A stretch of 64,000 nt of DNA from Angustibacter luteus (GCF_039541115.1 NZ_BAABFP010000008.1:496001-560000); one strand, 5' to 3'; shown: positions 1 through 64,000, numbered from the stretch's first letter. Notes: generated by a model not told the origin, from the letters alone. Program-made: numbers and translations.

Positions 1-31
1 ACGCCGTCGAACCGGTTGAGGAGCCAGGCGC

Positions 32-682
32 GTGACCCGGGTGCTGATCGTGGACGACGAGGGGCTGGTTCGGGCCGGGCTGCGGATGATCCTGTCCGCC
101 GCCGAGGACCTCGACGTGGTCGGCGAGGCCGAGGACGGCGCGGACGCGGTGGACGCGGTCCGGGCCCACCGGCCGGACGTCGTCCTGATGGACATCCGGA
201 TGCCGCGGCTCGACGGGCTGGCCGCGACCCGCGAGGTGCTCGCCCTGGCGGACCCGCCGCGAGTCGTCGTGCTCACCACGTTCGACCTGGACGACTACGT
301 GTTCCGGGCGCTGGAGGCGGGGGCGTCCGGGTTCCTGCTCAAGGACACCCCGCCGCGCGAGCTGGTGCGCGCCGTCCAGGTGGTGGCGGCCGGCGAGGCG
401 ATGCTGTCGCCGGCCGTGACCCGGCGGCTGATCGGCCACTTCGCGGGCGGCGGGGCGTCGTCCCGGCAACGGTCCGCGCTGGCCCGGCTCGACGTGCTGA
501 CGGCCCGCGAGCGGGAGGTGCTCGTGGGGGTCGCTCGCGGGCTGTCCAACGCGGACATCGGCCGCGAGCTCTTCATGAGCGAGGCCACCGTGAAGGCGCA
601 CGTGTCCCGGCTGCTCACCAAGCTGGACGCCGGGAACCGGGTGCAGGTCGCGATCCTGGCGCACGACGCCGGGCTGCTCTGA
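32..682 (+). CDS. NarL/LuxR-family two-component response regulator
   Basis: Receiver domain (VLIVDD, DVVLMDIRMP) plus LuxR HTH (LTAREREVL...GLSNADIG...TVKAHVSRLLTKL). Confidence 0.95.
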   Translation: MTRVLIVDDEGLVRAGLRMILSAAEDLDVVGEAEDGADAVDAVRAHRPDVVLMDIRMPRLDGLAATREVLALADPPRVVVLTTFDLDDYVFRALEAGASGFLLKDTPPRELVRAVQVVAAGEAMLSPAVTRRLIGHFAGGGASSRQRSALARLDVLTAREREVLVGVARGLSNADIGRELFMSEATVKAHVSRLLTKLDAGNRVQVAILAHDAGLL

Positions 683-698
683 GCGGTCGGGTGGGCCC

Positions 699-1058
699 TC
701 AATCCCAGCCGAGGTCGTGCAGGCGGTCGTCGTCGATGCCGAAGTGGTGCGCGATCTCGTGGACGACCGTGACCGCGACCTCCTCTACCACCTGCTCCTC
801 GCTCGTGCAGGCGCGCAGCGTGGGGCCGCGGAAGATCATGATGCGGTCCGGCAGGGTGAGGCCGCCACCCCAGCCGAGGTCTCGCTCGGTGAGCGGGATG
901 CCGACGTAGAGGCCGAGCGTGTCGGACGGCTCGTCGGCGGGCGGCTCGTCCTCGACCAGGACGACCACGTTGCGCATCAGCGCGGTGAGCTCGGGCGGCA
1001 CGGAGTCCAGGCCGGCGGCGACGGCCGCCTCGAAGTCCTGCTCGCTCATCTCGACCAC
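699..1058 (-). CDS. Zincin-like metallopeptidase (minimal metalloprotease family)
   Basis: LGLYVG, LPDRIMIFRGP, VVHEIAHHFGIDD (HExxH). Confidence 0.9.
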   Translation of the reverse strand: MVEMSEQDFEAAVAAGLDSVPPELTALMRNVVVLVEDEPPADEPSDTLGLYVGIPLTERDLGWGGGLTLPDRIMIFRGPTLRACTSEEQVVEEVAVTVVHEIAHHFGIDDDRLHDLGWD

Positions 1059-1089
1059 GAGGTCAGTCTGCCGTGCGTCGTCGCGATCA

Positions 1090-1178
1090 CGTCGCGCGAA
1101 CAGGACTCGCGCGGCCCGGGCCCCCGCCCACGTGCTCGGGCGGTCGATCGCGGGCGGGTGAGTCCTGTTCGCGCGACG
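1090..1178. repeat. Perfect 19-bp inverted repeat with 51-nt spacer (terminator/REP-like hairpin)
   Basis: CGTCGCGCGAACAGGACTC 1090-1108 and its reverse complement at 1160-1178, directly after the aldo/keto reductase stop. Confidence 0.85.
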
Positions 1179-1179
1179 G

Positions 1180-2046
1180 TCAGATCGCGATGGCGTCGAG
1201 CGCGGCGAGCTCGTCGGCGGTGAGCTCGAGGTCGACGGCCCGCACCGAGTCCAGGATCGTCTCGGGCCGGCTCGAGCCCGGGATCGGGATGACCCACGGC
1301 GACTTGGCGAGCTCCCAGGCCAGGGCGACCTGCTGCGGGCTCACCCCGTGCGCGTCGGCCACCTCGGCGAACGGCGCGTACGACGAGCCGAGGTCGGCCG
1401 CCTTCGTGATGCCGCCGAGCGGGCTCCACGGCAGGAAGGCGATGCCCAGCTCGTCGCAGAGCTGCAGCTCGGGCTCGCTGGAGCGGAACCGCGGCGAGAA
1501 CTGGTTCTGCACGCTGGCCAGCCGGCCACCGAGGATCGAGCGGGCCAGGGCGATCTGGTCCGGGTTCGCGTTCGAGATGCCGGCCTGGGCGATGACGCCC
1601 TCGTCGAGCAGGTCGCGGACGGCGCCCACGGAGTCCTCGTAGGCGACGTCCGGGTCCGGGCGGTGGAACTGGTAGAGGTCGATCCGGTCGACGCCCAGGC
1701 GCTTGAGCGAGTCCTGGACGGCGCTGCGCAGGTGCTCGGGCGAGCCGTCCTGGGTCCACGAACCGTCGCCCGGTCGCAGGTGGCCGCCCTTGGTGGCGAC
1801 CAGGATCGTGTCGGGGTCGCCGGACCAGGTGCGCAGCGCCTCGGCGATGAGCTCCTCGTTGTGTCCGACGTCGTCCGCGTGCAGGTGGTAGGCGTCCGCG
1901 GTGTCGATCAGGGTGACGCCGGCGTCGAGCGCGGCGTGGATGGTGCGGAGCGCCCGGTCGCGGTCCGGACGGCCCTCGATCGACAGCGGCATGCCACCGA
2001 GACCGATCGCGGAGACGGTGGCGGTGCCGAGGGTGCGGGTCTGCAT
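1180..2046 (-). CDS. Aldo/keto reductase
   Basis: IGLGGM, DTADAY, ATKGG, SLKRLGVDRIDLYQFH, PIPGSS motifs. Confidence 0.95.
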   Translation of the reverse strand: MQTRTLGTATVSAIGLGGMPLSIEGRPDRDRALRTIHAALDAGVTLIDTADAYHLHADDVGHNEELIAEALRTWSGDPDTILVATKGGHLRPGDGSWTQDGSPEHLRSAVQDSLKRLGVDRIDLYQFHRPDPDVAYEDSVGAVRDLLDEGVIAQAGISNANPDQIALARSILGGRLASVQNQFSPRFRSSEPELQLCDELGIAFLPWSPLGGITKAADLGSSYAPFAEVADAHGVSPQQVALAWELAKSPWVIPIPGSSRPETILDSVRAVDLELTADELAALDAIAI

Positions 2047-2112
2047 GGAGGTCCTCTCATAGCGTCTACTGACGGCAGCGACAGCCCCTTGGGCCGCTCG
2101 GATGTTCCCGCT

Positions 2113-2142
2113 TTGGAGAACTCGGCAGGTGTCCCCTATGCT
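2113..2142 (+). promoter_or_regulatory. Putative sigma70-type promoter of the tRNA cluster
   Basis: TTGGAG (2113-2118), 18-bp spacer, TATGCT (2137-2142). Confidence 0.5.
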
Positions 2143-2183
2143 GAACCGGTCCTCGACGCTGGCACGTTCGGAGGCGTCACGAC

Positions 2184-2256
2184 GCCCCCATCGTCTAGCG
2201 GCCTAGGACACCGCCCTTTCAAGGCGGCAGCGCGGGTTCGAATCCCGTTGGGGGTA
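2184..2256 (+). tRNA. tRNA-Glu(TTC)
   Basis: GCCCCCA/TGGGGGT acceptor stem, CCGCC-CTTTCAA-GGCGG anticodon arm, GGTTCGAATCC T arm. Confidence 0.96.
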
Positions 2257-2297
2257 CTACCTGCGCTGTCGGTACGATCGGTCGGCGCAGTTCATTT

Positions 2298-2374
2298 GGC
2301 CCCGTAGCTCAGTTGGTTAGAGCGCCGCCCTGTCACGGCGGAGGTCGCCGGTTCGAGTCCGGTCGGGGTCGCCA
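2298..2374 (+). tRNA. tRNA-Asp(GTC)
   Basis: GGCCCCG/CGGGGTC acceptor, anticodon loop CTGTCAC, GGTTCGAGTCC, encoded CCA. Confidence 0.97.
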
Positions 2375-2407
2375 CGGTTTGTCCTGCTCGCCCAGGGCAG
2401 GCTGTAG

Positions 2408-2484
2408 GGCCAGGTAGCTCAGTTGGTACGAGCGTCCGACTGAAAATCGGAAGGTCGGCGGTTCGACCCCGCCCCTGGCCACCA
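2408..2484 (+). tRNA. tRNA-Phe(GAA)
   Basis: GGCCAGG/CCTGGCC acceptor, TCCGA-CTGAAAA-TCGGA anticodon arm, encoded CCA. Confidence 0.97.
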
Positions 2485-2507
2485 GCACCACCGCACGCGC
2501 CAGGGCC

Positions 2508-4130
2508 TCAGGCCGGCGCCTCCCGGGCGGCGACTACTGCCGGTTGCTCGGTCGGCAGCTTGCGGGTGAAGAACAACCCGACCAGCGCGATCAGCGCGAG
2601 GATCCCCAGGGCCGCCCGCAGGCCGTCCAGCCGCGCCGCGGCGTTCTCCTTCACCACGGCATCGGACGTCGCCGCGGGGACCCCTGCGTCGTCCAGGGCC
2701 GTCCGCAGCTGGGCGTCGGAGACGAACGGGATCCCCGCCGCCAGCTGCGTCGTGGCGGTGGCCGAGACCTCGGCCGGCACGTCGGGGTTGGCCTGGATGC
2801 CACTGAGGAATGACGTGGTCAGCGCCGAGATCAGCAGGGCGCCCGCCAGGGCGGTGCCGATCGAGGCCCCCAGGTTGGTGACGGTGTTCTGCAACCCGCC
2901 GACCTCGCCGGCCTCCTCGTCCGGCACCGACGACACCGTGACGCTGCCCAGCTGCGAGGCCAGGGCGCCGATGCCCAGCCCGGCCAGCAGCATCGGCCAC
3001 GTCACGATCTCGGCGCCGGCATCGGCGTCCAGGGCGACGAGCATCACCACGATGCCGGCGAACAGGGCCAGGATCCCGAGCTGGACGACCCGCCGCGGCG
3101 AGGCGTGCGGGAAGACCTTGGGGATGCCGGCCGCGGCCACGAGCAGCGTGATCGAGAGCGGCAGGAGCCGCACGCCCGTGGCGATGGCCGACAGACCGAG
3201 CGCGACCGACAGGAACAGCGGCACCGCGAAGAACAGCCCGGCCTGCAGCAGGTACTGGAAGAAGAACGCGGTCAGACCGCCGCGCAGCTGCGGGTTGCCG
3301 AGGATCGCGGGATCGACCAGCGGCTCCTGGTCGCGGGACAGGCGGCGGTTCTCCCAGCCGATGAAGACCCACAGGACGACGCCACCGGCCAGGCTCAGCC
3401 AGATCGCCGGCGAGAGGCCGAGCCACTCCGGGGCGGACGGCTTGGCGCGGACGAAACCCCACTCGCCCGAGCGCAGGATCCCGAACACGATCAGGCCGAG
3501 GCCAAGGGCGGACAGCGCCGTACCCACCAGGTCGAGGCGAACCCGCCCCTGCGGCTTGACGTCGGCCATGCGCCGGCCGACGGCGAGGATCGCGATCACG
3601 ATGAACACCTCGGCCACGAACACCAGCCGCCACGACAGGTACGTCGTGAAGAGACCGCCGATCAGCGGTCCGGCGGCGACGGCGATCGCGCCGGCCGACG
3701 CCACCAGACCGTAGGCCCGGGGCCGCTCCGCCCGCTCGAAGTTGGAGGCCACCAGGGCGACGATGGCGGGCATGATCAGGGCGGCGCCGATGCCCTCGAG
3801 TAGCGACCAGCCGAGGATCAGCACGGTGAGGTTGGGGGCGAGCGAGGTGACCAGGGACCCGCAGCCGTAGATCACGCAGCCGATGCCGAACGCGCGCTTG
3901 CGTCCGACGATCTGGCCGATCTTGCCGCCGGTGATCATCAAGGACGCCATGACCAGCGTGTACAAGGTGATGGCGGTCTGGATGCCCGTGACCGTCGTCC
4001 CCAGGTCCTGCGCGACCGTGGCGATCGACACGTTCATCACCGAGCTGTCCAGCGTCATCAGGAACTGGCCTGATGCCAGTGTCAGCAGGACGACGCCCGC
4101 CGCACCCTTCGTGGCCGCTTCGCTCTGCAT
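2508..4130 (-). CDS. DHA2/EmrB-type MFS transporter
   Basis: Many hydrophobic segments, LDSSVMNVS, GGKIGQIVGRKR; start at ATG 4130 with TACGTT -10 six nt upstream. Confidence 0.9.
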   Translation of the reverse strand: MQSEAATKGAAGVVLLTLASGQFLMTLDSSVMNVSIATVAQDLGTTVTGIQTAITLYTLVMASLMITGGKIGQIVGRKRAFGIGCVIYGCGSLVTSLAPNLTVLILGWSLLEGIGAALIMPAIVALVASNFERAERPRAYGLVASAGAIAVAAGPLIGGLFTTYLSWRLVFVAEVFIVIAILAVGRRMADVKPQGRVRLDLVGTALSALGLGLIVFGILRSGEWGFVRAKPSAPEWLGLSPAIWLSLAGGVVLWVFIGWENRRLSRDQEPLVDPAILGNPQLRGGLTAFFFQYLLQAGLFFAVPLFLSVALGLSAIATGVRLLPLSITLLVAAAGIPKVFPHASPRRVVQLGILALFAGIVVMLVALDADAGAEIVTWPMLLAGLGIGALASQLGSVTVSSVPDEEAGEVGGLQNTVTNLGASIGTALAGALLISALTTSFLSGIQANPDVPAEVSATATTQLAAGIPFVSDAQLRTALDDAGVPAATSDAVVKENAAARLDGLRAALGILALIALVGLFFTRKLPTEQPAVVAAREAPA

Positions 4131-4275
4131 CGGGTCAACGTACTGGAACCGCAAACCCGGCAAGTCTGGACGAACCCGCCGCACAGGTCTAGCGTCCGGG
4201 ACGACCCCTCGTGTGACACCGGCCAGAGCACTTGGTCCTTCGCCACACTCGTCCGTTACCGCGAGGAGGACTCCC

Positions 4276-5916
4276 ATGTTCCGCCTGATCCCCCGTGCCC
4301 ACGGCCGGCACCTCGTCCTGGGCGCCGCCACGGCGCTGGTCCTGGCCGGCGCGAGCCTGCCGATCGCCTCGGCGTTCGGCACCGACGGCCACCACGGAGG
4401 TGGCGGCGCCAAGATCACGAACCTGGTCGTGATCTACCAGGAGAACCACAGCTTCGACAACCTCTTCGGCAGCTGGGGGCCGGTCGGCGGGCAGCAGGTC
4501 GACGGCTTGGCCGGCGCCACCGCGCAGCACCGGACCCAGGTCGCCCAGGACGGGACGGCGTACGGCTGCCTCCGGCAGGTCGACGTCAACCTCACCGCAC
4601 CACCGCTGGACGGCTGGTGCCACGACCCGGCGCACGGCGTTCCGCAGAGCGCGTTCGCGAACGGCCCCTGGACGATCGACGACGTCATCGGCCCCACCGA
4701 CACCACCTGCCCGGCGCCCGGCCAGTCCGCTCCCAACGGCGTGCTGAAGGGGTCCGGCCTGCCCGGCGGCTGCACCCGGGACCTCGTGCACCGCTTCTAC
4801 CAGGAGCAGTACCAGCTGAACGGTGGCCGGCAGAACCGGTACGTCACCGGCAGCGACGCCGTCGGCCTGACGATGGGGACCTACGCCACGACGTCCCTGC
4901 CGATCTGGACGTACCTGCACAGCCGCGGCGCGCCGAACTACGTCGTGGCGGACCGGTTCTTCCAGGGCGCCTTCGGCGGTTCGTTCCTGAACCACCAGTA
5001 CCTCATCGCCGCCCGAGCACCCGTCGACACCAGCGGTGGGACGTTCGGTGGCGCCGCGAACTCGGTGGTGGATGCCAACGGCATGCCCAACACGTACCCC
5101 CTGTACACACCGGTGGGCCCGGTGAAGGACAGCCAGCTGACGCAGTCCTGCCGAGATGGTTCGACGGCTGACTTCGCCAAGGCGTGCGGCAACTACGCCG
5201 TCAACACCGTGCAGCCCGCATCGCCGCCGTTCGGCAGCGGGGCGAAGATCCCGCTGGTGGACAACGCGACTTACCCGAACATCGGTGACCGGCTCTCGGC
5301 CGCGAACGTCAGCTGGGCCTGGTACTCCGGCGGGTGGGACGACGCGGAGGCCGGCCACCCCGGACCGTTGTTCCAGTACCACCACCAACCGTTCAACTAC
5401 TTCGCCGCGTACGCGCCGGGCCAGCCCGGGCGGGCACACCTGCAGGACGAGACGAAGTTCGTCGCCGCGGCCAAGAAGGGGAGGCTCCCGACGGTCAGCT
5501 TCGTCAAGCCCTACGGCGCGGAGAACGAGCACCCCGGCTACGCCAGCGAGCCGGACGGCAGCGACCACCTCGTCGACCTGATCAAGGCGGTCCAGCGCGG
5601 CCCGCAGGCCAAGCACACCGTGATCGTGGTGACGTACGACGAGTTCGGCGGGCAGTGGGACCACGTGTCGCCGCCCGGCCCGGGCAGCAGCACCCCTGGG
5701 ACGCACGACTCGTTCGGTCCGGGCACGCGCATCCCGGCTCTGGTCCTGGGTGCCGCGTTCCGGCACTCGGGGGTCGACCACACGAGCTACGACACGACCT
5801 CGATCATGGCCAGCATCGAGCGAGCCCTGGGCCTGCAGCCGGTGAGCTCGCGAGACGCGCAGGTGGCGGACCTCGCACCGGCCCTGAGGATCGGCGGCGT
5901 GCGCTTCAGCCGCTGA
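4276..5916 (+). CDS. Secreted phosphoesterase (acid phosphatase AcpA / phospholipase C family)
   Basis: Signal peptide, VVIYQENHSFDNLFG, TYDEFGGQWDHV, GPGTRIP; GAGGAGG RBS. Confidence 0.9.
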   Translation: MFRLIPRAHGRHLVLGAATALVLAGASLPIASAFGTDGHHGGGGAKITNLVVIYQENHSFDNLFGSWGPVGGQQVDGLAGATAQHRTQVAQDGTAYGCLRQVDVNLTAPPLDGWCHDPAHGVPQSAFANGPWTIDDVIGPTDTTCPAPGQSAPNGVLKGSGLPGGCTRDLVHRFYQEQYQLNGGRQNRYVTGSDAVGLTMGTYATTSLPIWTYLHSRGAPNYVVADRFFQGAFGGSFLNHQYLIAARAPVDTSGGTFGGAANSVVDANGMPNTYPLYTPVGPVKDSQLTQSCRDGSTADFAKACGNYAVNTVQPASPPFGSGAKIPLVDNATYPNIGDRLSAANVSWAWYSGGWDDAEAGHPGPLFQYHHQPFNYFAAYAPGQPGRAHLQDETKFVAAAKKGRLPTVSFVKPYGAENEHPGYASEPDGSDHLVDLIKAVQRGPQAKHTVIVVTYDEFGGQWDHVSPPGPGSSTPGTHDSFGPGTRIPALVLGAAFRHSGVDHTSYDTTSIMASIERALGLQPVSSRDAQVADLAPALRIGGVRFSR

Positions 5917-7381
5917 CCTCGCGAAAGACGTTCTCCGACAACCAGATCGTCAGGTCGGCCCACGTGCCGGCGCCGAACGTGAAGTCGTGGTACTGGTACA
6001 TCGCGTCCTCGGCGGTGAGCCCGACCACCCGGGTGGAGACGACGTTCAGCATGTGCTCGAGCTCGGGGTAGACCCGGACGGTCAACGACTGGCCGGCGGA
6101 GCGTACGGCTTCGGTGATGCGGGCGATGGAGACGTCCACCGGCACGCTCGTGTCGACCTCGCCGTACTGCAGGAACACCGGGCAGCCGATCCGCGCGTAG
6201 TCGTCCGCCGGGTCGTACGCCAGCTGCGGGTCGCGCTCACCTGCCAGCATCGGCACCAGCTCGTCGACCGGCACCAGCGGCGGGATCGGCGAGAGCATCG
6301 GGTTCTGCGCCACGTACCCCGGCACCTCGTAGCGGTCCAGGTCCGGCGCGGCGGCGACGTCGTCCAGGGCCGCACCCAAGCGCCCGGTCAGCTCGTCGGT
6401 CGGGCCACCCGCGACGATCGCGAACAGGCTCCGCCAGGCCTGCGCCACGGCCACCAGCGTCGGCTCGCTGACGCCGACGTCCCGCAGCACCTTCGTGCGC
6501 CGGTGCACCTCCGACTCCGCCATGCTGACTCCGGGTGATCCGGCCCCGACGACGAACGCGGCCGGACGCCGGGCGGCGACCATCGGCACGGACCACATGC
6601 CGTTCGAGAAGCCGGCCAGGCCGATCCGCGCCGGGTCGACGTCCGGCTGGTCGGACAGCACCTGCATGGCGGCCTCGGCCGCGTCGGCCTGGTCGTAGAT
6701 CGACGGGTCCGGCGGACCACCCGAGTCGCCGTGCCCGGCCTTGTCGTAGTTCAGCACGCCGACCCCGGCGCGCAGCAGGGCCCAGGACTGAATCCGGCAG
6801 AAGTCCCGCTGCCCACCAGCCGCACCGTGCAGGACGACGGCGGCCGGGTGCGGTCCGGGACCGGCCGGGAGGACGACGGTGCCGGCGTACGTCGCGCCGG
6901 CGACCTCGAAGCCGACTGCACGCTCGTGCCAGCGTGACGTCCGGGCCAGGGTGGCGGCAGCCGAGGGCCCGGTGAGGTGCAGCTGGTCGTCCGCGACCTC
7001 GAGGAAGACCGCGTCCTCGGTCAGGAAGGCGTTCTCGCCCAACGGGTAGGCCCGGGTGACCCGGTCACCCTCGGCCAGCAGCACCATCGGCTCACCGAAG
7101 TACGGCTCGGGGACCTGGGTCAGCAGCACCTGCCGGTCGTCGTCGCCGTACCAGCCGCTGAGCCCGGCCATCCGCGACGGATGCGCCGAGACCGGTCGCA
7201 GCACGACGCCGTCCAGCACCGGCACACCGTCCCGCCAGACAGCGGGTTCGGGGCTGCGATAGCGGAAGCCCGCGGGCCGGTCCACGAGCAGCTCGTCGGC
7301 GCCGGACGCCGACGGACGCGCGAGCACGACCCCGCCGTCCGCCACGCCGATCCAGGCTCGGCCCGCCATCGCCTCGCTCAC
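5906..7381 (-). CDS. Alpha/beta-fold hydrolase (S9/S15-like)
   Basis: YDKAGHGDS, GFSNG nucleophile elbow, YGEVDTSVP, YPELEH. Confidence 0.8.
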   Translation of the reverse strand: MSEAMAGRAWIGVADGGVVLARPSASGADELLVDRPAGFRYRSPEPAVWRDGVPVLDGVVLRPVSAHPSRMAGLSGWYGDDDRQVLLTQVPEPYFGEPMVLLAEGDRVTRAYPLGENAFLTEDAVFLEVADDQLHLTGPSAAATLARTSRWHERAVGFEVAGATYAGTVVLPAGPGPHPAAVVLHGAAGGQRDFCRIQSWALLRAGVGVLNYDKAGHGDSGGPPDPSIYDQADAAEAAMQVLSDQPDVDPARIGLAGFSNGMWSVPMVAARRPAAFVVGAGSPGVSMAESEVHRRTKVLRDVGVSEPTLVAVAQAWRSLFAIVAGGPTDELTGRLGAALDDVAAAPDLDRYEVPGYVAQNPMLSPIPPLVPVDELVPMLAGERDPQLAYDPADDYARIGCPVFLQYGEVDTSVPVDVSIARITEAVRSAGQSLTVRVYPELEHMLNVVSTRVVGLTAEDAMYQYHDFTFGAGTWADLTIWLSENVFREVSG

Positions 7382-7388
7382 TGGTCGG

Positions 7389-7724
7389 TCACTCTACGCA
7401 GAACTCGTTGCCCTCGGGGTCGGCCATGACGACCAGGTCGTCCCCCGGCCGCAGCACGATGGCACCGAGCAGGGCCAGCCGGGCGACCTCGTCCTCGACC
7501 CGTCCCGGTGCGCGGAGGTCGAAGTGCATCCGGTTCTTCGCGATCTTGGGCTCCGGCACGGCGGCGAACCACAGGCTCGGCCCACCCCAGCCCGCCGGCT
7601 CGACGAACGCGCGCTCGCTCGTCGACTCCTCGTCGACGTCCGAACCCAGGGCCGCGGCCCAGAACGTCGCCATCAGCATCGCGTCGGCGCAGTCGAACGT
7701 CACGGACTTGATGAAGGTACCCAT
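7389..7724 (-). CDS. VOC/glyoxalase family protein
   Basis: TFDCAD, KNRMHFDL, MADPEGNEFC. Confidence 0.9.
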   Translation of the reverse strand: MGTFIKSVTFDCADAMLMATFWAAALGSDVDEESTSERAFVEPAGWGGPSLWFAAVPEPKIAKNRMHFDLRAPGRVEDEVARLALLGAIVLRPGDDLVVMADPEGNEFCVE

Positions 7725-7746
7725 GTGGCCAGGCTAGGCCGGTGCG

Positions 7747-8223
7747 CTAGGCGACGTCGGCGCCGCTGTGCTCGTCCTCGTCCGAGCGGTCCACCCGGCA
7801 CCAGCGCTCGACGAGCCAGCCGACCACCCAGAGGCCGACCGCACAGAGCAGGGCGATGCCGGCCCGGACCGCCAGTGAGCGGCGCGGCTCGACGTCCAGC
7901 GTGGGCAGCAGGGCGAGGACCTGGGCCGCGTACCACCCGGACAGCAGCGCCCCGCAGTACTGGGACGCCTTAGCCAGGACGACGGTGCGGGCCGCGCGCA
8001 GCGGGTCCAGCGGGCGCAGCCGGCTGCCCCTGGTCCACTGCCGCACCGGCCAGCCGAAGGCCAGGACGACACCGGCCAGCAGCACCATGACGCCCGGCGC
8101 CGTCCAGGGCAGGCCGGGCAGCTCGTGACCGCCGGACATCCACAGCCGCAGGACGATCCATGCCACCACCGCCACCCCGACGGCGATCGCGACCAGCGGC
8201 AGCGTCCGGGTCGGCTTCAGCAC
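7747..8223 (-). CDS. DUF3180-type membrane protein of the folate cluster
   Basis: Four TM segments, LDPLRAARTVVLAKAS, ERWCRV; position after folK; start approximate. Confidence 0.8.
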   Translation of the reverse strand: MLKPTRTLPLVAIAVGVAVVAWIVLRLWMSGGHELPGLPWTAPGVMVLLAGVVLAFGWPVRQWTRGSRLRPLDPLRAARTVVLAKASQYCGALLSGWYAAQVLALLPTLDVEPRRSLAVRAGIALLCAVGLWVVGWLVERWCRVDRSDEDEHSGADVA

Positions 8224-8756
8224 GACCTCACCCCGTCCCGGTCGGCCGCCTCGGCGAGCAGGTCGGCCACGGGCCGCACGCTCCCGTCCGGCAGCCTCAG
8301 CTGCGCGTCCGGCACGAGCTGGGACCAGGGCGACAGCACGAACGCCCGCTCGTGCGCCCTCGGGTGCGGCAAGGTGAGCGCCGGGTCGGCACTGACCACC
8401 TCGGACGTCGACCCCGGGCGTCCGTAGGCGATGACATCCACGTCCAGCGTCCGTGCACCCCAACGGACCTCGCGTTCGCGACCGTGCTGGCGCTCGACCT
8501 CGTGGCAGACGTCGAGCAGCTCGAACGGCCCGAGGGACGTCCGCGCCGTCGCCACCAGGTTGAGGTAGTCGGGCTGCTCCGGACCGCCCACCGGGTCGGT
8601 CTCGACCAGCGGCGAAACACCTTGCACCGCAACGCCTTCCGTCTCGTCCAGCTCGGCCAGGGCGGCGCGCAGCGTGCCCTCCCGGTCGCCCAGATTGGCG
8701 CCGAGCGCCAGCACCACCTCGACGTCACCGCCGACCGGGCCCACGAGGGGGCTCAC
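8217..8756 (-). CDS. folK: 2-amino-4-hydroxy-6-hydroxymethyldihydropteridine diphosphokinase
   Basis: LALGANLGDR, QPDYLN, RWGARTLDVDVI, LPHPRAHERAFVL. Confidence 0.96.
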   Translation of the reverse strand: MSPLVGPVGGDVEVVLALGANLGDREGTLRAALAELDETEGVAVQGVSPLVETDPVGGPEQPDYLNLVATARTSLGPFELLDVCHEVERQHGREREVRWGARTLDVDVIAYGRPGSTSEVVSADPALTLPHPRAHERAFVLSPWSQLVPDAQLRLPDGSVRPVADLLAEAADRDGVRSC

Positions 8757-9166
8757 GACTGCCACCGCCGCACGGACACGGTCACGTCGTCGAACGGCAC
8801 CGTCACGGGCGCCTGCGGCTTGTGCACCGTGACGTCGGCGGCCACCACCAGCGGCGAGGCCAGCGCGACCAGCGCGATCCGCTCTGCCAGCGTCTCGACC
8901 AGCTCCACCGGCTCGCCCGCGACCACGGCCACGACCTGCTCGGCCAGCTCGCCGTAGTGCACGGTCCGGGTCAGGTCGTCGCCCGCCGCCGCCGGCCGAA
9001 CGTCCAGGTGCAGCACGACGTCGACGACGAAGTCCTGGCCGAGCGCCTTCTCGAAGTCGAGCACCCCGTGCCGCCCGCGGGCCCGCAGCCCATGCAGCGC
9101 AACGCGATCCAGCGGTCTCCCGTCGGCGTCCAGCACCGGTCCGGCGTCCGGGCCGACCCCACTCAC
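8753..9166 (-). CDS. folB: Dihydroneopterin aldolase
   Basis: GRHGVLDFEK..GQDFVVDV, TVHYGELA, VHKPQAP; GTGA overlaps with both neighbours. Confidence 0.95.
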   Translation of the reverse strand: MSGVGPDAGPVLDADGRPLDRVALHGLRARGRHGVLDFEKALGQDFVVDVVLHLDVRPAAAGDDLTRTVHYGELAEQVVAVVAGEPVELVETLAERIALVALASPLVVAADVTVHKPQAPVTVPFDDVTVSVRRWQS

Positions 9167-10065
9167 CGGTGCCTCCCCGCGCTCACGGCCATGCCCGGTG
9201 CTCCCGACCTGGTGGCCTGCACGACGCGGACCGCATCGGCGTTGCCCGGGACGTCGTGCACGCGAACGCACCAGGAGCCGGCCATCGCCGCGATCACGGT
9301 GGTCGCGACGGTCGCGGCCTCGCGCTCCGGCACGGCCCGCGGCTCGCCGTCCGGCTCGGACAGCAAGGAGCCCAGGAACCGCTTGCGGGACGCGCCGACC
9401 AGCAGCGGCCGCCCCAGCACGGCCAGCTCGTCCAAGCGAGCCAGTACCGCCCAGTTGTGCTCGGCCTGCTTGGCGAACCCCAGTCCCGGGTCGAGCACGA
9501 GCTGCTCCGGGGCCACCCCGGCGTCCACCAGGGCGTCGATCCGACCACCCAGCTCGCGCACGACGTCCGTGACCACGTCGTCGTACTGCGCCAGCGCGTT
9601 CATGGTCGCTGAGTGGCCGCGCCAGTGCATGACAACGAACGGCGCGCCGGAAGCCGCCACGACCCCCGCCATCGCCTCGTCGGCCAGCCCGCCGCTCACG
9701 TCGTTGACCATCACCGCGCCGGCGTCGAGCGCCTGCCGAGCCACCTCGGCGCGCATGGTGTCGACCGACACCAGATGACCTTCCGTCGCCAGTGCGGCGA
9801 CCACCGGCAGCACCCGGCGCAGCTCCTCGTCGACGTCCACCCGCTCGGCGCCGGGTCGGGTCGACTCGCCACCCACGTCCACCAGGTCGGCGCCCTGGGC
9901 GACCAGGTCCCGACCGTGCTGGACGGCGGCACCGGCGTCGAGCCACAGCCCACCGTCGCTGAACGAGTCCGGGGTCACGTTGACGACACCCATGACCAGG
10001 CACCGTGTGCGGGCGGTGTCCCGCAACGCCTCGGGCAGACCGGCGACGACCGTCTCGGCCGGCAC
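9163..10065 (-). CDS. folP: Dihydropteroate synthase
   Basis: MGVVNVTPDSFSDGG, DVGGESTRPGA, DPGLGFAK, GASRKRF, RVHDV. Confidence 0.97.
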   Translation of the reverse strand: MPAETVVAGLPEALRDTARTRCLVMGVVNVTPDSFSDGGLWLDAGAAVQHGRDLVAQGADLVDVGGESTRPGAERVDVDEELRRVLPVVAALATEGHLVSVDTMRAEVARQALDAGAVMVNDVSGGLADEAMAGVVAASGAPFVVMHWRGHSATMNALAQYDDVVTDVVRELGGRIDALVDAGVAPEQLVLDPGLGFAKQAEHNWAVLARLDELAVLGRPLLVGASRKRFLGSLLSEPDGEPRAVPEREAATVATTVIAAMAGSWCVRVHDVPGNADAVRVVQATRSGAPGMAVSAGRHR

Positions 10066-10066
10066 G

Positions 10067-10630
10067 TCAGCGACCCCGGAGCAGGCTCATCGCCTCGGCG
10101 CGCGTGGCGACGTCCCGCAGCTGCCCGCGCACCGCGGAGGTGATCGTGCGGGTGTCCGGGCGGCGCACTCCCCGCATCGCCATGCACAGGTGCTCGCACT
10201 CGATGACCACCAGCACGCCGCGCGGCTCGAGGTGCTCGACCAGGGCGTCGGCGATCTGGCTCGTCAGCCGCTCCTGGATCTGCGGCCGGCGAGCGTAGAC
10301 GTCGACCAGCCGGGCGAGCTTCGAGAGCCCGGTGACCCGGCCGTCCTTCGCGGGGATGTAGCCGACGTGCGCCTGCCCGTGGAACGGCACCAGGTGGTGC
10401 TCGCACATCGAGTACACGTCGATGTCGCGCACCAGCACCAGCTCGTCGTGACCGATGTTGAAGGTCGTCGTCAGGACGTCCTCGGCGCGCTGGTCCATGC
10501 CCGCGTAGATCTCGCTGAACGAGCGCGCCACCCGGGCCGGGGTGTCCTTGAGGCCCTCGCGGTCCGGGTCCTCCCCGATCGACAGCAGCAGCTCACGCAC
10601 GGCTGCTTCGGCTCGCGGCTGGTCGATCAC
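10067..10630 (-). CDS. folE: GTP cyclohydrolase I
   Basis: [34 protein letters not shown]. Confidence 0.97.
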
Positions 10631-10645
10631 CTGGTGCTCCGGGCG

Positions 10646-12685
<2,040 letters not shown>

Positions 12686-12871
12686 GGTTTCGGGGTCTAG
12701 GACCCCATCCTCCTGCTCGATCGACTCGTGCTGATCAGGCGGCGATCCGCCCGATCACGTGGTCCACGACCTGGTCATGACCGTACACCGCCGTACACGT
12801 CTTCCCGGACGGCGGTACACGTGGGGTCAACGCGCGAGCGGGGTGCGGTGTTCCGGCCGATCAGCGGGCGC

Positions 12872-13423
12872 TCAGGAGTACACGTGCGGCGCGAGCGTGC
12901 CCACGAAGGGCAGGTTGCGGTACTTCTCCGCGTAGTCCAGGCCGTAGCCGACGACGAACTCAGGGTCGATGTCGAAGCCCACGTACCGGACCTCGACCTC
13001 GACCTTGGCCGCCGCGGGCTTGCGCAGCAGGGTGCAGATGCTCACGGACGCCGGGCCGCGCGAACGCAGGTTGGACTGCAGCCACGACAGGGTCAGGCCC
13101 GAGTCGACGATGTCCTCGACGATGAGCACGTTGCGGCCGGTGATGTCGCGGTCGAGGTCCTTGAGGATCCGCACGACGCCCGAGGACTTCGTGCCCGAGC
13201 CGTACGACGACACGGCCATCCAGTCCATCTCGGCCGGGTGGTGCAGCGCCCGGGCCAGGTCGGCCATGACCATGACCGCACCCTTGAGCACGCCGACGAG
13301 CAGCAGGTCCTGCCCGGCGTAGTCGGCGTCGATCTCCGCCGCCAGCTCGCGCAGCCGGTCCTGGATCTGCGCCTCGGTCAGCATCACCGAGGCAAGGTCG
13401 TCGCCCATGTCCGTGTGGTCCAC
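12872..13423 (-). CDS. hpt: Hypoxanthine phosphoribosyltransferase (C-terminal part of the 12872-14392 ORF; own GTG at 13423)
   Basis: [50 protein letters not shown]. Confidence 0.95.
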
Positions 13424-14392
13424 GAGGAGCAGCCTGCCACACCGCCGGACCGCCCCGACGCCCCCGGGCAGCGCCACCACGCCCTGCCCGCGCCACCGGG
13501 TGACCAGCGCCTCCATCGCCGCGACGTGCGTGGCGGACAGCCGCCCGTCCAGTGCGCCCGCCGCGACCGCCGCGCGGCGCAGCACCCGACCCCGCAGGGC
13601 AGCGGGCAGGTCGGCCAGCGCGGCGACGTCGAGGCCCTGCGCGTCGTCCGGCTGGCTCGCGGTGCGCAGCGCCTGGTCAGCCAGGTCGTCGAGCAGGTCG
13701 GCGTCCGCCCGGGCCAGGGCCGCCGTCCGGGCCAGGGCATCCAGCACGCCGGGCCCCAGCGCGGCCTCGAGCTCGGGGAGCAGCCGGCGCGCGCGCACCC
13801 GGGCGTACCGGGGATCGTCGTTGTGCGGGTCCTGCCAGGGGTCGAGGTCGAGGACGCCGCAGGCACGGGCGGTGGTGGCCCGGTCGACGTCCAGCAGCGG
13901 GCGGCGCAGCACCCCCCGGCGCTCGGCCATGCCGGCCAGCGAGCGGGTGCCGGACCCGCGGGCCAGTCCGAGCAGCACCGTCTCGGCCTGGTCGTCGCGG
14001 GTGTGCCCGAGCAGGACGGCGCGGGCACCGGTCTGCGCCGCCACCTTCTCCAGGGCCTCGTAGCGCGCGCTACGCGCGGCCGCCTCGGGCCCGGTGCCGT
14101 CGTCCGGGACGTCGACCCGCACGACGTGCACCGGGTCGAGTCCCAGCCCGCGGCAGGTGGCGGCGGCCCGCTCGCCGACGTCCGCCGAGCCGGCCTGCAG
14201 GCCGTGGTCGACCAGGACGGCTCCGACCCGCAGGTGCCGTCGCGGTCCGACGAAGGCGGTGGCCGCCGCGAGCGCGAGCGAGTCGGCTCCGCCGCTGACC
14301 GCGACGAGCACGAGGTCGCCGTCGTCCAGGTCGGCGAGCGAGCGGCGCACGGCCACCCGGACGTCGGCCACCGCGCGGTCGGGTCCGGTCAC
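12872..14392 (-). CDS. tilS: tRNA(Ile)-lysidine synthetase reading through in frame into hpt (TilS-Hpt fusion ORF)
   Basis: [13 protein letters not shown]-loop, [27 protein letters not shown]; no stop before the hpt domain. Confidence 0.9.
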
Positions 14393-14423
14393 GGGCTCAG
14401 CGTAGGGCGGGCGCGCGGCGGGC

Positions 14424-14500
14424 GAACATGTCGAGGGTTACGTCCACTTGTCGAGGGTCGTTCACCTCGGGAAGCGGGTCTGCACCCACTGAACGTGATC
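14424..14500. repeat. Long imperfect intergenic inverted repeat containing two TGTCGAGGGT direct repeats
   Basis: Left arm GAACATGTCGAGGGTTACGTCCACTTGTCGAGG pairs imperfectly with CCTCGGGAAGCGGGTCTGCACCCACTGAACGTGATC. Confidence 0.5.
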
Positions 14501-14504
14501 AACG

Positions 14505-15563
14505 TCAGGGGCGGACGCGGGCCACCCAGGCGGCGGGGTCGGCCACCTCCTGCGGCGACGGCAAGGTCTCCGGCGACGTCCAGACCGCGTTGAAGCCGTC
14601 CATGCCGACCTTGTCGACCACGCCGCGCACGAACGAGGCGCCGTCCCGGTACTGGCGCATCTTGTCCTCGAGCCCGAGCAGGCGGCGCAGCAGCCGGTCG
14701 AAGGGGTCGACCCCGGCGCGACGGGCGGTGAACCGGGCCCGGATCGTGGCCACGCTGGGCACCACCGAGGGTCCGACCTCGTCCATCACGACGTCCGCGT
14801 GCCCCTCGAGCAGCGACATGGTGGCCGTGATCCCGCGCAGCCGCTCGCGCTGCTCCGGCCCGGCGAACAGGTCGATCAGCGATCCGCCCTCGCCGCGCAG
14901 CACCTCCGGCAGCCGGCGGGCGGCGTCCTCGAGCGTGCTGACCAGGCTCGCCGGGTCCGGGGCCAGGTCACCGGCCAGCGACGTGGCCTGCTCGATCAGG
15001 TGCTGGCGCAGCCAGGGCACCGCGGTGAACTGCACCCGGTGCGTCTCCTCGTGCAGGCACACCCAGAGGCGGAAGTCGGAGGGGTCGACGCCCATCTGGC
15101 GCTCGACGTTCACCAGGTTCGGCGCGACCAGCAGCAGCCGCGGCGTCGCCCCTGGCGCGATGTCGTACTGGCCCAGCACCTTGCCGGACAGGAAGGCCAG
15201 CAGCCCGCCGGCCTCGGCGCCGGTGACCTTGCCGCCGACCGTCGCGAAGACCCCGGTACCGCTGGTCCGCCGGTGCGCCGCCATCTTGTCCACGACGGGC
15301 AGCAGCATGGCCCGCAGCGTGCGCAGGTTCGCCTCCACCCAGCGGGCGCGGTCCACCACGAGGACCACGGGGTCGTCGTCCGGGGCACTGAGGCCGGTGA
15401 TCGCCTCGACGTGCCCGCGGGACTCGACCGCGCAGCGGCGCAGCTCGGCGACCACCGCGGCGGCCTCGTCCGGCTCGACCACCGGCCCGGTGCCGGCCAG
15501 CCGTCGCGCGGTCGCGGCGGCCAGGTCCCAGTCCACCAGTCGGTCCAGCAGCTCCTCGCTCAT
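14505..15563 (-). CDS. Zinc-dependent metalloprotease (DUF2342-like, conserved between dacB and tilS)
   Basis: LHEETHRVQF HExxH, MSLLEGHAD, KMRQYRDG. Confidence 0.88.
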   Translation of the reverse strand: MSEELLDRLVDWDLAAATARRLAGTGPVVEPDEAAAVVAELRRCAVESRGHVEAITGLSAPDDDPVVLVVDRARWVEANLRTLRAMLLPVVDKMAAHRRTSGTGVFATVGGKVTGAEAGGLLAFLSGKVLGQYDIAPGATPRLLLVAPNLVNVERQMGVDPSDFRLWVCLHEETHRVQFTAVPWLRQHLIEQATSLAGDLAPDPASLVSTLEDAARRLPEVLRGEGGSLIDLFAGPEQRERLRGITATMSLLEGHADVVMDEVGPSVVPSVATIRARFTARRAGVDPFDRLLRRLLGLEDKMRQYRDGASFVRGVVDKVGMDGFNAVWTSPETLPSPQEVADPAAWVARVRP

Positions 15564-15588
15564 CCGGGCATCCTCTCCTGGCGGCGGG

Positions 15589-16995
15589 CTATCGGCAGCC
15601 GCAAGCGGTCAGTGCCGCCGCCACCCTGTCCGACGCTCGGCGAGCCAGAGTCGTGCCGCCGACCGGCACCCGGTCGCTCATCACGGCGAAGACGAGCAGC
15701 CGGCCGTCGGCGTCCACGGTCGTGCCGGCGAGGCTGTTGACCCCGGTCAGGGTCCCTGTCTTGGCGCGAACGGTGCCTGCGGCGTCCTGGGTCAGGGGCC
15801 GGTCGAACCGCTCCGCCAGGGTGCCCGTGAAGCCCGAGACCGGCAGACCCGCCAGCAACGGCCGCAGCGCCGGGGTGCTGCCGCCGGACGCGAGCACCAG
15901 CAGGTCGGTGAGCACCTGGCTGGTGACCGCACTGCCGGCGGCCAGTCCGCTGCCGTCCGTGAGGTGTGACCCGCCGACGTCCACGCCGAGCCGTTGCACC
16001 TGGTCCATCACCGCGAGCGCCGAGTCCTCGAACGTCGCCGGCCGCTGCATGGCCTTGGCGGTCAACCGCGCCAGCACCTCGGCGATCGTGTTGTTGCTGG
16101 TCGTCAGGGCCACGCCGAGGACGTCCGCGACCGGCGCCGAGCGGACCTCGCCGAGCACCTTCGCGTCGGCGCTCGCGCGGGTCCGGACGACGTTCCCGAC
16201 GACCGTGATGCCCTGCCGGCGCAGTGCCTGGGCGAACGCCTGGCCGGCGGCGAGCGAGGGATCGGCGGGGCCGGGGTGGTTCACGGCGGCCAGGTCGTCG
16301 TCCAGGCCCAGTGCCGTGATGTGGCCGACGAAGCCGATCTGCAGGTCGGTGGCGGACCAGCCCGGGCTGACGGTCGGACCGGCGAAGGCGCTGTCGTCGA
16401 AGCGCACGGCGACCTGGCTGCGGCCCGCAGCGCTGAGCGCCTTGGCGACCTGGGCGGCGAGCGTGCGCAGGCCGGCGTGGCCGTGCACCTGGTCGAGCTT
16501 CGACGCGCCGGTGCCGAGCATGACGTCACCGCCGCCGACCAGCACGACCTCGTCGGCGCTGCCGCCCTGCACGGCCCTGGTGGCGAGCGTGGTGGCGCCG
16601 CCGACGGTGCTCAGCGTCGCGGCGCCGGTCAGCAGCTTGGCCGTCGAGGCGGGCACCCGCAGCGACGTGCCGAACTGGTCGAGCAACACGTCCCCGGTGG
16701 CGGCGTCGATGACGGTCGCGGAGGTCTGCGGGCCGAGCTGGTCGACCGACAGCAGTGGGTCGAGCACCCGGGACACCCCCTCAGGGGTCGGCGCCGGCGC
16801 GTCGGTGGCCAGCGCCGGCATCGCCGGGGGCAGCGGCTCACGCGCCGGGTCGGACGGCGCGGGCCGGGTCGGCGCCGGACCCGTCGTCGCCGGGTCCAGG
16901 GTCAGCAGCCCGGGGGCGACGTCCGCGACGTCCGCGGCGACGTAGCCCAGCACGAGGACGACGGCGGCCGCGGACAGCCACCTCACCCTGCGCAT
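15589..16995 (-). CDS. dacB: D-alanyl-D-alanine carboxypeptidase/endopeptidase (peptidase S13)
   Basis: PASTAK (SxxK), SNN, DGSGL, AKTGTL. Confidence 0.93.
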
Positions 16996-17091
16996 AGGCC
17001 CCCCTCTGCACGGCACGCGCCCGGTGCGGGACACTTGGACACCCGCGACCCTAGTCGTCGCGCCGAAGTCCGAGCGGAAGAGGGCAGGGCC

Positions 17092-17589
17092 GTGGAGTTC
17101 GACGTCACCATCGAGATCCCCAAGGGTCAGCGCAACAAGTACGAGGTGGACCACGAGACCGGTCGCATCCGGCTGGACCGCATGCTCTTCACCTCGACCC
17201 GCTACCCCGCCGACTACGGGTACGTCGAGGGCACCCTCGGCGAGGACGGCGACCCCCTGGACGCGCTGGTGCTGCTCGAGGAGCCGACGTTCCCGGGCTG
17301 CCTGATCAAGGCCCGCACCATCGGCCTGTTCCACATGCGCGACGAGGCGGGCGGGGACGACAAGCTGCTCTGCGTGCCCGCCGGCGACCCGCGGCTGAAG
17401 CACATCCAGGACCTCGAGGACGTCTCGGAGTTCGACCGGCTGGAGATCCAGCACTTCTTCGAGACCTACAAGGACCTCGAGCCCGGCAAGTCCGTCGAGG
17501 GCGCGCACTGGGCCGGCCGCGCGGAGGCCGAGGCGGAGGTCCTGGCCTCCTACGAGCGGGCCAAGGGCACCAGCTTCGCCGCGCACTGA
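17092..17589 (+). CDS. ppa: Inorganic pyrophosphatase
   Basis: [37 protein letters not shown]. Confidence 0.97.
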
Positions 17590-17602
17590 CCGCGGCGAGC
17601 GG

Positions 17603-18976
17603 TCAGGGGCGGCCCGCGTAGGGCATGCGGTCCGAGCGGTAGATCGACGAGATCCGCACGTTCGCGCCGGTGTAGGGAGCCTCGACCATCTGGCCGCCGC
17701 CGATGTAGATGGCCACGTGGTGGATGGTGCTCGGGTTCGAGGTGTTGGTGGCGAAGAAGATCAGGTCACCGCGGCGCAGGCTGCTGTACGACACGTGCTC
17801 GGTCATGGAGTACTGCATCACCGAGGAGTGCGGCAGGTACACGCCCGCCCGCGCCCAGGCCTGCAGGGTCAACCCGGAGCAGTCGTAGGTGGACGGACCG
17901 TCAGCCGCCCACTCGTAGGGCTTGCCGAGCTGGGTCAGGGCCCAGCTCGCTGCGGCCGAGCCACCGGACGACGAACCCTGGGACGAGCCACCGCCCGAGC
18001 TCCCGCCGGACGTCCCACCCGAGCTGCCGCCCGAGCTGCTACCCGAGCTGCTGCCGCTGCTGGAGTGGTGCGCTTGCTGGGCCGCCCGGCGACGGGCGGC
18101 GGCTGCCGCCTCGCGACGGCGTTCGGCGCGGGCCGCGCGCTCGGCGGCGGCCCGACGGGCAGCCTCGGCGCGGGCGCGACGCTCGGCCTCGAGGCCCTGC
18201 TGGCGCTGGCTCTCGAGCCGCACGGACGTCTTGCGCAGGGCGGCGAGCTGGACGATGGTCTGCTGGCGCTGGGCCGAGATGGCCGCGGTCTGCTGCGCGG
18301 CGGCGTCGGCCTTGTCCTGCACGGCCTGCCGGGCGGCGTCGAGCCTGGCTGCGGCGGCCGCCTGCTCGGCGAGCGCGGCGTCGGCCTGGTGTCGCATCAA
18401 GGTGGCGACCACCCGGCTGGCGCGGGCCCGCTCGAAGGTCTGCTCGACGACGTTGTTGGCGATCCGGTAGCTGGCGGCGGACTGCAGCAGCTCCTGCGGT
18501 GTGGTCGCGCCGATGAGGACGTCGAGGCCGCCGAAGGAGCCGCCCTCGTAGTAGGAGTCGACGGCCAGCTGGCCGACGTCCGACTGCGCCTTGTCGGCGG
18601 CCGTCTGCGCGGCGTCGGCCTGGGCGCGAGCGGCCTTGGCGGCGGCGGTGCGGTGGTCGAGCTCCACCTTGGCCTGGTCGTAGGCCTCGGCGGCGACCTG
18701 CACCTGGACCTGGAGGGCCTCGAGCTTCGCGGAGGCCACGGCCAGCGAGGCCTCGAGGCCGTGCACGGTCGTGGCGGCGGCCGAGACGGCCTGCTTCGCC
18801 TGGGCGACCTGGTCGGCCGAGGGGTACACGGGACGAGCCGAGGCACCGTCGGCGGCCGTCACGGTCAACCCGCTGGCCAGCACGAGGGCGGTCGCGGTGA
18901 GCGCGGTGGCACGGCGCACCTGCGTGCCGCGGATGCGGTGCAGCGGACTCATCCGGACCCTTCGGTCGAGGCTCAC
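17603..18976 (-). CDS. Secreted coiled-coil NlpC/P60 (C40) peptidoglycan hydrolase
   Basis: Signal peptide, Ala-rich coiled coil, Ser/Gly linker, LGKPYEW..YDCSGL, HHVAIYIGGG. Confidence 0.92.
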   Translation of the reverse strand: MSLDRRVRMSPLHRIRGTQVRRATALTATALVLASGLTVTAADGASARPVYPSADQVAQAKQAVSAAATTVHGLEASLAVASAKLEALQVQVQVAAEAYDQAKVELDHRTAAAKAARAQADAAQTAADKAQSDVGQLAVDSYYEGGSFGGLDVLIGATTPQELLQSAASYRIANNVVEQTFERARASRVVATLMRHQADAALAEQAAAAARLDAARQAVQDKADAAAQQTAAISAQRQQTIVQLAALRKTSVRLESQRQQGLEAERRARAEAARRAAAERAARAERRREAAAAARRRAAQQAHHSSSGSSSGSSSGGSSGGTSGGSSGGGSSQGSSSGGSAAASWALTQLGKPYEWAADGPSTYDCSGLTLQAWARAGVYLPHSSVMQYSMTEHVSYSSLRRGDLIFFATNTSNPSTIHHVAIYIGGGQMVEAPYTGANVRISSIYRSDRMPYAGRP

Positions 18977-19245
18977 GTCAGGCCCCAGCTGGGGCCGGAC
19001 GGCGATCGCCAGGCAGGCGCGCTCGACCGAGACTAGGCGAAAGTTGCCCCATAGGGAACACCAGTCACACAGGTCCCGTGTCAGTTTCCTCTGACGCGGC
19101 GATCACATGCGAGCCGACACGCCGAATCACACCCATGTGTTTTCGCAGGTGATGACCCGTTCTGCCCTCTCACACACCGGACCAATCGACGCCTGAAAGT
19201 AGTCACTTGAGTACACCGGGTAATCAAATTGTGATGAGATGACGA

Positions 19246-19280
19246 GTAACTTGACAGTTACGTAACCGATGGCTGACATT
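19246..19280 (+). promoter_or_regulatory. Leaderless promoter and palindromic operator of the arsR-SRPBCC operon
   Basis: TTGACA 19251-19256, GACATT 19275-19280, ATG 19287; GTAAC-N6-GTTAC straddles the -35. Confidence 0.7.
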
Positions 19281-19286
19281 GGTCCG

Positions 19287-19616
19287 ATGGAAGCGCTCGC
19301 CGCCCTCGCCGACGACACCCGGCGTCAGATCGTCGAGCTGCTGGCGCACGGCGACCAGCCCGCCGGCGCCATCGCGCAGCGGTTCCCGGTGAGCCGCCCG
19401 GCGGTGTCCCGGCACCTGCGGGTCCTGCGCGAGGCCGGCCTGGTGCACGTCGAGGCCCGCGGCACGCAGCGGCTGTACGCCCTGACCCCGCAGTGGTTCG
19501 ACGAGCTCGACGCCTGGCTGAGCGGCGTCCGCCGGTTCTGGGACCAGCGACTCGACGCGCTCGGCACCGAGGTCGCCCGGGGACGCCGGGCCGCCGACGA
19601 CGAGAGGACGAGCTGA
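19287..19616 (+). CDS. ArsR/SmtB-family transcriptional regulator
   Basis: ALADDTRRQIVELL, SRPAVSRHLRVLREAGLV. Confidence 0.93.
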   Translation: MEALAALADDTRRQIVELLAHGDQPAGAIAQRFPVSRPAVSRHLRVLREAGLVHVEARGTQRLYALTPQWFDELDAWLSGVRRFWDQRLDALGTEVARGRRAADDERTS

Positions 19617-20110
19617 TGTCGCAGACCCTGGACGGTGTCCTGCAGGCCGAGGGCGATGGAGCCGCGGTCCGGTTCCAGCGCGACTACCCGACCGGCGTCC
19701 ACGACCTGTGGGCCGCGATCACCGAGCCGGAGCGCGTCGCTCGCTGGTTCGACCGGGTGTCCGGCGACCTGCGCCCGGGCGGCCGGGTCACCGTGCACTT
19801 CGACGACGGACCCGCGGACTTCGAGGTCGTCACCTGCGAGCCGCCGACGGTTCTGGCCACCCGCTGGCTGCACGCATCCAGCCACTCCCTCGTCACGGCC
19901 CGGCTCACCCCGCTCGCCCCCGACTGCACCCGGCTCGTCGTGGAGCACACCGCGCTGACCCAGCGCTCGGCACCGGACTACGCGGCCGGCTGGCACTACT
20001 ACCTGGACGCGCTGGGCGCCGCGCTGGACGGCGCCCCGCGGCCTGGCTGGGACGAGCACTTCCTGCCGTTGCTGGCCGGCTACCGGGCTCAGGTCACGAA
20101 GCAGAGCTGA
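19616..20110 (+). CDS. SRPBCC/AHSA1-domain protein
   Basis: LWAAITEPERVARW, AAGWHYYLDAL; TGATG coupling to arsR. Confidence 0.88.
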   Translation: MSQTLDGVLQAEGDGAAVRFQRDYPTGVHDLWAAITEPERVARWFDRVSGDLRPGGRVTVHFDDGPADFEVVTCEPPTVLATRWLHASSHSLVTARLTPLAPDCTRLVVEHTALTQRSAPDYAAGWHYYLDALGAALDGAPRPGWDEHFLPLLAGYRAQVTKQS

Positions 20111-21488
20111 GCTGCTGCAGCGCCGCCTGGATGCCCCGGTGGATCGTCGGGTAGGCGTAGGGCATGTCGATCATCGACTGCACCGGGACCTGCGCGCTCA
20201 CCGCGAGCGCGAGGAACCCGAGCACCTCCCCACCGGTCGGTCCGGCCGAGGTGGCACCGACCAGCACCCCGCGGTCCGCGTCCTCGACGACGGTGATGAA
20301 GCCAGCGCCGCCGGGGCCGTGGATCCAGCCCCGGGTGGTGTCACCCAGGTCCACCGTCGCCACCCGCACGTTGGCGAACTGCTCGCGGGCGGCCCGTTCA
20401 GTGAGGCCGACGGCGCCGACCTCCGGGTCGGTGAACGTGACCCGCGGGACCGCGTCGTAGCGCGCCGGCGCGCCGCCCTGACCGAGGACGTCCCGGACGA
20501 CGACGTCGGCCTCGTACATCGACATGTGGGTGAACGCGCCGTGCCCGACGATGTCGCCGAGCGCCCAGACCCGGTCGGTGACCCGGCACCACTCGTCCAC
20601 CGGGACGGTGCGCGCGTCGGGGTCGATGCCCACGGTGTCCAGGCCGACCGCGTGGACGTTGACCGCCCGACCGCTGGCAACCAGCAGCCGGTCCGCGGTC
20701 AGCTCGGTGCCGTCGTCCAGCCGCACCTTCACGGCCCCGCCGGCGCCGTGCGGCTCGGCGTGCGTCGCCCCGACCCCGACCCGGACGTCGATCCCGTCCT
20801 CGGCGAAGGCCGTGGCCACCAGCTCGCCCGCTCGAGGGTCCTCGAGCGCGAGCAGGCGGGGCGCCTTCTCGACCACCGTCACCTGGACGCCGAACCGGGC
20901 CGCCACCTGGGACAGCTCACAGCCGATCGCACCGCCGCCCAGCACGATGAGCGAGTCCGGCAGCTCCCGCGCCTGCACGAAGCCGTGGTTCGTCCAGTAG
21001 TCGACGTCGCCGATGCCCTCCACCGGGGGGATCGCCGGCGTGGTCCCCGTGTTGACCACGACGCCCTTGGTGGCCGTCCAGGACTCGCCGTCGATGCTGA
21101 CCTGCACACCGTCCTCGGTGCGGCCCTCGATGGAGCCGTGGCCGCGGACGAAACGGGCGCCCTTGCCGGTCAGCCGGTCCACCGCCACCTGGTCGTCCCA
21201 GTCGTCCGTCGCCTCGTCGCGGATCCGATCCGCCACCAGCTCCCACCGCGGGTCGACGTAGCCGATCTCTCCGGCCAGCTTCGGGACCCGCCGGGCTTCG
21301 GCGAGCAACCCGGCGGCGCGGATCATCATCTTGGACGGGATGCAGCCCCAGTAGGGGCACTCCCCGCCCACCAGTCGCTCGTCGACCCCGACGACGTCCA
21401 GGCCGGCCTCAGCCAGCCGGCCAGCGACGTCCTCACCACCTGGGCCGAGCCCGATCACGATCACGTCGGCCGTGCGCTCGTTGCTCAT
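20094..21488 (-). CDS. Pyridine nucleotide-disulfide oxidoreductase (dihydrolipoamide dehydrogenase-like)
   Basis: IGLGPGG, GGECPYWGCIPSK redox disulfide, LGGGAIG, YPT C-terminus. Confidence 0.9.
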   Translation of the reverse strand: MSNERTADVIVIGLGPGGEDVAGRLAEAGLDVVGVDERLVGGECPYWGCIPSKMMIRAAGLLAEARRVPKLAGEIGYVDPRWELVADRIRDEATDDWDDQVAVDRLTGKGARFVRGHGSIEGRTEDGVQVSIDGESWTATKGVVVNTGTTPAIPPVEGIGDVDYWTNHGFVQARELPDSLIVLGGGAIGCELSQVAARFGVQVTVVEKAPRLLALEDPRAGELVATAFAEDGIDVRVGVGATHAEPHGAGGAVKVRLDDGTELTADRLLVASGRAVNVHAVGLDTVGIDPDARTVPVDEWCRVTDRVWALGDIVGHGAFTHMSMYEADVVVRDVLGQGGAPARYDAVPRVTFTDPEVGAVGLTERAAREQFANVRVATVDLGDTTRGWIHGPGGAGFITVVEDADRGVLVGATSAGPTGGEVLGFLALAVSAQVPVQSMIDMPYAYPTIHRGIQAALQQLSSAS

Positions 21489-21520
21489 GCCGCGATCCTC
21501 GCCGATCCTGGCCGACCCGG

Positions 21521-22012
21521 CTAGCGCTGTTGCCGCGGCGCCGTCGCCCGCAGGCTCGTGCCGCGCAGCGCGGGGGGCAGGTACCGGGCCCCGGAGCCGG
21601 TCTCGCGCATCACGTCGTCCGGGTTCGACAGGCGGCAGCGCTGCAACGACAGGCAGCCGCAGCCGATGCACGAGGTCAGCCCGTCACGCAGCCGCTCCAG
21701 CGCGGCGATCTGCTCGTCCAGCCGGTCCTGCCAGGAACGGCTCAGCCGCGCCCAGTCCGCCTTCGTCGGGGTGCGGGCACTCGGCAACGTCGCCAGCGCG
21801 TCCCGGATCTCGTCCAGTGAGAGCCCGACGTTCTGTGCCGCCCGGACGAACGCGAGCCGGCGCAGCACCGAGCGGTGGAAGCGGCGCTGCCCACCGGTGG
21901 TCCGGTCGGACTCGACCAGACCCTGGCTCTCGTAGTACCGGATCGCCGAGCTGGCCAGACCACTGCGCCGGGACACCTCGCCGATGACCAGGAGGTCGTG
22001 CGTCGAGCTCAT
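21521..22012 (-). CDS. soxR: Redox-sensitive transcriptional activator SoxR
   Basis: MerR HTH plus CIGCGCLSLQRC [2Fe-2S] motif. Confidence 0.96.
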   Translation of the reverse strand: MSSTHDLLVIGEVSRRSGLASSAIRYYESQGLVESDRTTGGQRRFHRSVLRRLAFVRAAQNVGLSLDEIRDALATLPSARTPTKADWARLSRSWQDRLDEQIAALERLRDGLTSCIGCGCLSLQRCRLSNPDDVMRETGSGARYLPPALRGTSLRATAPRQQR

Positions 22013-22034
22013 CGCAGCGCCACCTCCGCTCCCC

Positions 22035-22065
22035 TTGACCTCAAGTTCACTTGAACTTACATCAT
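22035..22065 (+). promoter_or_regulatory. SoxR-activated promoter with sox box
   Basis: TTGACC -35, 19-bp spacer containing CCTCAAGTTCACTTGAAC, CATCAT -10, ATG at 22073. Confidence 0.88.
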
Positions 22066-22072
22066 CGACAAC

Positions 22073-22822
22073 ATGACCGAGAAGACAGCGAACACCTCTC
22101 CCTCCCGGGTGGCCCTGGTGACCGGCGGGTCGCAGGGCCTCGGCCTCGCGCTGACCCGCGAGCTCGTGAGCCGCGGCTGGCACGTCGTCACCGACGCCCG
22201 CAACGGCGAGCGGCTGCGGGCCGCCGTCACCGGCCTGGGGGACGCCGTCACCGCCGTCCCCGGGGACGTCACCGATGCGGCGCACCGGGCCGAGCTCGTG
22301 GCCGCCGCGGCCGGTGCCGGCGGCCTGGACCTGCTGGTGCACAACGCGAGCGCGCTCGGCGCCAGCCCCCTGCCGACCTTGACGGTGTACCCGGCGGACA
22401 CCCTGCACGAGGTCTTCGCAACCAACGTCGTGGCGCCGGTCGCCCTGACCGCCCAGGCGATCCGCCTGCTCACCGCCGCTTCGCCGGACGGCCGCCGTCC
22501 CGTCGTCCTGGCCATCAGCTCGGACGCCGCCGTCGAGGCGTACGAGGGGTGGGGCGGGTACGGCGCGTCGAAGGCGGCGCTGGACCACGTGGCCCAGGTC
22601 CTGGCCGTGGAGCACCCCGACCTGACCGTGTACGCGGTCGACCCGGGCGACCTGCGGACCCAGATGCACCAGGACGCCTTCCCCGGCCAGGACATCAGCG
22701 ACCGACCACTGCCGAGCACGGTCGCCCCCACGCTCGTCGACCTGGTCACCTCCGGCCGGCCCAGTGGGCGCTACCGCGCCGCCGACCTCGCCCTCGAGAC
22801 CGGCCGACAGGTCAGCGCATGA
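22073..22822 (+). CDS. Short-chain dehydrogenase/reductase
   Basis: TGGSQGLG, HNAS, YGASK. Confidence 0.92.
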   Translation: MTEKTANTSPSRVALVTGGSQGLGLALTRELVSRGWHVVTDARNGERLRAAVTGLGDAVTAVPGDVTDAAHRAELVAAAAGAGGLDLLVHNASALGASPLPTLTVYPADTLHEVFATNVVAPVALTAQAIRLLTAASPDGRRPVVLAISSDAAVEAYEGWGGYGASKAALDHVAQVLAVEHPDLTVYAVDPGDLRTQMHQDAFPGQDISDRPLPSTVAPTLVDLVTSGRPSGRYRAADLALETGRQVSA

Positions 22823-23889
22823 GCGCCACGCCCGCGCCGGCGGCGATCCCGCTCGCGCAGACCCGATTCGACCCCCGCCCGGGCAGCGACGCCACGAGCC
22901 CGGCAGAGCACCGCGGCCTGGCCCGAGACGGGGTGCGCCTGCTCGACGTCCGCCCAGACGCGCTACGGCACCGGCTGTTCCGCGACCTGCCTGACCTCCT
23001 GCAGCCCGGCGACCTGCTGGTCGTGAACACGTCCGCCACGGTCCCGGCGTCGTTGCCCGCGCGTCGACGCGAGGGGCCACCCGCCCGGGTGCACGTCTCC
23101 ACCACGCTGGACGACGGCACCTGGGTGGTCGAACCGCGGTTGCCCGACGGGAGCGGCCCGGACCTCTCGCTACGGGCTGGCGACCTGCTCCGTCTGCCCG
23201 GCGGCGCTCGACTGCGGCTGCTCGACGGCTACCCCGAACCGGCGCGGACGACGTCCCGGCTGTGGCGGGCGGCCCCGTCCGCCGGGCTCGACGTGGGCCC
23301 GTTCCTGGCCCGGCACGGGCGCCCCATCGAGTACGGCTACCTGGATGCGGCGTACGACCTGGCCGACCACCAGACGGTCTACGCGAGCGAGCCCGGCAGC
23401 GCGGAGATGCCCAGTGCCGGGCGCCCGTTCACCGCCGACCTGCTGGTCCGGCTGATGGCTCGCGGGGTGAGCATCGCCCCGATCGTCCTGCACTGCGGGG
23501 TGTCCAGCCAGGAGGCGCACGAACCGCCACTGCCCGAACGCTTCGAGGTACCGCCGGACACCGCCCGGCTGGTCCGCAGCGCGACGGGTGCCGGGCGGCG
23601 GGTGGTCGCGGTCGGCACCACCGTCGTCCGAGCGCTGGAGTCCGCGGTCGCGGCGGACGGGCGGGTCCGCGGCGCCAGCGGGTGGACGGACCTCGTGATC
23701 GGCCCGGACCACCTGCCGCGCGCCGTCACCGGGCTGCTCACCGGGCTGCACGCACCGCAGGCCAGCCACCTGCTGATGCTCGAAGCCGTGGCCGGCCAGG
23801 CGCTCGTCGCCCGCGCCTACGACAGCGCCGTCCGGTCGTCGTACCTGTGGCACGAGTTCGGGGACTCGATGCTCTTCCTACCCTCGTAG
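22819..23889 (+). CDS. QueA-like (SAM:tRNA ribosyltransferase-isomerase family) protein
   Basis: DLLVVNTS, QTVYASEPGSAEMPSAG, VAVGTTVVRALES, TGLH, YLWHEFGDSML. Confidence 0.85.
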   Translation: MSATPAPAAIPLAQTRFDPRPGSDATSPAEHRGLARDGVRLLDVRPDALRHRLFRDLPDLLQPGDLLVVNTSATVPASLPARRREGPPARVHVSTTLDDGTWVVEPRLPDGSGPDLSLRAGDLLRLPGGARLRLLDGYPEPARTTSRLWRAAPSAGLDVGPFLARHGRPIEYGYLDAAYDLADHQTVYASEPGSAEMPSAGRPFTADLLVRLMARGVSIAPIVLHCGVSSQEAHEPPLPERFEVPPDTARLVRSATGAGRRVVAVGTTVVRALESAVAADGRVRGASGWTDLVIGPDHLPRAVTGLLTGLHAPQASHLLMLEAVAGQALVARAYDSAVRSSYLWHEFGDSMLFLPS

Positions 23890-23958
23890 GTCCTGCCGGC
23901 CAGCGGCCCCGGTCGCGACCGGCTCAGGTCACGACCGCGGGGTGCCGACATCGATGGG

Positions 23959-24594
23959 GTGCGGATCCTGGTCGGCGCGGCCGTCGTCGCGCTCAGCGTC
24001 GGCTGGCTCGTGGCCGGCCGGTTCCGCACGCCCCGGACGTGGCGGGTGCTCCCGGCACTGGTGGCGTTGCCCGCCCTCGCCTTCACCCTCAACGAGGTGC
24101 GCTGGTGGCACTTCGAGCACGGCCTGGCGGACGCGGTCCGACCCGTCCTGGCCGGCCACGACTCCGGTTTCGGCTGCGAGCGCCTGATGCACGACTTCTT
24201 CAGCAGCCAGGGCCGGTCCGGGCACGTGTGGTTCGACGCGAACGGTGTGCCGGCTCGCGAGGCCTTCCTGTCGATGGACACCTGCGCGGGAGTCAAGGCG
24301 TACCAGCACGATCCGCGGTCCGCCTCAATGGCCGACGTGGTGGCGGTACACACCGTGACGCACGAGGCGGAGCACCTGGCCGGGCAACGCAGCGAGGCCG
24401 TCGCCGAGTGCTCGGCCATCCAGGCCGACGCGCGGGTGATGGTGGCTCTCGGCGCGGACGCCGCCACCGCCCGGGCGCAGACCCGGTCGTACCTGACGAC
24501 GATCTACCCGCGCCTGTCCGGCGACTACGTGGACGGCGAGTGCCGGGCCGACGGCACCCTGGACCGCACGCCCGGGGACGGCGTCTGGCCCTGA
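23959..24594 (+). CDS. Membrane-anchored hypothetical protein with HExxH motif
   Basis: Two N-terminal TM, THEAEHLAG..SEA, paired cysteines. Confidence 0.65.
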   Translation: MRILVGAAVVALSVGWLVAGRFRTPRTWRVLPALVALPALAFTLNEVRWWHFEHGLADAVRPVLAGHDSGFGCERLMHDFFSSQGRSGHVWFDANGVPAREAFLSMDTCAGVKAYQHDPRSASMADVVAVHTVTHEAEHLAGQRSEAVAECSAIQADARVMVALGADAATARAQTRSYLTTIYPRLSGDYVDGECRADGTLDRTPGDGVWP

Positions 24595-24598
24595 CTGG

Positions 24599-25480
24599 TC
24601 AGGTGCGGATCGGGTCGGCGTACTGGCCGGACCGGGCCAGCTCGAGCGCGTCGTCCAGGGCCTTGAGCACGTACGGCGGCACGTACATGCCCTGCTGACC
24701 CGCCCACAGCAGCTCGCGCTCCACCACGGAGATCTGGTGCGCGTAGGCGGGCAGGCCGTCCGTCAGGTCCAGGCTCTGCACGAGCTCGCCGAACTGGGCC
24801 CGCTGCACCTCGTTGTTGGCCCCGACCAGCCCGAACGACCGACGGCGCAGCACGCGGGCCAGGTGCACTTGCCAGGGGGCCAGCACGCGGTGCTGGATCA
24901 TCCACCGCGCGGACAGCGCGTAGTAGGCGAAGTGGCCCGGCTCCTGCCGCTTGATCTGGTCGATCACCGTGCGGGCGATGGCGTGCTCACCGAGCCGGCG
25001 CATCCCGCCGGACAGCCGCCCGTAGGCCAGCACCGCGGACTTCTCCGTGGCCGCACCGGTCAGGTAGTACAGCAGTCGCGTGACCTCGTGCACCGGGCGC
25101 AGGTGGGAGAGCGCGCCCAGGACCCGGATCTTGGCGCTGACCGTCTCGGTGTCCGGCGCCGCGGCCGGGCGACCCAGGTCCTGCTGCAGGCGGTCCAGGA
25201 TCAAGCCGTGCTGGGTCTCCTGCGGCTGCCAGACGTCGCGGTAGAACGTCCGGTCGGTCTGGTTGGCGTCCGGCAGCAGGGTCAGCAGCTCCAGGACGTT
25301 GCGGTCGACCTCGAGCTCGACCCGGGCCAGGTAGTCGATGACGTGGCCGTACTCGCTCAGGACCAGGTGGGGGCGCCGGACGGTGCGGTCCACGCTGTCC
25401 AGACTGATCGGCGGGTGCAGCTCACCGAGACGGTGCACGTGGTCGCGCAGCGCCGTCTCGGTCACCAACGCCTTGCCCAT
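24599..25480 (-). CDS. Ferritin-like / acyl-ACP-desaturase-like diiron protein
   Basis: WQPQETQHG and QEPGHF ExxH pairs; GGAGG RBS. Confidence 0.65.
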   Translation of the reverse strand: MGKALVTETALRDHVHRLGELHPPISLDSVDRTVRRPHLVLSEYGHVIDYLARVELEVDRNVLELLTLLPDANQTDRTFYRDVWQPQETQHGLILDRLQQDLGRPAAAPDTETVSAKIRVLGALSHLRPVHEVTRLLYYLTGAATEKSAVLAYGRLSGGMRRLGEHAIARTVIDQIKRQEPGHFAYYALSARWMIQHRVLAPWQVHLARVLRRRSFGLVGANNEVQRAQFGELVQSLDLTDGLPAYAHQISVVERELLWAGQQGMYVPPYVLKALDDALELARSGQYADPIRT

Positions 25481-25555
25481 CTCGCCTCCTTCGACCTCGA
25501 GGTCGCATCGTGCCATGTCATGCAGCACAACGTCAGGAGGCCCGGAATCATCCCG

Positions 25556-26689
25556 CTAGGCGGGAGCGGGCTCCTGTGGCGGGGTCGGCGGGCTGGCTGG
25601 CGGGGTGGCCGGGTCGGCTGGTTGGTCGGATGGCGTGGGCCCGATGAACATCTCGGCCCAGGCCACCTTGGGGTCGGCATCGATCAGGAACGCCCGCACC
25701 AGCAGGCTCATCGGGACGGCCAGCAGCGCACCGACCGGTCCCAGCAAGAAGGTCCACAACACCATGGACAGGAACGTCATCGTGGTGCTGAACCCGACGG
25801 CGTCGCCCACGAAGCGAGGCTGGATGAACGTCTGCAGCACCACGTTGATGACGCAGTAGACGGCGATGACGGCGAAGAACGTCCCCCAGCCGCCGCTCAG
25901 CAGGCCCAGCAGCGCCGGCGGGATCAGCCCGATGATGAAGCCGATGTTGGGGATGAAGTTCGTCAGGAACGACAGCAGGCCCCAGACCAGAGGCAGGGGC
26001 ACACCAAGAGCCCACAGCGCCAACGTGTCCAGCGTCGCCACGATCAGGCCGAACACGGTGGTGACGATCAGGTAGCTCTGCGTCCCGTTGATGAAGCGGG
26101 TCAGCGCGTCGGCCAGCTCCGGTCGCACCTTCCGCAGGAGCTCACCCCGAGCCGGCATCGCCGTCGACTCGAAGGCCAGGAAGAACAGCAGCGTGACGAG
26201 GAAGAACAGGTTGCTGGCCGCACCGAGCACGCCGGACAGCAGGTCCCCGACCAGGCCGAGGACCTTGCCGAAGTCGATCTGGGACAACGCCTTCTGCGTC
26301 CCGCTGGTGCTGAGCCCCGCCTGGTCGAGCTGCTGCGACAGCTGGTGGACCATGTCCTGGGCCTTCTGTGCGTACTCGGGCAGCGTCGAGGCCAGCTGGA
26401 CGGCGGAGATGGCCACGCCGCCGGCGAGGACGAGCACCAGGAGGTACGCCGCGATCATCCCGAGCAGGGTCGCCGCCCAGCCGGGCCAGCCCTTGCGTCG
26501 GGCCCACCGCGGGATGGGGCCGACGGCGATCGTCAGCACGAGGGACAGCATGATCGGGGTCACGATGCCCTGGGCGCCCTTGAGCCCGGCACCGATCACC
26601 ACCGCAGCCGCAGTGCCCAACAGGACCACCAGTGCCCGGGACAGTCCCGGCCCGGAGTCCGGGGCACCCACCTGCGAGTCGACAGCCAT
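25556..26689 (-). CDS. AI-2E family transporter
   Basis: Multi-TM, FLTNFIPNIG, IQPRFVG, GALLAVP. Confidence 0.92.
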   Translation of the reverse strand: MAVDSQVGAPDSGPGLSRALVVLLGTAAAVVIGAGLKGAQGIVTPIMLSLVLTIAVGPIPRWARRKGWPGWAATLLGMIAAYLLVLVLAGGVAISAVQLASTLPEYAQKAQDMVHQLSQQLDQAGLSTSGTQKALSQIDFGKVLGLVGDLLSGVLGAASNLFFLVTLLFFLAFESTAMPARGELLRKVRPELADALTRFINGTQSYLIVTTVFGLIVATLDTLALWALGVPLPLVWGLLSFLTNFIPNIGFIIGLIPPALLGLLSGGWGTFFAVIAVYCVINVVLQTFIQPRFVGDAVGFSTTMTFLSMVLWTFLLGPVGALLAVPMSLLVRAFLIDADPKVAWAEMFIGPTPSDQPADPATPPASPPTPPQEPAPA

Positions 26690-26747
26690 GCCGGTCCCTT
26701 TCTGCCGCAGTGAACCACTGCGCACGCTAGGGACCGGTACCGATCAC

Positions 26748-26774
26748 CCGCCTCCCCCGTTGTGGGTGAGGCGG
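26748..26774. promoter_or_regulatory. Palindromic operator CCGCCTCCCCC-N5-GGGTGAGGCGG between divergent genes
   Basis: 11-bp arms, one mismatch; near-identical site at 33743-33767. Confidence 0.65.
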
Positions 26775-26857
26775 CGTCGCCACCACGGACTCATGCTGAG
26801 CAGGCTGGGCCGCCCACGGGCAGCGCCAGTTCGTCAGCCGCCGGGATGGGAGGCCTC

Positions 26858-27088
26858 GTGGGAGAGTATGCGATCCGCGTCTCGGGGCGACTGTCCGACG
26901 CCCTGCTCAGCGCCTTCCCGACGTTGCACCAGCAGCCGCTGCCCGTGCAGACGCTGCTGTGGGGAGACCTGCCGGACCAGGCTGCGCTGCAAGGCGTCCT
27001 GGACTCCCTCGACGAGCTCGGGGTGGAGATCCTCGAGGTCAACCAGCTGCCGGACCGGTCGAACGAGCAGGCCGAGCACCCGGCCTGA
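26858..27088 (+). CDS. Small conserved hypothetical protein
   Basis: GGGAGG RBS, YAIRVSGRL...DQAALQGVL..L..LGVEILEV pattern often seen beside MalT-like regulators. Confidence 0.7.
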   Translation: MGEYAIRVSGRLSDALLSAFPTLHQQPLPVQTLLWGDLPDQAALQGVLDSLDELGVEILEVNQLPDRSNEQAEHPA

Positions 27089-27101
27089 CCTGATCCGCGG
27101 C

Positions 27102-29792
27102 TCAGCCGGGCAGCATCCCGGCCTCACGCGCCGACCGCAGCGCCTCGGCCCGCCGGGTGGCACCGAGCTTGCGGTAGAGCGAGGCCAGGTGCGTCTTCAC
27201 CGTGTTCTCGGTGATGTACAACGTGGCCGCGATGTCGGTGTAGGAGCCGCCGAGCGACAGCTCCCGCAGGACGTCCAGCTCCCGGGAGGTCAGGTCGATG
27301 ACCATGCCGGACGTCGTCCCGGCGGCCGACGTGAGGTCCACGACCAGCGGCGGCGCCGGCCGCTCGCGGGCCGCTCGGGCCGTCGCCTGCGCGGGGATGG
27401 ATCGCCCACCGCCCAACCGGGTCAGGGTGTCGAGCAGGTCCGCGGCGGCGGGGTGCGCATCGTCGCGGGCCGCTTCTCCCGCCAGCAGGTGCACGAACTC
27501 CGGGGCCCGGCCGACGTCGGCGAGCACCAACCGTCGATGCGGCCCGACCCGTGACAGCAGACCGCGCAGCTGGTGCTCCGCGTCCTCGATCTCACCGTCC
27601 CGCAACGACATCCACGTCCGGTGAACCGCCGCTGCGGCGCCGACGCTCTGCCGCCGGGCGCCCGGCCGGCACGCCTCGAGCAACTCGTCGAGGGCGGCCG
27701 CACTGGCGGACGGGTCGCCCCGCAGGTCCAGCACCACGGCGTCCACCAGCGAGGCGTCCGCGGACTTCCCCAGAGCGCGCAGCTCGGCGGCCGCCTCCAC
27801 CGCGTCGTCGACGTCCGCGGCCAGCAGCGCGAGCCAGCCCCGCAGCTCGGCGTACCAGCGGCGCAGGAAGCGCGGCACGACGCCGGGCACCGGCGGCGGC
27901 GAGTCCAGGTAGCTGCGGGCCTCCTGCACCTGGCCGGCGTGCGCGAGCAGGTGGCACTCGATCAGGTGCACCAGCACGTCGACCACGACGTCCAGCTCAC
28001 CGGCGGCCTCCCGGCGCACCAGCCGGACATGCTGCTCGCTGAGCTCCAGGTCGAGGTCGTTCAGCGCGACCCAGGCGTGCACCACGTGGGCTGAGGCGAC
28101 GAAGGTCGCCTGCTGCTGGGCCGTCTCCTGCACGCGAGCGATCACCTCGCGGGCGCGCCGGTCGGCGGACGAGTACGAGCCTCGAGCCAGGTCCACCAGG
28201 CTGGCGTAGGCCATCGCCTCGATGACAGGGAGGTCGGCGCCCTGGGCGCGAGCAACGACGAGCGCAGCGTCCAGGTGCTCGTGAGCGGCGTCCAGCTGGC
28301 CCGCCCAGCACTCCACCACCGCCAGCTCGATGAGCAGCCAGGCCCGCGCGCCGTCGGCCGCCCGCCCGGCGTCGGGCCCGTGGGACTCACCATCGACGGC
28401 CCCCCGCTCGAGCCGGCGCCGGGCCGCCCCGATGGCGTCCGTCGCCGGCAGCAGTCCGGTCCGCGCCAACCAGCAGAGCAGGATCGGCTCGCCGACCCCC
28501 CAGGCCGTACTGGGGTGAGCCTGCGGGCCGACGCCGAGGGCGAGCGCCTGGCCGGCCAGTTGGGTGGCCCGCTTGAGGTCGCCGGCCGCGCGCCGCTCGA
28601 GAGCGCGCAGCACCGCGAGCCCGGCGTCCCCGTCGCCCAGGTCGTCGGGCACGGCGTCCAGTGCCATCCCCACCAGCTCCCGCTCGCCGTTCGCGATCAG
28701 CCCGAGCCCGTGGGTTCGAAGGAGCTCCACCAGCTGCCCGGCGTCGTCGAGGTGGGTGGCGTGCCGCAGCGCCGTCGCCATGTCTCCGTGCTGGCCACTC
28801 ACCTGCACGATGCGCGCCTCGGCGGCTTCGTGCAGCTCGTGCTCGGGGCCATCACTCACGACGCGACGCCGCAGCAGCTCCTGCAGCAACGGGTGGTAGT
28901 GCCAGGCCGTCTCGCCCGACGCGTCCCGCGCCGCCGTGACCAGCAGGCCCTCCGCCGCCATCCGAGCGATCAGCGTGGCGGCACCGGCGTCGGCCGACAT
29001 GACCACCGCCTCGCTCGCCGTCACCAGGTCGTTGCTGCACGTGCACAGCAGCACGTGCCGGGTGCGGGCGTCGAGGGTCTCGAAGACCTCCCCGAGCAGG
29101 TAGTCCAGCACCGGTTGCTCGGTGGTGGACAACGCCTCTCGGGCGGTCACCGGGTCGGTAGCGGCCGCCAGCGCCCGGGCGCCGAGGACGAGTGCGGCCG
29201 CCCAGCCCTGGCCGCGGTCGCGGATGATCTGGACGTCGGCCGCAGCGGCACCGTTCGCGTGCGCCGTGATCAACCGGGACGCCTCGCGGTCGGTGAACCG
29301 CAGGTGGGTGGCGCGGATCGTGGTGACCTGGCCGGCCAGCTCCAGCCGGACGAGGGGCAGCATCAGGTCGCGACGGCTGGCCAGCACGATGCGGACGCGG
29401 CCGTCGCCGTCCGCCAGCAGCTCGCCGACCGCCCGCAGGTCGGCCGCCGCCAGCAGGTGCGCGTCGTCGAGCACGACCACGGTGCGACCCTTGGCCTCGC
29501 TGGCGCGGGCCAGGGCGTCCACGACACCGGACGCGACGCGTGGCCGCGCGCGTCGGCAGTCCAGCCACAGCACCCGGCGCTTGCGCGCGGACTGCTGCGC
29601 CGCCCACCCGCGCAGCATCGCGCTCTTGCCGGACCCGGCAGGGGCGACGACCACGGTCAGCGGGCGGGTGGTCGCCTCGTCCAGCAGCTCGTCGAGCCGT
29701 GGCCGTGGCACCCAGTTGCCCGGAAGATCGCGCGCGAAGATGGGATGCGCGGCGATGGCGCCGCCCTCCACCCCTGAAGGCAAGCCGACCAC
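27102..29792 (-). CDS. MalT-like ATP-binding LuxR-family regulator
   Basis: APAGSGKS Walker A, VLDDAH, YHPLLQELL, C-terminal LTSRELDVL..NTVKTHLASLYRKLG; start approximate. Confidence 0.9.
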   Translation of the reverse strand: MVGLPSGVEGGAIAAHPIFARDLPGNWVPRPRLDELLDEATTRPLTVVVAPAGSGKSAMLRGWAAQQSARKRRVLWLDCRRARPRVASGVVDALARASEAKGRTVVVLDDAHLLAAADLRAVGELLADGDGRVRIVLASRRDLMLPLVRLELAGQVTTIRATHLRFTDREASRLITAHANGAAAADVQIIRDRGQGWAAALVLGARALAAATDPVTAREALSTTEQPVLDYLLGEVFETLDARTRHVLLCTCSNDLVTASEAVVMSADAGAATLIARMAAEGLLVTAARDASGETAWHYHPLLQELLRRRVVSDGPEHELHEAAEARIVQVSGQHGDMATALRHATHLDDAGQLVELLRTHGLGLIANGERELVGMALDAVPDDLGDGDAGLAVLRALERRAAGDLKRATQLAGQALALGVGPQAHPSTAWGVGEPILLCWLARTGLLPATDAIGAARRRLERGAVDGESHGPDAGRAADGARAWLLIELAVVECWAGQLDAAHEHLDAALVVARAQGADLPVIEAMAYASLVDLARGSYSSADRRAREVIARVQETAQQQATFVASAHVVHAWVALNDLDLELSEQHVRLVRREAAGELDVVVDVLVHLIECHLLAHAGQVQEARSYLDSPPPVPGVVPRFLRRWYAELRGWLALLAADVDDAVEAAAELRALGKSADASLVDAVVLDLRGDPSASAAALDELLEACRPGARRQSVGAAAAVHRTWMSLRDGEIEDAEHQLRGLLSRVGPHRRLVLADVGRAPEFVHLLAGEAARDDAHPAAADLLDTLTRLGGGRSIPAQATARAARERPAPPLVVDLTSAAGTTSGMVIDLTSRELDVLRELSLGGSYTDIAATLYITENTVKTHLASLYRKLGATRRAEALRSAREAGMLPG

Positions 29793-29866
29793 CCCTCCCC
29801 GGTTGGACGACGGTGCCCAGCGTGCCCGACGTCCCACCGAAGCACAACGACAAACGGGTCTCGGTC

Positions 29867-31585
29867 TCAGGATCCGTCCTCGTCGCCGACGGGCGGGTCC
29901 CGGTGCTGCACGAGCCACGCGCGGGCCTCGCTCACGGCCCGCAGGGTCGAGTCGCCGACCACCTCGGTGGCCTCGAACACGTGCAGGTTCCCCCGCGCGT
30001 CCTGGGAGTACGAGCGCTGGAACCGTTGCAGCATCTCGGGATCGACCCCGCTCAGGTACAGCGTGCCGTTCCGCTCGGCGAGCTGGTTGCTGTACGTCGT
30101 CACCACCGCGAAGAACGTCGCCCCCAACGTCGTCCGCCCCCGCAGCCGCAGCACGACCACCGGCGACACCGACCCGACCGCGCTGGGCAGACGTGCCTGC
30201 AAGGTGCGCGCCCCGGCGTACAGCAGGCTGCCGTACACGTCGAGGACCGTGACAGCGTGCGAGGGCAGCGTCCCGGGCGCCGTAGCCTGCACGAACCGCC
30301 CGCCGTGCTCCACCCGCAGCTCGACCACCGACAGGTCCATCGCCTCGCGGTTCAGCTGCAGCACCAGCGAGGTGATCAGCCCGATCGCGACCGCCGCGGC
30401 GACCGGGAGCAGCAGGGTGGCGACGAACGTCACCGTCATGGCGATCTTTGCCGTGCTGCCGGTGCGCCAGACCGTCGCGATCTCGGCCGGCGCCAGGGTG
30501 CCGAGCCCGACGACGATGAGCACGGCGGCGAGCGTCGCCGAGGCGACCTGCGAGACGACACCCGACAGCGCGACGAGGATCAGCAGCATCCAGAGCCCGG
30601 CGAAGACCGAGGCCCAGCGGCTGCGCGCCTTCAGCGAGACGTTCAGCGCGGTGCCGCTCACCGACCCGCCTACCGGGATGCCGTGCACGAGCGAGCTCGC
30701 CACGTTGGCCACGCCCTGGGCCACGAAGTCGGCATTGGTGTCGGCCGGCACGTCACCCTTGTTCGGCGCGGCCTCGGCGACGCCGGCGCCCTGCACCAGG
30801 ACGATGACCGCCACGGCCAGCGCCCCGGACAGCACCTGCGGCGTCACGTCGCTCAGACGCGGGAACGCCAGTGGCGGCAGCCCGGACGGGATTGCACCCG
30901 AGTCGGCGATGAGCTGGACGCTGTCCGCGTTGAGCAGGAGCGCGGCGACGGTGGGGATCGTGACGGCGGCCAGTGATGACCACAGCGCGAAGCGGGTGCG
31001 GTTCAGCAGCACGAGGATCGCGAGCGCGCTCAGGCCGACCGTGGCGGTGGGCCAGTCGATGCCGCTGGGGTGCAGCAGGACGTCGATGGCCTTGGTGAGG
31101 TTGATGCTCTGGTCCGTACTGGCCCCGAGCAGGTCCGGCACCTGTCCGAGCGAGATGTTGACGGCGACCCCGCTGAGGAAGCCGAGCATCACGGAGCGGG
31201 AGACGAACCGTACGTACCGCCCGAGGCGCAGCAGCCCGGCGACGAGCATGACGATCCCGGCAGCCATGGTCAGGACGACGAGCGCGCCCGCGCGGTCGTC
31301 GTCGGGCACCGACGCCAGCGCCGACCCGGCGGCCAGTGACGCCGCCGTGGTCGTCGTCACCACCATCATCCGGGTGCTGGCGGACAGCCCACCGAACGTC
31401 GGTCCGGCGAAGGTCGCGTACAGCCCGTACGCCGGGCTCACCCCGACCAAGGTCGCGCTGGCCATGCCGTCGGGCACCGAGCTGATCGCGTTCGGTAGGC
31501 CGGCCAGGACGTCGGCCTTGAGGTCCGCGCGTCGCGGGCGCACGCCCGACCACCAGCGCCCCACCAGCGCCAGGGGGCGGCTCAC
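29867..31585 (-). CDS. SulP-family anion transporter with STAS domain
   Basis: DVLAGL..VPDGMA, YGLYA, GFLSG, STAS C-terminus. Confidence 0.92.
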   Translation of the reverse strand: MSRPLALVGRWWSGVRPRRADLKADVLAGLPNAISSVPDGMASATLVGVSPAYGLYATFAGPTFGGLSASTRMMVVTTTTAASLAAGSALASVPDDDRAGALVVLTMAAGIVMLVAGLLRLGRYVRFVSRSVMLGFLSGVAVNISLGQVPDLLGASTDQSINLTKAIDVLLHPSGIDWPTATVGLSALAILVLLNRTRFALWSSLAAVTIPTVAALLLNADSVQLIADSGAIPSGLPPLAFPRLSDVTPQVLSGALAVAVIVLVQGAGVAEAAPNKGDVPADTNADFVAQGVANVASSLVHGIPVGGSVSGTALNVSLKARSRWASVFAGLWMLLILVALSGVVSQVASATLAAVLIVVGLGTLAPAEIATVWRTGSTAKIAMTVTFVATLLLPVAAAVAIGLITSLVLQLNREAMDLSVVELRVEHGGRFVQATAPGTLPSHAVTVLDVYGSLLYAGARTLQARLPSAVGSVSPVVVLRLRGRTTLGATFFAVVTTYSNQLAERNGTLYLSGVDPEMLQRFQRSYSQDARGNLHVFEATEVVGDSTLRAVSEARAWLVQHRDPPVGDEDGS

Positions 31586-33264
31586 TGCGCCGCCCGGCGC
31601 TGGAACGCTGCGACGGCCGTCTGCACGTCCGGCTGGAGCTTGCCGGCCGCCACCCACTCCTGCCAGAGCGGGGTGCGCTGCGCCTTCTCCTTCGCCCGCG
31701 GTGGCATGCCGGCGATCCAGAGGTCGACGTCCTCGCGTCGCAGCTCGCGGTCCAGCTCGAGGAACACGTCCATCACGTACAGCGTGGTGGTGAACGTCCG
31801 GCTGACGTCGACCACCAGCACCTGCGGCTTCGGCTCGGCCCCCTCGACCCGGAGGTTGAGCTCGGATTGCAGGGCCCGGATGTTGCCCGTGAACATCACG
31901 TTCTCGACCCGCAGGACCAGCACCCCGTGCACCGCCTCGTCGCCCTCCCCACCCGCGTGCAGCGTGCCGTCCGGGCGCCGGTGCAGCTCACTGATGTGCA
32001 TGTGCGACAGCGACCTCAGCACCAGCAGGTAGGTGATCACCACGCCGGCCAGGACGCCGACCAGCAGGTTGGTGAGCAACGCGATCACACCCGCGGCCAG
32101 GGCCAGACCGAACTCGGTGCGGTCGATCCGCCAGGCCCGGCGCAGGTCGGTGGTCTGGATCAGACCGGTCACGGCCACCAGCACGACAGCACCGAGGGTG
32201 GCCTGGGGCATCTCGCTGAGCAGGGGCGCCAGGAACAGGGACGTCAGGACTGCGAGCGCAACCGTGGCCAGCTGGCTCACCTGGGTGCGCGCCCCGGCGC
32301 TCACGTTGACCAGCGTCTGCGAGAACCCGCCCGCCACCGGGACCGTGCCGAAGAACGAGCCGGCGACCGACCCGGCGCCCGTGGCGATGAACTCCTGGTC
32401 GTTGACGAGCTGCGGGTCGTCCGGCTGACGCGTGCTGCGCGCCACGGACACGCTCTCCAGCAACGCCATCAGCGCGATCCCGGCCGCGTAGGGAAGCAGT
32501 CCCGCGACGTGGTCGAGCCCGGGCAGCGACGGCGCGACGAGGCCGGTCGGCACCTCCGGGATCAGGGCCACCCCGTGCTCGTCCAGGTTCGCCACCAGGA
32601 CCAGCCCGATGCCGATCACGAGGGCCACCAGGGGCCCGGGCACCCGCGGCGCGACCCGACGCAGCACCAGGACGACCGCGACGGTCCCGAACCCCAGGAG
32701 CGCGGTCACCACGCTGACGTCGTCCAAGTGCTGCAGGACGTTGCGGATGTTGCTCAGGAACGAGTCGCCGGACGTGCTCAGACCCAGCAGCTTGGGCAGC
32801 TGGGCGGCGGCGATGGTCAGCCCTACCGCGACCTTGATGCCGAACAGCACGAGCTCGGACACGCACTCCACAATGAAGCCGAGCCGGAGCACGACGGCGA
32901 GCCACAGCAGAAGCCCCACCATCAGCGTGAGCGTCGCGGTGGCGGTCAGGGCCTGCGCGCCGGACACCCCAATGCCGGTCAGCGCGGCCGCGGTCAGCGC
33001 CACGATCGTGGACGAGGTGCTGAAGCTCATCCGGCGGGCCCCGCCGAGCAAGGCGTACACCGCCATCGGCACGATGCAGGTCTGCAAGCCTACCTGAACC
33101 GGTAGGCCGGCCACCGTGGCGTAGGCCATGGCCTGCGGGATGACGACGCCGCCGGCCGTGAGGCCGGCGACGACGTCCGGGCGAAGCCACTCCCGCTGGT
33201 ACTCGCGCAACCAACCCAGCGCTGGGACGAACCGCTCGATGCGCGTGGGCTGGCGCGCGGTCAC
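31582..33264 (-). CDS. SulP-family anion transporter with STAS domain
   Basis: DVVAGLT..IPQAMAYA, GARTQVS, STAS C-terminus. Confidence 0.93.
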   Translation of the reverse strand: MTARQPTRIERFVPALGWLREYQREWLRPDVVAGLTAGGVVIPQAMAYATVAGLPVQVGLQTCIVPMAVYALLGGARRMSFSTSSTIVALTAAALTGIGVSGAQALTATATLTLMVGLLLWLAVVLRLGFIVECVSELVLFGIKVAVGLTIAAAQLPKLLGLSTSGDSFLSNIRNVLQHLDDVSVVTALLGFGTVAVVLVLRRVAPRVPGPLVALVIGIGLVLVANLDEHGVALIPEVPTGLVAPSLPGLDHVAGLLPYAAGIALMALLESVSVARSTRQPDDPQLVNDQEFIATGAGSVAGSFFGTVPVAGGFSQTLVNVSAGARTQVSQLATVALAVLTSLFLAPLLSEMPQATLGAVVLVAVTGLIQTTDLRRAWRIDRTEFGLALAAGVIALLTNLLVGVLAGVVITYLLVLRSLSHMHISELHRRPDGTLHAGGEGDEAVHGVLVLRVENVMFTGNIRALQSELNLRVEGAEPKPQVLVVDVSRTFTTTLYVMDVFLELDRELRREDVDLWIAGMPPRAKEKAQRTPLWQEWVAAGKLQPDVQTAVAAFQRRAAQ

Positions 33265-33265
33265 C

Positions 33266-33667
33266 TCACTCCTGGTCCAGGCGCGTGGTCGCCAGGCCCC
33301 AGATGATGAAGACGTCGAGCGCGATGATGATGATGCCCCAGATCGGGTAGTACGGCAGCCACAGGAAGTTCGCGAGCGCCTGCAGCGACGCGAGGAAGAT
33401 GCCGACCGACCGCGCGAGGACGTTTCCGGTGAAGATCAGCAGCCCCGTCCCGGCGACGAGGATGCCCAGGATCAGGTGGATCCAACCCCACTGGCTGGCG
33501 TCGAAGGACACGAAGTAGTTCGGCGTCGTGACGAAGAAGTCCTTGCCGTTCACGATGGCGATCAGGCCCTGGAAGAACCCGAACACGCCGACCGTCAGCA
33601 GCAGGCAGCCCGCGAAGACGCTTGCGCCGCTGGCCCAGGGGCTCGATGTTGACCGGGTGTTGCTCAT
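33266..33667 (-). CDS. Four-TM actinobacterial membrane protein
   Basis: WGWIHLILG, LPYYPIWG; GGAGG RBS. Confidence 0.8.
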   Translation of the reverse strand: MSNTRSTSSPWASGASVFAGCLLLTVGVFGFFQGLIAIVNGKDFFVTTPNYFVSFDASQWGWIHLILGILVAGTGLLIFTGNVLARSVGIFLASLQALANFLWLPYYPIWGIIIIALDVFIIWGLATTRLDQE

Positions 33668-33742
33668 GCTTCCTCCGTGTGCTCGAACGGACTCATGGGC
33701 TCTTCGGGCCCGACAGCATCGTTCTCCCGTGGCCACTGCGGC

Positions 33743-33767
33743 CGCCTCACCCCCAACGGGTGAGGCG
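33743..33767. promoter_or_regulatory. Palindromic operator CGCCTCACCC-N5-GGGTGAGGCG
   Basis: Perfect 10-bp arms upstream of the membrane protein-sulP-sulP operon. Confidence 0.65.
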
Positions 33768-33800
33768 CGCGGCCCGCCGCCCCTCCCCTCTCGCGCACGC

Positions 33801-33871
33801 TTCCGCCACTGAGACCGGTTCTGCTGGCCGAAACTCGGCTTGGGCGGCGGAAACCGGCCTGAGCGGCGGAA
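33801..33871. repeat. Long imperfect intergenic hairpin
   Basis: TTCCGCCACTGAGACCGGTT... pairs imperfectly with ...AAACCGGCCTGAGCGGCGGAA. Confidence 0.6.
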
Positions 33872-33906
33872 CCGCGGGGTTGGGGGCGGGTAGGTGGGGC
33901 GGAGGA

Positions 33907-33939
33907 GTTCGCCGGGTGGTCACCGGCCCTTCACCTGGA
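33907..33939 (+). promoter_or_regulatory. PHO box (three 11-bp direct-repeat units)
   Basis: GTTCGCC 33907, GGTCACC 33918, CTTCACC 33929 at exact 11-nt period upstream of phoA. Confidence 0.75.
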
Positions 33940-34008
33940 CGGCGGCTGGATGCTTCCCCCGACTGGTCGGCTGAGCCCGTTCACGCTCCCGCGAAGAATT
34001 GGACGGAC

Positions 34009-35367
34009 ATGCGCTCACCTCGATCCCACCGCCGCCACGCTGTCATCGGACTGGCGACGGCTGCCCTCGTCGGCACCCCGCTGGTGGCCCTCGCCGCCGG
34101 CGCCCACAGCGACCACACCCAGGCCGCGCGCCAGGCCATCCAAGGCGGCAAGGCCCGCAACGTGATCCTGCTGATCGGCGACGGCATGGGCGACAGCGAG
34201 ATCACCAGCGCCCGCAACTACCAGGTCGGAGCGGCCGGCCGCCTCGCCCTGGACACGCTGCCGCTGAGCGGCGCCTACACGACGTACGCGGTGCGCAAGG
34301 ACAACCCGACGATCCCCGACTACGTCACGGACTCCGCCGCGTCCGGCACCGGCTGGTCGACCGGCCACAAGTCCTACAACGGCGCGATCTCGGTGACGCC
34401 GGACGGCAAGCCGGTCCCGACGATCCTCGAGCTGGCCAAGAAGGCCGGGTTCCGCACCGGTGACGTGACGACCGCCGAGCTGCAGGACGCCACCCCGGCG
34501 GTGCTGGGCTCGCACGTGGTGAGCCGGGACTGCAAGGGTCCGCAGTCGATGACCGCCTGCCCCACGAACGCGACCGAGAACGGTGGCGCCGGGTCGATCG
34601 CCGAGCAGCTGGTCCGGACCGCCCCCGACGTCTTGCTGGGTGGCGGCAAGCAGTACTTCGACCAGACCGTTCAGGCCGGCCGCTTCGCCGGGCTGAGCGT
34701 CCTGCAGCAGGCTCAGGTCGGCGGCTACCAGGTGGTCACGGACGCCGCCGGGCTGGCCGCCGCCAAGCCGAACGCGCCGATCCTGGGCACCTTCGCGAAG
34801 AACAACATGGACCTGGAGTGGGTCGGCCCGACGCCGACGAAGACCGGGACCGCCCCCTCGCGCTGCGAGGTGAACGCCGCTCGCACCGCCAGCCAGCCGC
34901 ACCTGGTGGACATGGCGAGCAAGGCGTTGCAGGTGCTGGACCGGCAGACCCGCACCAGCCGCAAGGGCTTCTTCCTGCAGATCGAGGGCGCCTCGATCGA
35001 CAAGCAGGACCACGCCGCCAACCCGTGCGGTCAGATCGGCGAGACCATCGCGTTCGACGCCGCGGTCAAGAAGGCCCTGGACTACCAGCGCTCGCACCGC
35101 GACACGCTCGTCGTGGTCACCGCCGACCACGGCCACACCAGCCAGATCGTGGAGGGCCCGACCGAGGGCGTCACCGCGACGCTGCGCACCAACGAGGGCG
35201 GCGACCTGACGATCAGCTACGCCACGGCACCGATCACCGGTTCGCAGCAGCACACCGGCACCGAGGTGCGGATCGCGGCAGGCGGACCGCAGGCGGCGAA
35301 CGTGCTCGGGGTCACCGACCAGACCGAGCTGTTCTTCACCATGCGCCGGGCCCTCGGCCTGGGCTGA
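34009..35367 (+). CDS. phoA: Alkaline phosphatase (PhoA family)
   Basis: NVILLIGDGMG, VTDSAAS, EGASIDKQDH, VTADHGH, QQHTG. Confidence 0.93.
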   Translation: MRSPRSHRRHAVIGLATAALVGTPLVALAAGAHSDHTQAARQAIQGGKARNVILLIGDGMGDSEITSARNYQVGAAGRLALDTLPLSGAYTTYAVRKDNPTIPDYVTDSAASGTGWSTGHKSYNGAISVTPDGKPVPTILELAKKAGFRTGDVTTAELQDATPAVLGSHVVSRDCKGPQSMTACPTNATENGGAGSIAEQLVRTAPDVLLGGGKQYFDQTVQAGRFAGLSVLQQAQVGGYQVVTDAAGLAAAKPNAPILGTFAKNNMDLEWVGPTPTKTGTAPSRCEVNAARTASQPHLVDMASKALQVLDRQTRTSRKGFFLQIEGASIDKQDHAANPCGQIGETIAFDAAVKKALDYQRSHRDTLVVVTADHGHTSQIVEGPTEGVTATLRTNEGGDLTISYATAPITGSQQHTGTEVRIAAGGPQAANVLGVTDQTELFFTMRRALGLG

Positions 35368-35371
35368 TCGA

Positions 35372-37744
35372 TCAGGCGGAGATCCGGTTCCGACCGGAGA
35401 CCTTGGCCCGGTAGAGCGCCTCGTCCGCCCGGGCCAGGCAGCCCGCCAACGGCTCGACCCCGTCCCAGGTGGCCAGACCGAACGAGCAGGTCTGGCCGCC
35501 TGGGACGTTGCGGCGCAGGCGGTCCAGGGCGATCCGGGCCTCGTCGGAGTTGCTGCCGGGCAGCGCGATCGCGAACTCCTCGCCGCCCCAGCGGGCGACC
35601 AGGTCGATCTCGCGCAGCGACGACGTGGTGCGCTCGGCGAACTCGCGCAGCAGCTCGTCCCCGGCGTCGTGGCCATGGGTGTCGTTGTACTTCTTGAAGT
35701 GGTCCAGGTCGGCGACCGCGAGGGTCAACGACTCCCCGGTCCGCCGGACCCGCGCGGTGAGTGCGTCGAGTCGCTCGTACCAGCCCCGCCGGTTCACCAG
35801 CCCGGTCAGCGGGTCCGTGGTGGCGAGCGCCTGCAGCTGCTGGCGCAGCATGGCACCGGTCAGTGCAGCGCCGGTCTCGGCGGCGAGGGTGGCGACCAGG
35901 GACGCGATCCGCGGGTCCAGTGACTCCGCCGGCTCGAGCCAGCCGATGAGCAGGATGGCCACCGTCTTGCCGTTGGCGATCACCGGCTCGCACAGGACGG
36001 CGCGCGTGTTGGACAGCTCGGACAGCGCCTTGCTGGCGGGCGAGAAGGCTCGGGCGTCCCCGATGAAGGCCGACTCACCGGTGCCGAAGACGAGTCCGGT
36101 CAGCGTGCCCTGACCCGTCGGGGTGCGGACGCCCATCGTGTCGATGCCCTCGCAGGCGGTGACGACGAGCTCGTCGCCGTCCGGCTCGACCAGCGCCACC
36201 GAGCCGGCGCCGACGAGGTCGCGCACGGCAGAGACCACCACGGGCCGCGGATCGGTGCCGGCCTGGGCGCAGCGGGCGACCTGCGCGACGGCGGTCAGGG
36301 TCTCGCGGGAGTCGCGCAGCTCCAGCTCGCTCTGCTTGCGCTCGGTCACGTCCTGGATGTGCGCGAGGGTCCAGTCCTGGCCCTCGGGGCCGTCGACCCT
36401 GGTCACGCTGAGCCAGACCCAGCGGATCTCGCCGCTCGGCCGGACGTAGCGCTTCTCCACGTGCACGGGCGCGCCGTTCGCATCGGCCAGCATGGTCCGC
36501 GCGCTGCGGTGGGCGCCGGCGTCGTCCGGGTGCGTGAAGGGCAGGGACGACGAGCCGCGGATCTGCGACTCGGAGCGGCCCAGCAGCCGGCAGAGCGCGT
36601 CGTTGGCCGCCACGAACAGCCCGTGCTCGTCGGACAGCCCGATGCCCACCGGCGAGTCCTCGAACATGCTCCGGAACCGGGCCTCGGACAGCGCGAGCCG
36701 CTCCTGGGTGCGGCTCAGCGCGGCCTGCTGCGCTCGCTCCTCGGTCACGTCGGCCATGGCCACGACCGCACCCAGCGCCGTCCCGTCCGGGGCGGTCAGG
36801 GCGCGACCGAAGCACAGCGCGCGGGTCGCCTTGCCACCCACGGGCGCGATCACGATCTCGATGTTCTCGACGTGGCCGTCCTCCAGGGCACGCATCAGCG
36901 GCACCTGGTCCAGCCTGAGCGGCGTCCGGCCGTCCACGTCGAACAGGTCGTAGCGCCGGGGCCACTCGTGCGGGGGGACGTCGTCCAGGACCTCGGTGCC
37001 GTGCCACTCGCGGGCGGCTTCGTTGAACACGGTCAGGCGGCCGTCCTGGTCGCACGCGACGATGCCGACCGCGACGCTGCCCAGGACCGCGTCGAGCAGC
37101 TCCTGCCGGGTCTCCAGCTCGCGGGCTGCCAGCTGGGCGAGGACCTGCTGGTCCTGCGCCTGCCGGGCCAGGTCGGCGCTGTGCCGGGCGGCCCGACGCT
37201 GCTCGAAGAGCCCGAGGACGACGGTCGCGACGTCCCGCAGGCTGGCGACCAGGTGCTCGTCGGGGTGGCCGGGCTCGCTGTCGAACGCGCACAGGGTGCC
37301 GAGCACGTGCTGGTCGGCGGTGACGAGCGGGATGGAGACGTAGAGCCGGACGTCGCCGAGCTCCCCGGTGACCCAGGGGTTCGCGGCGTACGCGGGGTCC
37401 CGCGTCGCGTCTGGGACGACGACCGGTCGGCCGGACAGGAAGTGCTGGCCGCACATGGAGTGCTCGCGCGCGCTGTCGCAACCGACGAAGCCGACGGTGG
37501 CCAGCTGTCGCTGGTGGTCGGCGTCGATCAGGTTCAGGGTCGCGTTCGGCAGTCCGCTGACCTGGACGGCGAGGCGCAGGACGGCGTCCAGCTCGGGCCA
37601 GCTGCCGGCAGCCAGCGGGACGTCGCTGAGCAGCCCGTACCCCTCGAGGGCGGCGAGTCTGGCGCGCTCACGCTCGTCGCCCACGCGGTCACCAACGGTC
37701 GAGCTCGGGGACACCGAGCCGGCTTGACCGGTGGAACTGTGCAC
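35372..37744 (-). CDS. GAF-PAS-PAS-GAF diguanylate cyclase
   Basis: TDPLTGLVNRR, DLDHFKKYND.HGH..GD, RWGGEEF. Confidence 0.93.
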   Translation of the reverse strand: MHSSTGQAGSVSPSSTVGDRVGDERERARLAALEGYGLLSDVPLAAGSWPELDAVLRLAVQVSGLPNATLNLIDADHQRQLATVGFVGCDSAREHSMCGQHFLSGRPVVVPDATRDPAYAANPWVTGELGDVRLYVSIPLVTADQHVLGTLCAFDSEPGHPDEHLVASLRDVATVVLGLFEQRRAARHSADLARQAQDQQVLAQLAARELETRQELLDAVLGSVAVGIVACDQDGRLTVFNEAAREWHGTEVLDDVPPHEWPRRYDLFDVDGRTPLRLDQVPLMRALEDGHVENIEIVIAPVGGKATRALCFGRALTAPDGTALGAVVAMADVTEERAQQAALSRTQERLALSEARFRSMFEDSPVGIGLSDEHGLFVAANDALCRLLGRSESQIRGSSSLPFTHPDDAGAHRSARTMLADANGAPVHVEKRYVRPSGEIRWVWLSVTRVDGPEGQDWTLAHIQDVTERKQSELELRDSRETLTAVAQVARCAQAGTDPRPVVVSAVRDLVGAGSVALVEPDGDELVVTACEGIDTMGVRTPTGQGTLTGLVFGTGESAFIGDARAFSPASKALSELSNTRAVLCEPVIANGKTVAILLIGWLEPAESLDPRIASLVATLAAETGAALTGAMLRQQLQALATTDPLTGLVNRRGWYERLDALTARVRRTGESLTLAVADLDHFKKYNDTHGHDAGDELLREFAERTTSSLREIDLVARWGGEEFAIALPGSNSDEARIALDRLRRNVPGGQTCSFGLATWDGVEPLAGCLARADEALYRAKVSGRNRISA

Positions 37745-37825
37745 GGACGTCCCTCCTGGACACCGATGACGCGGCGCGTCGACCGCCTTCGATATCGGCA
37801 GGTCGGCGCCGAGCCTGAAGATTCC

Positions 37826-39064
37826 TCACGTCCGCCACCCCCGCGCGAGGGCGGCGGCCATGGCGGGGGCGAGCGGCAGCCGCGGGACCAGGGTGGCCTG
37901 GACGGCGTGGTAGGCGTCTGGCTTGCCCGGCCAGACCGTCGCCGCGGGTCGGTTCTGCGCGTCCAGCTCGTGCTGCCAGCTGCCCGCGGCGCTGATCAGG
38001 AACTCCTGCACGTACGCCCACCAGCGGCCGAACCACTGCTGGTACGACGGGTCACCGGTGGCCTGGTACAACGCGGCTGCCGCACCGATCCCCTCGGCCA
38101 CCACCCAGTGCATGCGCTCGCGGACCACGGGGGCGCCGTCCCAGTCGACGGTGTAGACCAGCCCGGGGGCGCCGTCCACCGACCAGCCGTCGGCGACCGC
38201 CCGCTCGAAGAGCGCCTGGGCGGCCTGCACCATCCAGCCCGGCTCGCCGTCCGGGCCGGCGGCGAGCGCGGCGTCCAGCTGCAGCAGCAGCCGGGCCCAC
38301 TCCAGGCTGTGGCCGATGGTCGCGCCGTAGGGGCGGAACTGGTCGCCCGGGTTGTCCTTGGCGTAGTCCAGGTCGGGCGCCCAGGCGGTGTCGAAGTGCT
38401 CGGGCAGCCGCCAGCCGTGGTTGCGGGCCTCCCCGTTGATCAGCCGGTCGGCGATCCGGGCGGCGCGGTGCAGCCAGACGTCGTCACCGGTCGCGTCCGC
38501 CGCTGCGGTGAAGGCCTCGACGGCGTGCATGTTGGCATTGGCCCCGCGGTAGGGGTCGAGGGTCTGCCACGCGCCGTCCCAGACGTCGACGACGACGCCG
38601 GCTTCCTCGTCCCAGAAGTACCGCTCGACGACCTCGATGGCATCGGCGAGCAGCTGCTGCGCTCCGGGCCGTTGGGCCTGGACGGCGGTCGAGGCCGCGA
38701 GCAGGACGAACACGTGGTCGTAGGCGTGCTTCTCGTCGAGGACGGACTCACCGGACCCGTCGACCTGCGGCCACCACCCCCCGTGCTCGGTGTCGCGCAG
38801 CAGCCCGTCGAGGGCGGCGAACCCGCGGTCGCACAGGGCGTCGGCGCCGTCCACGCCCAGCAGGTGCGCGAGGCCGTAGACGTGCGTCATGCGCGCGTTG
38901 ATCCACAGGTGCAGCGGCTGGCTCGGATCCGGGACGCCGTCGTCGTCCATCCAGCCGAAGCCGCCGCGGGGGTCCACCGCCCCGGTGTAGAAGGCGAGCA
39001 GTCGCTTGCCCTCGGCGTCGAGCTCGGCGGAGGTGGGTGGGGCCGGTGCGGTGTCGTCGCTCAC
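37826..39064 (-). CDS. AGE-family sugar epimerase/isomerase (YihS-like)
   Basis: YDHVFVLLA, NANMHAVEA, GHSLEW, WQHELD, KPDAYHA. Confidence 0.9.
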   Translation of the reverse strand: MSDDTAPAPPTSAELDAEGKRLLAFYTGAVDPRGGFGWMDDDGVPDPSQPLHLWINARMTHVYGLAHLLGVDGADALCDRGFAALDGLLRDTEHGGWWPQVDGSGESVLDEKHAYDHVFVLLAASTAVQAQRPGAQQLLADAIEVVERYFWDEEAGVVVDVWDGAWQTLDPYRGANANMHAVEAFTAAADATGDDVWLHRAARIADRLINGEARNHGWRLPEHFDTAWAPDLDYAKDNPGDQFRPYGATIGHSLEWARLLLQLDAALAAGPDGEPGWMVQAAQALFERAVADGWSVDGAPGLVYTVDWDGAPVVRERMHWVVAEGIGAAAALYQATGDPSYQQWFGRWWAYVQEFLISAAGSWQHELDAQNRPAATVWPGKPDAYHAVQATLVPRLPLAPAMAAALARGWRT

Positions 39065-39121
39065 CCGCCCCATCCTGCTCCTCCCCGGGGTCACGTTTCC
39101 CGAAAGGTGCCATGACCACCC

Positions 39122-39175
39122 TTGACGTGTCGCCGGACGGGGGCCTACCTTGCGCTACTGCCAAGAAAGTTTCCT
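39122..39175 (+). promoter_or_regulatory. Promoter plus CsnR-type ROK operator
   Basis: TTGACG 39122-39127, TACCTT 39146-39151, operator AAGAAAGTTTCCT 39163-39175 (one mismatch to AGGAAANTTTCCT). Confidence 0.7.
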
Positions 39176-39191
39176 ACTAGATAGGAACCGC

Positions 39192-40412
39192 GTGACCGCC
39201 TCCTTCGCCGCCGGGCCTCCTGGCCTGCTGCGCGCCCTGAACGCCCGAGCCGTCCTGGAGACCGTGGCGACCCTGGGGCCGACCACCCGCGCGGACGTCG
39301 CCGCGGCGACGCAGCTCTCCAAGCCGACCGTTGCGGCCTGCCTGGCCTCGCTGGTCGAGCGCGGTGCGGTCCAGGAGGACGGCGCGGTCAGCGGCCGCAA
39401 GGGCCCGGCGGCGACGCTGTACCGCCTTGCGCCACAGGCGGTCTGGGCGATCGGGCTGGACATCGGACACGACCGGCTGCGCGGCGCCCTGGTGGACGCG
39501 GCGGGCACGGAACGCGGGCACGTGGACGTCCCGGTGCGCCGACGCCGGGCCGCCCTGACCCGGCAGGTGCGCGAGGTGTGCGAGCGCCTGGCGGGCACCG
39601 CCGGCATCACGCTGGGCGAGGTGCACCACGTCGTCGTCGGCGTCCCCGGCGCCGTCGGGTCGGACGGCACCCTGGCGTTCGCGGACGCGCTCCCCCAGGA
39701 CGGCGAGGGGCTGGTTGCGGCACTGCGGGCTCAGCTGCCCGTCCCGGTGACCTTCGACAACGACGTCAACCTGGCGGCCCTCGCCGAGCTCGCCGCGCAG
39801 CCCGACGTCGAGGACTTCGTGCTGGTCAGCGTCGGTGCGGGCATCGGAGCGGGCCTGGTGATCGGCGGCCGGGTGCACCGCGGCGTCGGCGGGGCGGCCG
39901 GCGAGGTCGGCTTCCTGCCCGGCTGCGCGTCCGACGTCCGGCACTCCCCCCAGATGATCGAGCACGAGGTGGGCGGCGAGGTGGTCTCCCGGCTCGCCCG
40001 CGAGGCCGGCATCCCTGGCGACCCTGGCGCCCGCGCCGTCTTCGAGCTGGCCCGCAGCGGCGACCCTGTCGCGCGCGCCGCGGTCGACGCCACCGCCCGG
40101 GGGATCGCGTACGTCGTCGCCTGCCTGGTCGCCGTGCTGAACCCCTCGCGCGTCGTCATCGGGGGCTCGGTCGGCAGCAACGCCGACCTGCTGCTGGACC
40201 CGGTGCGTCAGCATCTGTCCGCATTCACGACCTTGCGCGTGCCCGTGGTCGCGTCGTCGGTCGGCGTCCAAGCGGTGCTCCACGGCTCCCTGGCCATGGC
40301 GGCCGGCCTGGCGCGCGAGTCCGCCTTCGCCGCGTTCACGGGTGCCCCCATCGAGCACGCCGTCCCGCAGAACCAGCCCGCCCCGCAGCACCTCGTCGCC
40401 CAGGAGTCCTGA
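39192..40412 (+). CDS. csnR: ROK-family transcriptional repressor (CsnR-like)
   Basis: HTH (TRADVA..LSKPTV), DNDVNLAALAE, GAAGEVG; operon order matches Streptomyces csnREFGHK. Confidence 0.7.
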   Translation: MTASFAAGPPGLLRALNARAVLETVATLGPTTRADVAAATQLSKPTVAACLASLVERGAVQEDGAVSGRKGPAATLYRLAPQAVWAIGLDIGHDRLRGALVDAAGTERGHVDVPVRRRRAALTRQVREVCERLAGTAGITLGEVHHVVVGVPGAVGSDGTLAFADALPQDGEGLVAALRAQLPVPVTFDNDVNLAALAELAAQPDVEDFVLVSVGAGIGAGLVIGGRVHRGVGGAAGEVGFLPGCASDVRHSPQMIEHEVGGEVVSRLAREAGIPGDPGARAVFELARSGDPVARAAVDATARGIAYVVACLVAVLNPSRVVIGGSVGSNADLLLDPVRQHLSAFTTLRVPVVASSVGVQAVLHGSLAMAAGLARESAFAAFTGAPIEHAVPQNQPAPQHLVAQES

Positions 40413-41773
40413 TGCCCAGCACCGCCCGCCGATCCACGTCCCTCCTGCTGGTCGCCGCCTCGGCGGCCGGCGCCCTCGCCCTGGCCGCCTGCACGTCGTC
40501 CGGTGCAGACGCATCCGGTCCGCAGACGGCCATCGCGACCACCGACAAGCACGAGCCCACCACCATCACCGTGTGGACGTTCAACCACCTGCCGCAAGAG
40601 GTGAAGGCGTTCGAGGGCGCGCTGGCCCGGCTGCACACCACGTACCCGTGGCTCACCGTGAAGTTCGTGCCCAACAAGGACGACGCCGCCTTCGGCAAGG
40701 CCGTCGCCGCGGGTCAGGCGCCCGACGTGTTCGTCTCGCCGTCCCCCGACAACGTCGCGAAGTTCTGCTACAACGGCACCGTCGCCCCGCTGGACGAGTA
40801 CCTGAAGGCCGCGAAGGTGGACGTCGCCGCGACCTTCCCGCCGTCCGCGCTGGTGTACACGAAGTTCCAGGACAAGCAGTGCGCACTGCCGCTGCTGGTC
40901 GACGCGTACGGCCTGTTCTACAACAAGAAGATGCTCGCGGACGCCGGGGTGAACCCGCCCAAGACGCTGTCCGAGCTGACCGCCGCGGCCAAGAAGCTGA
41001 CCGTCAAGAACAAGGACGGCTCGATCAAGCGGTTCGGGTTCATCTCGCGCTCGGACTACAACAACAACTCCGCGCTGTACGACGGCGTGCAGGCGGGCAC
41101 CCAGTACTACGACGCGCGCGGCAAGGCGACGTTCGGCGCCGACCCGCGCTGGGCCCAGCTCATGCAGTGGGACAAGGACCTGAACGACTGGTACGGCAAC
41201 GGCCAGGTGTCGAAGTTCGTCGCGAAGTTCCAGCCGCACACCGACGACGCGAAGAACCCGCTGATCACCGGGGACGTCGCGATGGAGGTCGACGGCGAGT
41301 GGCACGTCGGTGAGATCGCGGACGCCAAGACCGACCTGGACTACGGCGTGGTGCCCGTGCCGGTGCTGGACGAGGTGAAGCAGACCTACGGCGCGGGCAG
41401 CGCGGTCGGCACCGTGGCCTACCTGCCGGCGGGCTCCAAGCACAAGCAGGAGGCGTTCTTCGCCCTGCAGCAGCTCACCACCGACACCGCGTTCCTGACC
41501 GGCCTGGCGGACACCGTCTACAACATCCCGAGCACCTTCGACTCACTGAAGGCCTGGGACAAGAAGGACGACGAGCACTGGGGTCCGCTGGTCGAGATCT
41601 TCGCCAACAAGGGCTCGTACTACAAGCAGCTCACGCCGGTCGGCAGCGAGGACGCCACCGTGTGGGGCACGGCCCGCCAGCAGTTCGAGACCGGGCACGC
41701 GACCGACCTGGGCAAGCTGCTCGACGAGACCGCCGGCAAGATCGACAAGCTCAACCAGGACGCGGTCGAATGA
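40412..41773 (+). CDS. Sugar ABC transporter substrate-binding lipoprotein (CsnE-like)
   Basis: Lipobox LAAC, APDVF, GLFYNKKML, DGEW. Confidence 0.9.
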   Translation: MPSTARRSTSLLLVAASAAGALALAACTSSGADASGPQTAIATTDKHEPTTITVWTFNHLPQEVKAFEGALARLHTTYPWLTVKFVPNKDDAAFGKAVAAGQAPDVFVSPSPDNVAKFCYNGTVAPLDEYLKAAKVDVAATFPPSALVYTKFQDKQCALPLLVDAYGLFYNKKMLADAGVNPPKTLSELTAAAKKLTVKNKDGSIKRFGFISRSDYNNNSALYDGVQAGTQYYDARGKATFGADPRWAQLMQWDKDLNDWYGNGQVSKFVAKFQPHTDDAKNPLITGDVAMEVDGEWHVGEIADAKTDLDYGVVPVPVLDEVKQTYGAGSAVGTVAYLPAGSKHKQEAFFALQQLTTDTAFLTGLADTVYNIPSTFDSLKAWDKKDDEHWGPLVEIFANKGSYYKQLTPVGSEDATVWGTARQQFETGHATDLGKLLDETAGKIDKLNQDAVE

Positions 41774-42762
41774 CCTCGACCACCGCGTCGACCACCGCGG
41801 ACCGGCGACCGGGCAGCTCCCGGCGCCGGTCGCGGCGGGGCAGCCCGAGCCGCTCCCCGTGGAGCGCGGTGCTGGTGATGGTCTCGCCCTTCCTGGTGGG
41901 CCTGGCGGTGTTCACGCTGTACCCGGTCGTCACGACGCTGTACTACTCGTTCACGAACTTCCAGCTCGGTTCGATCCGGCCCACCGAGTTCGTCGGCCTG
42001 CGCAACTACGAGCGGCTGTTCACCAGCTCGGACACGTTCTGGGTCGGCGTCCGGAACACGCTGTGGATGGTGCTGATCATGGTGCCGCTGCGCACCCTGT
42101 ACGCGATGTTCGCGGCGTGGGTCGTCGGCTCGGTGCGCCGCGGAGCCAGGGTGTACCGAACGCTGTTCTTCGTCCCGGCGATCGTGCCGGTGGTCGGCGC
42201 CTCGCTGGCGTTCATCGTGATGCTCAGCCCGACCGGGCCGGTGAATGCGTTGCTGGCCAAGGTCGGCATCGAGGGGCCGGCCTGGTTCGGTGACCCGCAG
42301 TGGTCCAAGCCCAGCCTGGTGCTGATGGCCCTGTGGGCGTGCGGCGACACCATCGTCATCTTCTCGGCCGCGATGCTGGACGTGCCGCGCGAGCTCTACG
42401 AGGCGGCCGACCTGGACGGCGTCGGGCGCTGGCAGCGGTACCGGCACATCACGTTGCCGTTCCTGTCGCCGGTGATCCTGTTCAGCGTGGTCACCGGGAT
42501 GATCTACACGTTCCAGTACTTCACGGAGGCGTTCGTGGCGTCCGGCTCGGCTAGTGCCGTGCAGGACTCCTCGCAGCTCCTCGGCTACCCCGGACAGTCC
42601 CTGCTCTTCTACACGACGGACCTCTACCAACAGGGCTTCGTGTACTTCAAGACCGGTTACGCCTCAGCGATGGCGTGGATGCTGTTCCTCGTCATCTTCG
42701 GCGCGACCGTGGTCATGCTGCGCATGTCCCGCTCGCTGGTGCACGACAGCGGGCGGCCCTGA
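41770..42762 (+). CDS. Sugar ABC transporter permease (CsnF-like)
   Basis: FVGLRNY, ELYEAADLDG EAA loop, GYASAMAW. Confidence 0.92.
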   Translation: MTSTTASTTADRRPGSSRRRSRRGSPSRSPWSAVLVMVSPFLVGLAVFTLYPVVTTLYYSFTNFQLGSIRPTEFVGLRNYERLFTSSDTFWVGVRNTLWMVLIMVPLRTLYAMFAAWVVGSVRRGARVYRTLFFVPAIVPVVGASLAFIVMLSPTGPVNALLAKVGIEGPAWFGDPQWSKPSLVLMALWACGDTIVIFSAAMLDVPRELYEAADLDGVGRWQRYRHITLPFLSPVILFSVVTGMIYTFQYFTEAFVASGSASAVQDSSQLLGYPGQSLLFYTTDLYQQGFVYFKTGYASAMAWMLFLVIFGATVVMLRMSRSLVHDSGRP

Positions 42763-43652
42763 TGGCCACCGCCGTCAGCCCGCGCCTGCCGGCCGCCGCC
42801 GCGCGCGAGCGGGACCGTCGTCCGTTCGGACGTCGGGTGCTGGAGGGTGTCGCCGAGCACGCACTCGCCGTCGCCCTGTCCGCGGCCTTCGTGCTGCCGC
42901 TGCTGGTCTGCGTCGTCACCTCGGTCATGACCCAGCAGCAGGCCGGCACCGGCGAGCTGGTCCCGCAGCCCCTGCACTGGGGGAACTTTCGCGAGGTCTT
43001 CGAGGTCATGCCGTTCGCGCGCGACCTGTGGAACACGTTGCTGTACGCGGGGTTGAGCGCCGTCGGCATCGTCGTGTCGTCCGTGCCGGTCGCGTACGCC
43101 GTCTCGCGGATGCGCTGGCGCGGGCGCAACGCGTTCTTCGTCGTGGTGCTGGCGACCATGATGATCCCGGCGCAGGTGACCAGCCTGCCGCTCTACGTGA
43201 TGTACGCCCACCTGGGCTGGATCGGCACGTTGAAGCCGCTCATCGTGCCGGCGTTCTTCGGCGACGCGTTCAGCATCTTCCTGCTGCGCCAGTTCTTCCT
43301 GACGATCCCCGAGGAGACCATCGAGGCCGCACGGGTGGACGGCGCGAGCGAGTACCGGATCCTGCGGCAGATCGTGGTGCCGATGGCCCGGCCCGCGCTG
43401 GCGGCGGTCGGCCTGTTCGCGTTCATGTTCGCTTGGAACGACTTCTACAACCCCTTGCTGTACAGCGGGAACAGCGCGAGCGGGCAGACCCTGGCCGTCG
43501 GCCTGGCCGGGCTGGCCAAGAGCGCGCACCAGTCGGCGTACCAGCTGCAGATGGCGGCCTCGCTGATGTTCCTGCTGCCCGTGCTGCTGCTGTTCATGAG
43601 CGCGCAGAAGGTGTTCATCGAGGGAATCGCCATGAGCGGGAGCAAGGGGTAG
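42762..43652 (+). CDS. Sugar ABC transporter permease (CsnG-like)
   Basis: FLLRQFF.TIP, EAARVDGAS, WNDF. Confidence 0.92.
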   Translation: MATAVSPRLPAAAARERDRRPFGRRVLEGVAEHALAVALSAAFVLPLLVCVVTSVMTQQQAGTGELVPQPLHWGNFREVFEVMPFARDLWNTLLYAGLSAVGIVVSSVPVAYAVSRMRWRGRNAFFVVVLATMMIPAQVTSLPLYVMYAHLGWIGTLKPLIVPAFFGDAFSIFLLRQFFLTIPEETIEAARVDGASEYRILRQIVVPMARPALAAVGLFAFMFAWNDFYNPLLYSGNSASGQTLAVGLAGLAKSAHQSAYQLQMAASLMFLLPVLLLFMSAQKVFIEGIAMSGSKG

Positions 43653-43668
43653 ACGAGATGATGGCCCG

Positions 43669-44946
43669 ATGAAGATCGCCGTGATCGGCGGCGGCAGCAC
43701 CTACACGCCGGAGCTCGTCGAGGGCTTCGCCCGCCGCGCGGACGTCCTGGGCGTGGACGAGCTGGTGCTGCACGACGTCGACGAGTCCCGCCTGGAGGTC
43801 GTCGGCGGGCTGGCCCAGCGCATCCTGCATCGCGCCGGGTTCCCGGGACGGCTGGTGACGACGTCCGACCGCACCGCGGCGATCGACGGCGCCTCGGCCG
43901 TGCTGGTACAGCTGCGGATCGGCGGCCAGGGGGCACGGCTGGTCGACGAGACGCTGCCCAACAAGCGGGGCGTGATCGGGCAGGAGACCACGGGCCCGGG
44001 CGGTTTCGCCAAGGCGCTGCGCACCGTGCCGGTCGTGCTGGACATCGCCGACGAGGTGCGACGCCGAGCGCTGCCGGACGCCTGGATCGTGGACTTCACC
44101 AACCCGGTGGGGATCGTGACCCGCGCCCTGCTGGACGACGGGCACCGCGCCATGGGTCTGTGCAACGTGGCCATCGGCTTCCAGCGGCGGCTCGCGGGCC
44201 GCTTCGGCGTCGACGCCGACCGGGTGCGACTCGGCCACGCCGGGCTCAACCACCTGTCGTGGATCCGCAGCGTCGAGGTGGACGGCGTGGAGCGGCTGCC
44301 CGAGCTGCTGCAGGGCGAGGGTGCGCAGGAGCTCGCCGCGGAGGTCGGCGTGCCGGTCGAGGCGCTGTCAGTGCTGGGCGCGATCCCGTCGTACTACCTG
44401 CACTACTTCTACTGCACCGACCACGAGCTCGAGGAGCAGCAGACCGGCGAGCACCGGGCCTCCCGGGTGGCCGACATCGAGCGCGAGCTCCTCACCATGT
44501 ACGCCGACCCCACGCTCGACCACAAGCCGGCCCTGCTGGAGCAGCGCGGCGGCGCCTACTACAGCGAGGCGGCCGCGGCGCTGGTGACGAGCCTGCTCAC
44601 CGGTGACGGCGCGCACCACTACGTCGACATCCGCAACGAGGGGACGATCGAGGGGCTGCCGGACGAGGCGGTCGTGGAGGTGCCGGCGGTCGTCGACCGC
44701 CACGGCGCGCACCCGGTGCCGGTACCGCCCTTGCCGCCCGAGATGCTGGGGCTCGTGCAGGCCGTCACCGCGTACGAGGTGCTGGCCGGGCAGGCCGCCC
44801 GGACCGGTGACCGGGACGTCGCGCTGCGCGCTCTCGTGGCTCACCCGCTGGTCCGCCAGTGGGACCTCGCGGTCGACCTGCTGGACGACCTGCTCGCCGC
44901 CAACGCGCACCACCTGCCGGCGTTCGATGGGGATCAGGGTGCCTGA
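43669..44946 (+). CDS. Glycoside hydrolase family 4 (6-phospho-beta-glucosidase / CsnH-like)
   Basis: IGGGSTYTPEL, GQETTGPGG, FTNPVG, GLCN, GLNH. Confidence 0.92.
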   Translation: MKIAVIGGGSTYTPELVEGFARRADVLGVDELVLHDVDESRLEVVGGLAQRILHRAGFPGRLVTTSDRTAAIDGASAVLVQLRIGGQGARLVDETLPNKRGVIGQETTGPGGFAKALRTVPVVLDIADEVRRRALPDAWIVDFTNPVGIVTRALLDDGHRAMGLCNVAIGFQRRLAGRFGVDADRVRLGHAGLNHLSWIRSVEVDGVERLPELLQGEGAQELAAEVGVPVEALSVLGAIPSYYLHYFYCTDHELEEQQTGEHRASRVADIERELLTMYADPTLDHKPALLEQRGGAYYSEAAAALVTSLLTGDGAHHYVDIRNEGTIEGLPDEAVVEVPAVVDRHGAHPVPVPPLPPEMLGLVQAVTAYEVLAGQAARTGDRDVALRALVAHPLVRQWDLAVDLLDDLLAANAHHLPAFDGDQGA

Positions 44947-44974
44947 CCGCGTGCCTGACCGCATGCCTGACCTG
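44939..44974 (+). repeat. Three tandem 12-bp units at the kinase start
   Basis: GTGCCTGACCGC GTGCCTGACCGC ATGCCTGACCTG. Confidence 0.85.
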
Positions 44975-45952
44975 GTGCTGGGCCTGGACGGCGGCAACAG
45001 CAAGACCGACGTCGTCCTCGCCGACTCGACGGGGCGGGTGCTCGCGCGCCGACGCGGGCCGGGCACGCGCTCGCACGTCGACGGCATCGCGACCATGGTC
45101 GACGGTCTCGCCGTCCTGGTGGACGAGGTCCGGGCGGGTGCCGGCATCGCGCCCTCCCAGCCGGTCGCCGTCGGCGCGTTCTACATCGCGAACCTCGACC
45201 TGCCGGAGGCCGAACGCGAAGCGCAGCAGGCGATCGCGGCCCGCGGACTGGCCTCCCGGGTGGTCGTCGGCAACGACACGGTGGCGGTGCTGCACGCCGG
45301 GGCGCCGGACGGGTGGGGCGTCGCCGTCGTGTCCGGTGCCGGGATCAACGCGATCGGGGTGGACCCGGCCGGGACGGTCGCCCGGTTCCTGGCGCTCGGT
45401 GAGGCCACGGGCGACTGGGGCGGCGGCTGGGCGGTGTCCGTCAGCGGGATCGGCGCGGCAGTGCGAGCGGGTGATGGGCGGGGGGCGGCGACCCTGCTCG
45501 GTGACCGGCTGGCGAAGCACTTCGACCGGACCAGCGTGGAGCAGGTCGCGATCGACGTCGCCGACGGCACGATCCGCCAGCACGACGTGATCACGGCGGC
45601 ACCGGTGGTCTTCCGGGCGGCGGTCGACGGGGACGACGTCGCCGCCGCCATCGTGCACCGGCTCGGCGACGAGGTCGTCGAGTTCGTCCGGGCAGCCGTG
45701 AACCGGTTGGGGCTGAACGACATCGACGTCCCGGTGGTGCTCGGCGGCGGCACGCTGCAGCACGGTCCGACCTTGCTCCTGGACCACATCACCGCCCAGC
45801 TCGCCCATCAGGTGCCGCGCGCCCTGCCTCGGGTGCTCGACGTCCCTCCCGTCGCCGGCGCACTGCTCTCCGCGCTGGCCACCGCGGGCGCCGGGCACGA
45901 CGTCCTGGCGCGGGCCCGTGCCGCACTCACGGCCCGGGACGCCGGGACCTAG
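44939..45952 (+). CDS. BadF/N-acetylglucosamine-kinase-type sugar kinase (CsnK-like)
   Basis: GLDGGNSKT, VGND, GAGIN, GDWGGG, LGGG. Confidence 0.88.
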   Translation: MPDRVPDRMPDLVLGLDGGNSKTDVVLADSTGRVLARRRGPGTRSHVDGIATMVDGLAVLVDEVRAGAGIAPSQPVAVGAFYIANLDLPEAEREAQQAIAARGLASRVVVGNDTVAVLHAGAPDGWGVAVVSGAGINAIGVDPAGTVARFLALGEATGDWGGGWAVSVSGIGAAVRAGDGRGAATLLGDRLAKHFDRTSVEQVAIDVADGTIRQHDVITAAPVVFRAAVDGDDVAAAIVHRLGDEVVEFVRAAVNRLGLNDIDVPVVLGGGTLQHGPTLLLDHITAQLAHQVPRALPRVLDVPPVAGALLSALATAGAGHDVLARARAALTARDAGT

Positions 45953-46007
45953 CCGAGCCCGGGTCCCCGGACTGATCGAGATCCACAGTCGCGCCAGGCA
46001 TTCCACC

Positions 46008-46754
46008 TCACGTGCGAGATCGCAGCACGGCGACCTCGGGGTACTCCTCCGGCGGTCCGTATCCGTGCTCGACCAGCCAACGCACGTTGCTCAGGCATCG
46101 CAACGACCACCAGGCGCGGATGAGCTCGCGGTCGACGTCCGTGCCGTAGCCGACGATGACGTCGTCGAGGTGCTCCGGGTGTCCGAGCGTGAGGGTGGCA
46201 AGGTCGAACAGCGCGTCACCCCGGGATCCCTCGGACCAGTCGATGACGCCGGTGACCTCGTCACCGGTGACGAAGACGTGGTCCACCTGCAGGTCGCCGT
46301 GCACAAAGACCTCTGCCCACGGCCGCAGCGCCCGCTCAGCGAGTCGGCGGTTGCGGGTGACCACCTCCGCCGGAAGGACGCCGTTCGCGACGAGCCACTC
46401 GCACTCACGGGCGAGGCCCGAGGCGAGCTCGTCGAGGCTCCGTCCGGGCCACGGTGGCGGCGGCGCGTTGTGCAGAGCTCGGACGGCAGCGCCGGCCGCG
46501 ACCCACGCCGCCGAGGTTGCGGCGGACGGCTCGCCGAGGTGGCCGAGCGCCGTCCCGGGAACCGCGGCCAACGCGAGCACGGGCGGGTTCCGCCAAAGGA
46601 TCGTCGGGGTCGGGAGCGGCGCCATCTCCATCACCTGGATCTCGACGTCGGTGCGGAACGGATCGGCATCGACCTTCAGGAACACGTCGCCGACGCGTAG
46701 GGTCGCCCGCTCGCGATGAGCGACGACGACCGAGACCTCCTCCACGTTGGCCAT
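46008..46754 (-). CDS. Aminoglycoside phosphotransferase-family protein
   Basis: VFLKVD, HGDLQVDHV, GVIDW, GDALFDLA. Confidence 0.88.
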   Translation of the reverse strand: MANVEEVSVVVAHRERATLRVGDVFLKVDADPFRTDVEIQVMEMAPLPTPTILWRNPPVLALAAVPGTALGHLGEPSAATSAAWVAAGAAVRALHNAPPPPWPGRSLDELASGLARECEWLVANGVLPAEVVTRNRRLAERALRPWAEVFVHGDLQVDHVFVTGDEVTGVIDWSEGSRGDALFDLATLTLGHPEHLDDVIVGYGTDVDRELIRAWWSLRCLSNVRWLVEHGYGPPEEYPEVAVLRSRT

Positions 46755-46837
46755 GATCGCGGGCTCGGCCGCCCGACGTCACCCCATATCTGCGCGCACC
46801 TGGACCCCGAGGTGGACGTCGTCGATAGCCTGCGGCG

Positions 46838-48013
46838 ATGGTCGCCAGGACTCCGATCGCCGTCGCTGCACTGGTGCGCGACGGCCTCGTGCTCCTGGTG
46901 CATCGCCATCCGCTGCGGCGGTGGTACCCGGATTGCTGGGACCTCGTCGGCGGACACATCGAGCCCGGCGAGTCGCCACGCCAGGCCGTGACCCGGGAAT
47001 GCCTCGAGGAGCTCGGTGTCTACGTCGAGGACCCTCGACCCCTCCCGCTGACGTTCAGCGACCCCACCCTGGACATGCACGCCTTCCTCGTGACGCGGTG
47101 GGAGGGGGAACCCGTCAACGCCGCACCCGAGGAGCACGACGACCTTCGCTGGTTCCGACCCGGCGAACTCGAAGACCTGAAGACTGCCCACCCGGGCAGC
47201 GTCCCGAGCCTCATCTGCGCACTGCAGGGCGCCACCGACCAGCCCGGCGAACGCTCCGGACGCGGACCCGCTGTCGGTGGGCCTTCGTATGCTGAGCGCG
47301 TGGCTGAGGGCGAGTTCGTCGACCGGGACCTGCGTGGCGCGCGGTTCATCGAGTGCGACCTGTCGGACGTGGTGATGCGCGGCGTCGACATCGCTGGGAT
47401 GGACATCGATGCTCCCTGGCTGCACGTAGGCCCGGGACTTCGGGTGAACGGGGTCGACGTGGCGCCGCTGGTCGAACAGGAGCTTGATCGCCGCTTTCCT
47501 GGCCGCAGCGAGCGGCGGGCGGAGAGCTCGGCTGGTCTGCGTGCGGCCTGGACCAGCGTGGACCAGGCGTGGGCCACGGCGATCGAGCGCGCGACGACGC
47601 TACCCGCCGGGTCCGTCGACGCAAGGATCGATGACGAGTGGTCCTTCGCGGAGACGCTGCGCCACCTAGTGCACGGCATCGACCTCTGGCTGGGCAAGGC
47701 CGTGCTGGGCCGGGAGGAGGCTGACTTCCATCCCCTCGGTCTCGGGTACGGCAGCAAGGCCTCCGAGGCTGTGCCTTATGGCGACATCGTGGCCGCCCGC
47801 GCGAACCGGGCCGCGATGGTGCGCGACTTCCTGGCCACCGTCACCGACGAGGTGCTCGACGAAGAGCGCCGCAACCCGCACAACCCGGCGAAGACCGAGA
47901 CGGTGCGCCACTGCCTGCACGTGATCCTCGGCGAGGGTTGGGAGCACCTGCGATTCGCCCTCCGTGACCTCGACGCGATCGAACACCCGCCAGCCCGGAC
48001 GTCGACGTCCTGA
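46838..48013 (+). CDS. NUDIX hydrolase in frame with a pentapeptide/DinB-family protein (DinB has its own GTG at 47300)
   Basis: Nudix box GGHIEPGESPRQAVTRECLEELG; DinB EWSFAETLRHL...EGWEHLRFA. Confidence 0.82.
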   Translation: MVARTPIAVAALVRDGLVLLVHRHPLRRWYPDCWDLVGGHIEPGESPRQAVTRECLEELGVYVEDPRPLPLTFSDPTLDMHAFLVTRWEGEPVNAAPEEHDDLRWFRPGELEDLKTAHPGSVPSLICALQGATDQPGERSGRGPAVGGPSYAERVAEGEFVDRDLRGARFIECDLSDVVMRGVDIAGMDIDAPWLHVGPGLRVNGVDVAPLVEQELDRRFPGRSERRAESSAGLRAAWTSVDQAWATAIERATTLPAGSVDARIDDEWSFAETLRHLVHGIDLWLGKAVLGREEADFHPLGLGYGSKASEAVPYGDIVAARANRAAMVRDFLATVTDEVLDEERRNPHNPAKTETVRHCLHVILGEGWEHLRFALRDLDAIEHPPARTSTS

Positions 48014-48020
48014 CCGGGCG

Positions 48021-48057
48021 GCGGCAGCCGCGAAGGGGCGCAGCTCACCCGATCCGG
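48021..48057 (+). repeat. Array repeat, degenerate copy
   Basis: GCGGCAG...GATCCGG immediately before the TCA stop at 48058. Confidence 0.4.
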
Positions 48058-48612
48058 TCAATCGCCGTTCTTGGGCAGTCGCCACCCCCACTGCCACGGC
48101 CACAGGAACCTCCTGCCGTGGTGAGCGAGCTCGTCATAGGGGAGGAGGCGCAGGCGTCCGATCGCGCCGGCGAGCGCGTCCTCGTACTGAGCGGTCTCGA
48201 ACGCGAGAGAGGCGGGCGCATTCTCGATGGGCTCAGGCGGCTCGTAGCCGTTCTCCCAGGCGAACTGACTCCAGGTGGTCAGCTCGGTGCCTACCTGAAG
48301 CCTGGCCGTGACTGCTCCACACGCGAGATCACCGCACGCGCCGCACACGAAGAGGAAGATCCGTCCGATGTCGAGCCCGTCCGCCGGACGTACGCCGAGC
48401 AGCTCGTCGATGGCGCGCTCGACGCCTGGGAGCCAGGCACGGTTCAGTGGTGTGACAAGGCCGCGGCTACCGGGAAGGGAGTCCGACAAGGCCCGTCCGT
48501 CGACCACGATGTCGAGGAAGTGCGACTCGGGGTACCTCGTCACGTTCCCGTCGTGGAACGTCCGCCGCAACACGACAGCCTGCAGAGCGAGCTGCGAAAC
48601 CTCAGTGGTCAC
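48058..48612 (-). CDS. Hypothetical cassette protein with CxxCxxxxC motif
   Basis: FLDIVVDG, FVCGACGDLACGAVT, WSQFAWEN. Confidence 0.7.
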   Translation of the reverse strand: MTTEVSQLALQAVVLRRTFHDGNVTRYPESHFLDIVVDGRALSDSLPGSRGLVTPLNRAWLPGVERAIDELLGVRPADGLDIGRIFLFVCGACGDLACGAVTARLQVGTELTTWSQFAWENGYEPPEPIENAPASLAFETAQYEDALAGAIGRLRLLPYDELAHHGRRFLWPWQWGWRLPKNGD

Positions 48613-48662
48613 GAGTGCACCCCAAGGTCCGTTCGCCTCCCTCGATTCACACCTCGATCAGG

Positions 48663-48688
48663 GGCGACCGCACGTGCCGGCAGACTCC
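48663..48688 (+). repeat. Array repeat, degenerate copy
   Basis: GGCGACCGCAC..CGGCAGACTCC abutting the TCA stop at 48689. Confidence 0.45.
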
Positions 48689-49090
48689 TCACGGCCTCTT
48701 GCGAGGTCGGGCGAACGCCCGGGCCGGATCGATCGCGGCGTAGGCGAACACCAGTCCGAGCACGATAAGCAGGAGTCCAGCCAGGATCTGCGTCGGGCTC
48801 CCCGCCAGGTGGGCCTGTGTGGGGTTCGATGCCGCGTAGCGGATCGTGACGGTGTCGCCCGTATGAAGGGACTCGTCCTCCAGGGTTGTGGTGACGTCGC
48901 GCCCGGATGAGGTGGTGAAGCGGACGGTGAAGGTGTCCGGCCACCGGTCGCGCGCCTCGACGCTGACTACCTGCGCCTGAGCCGTTACCCCGTCGCGGGA
49001 CACGGCAAGCTCGGCCGCCAAGAGCGACACGCCCCACGCGATCAGGCCAGCGCACATGACGATCGAGAACGAGCGTTGAATGATCCGCAT
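48689..49090 (-). CDS. DUF3592-like membrane protein
   Basis: TM, G..AQAQVV, VRFTTSSG, GDTVTIRY.ASNP, TM. Confidence 0.7.
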   Translation of the reverse strand: MRIIQRSFSIVMCAGLIAWGVSLLAAELAVSRDGVTAQAQVVSVEARDRWPDTFTVRFTTSSGRDVTTTLEDESLHTGDTVTIRYAASNPTQAHLAGSPTQILAGLLLIVLGLVFAYAAIDPARAFARPRKRP

Positions 49091-49311
49091 CGGTCTGCGC
49101 CATTCCGGCCTTGCCTTGGCCGAGGCCGCCGGCGGCGGCTTCGCGACGGTTCGGTCGACGTGCGGCAATGACCGACGCGGGTGGCGACGACTGACGGCCA
49201 CGCGAGGGTGCCTCCTCTCCATCCGTGCACGTGCTGATGCCGGCCCTCGGTTCCCGGACGGCGGCGCCCGCTGGATGATCGCACGCGTCGGCTCGACGCC
49301 CGGCCGCGCCC

Positions 49312-49455
49312 CTATGCGTGGTCGCGAGGCTCGCTCATCGTCGCGAGGCTTTGCGCTATCGACGCCAGGGCTAGGGCCTGGACCGCCTCCCAGGTACCGG
49401 GCTTCAGCTTCTCCGCCAACTTCGTCGCCTGCTCTGCGAGTTCCTTTGCCGTCAT
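49312..49455 (-). CDS. Small hypothetical protein (47 aa)
   Basis: TACCGT -10 seven nt before ATG; helical sequence. Confidence 0.5.
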   Translation of the reverse strand: MTAKELAEQATKLAEKLKPGTWEAVQALALASIAQSLATMSEPRDHA

Positions 49456-49513
49456 GTCGTGCACGGTACGGAGGCCGCGCGCCTGGTGCGTGGCGACGCG
49501 CGGAGCTCCTCGT

Positions 49514-49537
49514 CCCTCCACGCGGCAGATCCGGGCG
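49514..49537 (+). repeat. Array repeat (module B part)
   Basis: CCCTCCACGCGGCAGATCCGGGCG. Confidence 0.8.
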
Positions 49538-49554
49538 CCACGAGCTGCACGTCT

Positions 49555-49941
49555 TCAGACGGCTTCCGCGACCTGGATCAGGTGACCGTCCGGATCCTCG
49601 ACCCACGCGATGAGGAGCCGCCCAAGCCACGGCTGCGGCTCCTTCACCGGCGTGGCCCCGACCTCTTGGAGGCGTGCGTATGAAGCCGCGGCGTCGTCCG
49701 TCCACAGAATCACGGCAGCACGCTGGCCATGCGCAACGGGCTCGAGGCCATGGTCGTCGCGAGTGGACCCCTCGCTGGCCAGACCGATTCGGTACCCGTC
49801 GAGCACCAGGTCGACGTGGATGGGGGAACCCTCCGTGGGAGTTCTGAAGACCTCCTCAAAACCGAGCGCTTCATAGAAGCTCACCGTCCGAGGCAAGTCC
49901 CTACTGAACAACACGACCTGGGGGGTCCTGAACAGGCTCAC
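49555..49941 (-). CDS. VOC/glyoxalase family protein
   Basis: FYEALGF, WVEDPDGHLIQV; CAGACT -10 six nt before GTG. Confidence 0.88.
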   Translation of the reverse strand: MSLFRTPQVVLFSRDLPRTVSFYEALGFEEVFRTPTEGSPIHVDLVLDGYRIGLASEGSTRDDHGLEPVAHGQRAAVILWTDDAAASYARLQEVGATPVKEPQPWLGRLLIAWVEDPDGHLIQVAEAV

Positions 49942-49984
49942 CTTCGCAGTCTGGCAGGACCAACGGCGCAAAGCTCACCGTCTA

Positions 49985-50035
49985 GCCCTCCCACCGTGGC
50001 ATGACCGGTCGGCCGCCCTCAACGCGGCAGACCGG
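49985..50035 (+). repeat. Array repeat (B-B)
   Basis: GCCCTCCCACCGTGGCATGACCGGTCGGCCGCCCTCAACGCGGCAGACCGG. Confidence 0.8.
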
Positions 50036-50235
50036 CCGAAGATGACGGCACTGAGTGGGGATACTGGAGACGCCGTCAAGATCGAAATCCCCGAGGAGAC
50101 GTTCGCTGCGCGCTGGGCGACGTCCCGCGGTACCTGCGCTCGCTGGGCCTCGGACGGCTCCGCAAGGACCACAGCCTGCCGTTGACCCCTCCGGCGGAGA
50201 AGGTCTGGATTCAGTCCGTGCAGGAGTTTCGGCGA

Positions 50236-50262
50236 CGCCCTGTCCGCGGCAGATGCGGACGT
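50236..50262 (+). repeat. Array repeat (right end)
   Basis: CGCCCTGTCCGCGGCAGATGCGGACGT abutting the CTA stop at 50263. Confidence 0.7.
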
Positions 50263-50637
50263 CTATCTGAACTCGGTGAGGGACAGCACGTTTCCGTCAG
50301 GATCGCTGAACCACGCGACGTGATCGCCGTTTGGAGTCGTCCACACACCTTGCGCGTCCTGCTCCATGCCGTCGTATCGGGCGAAGACAACGCCGAGCGA
50401 AACGAGCCCGCTGACGGACTTGCTCAGGTCAGCCACGCGCCAGCCGAGAACGGTGTAACCGGGGTGGGCTACCTTCGCCACGGCAGTGACGCGCAGCATG
50501 GTGCGGTGAGCGTCAAACACGACCGCGTAGGCGTTCTCATCGATGACGCGAAGCCCGAGGACTCGCTCGTAGAAGGTGCGCGCCCGGGCCAAATCGGTTG
50601 CGGGCGCGAATGCGACCACATCGCTGGTTGCCAGCAC
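50263..50637 (-). CDS. VOC/glyoxalase family protein
   Basis: DLARARTFYERVLGL, AWFSDPDGNVLSL. Confidence 0.9.
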   Translation of the reverse strand: MLATSDVVAFAPATDLARARTFYERVLGLRVIDENAYAVVFDAHRTMLRVTAVAKVAHPGYTVLGWRVADLSKSVSGLVSLGVVFARYDGMEQDAQGVWTTPNGDHVAWFSDPDGNVLSLTEFR

Positions 50638-50762
50638 GGCAGCCCCCTCAACGGTGACGACAAGCGCTTCAGTGTGCCGCACGAGTACCGCGGCCTGCAC
50701 TCCTCTCGGCCTGAGAGTCGATCGGCGCCGGGCCGCAGGCAGGCGGCGAAGTGACGCGGGTA

Positions 50763-50784
50763 CGGATCGCGGCAGATCCGGGCG
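50763..50784 (+). repeat. Array repeat (core)
   Basis: CGGATCGCGGCAGATCCGGGCG. Confidence 0.75.
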
Positions 50785-50820
50785 TTGCCCGGAGGTCGCC
50801 TTTCCACCAGTCTGATGCGC

Positions 50821-51186
50821 GTGACAGGGATGATCCGTCAGCTTCAGGTTGCCCTTGAGGAGCGGGCCTGGACGCAGACGCGGCTGTCAATGCGCGAGCC
50901 CACAGCCTCCTTGTCGACGGAACTTCTTGAACTGCGCCCCGTTGATGGCTCCGGCGCGACGATCAAGGTCGTCGAGGATGGGGGCAGCCTCCATGTCATG
51001 GCGGGTGATCGCACCGAGGACTTGCTCGACAATCAGCGCGCTGCCTTGGATCTGATCGCGGCCATCGTTGAGCAGGGATTGGTCGAGGACTACCTGCTCG
51101 GGTGGTTCCGGAACGGCCGTCCTGCAAGCGGTGGCGAGATGCCGCGCAGTGGTTGGCGACGGCGCAAGGTATGGCCGGCACATTGA
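50821..51186 (+). CDS. Hypothetical cassette protein
   Basis: Open frame filling the gap between two repeats; start approximate. Confidence 0.5.
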   Translation: MTGMIRQLQVALEERAWTQTRLSMREPTASLSTELLELRPVDGSGATIKVVEDGGSLHVMAGDRTEDLLDNQRAALDLIAAIVEQGLVEDYLLGWFRNGRPASGGEMPRSGWRRRKVWPAH

Positions 51187-51198
51187 CAGGGCCAATCA

Positions 51199-51264
51199 CC
51201 TGAACATCGGCAGGGGCGCACGCTCTGCGGCAGGACCGGGCGATCGCCCCCAACGCGGCATGAC
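51199..51264 (+). repeat. Array repeat (A+B, diverged)
   Basis: CCTGAACATCGGCAGGGGCGCACGCTCTGCGGCAGGACCGGGCGATCGCCCCCAACGCGGCATGAC. Confidence 0.8.
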
Positions 51265-51298
51265 AGTGCACGACAAGCGTGGTGCTTTGATGTGGGGC

Positions 51299-51928
51299 AT
51301 GGCTTTGGAGACCACACGGTTGCTCTACCTTGCGCGTCACGCCGAGCCAGAAGGCGGCGACAGCTCGGGACTGACGTCGAACGGTGCACGGCAGGCTGAG
51401 TACTTGGGCCGGCGACTCGCACCTCTGGCGGTGGGCCGAATCACGCATGGGCCGCTCCCCCGTGCGGCCGAGACGGCACGAGTGATGGCGGAGCAGTTCG
51501 ATCAGATGCCCTCACTCTCTGAACTCGACGCCGCAGGCGACTACGTCCCACATGTGCCGGGTCGTGACGAACTGCCCGATGCCTGGGCGGACGCCGTGCT
51601 GTCCTTCATGGGAGACGTCTCCCAGGACGAGGTGGCCCACGGCGCCACTCTCGGTGCCCGGGCCGTCGATCTGCTGGCCGGCCCTGCGGTGGATGGGCGG
51701 GAACCTGTCGATGTCGTCGTTACCCACGCTTTCACTATCGGGTGGTTGGTGCGCCACGCGTTGGACGCCCCGGCCTGGCGCTGGTTCCCCCCGAACCAAT
51801 GCCACGCCGGACTGACGGTCATCAGGTACGAGGTCGACGGCCCTCCGTCGGTCGTCGTCGCCAACGACATCGCTCACCTACCGACCGAACTCCAGTGGAC
51901 CGGATTTCCGATGCATCTGCGGCTGTGA
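51299..51928 (+). CDS. Histidine phosphatase (phosphoglycerate mutase) family
   Basis: LYLARHAE, GPLPRAAETA, VVTHAFTI. Confidence 0.85.
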   Translation: MALETTRLLYLARHAEPEGGDSSGLTSNGARQAEYLGRRLAPLAVGRITHGPLPRAAETARVMAEQFDQMPSLSELDAAGDYVPHVPGRDELPDAWADAVLSFMGDVSQDEVAHGATLGARAVDLLAGPAVDGREPVDVVVTHAFTIGWLVRHALDAPAWRWFPPNQCHAGLTVIRYEVDGPPSVVVANDIAHLPTELQWTGFPMHLRL

Positions 51929-51934
51929 GGCACC

Positions 51935-51956
51935 CGTCCGCTCATCGGCCTTGACC
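51935..51956 (+). repeat. Array repeat, left end only
   Basis: CGTCCGCTCATCGGCCTTGACC six nt after the stop. Confidence 0.55.
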
Positions 51957-52140
51957 ACAGGGAGGCATGACCGTCCTCGCTGTGGCCTGTTCCAATGGCG
52001 CCGTCAACTCCGCAAAAGTGGCCGGTCACCTTTGAGGTGATGGCCGCTGAGAGACCGTCTTCGGTGGTGGTCGCCTCAGCACCGATCTTGCGGGGCCGGG
52101 CTCGCTTGACCGCGACCTCTGGGCAGGTAAGCATCTGCGG

Positions 52141-52950
52141 ATGCTTCCTGATGCGTTTCGCCTCGCCGATCGCGTCGCGTTGGTCACTGGTGCGGGCGCG
52201 CCGGACGGCATCGGCCTGTCGGCGGCCCGACTGCTGGGTGCTCTTGGTGCCCGAGTGGCAGTGTCGGCGACCACCGACCGCGTGGTGGAACGCGCCGCCG
52301 AGCTGCAAGTATCGGGTGTCGACTCCATGGGGGTGGTGGCTGACCTCACCCAGGACGACCAGGTGCGGCAGGCACTCGCTGCAGTCGAGCGGGAGCTCGG
52401 TCGGCCCACGATCCTGGTGAATTGCGCGGGGATGACGAGCCTCAGCGCACCTGCGATCGACGTTGCGTCCTCTGGTGGCGAGGAGTCCGGGACTGCAACC
52501 GGTATGACCTACGACCTGTGGCGCCGGTCGCTCGCTCGCAACCTTGACACGGCGTTCCTGACGACGCGGGCGGTGCTTCCGGGGATGCAGCAAGCGGGCT
52601 GGGGTCGAGTCGTCATGGTGGCCTCGGTGACCGGGCCGGTCATGGCGATGCGGGGGGAGGCGGCCTACGCCGCCGCCAAGGCCGGCATGGTGGGCTTGGC
52701 CCGCTCCATCGCAGTGGACTACGCCCGGGACGGCGTCACTTCCAATGCCGTGGCGCCCGGCTGGGTCCGCACCGGTAGCCAGACCGCCGACGAGGCGATC
52801 CAAGCGCGTCACACTCCGGTCGGGAGAAGTGCCACCCCGGACGAGGTCGCCTCGGCCATCGCCTTCTTGTGCAGCCCTGGCGCCTCCTACGTCACCGGTC
52901 AGTGTCTCGTCGTTGACGGCGGCAACAGCATCGCGGAAGAGCGCAGTTGA
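52141..52950 (+). CDS. Short-chain dehydrogenase/reductase (FabG-like)
   Basis: [36 protein letters not shown]. Confidence 0.92.
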
Positions 52951-53068
52951 TCGGACCGGATGCCACCCCGTGCCCGTTGCCTTCAGGATCGCCCTGAGCG
53001 GCGTACCCGCGTGGGTTGGGTCTTCGGCCGGTAACGGGCACCAGGAAGCGCCGGGCCTCAGGACATCT

Positions 53069-53093
53069 CCACCCTCACCGCAGCAGATCCGGA
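53069..53093 (+). repeat. Array repeat (module B part)
   Basis: CCACCCTCACCGCAGCAGATCCGGA. Confidence 0.75.
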
Positions 53094-53112
53094 ATCCAAA
53101 TCCCGAGAGCAC

Positions 53113-53475
53113 CTACCAAGTCCATAGCACGACGATCACAGCCAGCAGGATGCCGCCGCAGAGCGGGACGAACCAGTTCTCGAACTTCTCATCCCCGTCA
53201 GTCCAACCTTCAGGGCGCTCCCGGCCGCCAAACGCCGTGAGCTCGACCCTGCTGCGCACGACGAGGATCGCGGCTAGGCCCACGCCCGCCATGATGGCGA
53301 GCGCCTCGTTCACAGTGGTGGCCGATGCTGCCAGGCCGCTGCAACAGACGAGGACGAAGGCGAACATCGCTGCCAGAGCGATGCGACGCTCGTGGCCGTG
53401 CCAACGATGGCAAGCCGCCCAGACCGCGAGGCCCCAAGAGATGAGCGCACACAGCGCTGGGCCTGCGGTGATCAT
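53113..53475 (-). CDS. Small multi-TM hypothetical protein
   Basis: Four hydrophobic segments. Confidence 0.55.
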   Translation of the reverse strand: MITAGPALCALISWGLAVWAACHRWHGHERRIALAAMFAFVLVCCSGLAASATTVNEALAIMAGVGLAAILVVRSRVELTAFGGRERPEGWTDGDEKFENWFVPLCGGILLAVIVVLWTW

Positions 53476-53585
53476 TCATCGTCCATGTGCGTGCCTCGGC
53501 GTAAGCGTCGATTCTCCCGGATCGTTTAGCGTCCCATCGGCCACCGGGTTCACGACCTGATGGGCCGAGGACCTGGCCATGGAAG

Positions 53586-53630
53586 ATCCGCTCATCCGGG
53601 ACGACAGGCCACCCTCCGCGGCAGATGAGG
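53586..53630 (+). repeat. Array repeat (short, diverged)
   Basis: ATCCGCTCATCCGGGACGAC..CCACCCTCCGCGGCAGATG. Confidence 0.65.
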
Positions 53631-53731
53631 TCGCCGGCGTGGCCGCGCGCCTAGCCGGCCAGCAGTCCGGCTCAGCCATGAATCGCCAACTGTGATGGGG
53701 TTCCATCTGCACGCCCACTCCGGCGTAGCCG

Positions 53732-54328
53732 TTAGTTGTACACGCCCTTGGCGAACAGGCGCTGCACGATCACCCGCGTCTCGCGGGCGCGTCCAGATGA
53801 GTTGAACGCGAATGCTCCGGCCTCGAAGAGTTCAACCAGCCCCTCCATGTACTCAGCGAGGCTGCCAAACACCCGCTCTGAGTAGCGGTCGATCATCAGT
53901 TCAAGCTCCAGATTGAGCACCGGCGTTGGTGCTGCAGCGGGTCCTGAACAGTCAAGAACTGGGCCACGCGTGCGATTGGTCGTGGGTGTGTGCCAGGTGC
54001 GTCCGAACAGGAAGTCAGCCGTAACTCCAAAGTCGGCGGCCAAGTCGGCGGCCTCCCTGCGACGAAACTGAGTATTCGCGAGGTCCTCTTCGAAACCGCC
54101 AGACCTAAACTCCAGGTCCAGGGACCAACTCCCCCACCCGTTGTGCCAGCCGTAGTAGGCGACGATCTCGTCGGTGAAAGTCAGGCCAAGGTCCTCACCA
54201 CGTTGGCGCACTTCGTCCTCCGAGGCCCCCGGAGGGAGCGCCGCGTTAGGAACGGCCGTTAATACGATCTCGTCAAGCCGGGAAAGGGCAACCTGAAGTC
54301 GCGCCACGAACTCGTTGTTGGTCATCAC
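53732..54328 (-). CDS. SMI1/KNR4 (SUKH)-family immunity-like protein
   Basis: LPPGASEDEV....EDLGLTFTDEIVAYYGWHNG; FGSLAEYMEGLVELFEAG; GGAGGGG RBS. Confidence 0.75.
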   Translation of the reverse strand: MMTNNEFVARLQVALSRLDEIVLTAVPNAALPPGASEDEVRQRGEDLGLTFTDEIVAYYGWHNGWGSWSLDLEFRSGGFEEDLANTQFRRREAADLAADFGVTADFLFGRTWHTPTTNRTRGPVLDCSGPAAAPTPVLNLELELMIDRYSERVFGSLAEYMEGLVELFEAGAFAFNSSGRARETRVIVQRLFAKGVYN

Positions 54329-54399
54329 GAGCTAAGTCCCCTCCGCAGCGCATCGCTGTCTGCACCATCGTCTCAGGAGTTGGAACGGGCCCGACGCAC

Positions 54400-54481
54400 C
54401 ATCCGAACATCGGCACGACCGCGCACGCTCGGTGGCAGATCCGGGCGAGCGTAGCTGCCCTCACCGCGGCAGACTCGGATG
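54400..54481 (+). repeat. Array repeat, full-length 82 bp (A+B)
   Basis: CATCCGAACATCGGCACGACCGC...GCGGCAGACTCGGATG with CATCCG/CGGATG termini. Confidence 0.93.
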
Positions 54482-54482
54482 T

Positions 54483-54911
54483 TCAGGAGCCCGGGTTTCG
54501 CGACCTCGTCCATCGTGCGAGGCGAGCCTCGACAGCGGGTGTGTTGTGCCCCTTCTCGAGCCAAGCGTGAGACAGGGCCCGGGCGAAGGACGGGGATTGA
54601 CGCGCGTTCAGCTCGATCGCGTCTACGACCGAGTCCCCATGCTCATGCAGAAGATCCTCGAGGGGCCCGGCGCCCACGGTCTCACCGTCGTCGTGGGGCG
54701 GCGACGCGTCGTTGAGGCGACGAAGGAACGCCACCCCGGCGTCGCCGCCAGCATCGACCATCGCGCGCACTGCATCGTCGGCTGCTTGCACCTCTGCCGG
54801 CTGTCCCTGCTCGAGAGCCCTGCGCTCTTGGCGGGACCCGACCGTGCGTCGCTGGAACTCCCACCAGTTCGCAGCCAACTGCTCGAACTCTCGATCAGGC
54901 ATCCTCACCAT
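54483..54911 (-). CDS. Hypothetical protein (DUF6869-like, GAGPLEDLL motif)
   Basis: VGAGPLEDLLHEHG...FARALSHAW. Confidence 0.7.
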   Translation of the reverse strand: MVRMPDREFEQLAANWWEFQRRTVGSRQERRALEQGQPAEVQAADDAVRAMVDAGGDAGVAFLRRLNDASPPHDDGETVGAGPLEDLLHEHGDSVVDAIELNARQSPSFARALSHAWLEKGHNTPAVEARLARWTRSRNPGS

Positions 54912-54937
54912 CCAATCCTTCGAGACACATTCACCTC

Positions 54938-54975
54938 GCATGACCGCGCCACCTTCAACGCGGCAGATCCCGACG
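54938..54975 (+). repeat. Array repeat (B)
   Basis: GCATGACCGCGCCACCTTCAACGCGGCAGATCCCGACG. Confidence 0.8.
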
Positions 54976-55020
54976 AAGAGTTGTCGCCCAGTCCCGAACC
55001 GGACGCACGAAGTACCGGAA

Positions 55021-55260
55021 CTATTCGTCGCCCCACTCAGCCGTAAGCCGGCGACGCAACAAGTCCACTTGGACTGTCATCGCGCCGAGCAGCTCCTCAA
55101 GGTTGGCCGACTCAGACGTGCGGAACGACCACGTCACGTCCCCGTCGCGGTCTAGGCACTTGATCAAGGCGAACGTGAACAGCGGAACCTCGCCCTCGTC
55201 CAGCGGATGAAGGGTCTGCCCGGGCAGGACTTGCTCAATGGGTTGGCGCTCCTCGGTCAT
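55021..55260 (-). CDS. Small hypothetical protein
   Basis: CATACT -10 six nt before ATG; FALIKCLD.DG..WSFR...EELLGA. Confidence 0.7.
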   Translation of the reverse strand: MTEERQPIEQVLPGQTLHPLDEGEVPLFTFALIKCLDRDGDVTWSFRTSESANLEELLGAMTVQVDLLRRRLTAEWGDE

Positions 55261-55269
55261 GACCCAAGT

Positions 55270-55377
55270 ATGACCGCGCACCCGGCGCACGACTCGCGGC
55301 AGATCCGGGCGAGCGGTCGCCCTCAACGCGGCAGATCCGGGCGAGGGTAGCCGCCCTCAGCGCGGCAGATCTGGACG
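55270..55377 (+). repeat. Array repeat with tandem B modules (A'+B+B)
   Basis: GCGGCAGATC cores at 55296, 55328 and 55362. Confidence 0.92.
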
Positions 55378-55489
55378 CTCCGCGCGGTCACGTTGGCTGC
55401 TTCTGAGAACTGTCTCTGCGATGGAACGGAGGCGGATACCCTCACCGTCACAACGGGGAGTGCGAGGCGGTTCAAGGTGGAGGACTGAG

Positions 55490-56080
55490 ATGGCGCAGAC
55501 CGCAGTGGAGCCAGCTCCGCCGCCGGTGCGGCGCGGGCGGAGGTTCGTCATCGGCGCGGTCGTCTTCGTGCTGGTTCTACTCGGCGCCGCGATCTGGCCA
55601 GGTCCGGCGCTGTACAGCCATGAGCGCATCACCCGCGCGGACATGCTGCTGCGCCCCGCGACCGGGTTCGGCCTCAGCGAGGACACCTGGTCTGCCATCG
55701 GGCTACAACAAGATGACGCGGTCGTGGCGACCATCATCGTGACCTGGACCGCCCCGTTGCGAGTCGGCGACGACTGCCCGGTCCGCGTTGTGGTCGGCGC
55801 TCCCGCTGGCGAGTGGAAGCTGCTGAACGTACTCCCGGTGCCGGGTCAGCAGGTGGTGCAACGAGCAGACGACGCGGTGACCTTCGAGTCCGACCCGGGC
55901 AGTCAGCGCGTGGTCCACCTGTCGTTTGCGACCGACGGCGCCGATCAGGCGAACGTGCAGGACGCCCTGGACGGCGGCGGGCACGTCCTGCTGCAACGGA
56001 GGTGCCCCGACCACTCAAGCCGGTTGGAGAAGAGCAGCTACGACGTGACCTCCGAGCTGCCCGGCCCGACCACCGGGTAG
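55490..56080 (+). CDS. Membrane-anchored hypothetical protein
   Basis: GGAGG RBS, N-terminal TM after RRGRR. Confidence 0.65.
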   Translation: MAQTAVEPAPPPVRRGRRFVIGAVVFVLVLLGAAIWPGPALYSHERITRADMLLRPATGFGLSEDTWSAIGLQQDDAVVATIIVTWTAPLRVGDDCPVRVVVGAPAGEWKLLNVLPVPGQQVVQRADDAVTFESDPGSQRVVHLSFATDGADQANVQDALDGGGHVLLQRRCPDHSSRLEKSSYDVTSELPGPTTG

Positions 56081-56237
56081 GTCGAGCGAGCTGGGCCTTG
56101 GCATGTGCGCCGTGGGCGCAGCTTCGGCTGTCAACGGCGACATGGTCGGCGGGTGCGGCACGTCACCGCGGGCCACCTGGTCGGGCAGGATGACACAAGT
56201 GCCCTATCGCCGTCGATCAGATCGCAGGCGATTGAAC

Positions 56238-56777
56238 ATGGCCCGGTATGCCGTGCTGGCAGCTGCAACGGCGCGCCAATCGCTTGGGCCGGCGTTGGTC
56301 GACCTGGGCCTCATGCGGACGGGGGACGGGCCTGGACGCGTGCACCTCTTCAGGTACGCGTGCTCGTCGACTCGAAGGCCGGGGACCCTTACCGCGGCGG
56401 CGCGTTCACCCTCGAGTTCGAGCTGTCCTCAGTCGGGCACTTCGAGAGGAAGCTCGCTGGCCGGGTGCGGCTGGACCAACTCCTCGACGCCAACCAGCCG
56501 GGCGGAGTTCCTGCAGATGCGCAACACGATGGCAGCGCGGCTCGAACAGCCACCTGAAGAGCACCTGGCTCACGTCCCGGAGTCCCTACGCGACGAGTAC
56601 CTCCGGCCCTTCACCGAAGCGGACGAACTGGGCCGGCGCTTCTGGATGCGGTTCCGCAGCGAAGCGGACGCCGCCGATTGGTGCAGGTGCGTACGCGGCA
56701 TGCTGCCCGCTGCCATCGAACGGGCGGGCACCTTGTCGCCCCACACCCTGTACCTCGGCGAAGACCTGGACTGGTGA
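56238..56777 (+). pseudogene. Probable doubly frameshifted cassette gene
   Basis: Protein-like text switches frame near 56335 and returns near 56497. Confidence 0.5.
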
Positions 56778-56915
56778 CACCCGGCGCAGACGAAGGCGAG
56801 CGGGCGCGTTGACCTCACGCGGCTGCGTGTCAGTTCTGGACGGCCGCCAACACCGACGGCAAGACTCCAAGTCGATGCACCACGAGCGACGAGCGGGGAC
56901 AGCACGATGACCGAC

Positions 56916-57338
56916 ATGCCTTGCCTCGCGATCGGGGCCGTGCTGGGCGACTCGGACTCGGAGAGCCGGGACTGGGGTCGAGCGATCAGGGAGGTTTCGA
57001 TGGAAGCCAGCGCGCTGTGTGCCGAGGTCAACAGCCCGATCTTGGTGAACGCTGTCCTCCACGTGGACGGGCGCATCGTGCCGAACGAATTCACGGGGGT
57101 CCGGACTGGCCGGTACGACCGCCACACCCACGTCCTGGTGGTGCAAGTCGCGATGGGCAATCATGCTCCAGTCGACGGCGACCGACGAACGGTGCTTGTC
57201 AACCTGGTGGCTGACGCCTTGGACGAAGCTGAGCGGTACGCAAAGCGAAGAGGGTTGGCGGATTCGCTGCCCGAGCTCCGCCAGGTCTTGCGCCAACTGC
57301 AGCGGCCGACCGGACAGGGGAACTGCCCAGAAACCTGA
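56916..57338 (+). CDS. Hypothetical cassette protein
   Basis: CACGAT -10 seven nt before ATG; FTGVRTGRY..LVVQVA. Confidence 0.7.
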   Translation: MPCLAIGAVLGDSDSESRDWGRAIREVSMEASALCAEVNSPILVNAVLHVDGRIVPNEFTGVRTGRYDRHTHVLVVQVAMGNHAPVDGDRRTVLVNLVADALDEAERYAKRRGLADSLPELRQVLRQLQRPTGQGNCPET

Positions 57339-57380
57339 CTGTCTCCGTTGCAGACAGACGTCCTACGTCGGAAGGGGCAG

Positions 57381-57847
57381 GTGCGAGTGGCGGTCGGCGC
57401 CACCATCGTTGGGGCTATGTCGTTCCCCGCCGGAGAGCCGGAAGTCGAGCACGTGACCCTGACGCAGCCCGGCAAGGCTCACCCCGGGTACTCGTTGCGC
57501 GCCTCGCATCTGTCAGGGATGGCCATGTGTGTCGAAGTCGCTACCCGAAGGGGGGCTCGCGTGGCTGCCCGCACGAGTCGGAGAACCCGGCCTTCCTGGA
57601 GTCGACAGCAACGCCGGCCGGCTGGGTCGCCATCGCCGACGGCCCGATGGGCGCGACTGACCTCGGCGTCCGTATGCAGGGCACCAAGACAACCCTGCCC
57701 GCTCAACCGATGCCGCAGGAACTGGGTTCGGGGACGTATTTGATCATCACCGTGCCGAGCGACGAAGTACGGCTCACCCTGACCTGGAAGGACGAGGGCG
57801 GCCGACGCATTGCGACGCAGCATCGAACAGCAATCGAAGGCAACTGA
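57381..57847 (+). pseudogene. Probable frameshifted gene (G6 run at 57550-57555)
   Basis: Protein-like reading continues in a different frame after the G tract. Confidence 0.4.
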
Positions 57848-57861
57848 CCGCCAACACTTGG

Positions 57862-57889
57862 GCCCTCACCGCGGCAGATCCGGGCGAGC
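57862..57889 (+). repeat. Array repeat (B core)
   Basis: GCCCTCACCGCGGCAGATCCGGGCGAGC. Confidence 0.88.
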
Positions 57890-58151
57890 CGGGAGCAAGG
57901 CGCGGCGCTGCTGGCCCCATGCGAAGTGAGTCTCGCAGCCCCAATCCTCGAGTCCATCGGCGAGGACCCGCAGTTCCTCGAGCCAGCGATCGAGGCTCGA
58001 CGGTTTCCAGATGAACTCTTCTCCTTGCGCGCGGACTTGCACCCACCACATCCCTCCAGGAGGCGGTGGATCGAGCTCCCGCATGGTGCGCCCGAATGGA
58101 GGCGTGCTGTCAGCGGTCCACCCCAGCGCACACCGTCGCGCCGGCGACGTC

Positions 58152-58232
58152 AGCGACCCACAGGCACGACCGCAGGCGCTCCGTGGCAGTTCCGGGCGAG
58201 CAGTCGCCCTCAACGCGGCATGACCGGTCGCT
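58152..58232 (+). repeat. Array repeat (A+B)
   Basis: GGCACGACCGC..GTGGCAGTTCCGGGCGAGCAGTCGCCCTCAACGCGGCATGACCGGTCG; flanked by AGCGACC/GGTCGCT; overlaps the CTA stop at 58231. Confidence 0.88.
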
Positions 58233-58515
58233 ACTCGTTTACCTGAGATCGAAGACGCCTGACCTCCGCCACCAAGGCGGGCAGTGCGTTTCGTGCCGCG
58301 GCAACCAAGTCGCAGGTAGAAGTGTCCGCTGGACCGTTGTCACGGGCGAGGTACAGGTCACCCAGGCGAGCTGACCCCTCGCCGACCCGGATGAAGGTGT
58401 CGCCGGACAACGGATCGCGCCCCTCGACGATCGACGTCCACGGGGGCGGGTCTGCCGCCTCGGACAGTCGCAGGAGCCGATCAAGTGCCGCTTCGTCGAG
58501 GGCCATCTCCTCCAT
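58231..58515 (-). CDS. Small hypothetical protein
   Basis: AADPPPW...DLVAAARNALPALVAEVRRLR. Confidence 0.7.
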   Translation of the reverse strand: MEEMALDEAALDRLLRLSEAADPPPWTSIVEGRDPLSGDTFIRVGEGSARLGDLYLARDNGPADTSTCDLVAAARNALPALVAEVRRLRSQVNE

Positions 58516-58553
58516 GCAGGACATGGTGTCCGAAGGCGGATCGAAGTGCACTC

Positions 58554-58620
58554 ACATCGGCACGACGCGCACGATCAGCGGCAATTTCGGGCGACCGGAG
58601 CCGCCCTCACCGCGGCCCGG
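58554..58620 (+). repeat. Array repeat (A+B)
   Basis: ACATCGGCACGACGCGCACGATCAGCGGCAATTTCGGGCGACCGGAGCCGCCCTCACCGCGGC. Confidence 0.88.
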
Positions 58621-58653
58621 TCGGCGCTGATCCGGGAGTCTGCTCGAGTTCCG

Positions 58654-59226
58654 TCAGCCGCGCCAGGACTTCAAGTCTGCTCGCTGCCGTAGCACCTCGG
58701 ACGGTGAGTCGTAGTAGCGAATCAAGACGTCGAGGGCCTTGAGGGTCAGCTTCTTACCCGCGTCGTCGATCCGCCCAGAGAGGCGGAGCAGCGTGAAGCC
58801 GGCGGCGACAGTGATCGTTGCGGCGTCGACGTCCTCTGGGTTGTCCAAGTCGGCGGACACGTCTGAGAGTCCAGCGTCTTCCAGCAGGTCGGTGACTGTG
58901 GTGTCAGGACCGAGTTCTTCACGGCGCTCGTCCCACTCGGAGAGCATGTCGGAGCCCTCATCAGTCCCGAATGGCGCGAACTCACCCGCAGGGTCCTCGT
59001 AAACGGGGTCGGAGAAGTGCGCCGTGAAGGCCGGCGCGGCCTTGGGCAGCTGTCCCCCGGGTATCGGCGCCTTCGTGGTGGTTGAGGGTCGGCTTTGGAC
59101 GGGCGCGGCTTGGCCGGAGTGATTGCACCCGGCAAGAACGGTGATGGCAGCCACGAGAGCCGCGTAGACCATGGGCGTAGATGCGCGACTCACTTGCTTG
59201 GGCACCGCCGTCACGTCAGCAGTCAA
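58654..59226 (-). CDS. Putative lipoprotein with YfeS/MolR-like domain
   Basis: Lipobox VLAGC; APFGTDEGSD.L motif; start uncertain. Confidence 0.6.
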   Translation of the reverse strand: MTADVTAVPKQVSRASTPMVYAALVAAITVLAGCNHSGQAAPVQSRPSTTTKAPIPGGQLPKAAPAFTAHFSDPVYEDPAGEFAPFGTDEGSDMLSEWDERREELGPDTTVTDLLEDAGLSDVSADLDNPEDVDAATITVAAGFTLLRLSGRIDDAGKKLTLKALDVLIRYYDSPSEVLRQRADLKSWRG

Positions 59227-59255
59227 GCATGATGGCTTGAGGGCACCGCGGATGG

Positions 59256-59302
59256 CATCCGCCCATCGGCACGACCGCGCCCGATCAGCGGCAGATCCGG
59301 GC
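59256..59302 (+). repeat. Array repeat (module A only)
   Basis: CATCCGCCCATCGGCACGACCGCGCCCGATCAGCGGCAGATCCGGGC. Confidence 0.92.
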
Positions 59303-59311
59303 CTTTCGGTT

Positions 59312-59674
59312 CTACCACGGGATCAGCCAGCGCCTGATCCGACGACCTTTAGCATCTCGGGGAAGAGGTGGCAGAACTCGCCTCCTCCCCTCTTCATCCA
59401 GTCCCCGCGTTACGAAGCCATGATGGTGGACGTAAATACCGAGTGCAACGAGGCTCAGCAGGCTCGCCGCCAGTACTGTCCCGGCAAGCGCTCCGACCGA
59501 CCCAGCCACGAGGGTGGCAAGCCCCTGGGCCGGGTCGAAACATCCGCAGCCGCCGAGGTCTGGCGCGTGTCCGATGCCAAGGCGCCAACCCTGTCGGGCG
59601 CTTAGGACCATCACCGGCACGACGATGACGCAGAAGCCCACGGCCACGAGCGCAGCGCGAACGCGACGCGACAT
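59312..59674 (-). CDS. Small two-TM hypothetical protein
   Basis: GGAGGTG RBS, two hydrophobic segments. Confidence 0.55.
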   Translation of the reverse strand: MSRRVRAALVAVGFCVIVVPVMVLSARQGWRLGIGHAPDLGGCGCFDPAQGLATLVAGSVGALAGTVLAASLLSLVALGIYVHHHGFVTRGLDEEGRRRVLPPLPRDAKGRRIRRWLIPW

Positions 59675-59782
59675 GCTCACCTCCCGGACGCACCATAAAG
59701 GCCGTCATGGGGTGGATGTGACGTCGTGATCCAACCGTCATCCAGAGCCACCCCGCCAGACGAATCGTCGTCCGACAAAGCG

Positions 59783-59824
59783 CGCTCATCGGCAGGACCG
59801 CGCACGGTCAGCGGCAGATACGGA
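59783..59824 (+). repeat. Array repeat (module A only)
   Basis: CGCTCATCGGCAGGACCGCGCACGGTCAGCGGCAGATACGGA. Confidence 0.88.
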
Positions 59825-59937
59825 AATTCCGACCACCAGTCGGGCACGGTGGTGTCGAGAGCTCGGGATTGCCCCCTTCAAGCGAAGTGCGGCAGCGTTG
59901 GCCTCGATACCCGCAGTTACTGACCTGAGGAGCAGGC

Positions 59938-60138
59938 ATGCTGCCATCGCCGCTGAAGCTTGAGGGTGAGTCGGTCGCCGGGCACGAGCCACCCGAGTTG
60001 CTGGTCTTCTGGGACAACGGGCACGTGGTCGAGCTCCACCTCACCAAGCCCGGGCAAGAGCCCGCAGTCATCAGTCTCGGGCCGAACCAGACCGTCGCCC
60101 TTCGCAACTGGCTCACCGGTTTCCTCAGCGCAGGCTGA
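59938..60138 (+). CDS. Small hypothetical protein
   Basis: GAGGAG RBS, 66 aa between two repeats. Confidence 0.6.
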   Translation: MLPSPLKLEGESVAGHEPPELLVFWDNGHVVELHLTKPGQEPAVISLGPNQTVALRNWLTGFLSAG

Positions 60139-60174
60139 CTCGCACGTCACGGAATGAGAGGCACGCTCCGGCCA

Positions 60175-60221
60175 ATCCGCTCATCGGCACGGCCGCGCGC
60201 GATCAGCGGCATGATCGGATG
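60175..60221 (+). repeat. Array repeat (module A only)
   Basis: ATCCGCTCATCGGCACGGCCGCGCGCGATCAGCGGCATGATCGGATG. Confidence 0.88.
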
Positions 60222-60265
60222 TGCCACAGGGGTGTGCGCCGAGTCTGTCAGGAAGGGTGACGCAA

Positions 60266-60457
60266 GTGAGCAAGCGCAAAGACTTCAGGGCCGAGCAACA
60301 AGAACTTCAGCGGTTGCTCGCTCGCGAGCTGGCCGAGTACGGGCCGCATCCGCTTGGCCCGAAGGACGCGGACAGGGTGGCCTGGCACTTGGCTGATGTC
60401 ACGCTCGCGGTGGTGATCGAAGCGGTGAAGACCGCTGAGGCGCCATCCACTGGCTGA
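60266..60457 (+). CDS. Small hypothetical protein
   Basis: Purine-rich leader, 63-aa helical ORF between repeats. Confidence 0.5.
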   Translation: MSKRKDFRAEQQELQRLLARELAEYGPHPLGPKDADRVAWHLADVTLAVVIEAVKTAEAPSTG

Positions 60458-60482
60458 CCGGCCGCAGTCATGAATCGAACCT

Positions 60483-60540
60483 GCGATCAGCGGTAGATCC
60501 GGGCGAGCGTAGCCGCCCTCAACGCGGCAGATCCGCGCGA
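60483..60540 (+). repeat. Array repeat (A end + B)
   Basis: GCGATCAGCGGTAGATCCGGGCGAGCGTAGCCGCCCTCAACGCGGCAGATCCGCGCGA. Confidence 0.92.
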
Positions 60541-60619
60541 GACCCGGGATTGCGTAGGGTCGTGAGGCTGCTTAAGTCGTCGTGTCGATCCACCGAAGCG
60601 ACCAAGTGCGCATCGCGGC

Positions 60620-60834
60620 TGACAACGTCCAGCCCTGACTTCGCCGATCTGTACACGCCGTTCGACGCGCTCGTCTTCTTCGCAGACGCCGGCAACGGGG
60701 ACCAGTTCGGGGTCGCCATGCGAGCCAACCGGGAGGTCTACGTCTGGAACCACGAGAACGACAGCAGGACCTGGGTCGCGCCGTCCATCCTGAGGTACCT
60801 CGAGGACACGATGTCGGGGCAGACCAAGGTGTGA
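60620..60834 (+). pseudogene. 5'-truncated SMI1/KNR4-family gene
   Basis: PDFADLYTPFDALVFFADAGNGDQF...VYVWNHENDSRTWVAPS is the C-terminal half only. Confidence 0.65.
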
Positions 60835-60848
60835 CTGCCGAGCCAGCG

Positions 60849-60886
60849 GGCACGCTACGGTCGCGGTCGGCTGCAGATCCGGATGT
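60849..60886 (+). repeat. Array repeat (diverged A)
   Basis: GGCACG...GGTCGGCTGCAGATCCGGATGT abutting the TCA stop at 60887. Confidence 0.75.
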
Positions 60887-61099
60887 TCAGCTCGTGCCTC
60901 GATTCCGGACGAGGACAAGGTTCTGTGCACCGCAAGTTGGGCACCAGAGGCGGTACTCGCCATGGTTGGGCTCTTGCTCGCCGGCGGGGATCCAGTCCGC
61001 CCGCAACACGGCATCGCCAAGCTCGGGACAAGTCAGATCGACCATCCCTGTCTGGGTCACTTGGCGGGCAGCCTCAAGCCACCCCTCACGTCCGTCCAC
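60887..61099 (-). CDS. Small Cys-containing (Zn-ribbon-like) protein
   Basis: TAGCCT -10 six nt before GTG; CPELG...CPTCGAQN. Confidence 0.7.
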   Translation of the reverse strand: MDGREGWLEAARQVTQTGMVDLTCPELGDAVLRADWIPAGEQEPNHGEYRLWCPTCGAQNLVLVRNRGTS

Positions 61100-61162
61100 T
61101 CCCGCAGGCTAACCCGGTCGCCGTCATCCGCGGGCCACGCTGGCCAGGATGGGCGCGGCAGT

Positions 61163-61180
61163 GCACTCAACGCGGCATGA
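61163..61180 (+). repeat. Array repeat fragment
   Basis: GCACTCAACGCGGCATGA. Confidence 0.6.
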
Positions 61181-61189
61181 GAGTGCGGT

Positions 61190-61528
61190 TCAGCCGTGGT
61201 CGTGCCAGGCGTAGTACTGCCCCTGGCTTCGGGCGCGGCGGCGGCTCTTCTTGGTCATCCACGGGTACCGGTCGGCGATCCACGCCTCTGCCTGCTGTTC
61301 CTCACCGCTGGGCCACTGGCCTCCCAGACGGATGTGAACTTCTTCGATATGGGCCTCGATCGTTGAACGGGCCAGCTCCACGGCAGCCACGAGCGCATCC
61401 CGACCATCTTGCGGCTGGCTCGGAAAGAGTTCGGCGGCCAGCTCGGCTACGGGCCGGCGCCAGTTCGAGCCGAACTCAAGGGCAGCCTCGAATAGCCGGT
61501 TGAGGTCAGCGTCGTGGGGAGCAGCCAT
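61190..61528 (-). CDS. Hypothetical cassette protein
   Basis: CAGGAT -10 six nt before ATG; ALEFGSNW, YPWM, SQGQYYAWHDHG. Confidence 0.7.
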   Translation of the reverse strand: MAAPHDADLNRLFEAALEFGSNWRRPVAELAAELFPSQPQDGRDALVAAVELARSTIEAHIEEVHIRLGGQWPSGEEQQAEAWIADRYPWMTKKSRRRARSQGQYYAWHDHG

Positions 61529-61577
61529 GCGCACATCCTGCCGGTGCGCGACGTCAGCGTTCATGCTTCCAACAACG

Positions 61578-61604
61578 ACACGACTGAGCGCGGTCAGCGG
61601 CAGA
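61578..61604 (+). repeat. Array repeat fragment (A)
   Basis: ACACGACTGAGCGCGGTCAGCGGCAGA. Confidence 0.55.
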
Positions 61605-61647
61605 GGAGTATGGCCCCCGGCGCGCGCTGCACCGCTGCCGGGTGCGG

Positions 61648-62034
61648 TCATTGGAAGGGCTTCCCGTCAAGGATCGTTCCGTCTGTCTTGAAGCAAGAAG
61701 TCACGGCTTCGCGCGTCTCTCTTGTCCATCGTTCGAGCCACTCACTGGACTGCGTCGCCGGCCGTGCCAACCAGCTCTGCGCTGCGACCCGAACTAGAGC
61801 CTTGAACTGCTCAGGGGTTGAACGGCCAATCTCGAAGAGGTCTTCGAGCTCGGCCCAGGCGCAGTAGAGCTCACCTGCGTGGGGAAGTTCGGGATCATCG
61901 AGAAGGTCTTGCATCCGCGACCGGGTGATTGCCTGGTAGGCGGCCTCGGGGTCCGTTGCGGCAAGCGCTGCCCGTGCCGCTGGGTCTGTGTTTGACAGCA
62001 GCCGCCACTCTCGCTGCAACGCATCGCTGGTCAC
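61648..62034 (-). CDS. Hypothetical cassette protein
   Basis: TAGGTT -10 six nt before GTG. Confidence 0.65.
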   Translation of the reverse strand: MTSDALQREWRLLSNTDPAARAALAATDPEAAYQAITRSRMQDLLDDPELPHAGELYCAWAELEDLFEIGRSTPEQFKALVRVAAQSWLARPATQSSEWLERWTRETREAVTSCFKTDGTILDGKPFQ

Positions 62035-62092
62035 GATGGCAACCTACGACGCGCGATCCAGGGCAGGCCACGTCTTGGGATGAACTCAATCG

Positions 62093-62167
62093 CGGCCGCA
62101 CAAGCACGACCGCCCTCAACGCGGCAGATTCGGGCGAGCGTAGCCGCCCTCAACGCGGCGGATCCGG
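62093..62167 (+). repeat. Array repeat (B-B)
   Basis: GCACGACCGCCCTCAACGCGGCAGATTCGGGCGAGCGTAGCCGCCCTCAACGCGGCGGATCCGG abutting the TCA stop at 62168. Confidence 0.92.
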
Positions 62168-62554
62168 TCACTCGTAGATGGTGGCCGCCTGTAAGGCGTC
62201 GTTGACAACCTCCCATCCGTTGCCCGGAGGGACCCGGTCGCGGTTGTCGTAGTAGCCCCCCGAATCGGCGAGCCACGCGGCGAACGCCTCCAGGTACTCG
62301 TGCAAGGCAACATTCGTCCAAGGGGCACCACCGGCGGCATCGATAGCCAGTGCTCGTGCGGTCGCGATGACCCTGTCCCGCCCGCCGGCCAGAGATGCCG
62401 ACGGGCACCCGCCAGCTCCGCACTCGGTGTCGACGTCAGTATCGCCATGCTCGAACTCATAGTGAAAGCAGACATAGTGCATCCGCTCGAACACCTCATA
62501 CTGGGCGGCGCTCTCGCGGACGGGTCGATGGCATCGCTGGCATTCGAGAGTCAC
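62168..62554 (-). CDS. Cys/His-rich N-terminus plus immunity-like C-terminal domain
   Basis: CQRC..HYVCFHYEFEH..C....CP; W.N..L..YLEA.AAW..DS.GYY...AATIYE; CATGCT -10 six nt before GTG. Confidence 0.72.
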   Translation of the reverse strand: MTLECQRCHRPVRESAAQYEVFERMHYVCFHYEFEHGDTDVDTECGAGGCPSASLAGGRDRVIATARALAIDAAGGAPWTNVALHEYLEAFAAWLADSGGYYDNRDRVPPGNGWEVVNDALQAATIYE

Positions 62555-62596
62555 GGCGGCAGCATGCCAGTTGCCGAGCAAGAGTTTGTGCCAAGC

Positions 62597-62644
62597 CATC
62601 CGAACATCGGCACGACCGCGAAGGCTCAGCGGTAGAGCCGGGCG
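62597..62644 (+). repeat. Array repeat (module A only)
   Basis: CATCCGAACATCGGCACGACCGCGAAGGCTCAGCGGTAGAGCCGGGCG. Confidence 0.9.
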
Positions 62645-62714
62645 TCCTCCGTGCTCTGCCCTGGGGTTGTACGCCTGGCAGGCACTCGCGAATCCATCCC
62701 CCTACCCTGCTGGC

Positions 62715-62951
62715 ATGACCGATGACGGCGCCTCGGTTGGGTTCCCGGAAGACCTGGCAGGGCACTATTGGGCGCAGCTCGAGCGCACAGAGCCAAAGGG
62801 CCGATGGCGGTTTGCCGTGCTCGACTACCAGAACAACGTCTTGCTGACGGGACTCGCGACCAGTGAGCAGCAAGCGGCTCGTATCGTACGTGCCTGGGAT
62901 CAGATCATCGTCTCCGAGTTCGAGGGAAGCGAGGATCCGAGCATCGACTGA
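62715..62951 (+). CDS. Small hypothetical protein
   Basis: TACCCT -10 six nt before ATG. Confidence 0.65.
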   Translation: MTDDGASVGFPEDLAGHYWAQLERTEPKGRWRFAVLDYQNNVLLTGLATSEQQAARIVRAWDQIIVSEFEGSEDPSID

Positions 62952-63098
62952 TCGACGTCGCCGATCGGGCTGAGGCGTACCAAACCCGCACGGCGCAGGC
63001 CGACGGACAACGGCAGATTCGGTGGACGAACCGGCGGTTTGACTTACGTCTGGGTCGTACACGCCTCGCATGAGGGTCAGCACGCCGATACTGACGGT

Positions 63099-63347
63099 AT
63101 GACTCATCACCCGAGACTGACGACGACGTTTGGATACCTCGCCGTCGGCCTTGGCGTCCTTGCTTTCGGCCTGATCAGTGCCGCTGGCATGTCGAACATG
63201 GGGGACCCTGGACCCGGTGACTCGCTTGAACCGCCGCGCATCTTCTACGTCCTGACGGCCTGCGCTGGCGTTGCTGCAGTTCTCGCCGTCGCTGGGGGAC
63301 TCGCCTCTCTCGGCTCGTGGCTGCGATTCAGGCGCGACCAAGCGTGA
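63099..63347 (+). CDS. Small two-TM membrane protein
   Basis: GATACT -10 six nt before ATG; TGA overlaps the next repeat. Confidence 0.65.
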   Translation: MTHHPRLTTTFGYLAVGLGVLAFGLISAAGMSNMGDPGPGDSLEPPRIFYVLTACAGVAAVLAVAGGLASLGSWLRFRRDQA

Positions 63348-63428
63348 CGTCCGAAGATCGGCACAACCGCGCGGATCGCGGCACATCCGGGCGAGCGAAG
63401 CCGCCTTCACCGCGGCAGACCCGGACGT
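63347..63428 (+). repeat. Array repeat, full-length (A+B) with ACGTCCG/CGGACGT termini
   Basis: ACGTCCGAAGATCGGCACAACCGC...GCGGCAGACCCGGACGT. Confidence 0.92.
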
Positions 63429-63513
63429 AGACGGATTCGGTGCGTGCACTTCCGGCACGGCGCGTCGAACGTGGTGAACCTTGCCGGGTCGGCCGTTGGA
63501 CTTGTTCAGGCGT

Positions 63514-63813
63514 TCAGGGCGTGGCGTCAGGCTCGATTCGTCCTCGTCTGCGCGCCAGGCGCCAAAGAAGAGTTATGAGAATCGCGAGTCCCCAGGTAAC
63601 ACCAACGGCGCCATGAAGCAGCCGGTCCATTTTGGACCGACTCGGATCGCCCACGAAGCCGTCGCCGAGCCAGATCAACACCAAGAGAAAGAGCGGAGCA
63701 TCGTGCCAGCTCCACCGTTCAGGGAAGAGCTCACGACCGGCCGCAGCGGCCACGCACGCAGCTATCCCAAAGCCGATTGCCACGGCGTAGATAGCGACCG
63801 TCAGTACTTGCAC
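63514..63813 (-). CDS. Small three-TM membrane protein
   Basis: GATCCT -10 six nt before GTG; hydrophobic segments. Confidence 0.6.
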   Translation of the reverse strand: MQVLTVAIYAVAIGFGIAACVAAAAGRELFPERWSWHDAPLFLLVLIWLGDGFVGDPSRSKMDRLLHGAVGVTWGLAILITLLWRLARRRGRIEPDATP

Positions 63814-63851
63814 ACGAAGAGGATCGCACGTCGCGATACGGCCGGAGCGGG

Positions 63852-63933
63852 CATCCGAACATCGGCACAACCGCACTCGATCAGCGGCAGATCCGGGCGA
63901 GCGTAGCCGCCCTCAACGCGGCAGATCCGGATG
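63852..63933 (+). repeat. Array repeat, full-length 82 bp consensus-like copy
   Basis: CATCCGAACATCGGCACAACCGCACTCGATCAGCGGCAGATCCGGGCGAGCGTAGCCGCCCTCAACGCGGCAGATCCGGATG. Confidence 0.95.
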
Positions 63934-64000
63934 ACTTGGTGAGAATGGACAGATGTGGGAATGGGAGACGAGCGTGGTCCTGGTCCGGAGCGCCGCCGAT

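Follow-up and report, generated by a model that had tools for sequence, protein, structure and literature searches.

The window analysed here is a stretch of 64,000 nt from Angustibacter luteus (NZ_BAABFP010000008.1:496001-560000; contig C8 of assembly G000), the right-hand part of which belonged to a strain-specific insertion carrying an array of small genes and repeats. The same-genus genome G003 aligned to positions 40525-45935 (85%) and 71158-75252 (78%, in window-equivalent numbering), leaving 1516 bp between the aligned flanks versus 25.2 kb in A. luteus; comparison with a relative, suggested as a check in an original prediction made for this DNA, thus found a congener without the entire locus. 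The borders of the insertion fell outside the repeat sites, and the left border was the end of a sugar kinase gene. The insertion and its annotated genes were as follows:

45936..64000, continuing to window-equivalent 71157 in contig C8, no strand: strain-specific insertion with array (gap versus G003)
46008..46754, - strand: APH-type phosphotransferase gene (Pfam PF01636, E 3.3e-19), in the insertion, left of the first clear site
46838..48013, + strand: NUDIX-pentapeptide-DinB_2 gene, left array border (Pfam PF00293, PF12867)
49555..49971, - strand: cassette gene, glyoxalase family (Pfam PF00903, E 6e-14), filling segment 49535-50010
50263..50700, - strand: cassette gene, glyoxalase / bleomycin-resistance-like (Pfam PF00903, PF22677)
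51323..52950, + strand: two-gene cassette, histidine phosphatase, then short-chain dehydrogenase at 52141-52950 (Pfam PF00300, PF13561)
54483..54941, - strand: cassette gene, DUF6869 (Pfam PF21746, E 1.9e-15)
60550..60834, + strand: cassette gene, SUKH_6 / SMI1-KNR4 type (Pfam PF14568, E 3.9e-7)
62168..62599, - strand: cassette gene, DUF7660 (Pfam PF24693, E 1.5e-13), spanning its segment from site to site

Successive sites delimited 31 segments with a median length of 419 bp (28 were shorter than 900 bp), mostly holding one ORF each that filled the segment, with ORFs on either strand and a GC content that dropped to 0.65 in the array, from about 0.72. The cassette families were mutually unrelated, comprising glyoxalase (twice), His_Phos, SDR, DUF6869, SUKH_6 (which we take to be one of the families used as immunity proteins), DUF7660, PGPGW and PrsW, and most array ORFs had no match in a Pfam scan. 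No site separating the histidine phosphatase gene from the short-chain dehydrogenase gene was found by profile search. The DUF6869 cassette had a 50%-identical relative in locus L119, 65 nt from a core; almost no cassettes were common to different arrays. The window's array was the largest of its kind among those examined.

A repeat with the core GCGGCAGATCCGG marked 32 junctions between 49.5 and 69.0 kb. The array did not stop at position 64000 but continued for 5 kb beyond the window end, to window-equivalent 69038 (C8:565038). Allowing up to two mismatches, the core matched the window 32 times, against a mean of 7.65 (sd 2.8, maximum 19) in shuffled sequences, with none of 100 shuffles reaching 32 or more. 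Positions 49522-63918 held 28 of these 32 matches, 27 of them on the + strand; the sole - strand match in that interval, at 58446, had two mismatches. In the first 46 kb there were four matches, every one with two mismatches (two on + and two on -), no more than chance would give. Profile searches built on two unit types (A-type and B-type; threshold E <= 0.01) returned 36 matches, all on the + strand and confined to 49514-66949, and nothing in 1-46 kb, where the best E was 0.31. The junction sites within the window were:

49514..49534, + strand: B-type left arm and exact core (core match; profile E 0.0074)
50011..50032, + strand: B-type site (profile E 2.8e-5)
50237..50258, + strand: core with 1 mismatch (core match; weak profile match)
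50766..50781, + strand: exact core (core match and profile)
51198..51260, + strand: composite, A-type unit, then a unit ending GCGGCATGA (profile E 2.9e-4)
53072..53092, + strand: B-type site (core match; profile E 0.003)
53586..53630, + strand: degenerate site, core with 2 mismatches (core match; weak profile match)
54400..54478, + strand: composite A unit and B unit, two cores 34 nt apart (profile E 1.6e-13, 2.6e-9)
54938..54972, + strand: B-type site (core match; profile E 2e-4)
55285..55374, + strand: three tandem cores, period 32-34 nt (profile)
57862..57883, + strand: B-type, exact core (core match and profile)
58152..58227, + strand: composite, last unit ending GCGGCATGACCGG (profile E 3.9e-9)
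58553..58616, + strand: degenerate composite (profile E 5e-7)
59256..59300, + strand: A-type, exact core (core match; profile E 9e-13)
59783..59823, + strand: A-type site (profile E 2.7e-11)
60175..60211, + strand: A-type site ending GCGGCATGATCGG (profile E 3.5e-8)
60483..60536, + strand: composite, two cores (core match; profile E 1e-10)
60863..60882, + strand: core with 1 mismatch (core match; weak profile match)
61571..61604, + strand: A-type, degenerate (profile E 0.0015)
62100..62167, + strand: composite, two cores (core match; profile E 5e-8, 8e-10)
62597..62641, + strand: A-type site (profile E 5e-12)
63349..63424, + strand: composite A and B (core match and profile)
63852..63930, + strand: composite A and B, two exact cores, best-preserved copy (profile E 6.5e-13, 4.4e-11)

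Strong copies were all on the + strand and absent from 1-46 kb, as the original prediction had claimed, and its description of short, unrelated, A/T-richer ORFs pointing both ways also held. The 27 starts that it listed fared unevenly: 19 were borne out at E <= 0.01 and those at 50236, 50763, 53586 and 60849 were backed by a core with up to two mismatches, but those at 48021, 48663, 51935 and 61163 were only faint. Of its two weaker traces, 63011 was faint and 56790 was not found.

At the centre of the site was a non-palindromic hexamer, GCGGCA, flanked by a variable left arm, either CCCTCAAC (B-type) or CGCACGATCA (A-type), and a right arm that read GATCCGGGCG in the A. luteus array and often TGAGCGKRCG near the recombinase genes described below. 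In GCCCTCAAC-GCGGCA-GATCCGGGC, six of nine positions were mirrored by eye, a modest dyad symmetry for a putative Xer/dif-type site, in which two inverted arms that bind the recombinase would flank a centre of 6-8 bp; the A-type arm mirrored better, again by eye, if the centre was taken as 7 nt.

Across the A. luteus genome, 92 cores had at most one mismatch, 40 of them in three clusters that each used a single strand (the window array with 30, C4:463434-465680 with 6 and C5:845301-847127 with 4) and the other 52 scattered on both strands; of the exact cores, 23 of 25 lay within the three clusters. This clustering on single strands rejected a REP- or BIME-type repeat, and the genome-wide scatter in both orientations that would have spoken for ordinary REPs was not the pattern seen. 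CRISPR was also rejected, as the intervals (204-2487 bp) held ORFs and the pure tandem units had no spacers.

A scan of related actinobacteria recovered the same site in Nocardioides, Cellulomonas, Actinotalea, Angustibacter and many Actinomycetota MAGs, always co-oriented. All 31 loci with at least two profile matches had them on one strand, and a generic site pattern occurred 38 times on the array strand versus once on the opposite strand; weak unit matches on both strands were seen in L185. Each of 60 relatives had at most one match per genome (a single match in six), and only 4 of 401 genomes in a sample of the class had four or more.

Elsewhere in Actinobacteria, the site was linked to a Xer-like tyrosine recombinase of about 308 aa, found within 10 kb in five of 33 distinct repeat loci. 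In all five genome copies GCGGCA was divergent from the gene and began 56-59 nt before the start codon. Among 73 metagenomic copies it lay 40-75 nt upstream in 43, with the reverse hexamer in only one of the 73; the other 30 loci had no exact hexamer at the expected place, some of them showing single-base variants or a start codon whose estimated position was wrong. In the class sample, the hexamer lay within 130 nt in seven of nine recombinase loci (at least 74% identity). Recombinase relatives occurred in 46 of the 401 genomes (about a tenth); among seven genomes with close full-length relatives, six lacked the 18-mer of the A. luteus type and had generic GCGGCA sites only. The gene was divergent from a site heading the array in L056, L068, L069, L019 and G077, an arrangement not present in the window or the A. 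luteus genome, and in G077, which belongs to another family, over 20 sites sharing one orientation came after it. Sites also lay on the far side of the gene in relatives. Adjacency to a divergent tyrosine recombinase agrees with the original reading of the repeat as a recombination site that is neither attC nor CRISPR.

The recombinase scored 126 bits against the XerD model and its best PDB match was XerD (5e-22); it stayed well short of the equivalog cut-offs for XerC and XerD. Its alignment to XerD showed conservation at RKHRHY. Its score against the integron-integrase model TIGR02249 was 60.6 bits (cut-off 265), with a match to IntI4 over residues 228-294 only. Like integrons and CALINs, the arrays were rows of small, unrelated, mostly single-gene units parted by one oriented site family, their complete versions appeared to have a tyrosine recombinase divergent from a primary site heading the cassettes, orphan arrays were common and IS110-family elements homed to the site. 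A classical integron remnant with very divergent attC sites would share the CALIN traits of one gene per repeat, no integrase nearby and lower GC, as described in a 2016 survey (PMC4889954). That reading is nevertheless scarcely credible: the repeat folded no better than shuffles on either strand (z -0.3 to -0.9), an Rfam search of 44-64 kb gave no match, no RYYYAAC / GTTRRRY boxes were seen by eye in the copies inspected, the cassettes point both ways instead of being co-oriented, and the recombinase fails the IntI model. The site is a short arm-GCGGCA-arm core, probably acting as double-stranded DNA, unlike the folded attC. We rejected an integron on the missing IntI and attC-like fold and the ORFs on both strands, and CALIN membership because the sites are not attC; only the idea of an orphan array carries over.

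The A. luteus assembly, which is 100% complete, yielded no close counterpart of the linked recombinase: the best match was 37% identical and Xer-like, and a second relative (34% identity) had two stop codons. Six tyrosine recombinases were found, including two Xer-type genes (C5:703447 and C7:557664) and no IntI-type integrase, and searches for an IS110 transposase or a serine recombinase found neither. A recombinase outside the window or acting in trans, as originally proposed, was thus not recovered, nor were the IS110 or serine enzymes that had been suggested as candidates. With no close copy in the genome, the window array is best read as an orphan, without its enzyme. Host XerC and XerD might instead move cassettes at dif-like sites with no need for a dedicated recombinase, in which case the array could still be active; the Xer likeness of the linked enzyme, the two Xer-type genes kept in A. 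luteus and the majority of arrays without a dedicated recombinase (28 of 33 loci) fit such a role. We consider it improbable, since the sites are all direct and GC-rich and, in many genomes, a dedicated paralogue distinct from XerC/XerD stands at a fixed distance from the site. The pdif modules of Acinetobacter plasmids and elements integrating at dif have been proposed to be moved by host XerC/XerD, and pdif sites alternate in orientation. These systems resemble the present one in having small gene modules with short Xer-type core sites at their borders, and differ from it in lacking what is seen here, sites that are uniformly direct and linked to a dedicated paralogue.

Evidence for gain, loss or exchange with breakpoints at the site came from related metagenome contigs (L183, L190 and the pair L069a and L069b) rather than from the window's own cassettes. 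L183 and L190 were 99.6% identical over 2229 bp, a block that stopped precisely at the hexamer on one side and 13 nt beyond it on the other. A further copy of the module (89.7%) had both its start and its end exactly on hexamers, and homology between L069a and L069b was lost just after GCGGCATGA. The proposal of a capture and shuffling array is supported in that homology between near-identical contigs of relatives breaks at the site, but not in its trans-acting recombinase. In relatives the recombinase gene formed a module of its own that was bounded by sites, lay inside the array and could be tandemly duplicated, unlike in integrons, where the enzyme is anchored outside the row of cassettes.

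Taken together, we propose, with a probability of roughly 0.7, that 49.5-69 kb consists of about 30 cassettes of horizontal origin joined by direct, double-stranded sites of a Xer-like, non-IntI tyrosine recombinase. The enzyme would pair two sites and exchange strands in or beside the hexamer, such that a circular one-site cassette would be inserted at a resident site and DNA between two direct sites would be excised as a circle. The asymmetric hexamer would make the site directional, which would explain the co-orientation of all copies in the locus despite mixed gene directions. Out-of-register exchange between neighbouring cores may give rise to tandem 34-nt units, and a recombinase gene carried in its own site-bounded module could leave an array, as may have happened in A. 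luteus.

Two further readings deny the repeat a role in gene capture. It could be a REP-like or IS110-target selfish or structural element, the intervening genes being ordinary island genes: an ORF cluster in 7 of 40 loci included IS110-family transposases (all three scanned members were IS110), and each of the three IS copies in L054 started on a core's first base. IS110 elements have been described as targeting repeats and attC sites (PMC11187229). As genuine integron sites are also targeted, this targeting fits the cassette reading as parasitism, and a purely IS110-driven or REP-like origin is improbable, given that A. luteus has no IS110 transposase, that the repeat has neither genome-wide scatter nor a stable fold and that homology blocks including the tyrosine recombinase stop precisely at the hexamer. 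The L054 elements resemble the IS1111-attC group as that group is described (PMC11187229) in sitting in an array's site in one orientation; their target, however, is the GC-rich core and not attC, making them a parasite of the array and not the array itself.

Alternatively, the 34-nt units could serve as iterons that bind a protein, or as regulatory sites, for instance of a shared repressor, spread by duplication. Tandem-only arrays of 18-28 units (L013, L118 and G077) would be superfluous for recombination, and every intergenic gap holds sites. We regard this as very unlikely: promoters or terminators would hardly keep to one strand whichever way the genes run, and a near-identical site across families, with unrelated genes between and breaks at the hexamer, points to a mobile system.

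Extending the cassette reading beyond A. luteus, we lean somewhat towards a gene-capture platform of Actinomycetia, in which a mobile Xer-derived recombinase module strings cassettes at a double-stranded GCGGCA core and arrays can outlive the enzyme. If so, Actinomycetia, reported to lack complete integrons, would have a capture platform of their own; the genomes covered by the 2016 survey included no complete integron from the host phylum (PMC4889954). Literature searches returned no published description of such a system for Actinobacteria. Among comparable systems are the rAID-1 clusters of Bacteroidales, in which a recombinase of the XerD family goes with repeats between the genes, skewed GC and rows of small genes numbering up to about 31; they are defined by 44% or more identity of that recombinase to the B. 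fragilis prototype and by at least two co-directional low-GC genes downstream (10.1101/471110). The arrays share with them the XerD-family recombinase, intergenic repeats, low GC and rows of small genes, including here a SUKH_6 cassette. By that description, the genes of rAID-1 all run one way, downstream of the recombinase, whereas the window's ORFs point both ways; the phylum is another and the repeat unrelated. No family is known for most of the cassettes here, leaving an immunity role putative. At the left border of the array, the NUDIX-pentapeptide-DinB_2 gene had relatives adjoining arrays or the recombinase in L056, L126, L080 and L009.

The repeat core, GCGGCAGATCCGG, had 32 matches in the window at up to two mismatches, compared with 7.65 expected by chance (none of 100 shuffles reached 32), and 28 of these lay at 49522-63918, with 27 on the + strand, bearing out the original observation of a + strand repeat in the gene gaps at 46-64 kb. 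Genome-wide, three single-strand clusters held 40 of 92 cores at up to one mismatch, and the remaining 52 were dispersed on both strands.

Single-strand clusters of the core (up to one mismatch) in the Angustibacter luteus genome
C8:545522-565026, one strand, 30 cores, the array under study
C4:463434-465680, one strand, 6 cores
C5:845301-847127, one strand, 4 cores

The window corresponds to C8:496001-560000; since the first cluster extends to C8:565026, the array continues about 5 kb past the window end. With nhmmer profiles made from copies in the window, 36 matches reached E <= 0.01, all on the + strand and within 49514-66949, and the top profile match in 1-46 kb had E = 0.31. We counted 32 junctions spanning 49514 to 69038, and the 31 segments between them had a median length of 419 bp (28 were below 900 bp), most being nearly filled by one ORF that could lie on either strand. 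GC fell from ~0.72 to 0.65 across the array stretch; genes pointing both ways in a more A/T-rich sequence were thus also as described beforehand. Gene calling from GC3 and codon usage, with the long ORFs of this genome as training set, performed poorly inside the array because codon use there is atypical, and ORF occupancy and Pfam were used in their place. Only nine of the 108 ORFs of at least 75 aa in 46-64 kb had above-cut-off Pfam matches (APH, NUDIX-DinB_2, two glyoxalases, His_Phos_1, a short-chain dehydrogenase, DUF6869, SUKH_6 and DUF7660), and a second scan of the 34 best ORFs at E <= 0.1 found nothing further above cut-off; PGPGW and PrsW genes lay in the part of the array beyond the window. 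Several junctions were degenerate and some segments had no convincing ORF, which fits decay of the array, short of proof. A look-up of sequencing runs containing window 54001-64000 listed none.

Reading the copies revealed two unit types with a common core: the A unit is CATCGGCACGACCGCGCnCGATCA and the B unit GCGAGCGTAGCCGCCCTCAAC, each followed by the core. Junctions consisted of A alone, B alone, A+B or A+B+B, with a core spacing of 32-34 nt. By eye, the minimal conserved site was (G)CCCTCAAC-GCGGCA-GATCCGGGC(G), with arms partly mirrored (6/9 positions, also by eye) around the non-palindromic hexamer. Similarity ended on the right at a variable edge, past GCGGCA (then TGAnC...), past GATCCGG or past GGGCG(AG), as hybrid sites from different partners would be expected to look. 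On either strand, folding of the junctions as single strands was no more stable than that of shuffled controls (z -0.3 to -0.9) and an Rfam search gave no relevant match to the repeat, in keeping with the earlier view of it as not attC. The spacing and ORF content, the confinement to one strand and the absence of a hairpin led us to reject CRISPR and terminator readings. Three cassettes (window 54479 and 60883, and position 710 of locus L001) opened with ATGTTCAG right after the core. This sequence is the mirror of CCGAACAT, which opens A-type units on the left, and may represent a terminal inverted repeat in some cassettes.

Alignment to the same-genus genome (G003) gave blocks at 40525-45935 (85%) and 71158-75252 (78%), separated by 25.2 kb in A. 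luteus and by 1516 bp in G003, where the interval contains one DUF234 ATPase gene. Judged from this alignment, the array locus is an insertion relative to G003, and its borders fall at no repeat copy. Because a DUF234/AAA ATPase gene occupies the syntenic spot in G003 (L163 5386-6789), the interval separating the sugar kinase and MFS transporter genes varies between species. In an empty-site comparison, the flanks of the small C4 and C5 clusters were rearranged in G003.

Among 60 relatives, an 18-mer of the A. luteus-type site had at most one match each, compared with 21 in A. luteus itself. Of 401 genomes sampled evenly across the class, four had at least four matches: A. luteus (21), G077 from another family (21, using the core variant GCGGCAGAACCGG), G379 (6) and G371 (4). 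This tally takes in the unpublished genomes G094, G101 and G356, with 1-2 matches each. Taking one genome per species, a search for pairs of cores at a distance of 17-24 nt gave at least 121 stretches, and among the matches listed the 42-bp form occurred in several Nocardioides species, Cellulomonas endophytica, C. carbonis, Actinotalea, Angustibacter and many Actinomycetota MAGs. The window's profiles matched 56 public loci, and all 31 with at least two profile matches had them on one strand only. One locus, L185, ran counter to this single-strand rule, with weak tandem unit matches on opposite strands (27-148, -, and 3899-4623, +) flanking a recombinase gene. A further point against reading these loci as exchangeable cassette arrays is the scarcity of shared cargo: by blastn and tblastx, almost no cassettes were common to the window array and ~120 other loci, where only relatives of the NUDIX/DinB, SDR and DUF6869 cassettes were found. 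Pure tandem runs of the 34-nt unit comprised 20 units in L013, 28 in L118 and ~18 in G077, for which out-of-register recombination and protein binding are possibilities.

Gene-free tandem runs of the 34-nt unit
L013 10001-10660
L118 177-1100
L125 (G077:C17) 11804-12422

In Actinotalea, a tandem run adjoins the recombinase gene and interrupts the assembly (L068 begins and L046 ends inside the run).

A gene-capture array had been proposed, with its recombinase outside the window or acting in trans and a tyrosine or serine recombinase or IS110 gene sought at the array. The kind of system was largely right, but the expectation of a recombinase in A. luteus was not supported. No recombinase of any kind was found in 46-72 kb, and the six tyrosine recombinase matches of the genome (100% complete by marker genes) included no close copy of the Xer-like enzyme that adjoins the site in other Actinobacteria, the best being an Xer-type protein only 37% identical. 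Serine recombinases and IS110 transposases were not found in this genome. With no close copy of the linked recombinase there, the array is best read as an orphan. Outside the window, C8:369010-369891 holds a tyrosine recombinase pseudogene, 34% identical to the linked family and with two stop codons.

All-against-all BLASTP of ORFs of at least 150 aa found no gene common to all of 40 repeat loci, the widest cluster spanning seven. One tyrosine recombinase family recurred in 5 of 33 distinct repeat loci; most lacked this recombinase nearby, which counts against the cassette-platform reading.

Repeat loci with the linked recombinase
L019, frameshifted
L054, fragments
L056
L068
L069, two copies

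This protein of ~308 residues scored 126 bits against the XerD model (cut-off 330) and 60.6 bits against the integron-integrase model (cut-off 265), its closest solved relative was XerD (5e-22), and the presumed catalytic residues (R, K, H, R, H, Y) were conserved in alignment to XerD; by its sequence, the enzyme is Xer-like. In 5/5 copies GCGGCA stood upstream on the strand opposite to the recombinase gene, beginning 56-59 nt before the start codon, and the sequence from hexamer to start showed no conservation between recombinase subgroups. G077 encoded a 76%-identical recombinase (C17:48794-49618, -) followed by more than 20 sites on the + strand, with three cassettes. Relatives at E <= 1e-50 occurred in 46 of the 401 class-sample genomes, the unpublished G090 included, and copies at least 74% identical were found at nine class-sample loci, seven of which had GCGGCA within 130 nt upstream. 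In G117 and G070, short rows of GCGGCAT-type sites then followed on the same strand as the hexamer. Most close relatives had generic GCGGCA sites and not the A. luteus-type unit, again a point against the reading. A metagenome scan identified 80 recombinase loci at 70-90% identity; the count took the 73 that extended at least 130 nt upstream, of which 43 had GCGGCA 40-75 nt from the estimated start, compared with one for the reverse-complement hexamer. In several of the 30 misses the hexamer was GCGGCG or GCGGCT, or the start had been estimated wrongly. A degenerate site pattern occurred 38 times on the array strand versus once on the recombinase strand (394 kb). No close copies were found on plasmids, the best being 43% identical, from Pseudonocardia. 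The NUDIX/DinB_2 gene at window 46838-48013 occupies the recombinase's expected place, and NUDIX and/or DinB_2 recur at array edges or beside the recombinase elsewhere (L056 7147-7632, L126 17189-17488, L080, L009). One recombinase subgroup (~70-75% identity; L223, L224, L198, L189, L228) had a conserved upstream GAATATATC... and no GCGGCA, and may use another site.

Breakpoints at the site were seen between contigs L183 and L190, which were 99.6% identical over 2229 bp, recombinase included, and unrelated outside this block. One block end fell exactly on the hexamer (L183 2813-2818, L190 8110-8115) and the other 13 nt past the upstream hexamer. L190 carries the module a second time (3096-4732, 89.7%), there with both ends exactly on hexamers. 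Homology between the tandem copies L069a and L069b (97% identical) ended just after GCGGCATGA.

Tandem duplicate recombinase modules, each copy with its own upstream hexamer
L069 5869-8547, 97% identical
L190 3096-6870, ~90% identical

These ends of homology argue that units, the recombinase unit included, are exchanged at the site in L183/L190 and in L069.

The classic means by which bacteria accumulate and rearrange individual genes is the integron. The arrangement would work like an integron or CALIN, yet lacks both defining features, IntI and attC; the integron enzyme is also not part of a site-bounded module, whereas the linked recombinase sits inside one. The 2016 IntegronFinder survey reported no complete integron in Actinobacteria (PMC4889954). 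Among the published systems compared, the closest analogue was rAID-1 of Bacteroidales, in which an XerD-like recombinase accompanies low-GC arrays (up to 31 genes) with repetitive sequences between the genes (10.1101/471110); it differs in phylum, gene orientation and recombinase position. Full-text searches found no published description of such arrays in Actinobacteria. If the reading is true, soil Actinobacteria would possess a second, independently built cassette platform, and gene collecting of integron style would have arisen from Xer-like enzymes more than once. It would also imply that small genes of unknown function form a large pool moving between genera, which in the A. luteus array includes glyoxalase/bleomycin-resistance-like, phosphotransferase and SUKH-type genes, and would offer high-GC hosts a simple recombinase with a double-stranded site of roughly 25 bp.

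An ORF cluster in 7 of 40 loci included IS110-family transposases (3/3 scanned members were IS110). In L054 (reverse-complement coordinates 10070, 13637 and 16830), all three IS110 copies began at the first base of the core in one orientation. We read these elements as homing to the site, apparently as parasites of the array with specificity for the core, in parallel with the IS1111-attC elements of integrons (PMC11187229).
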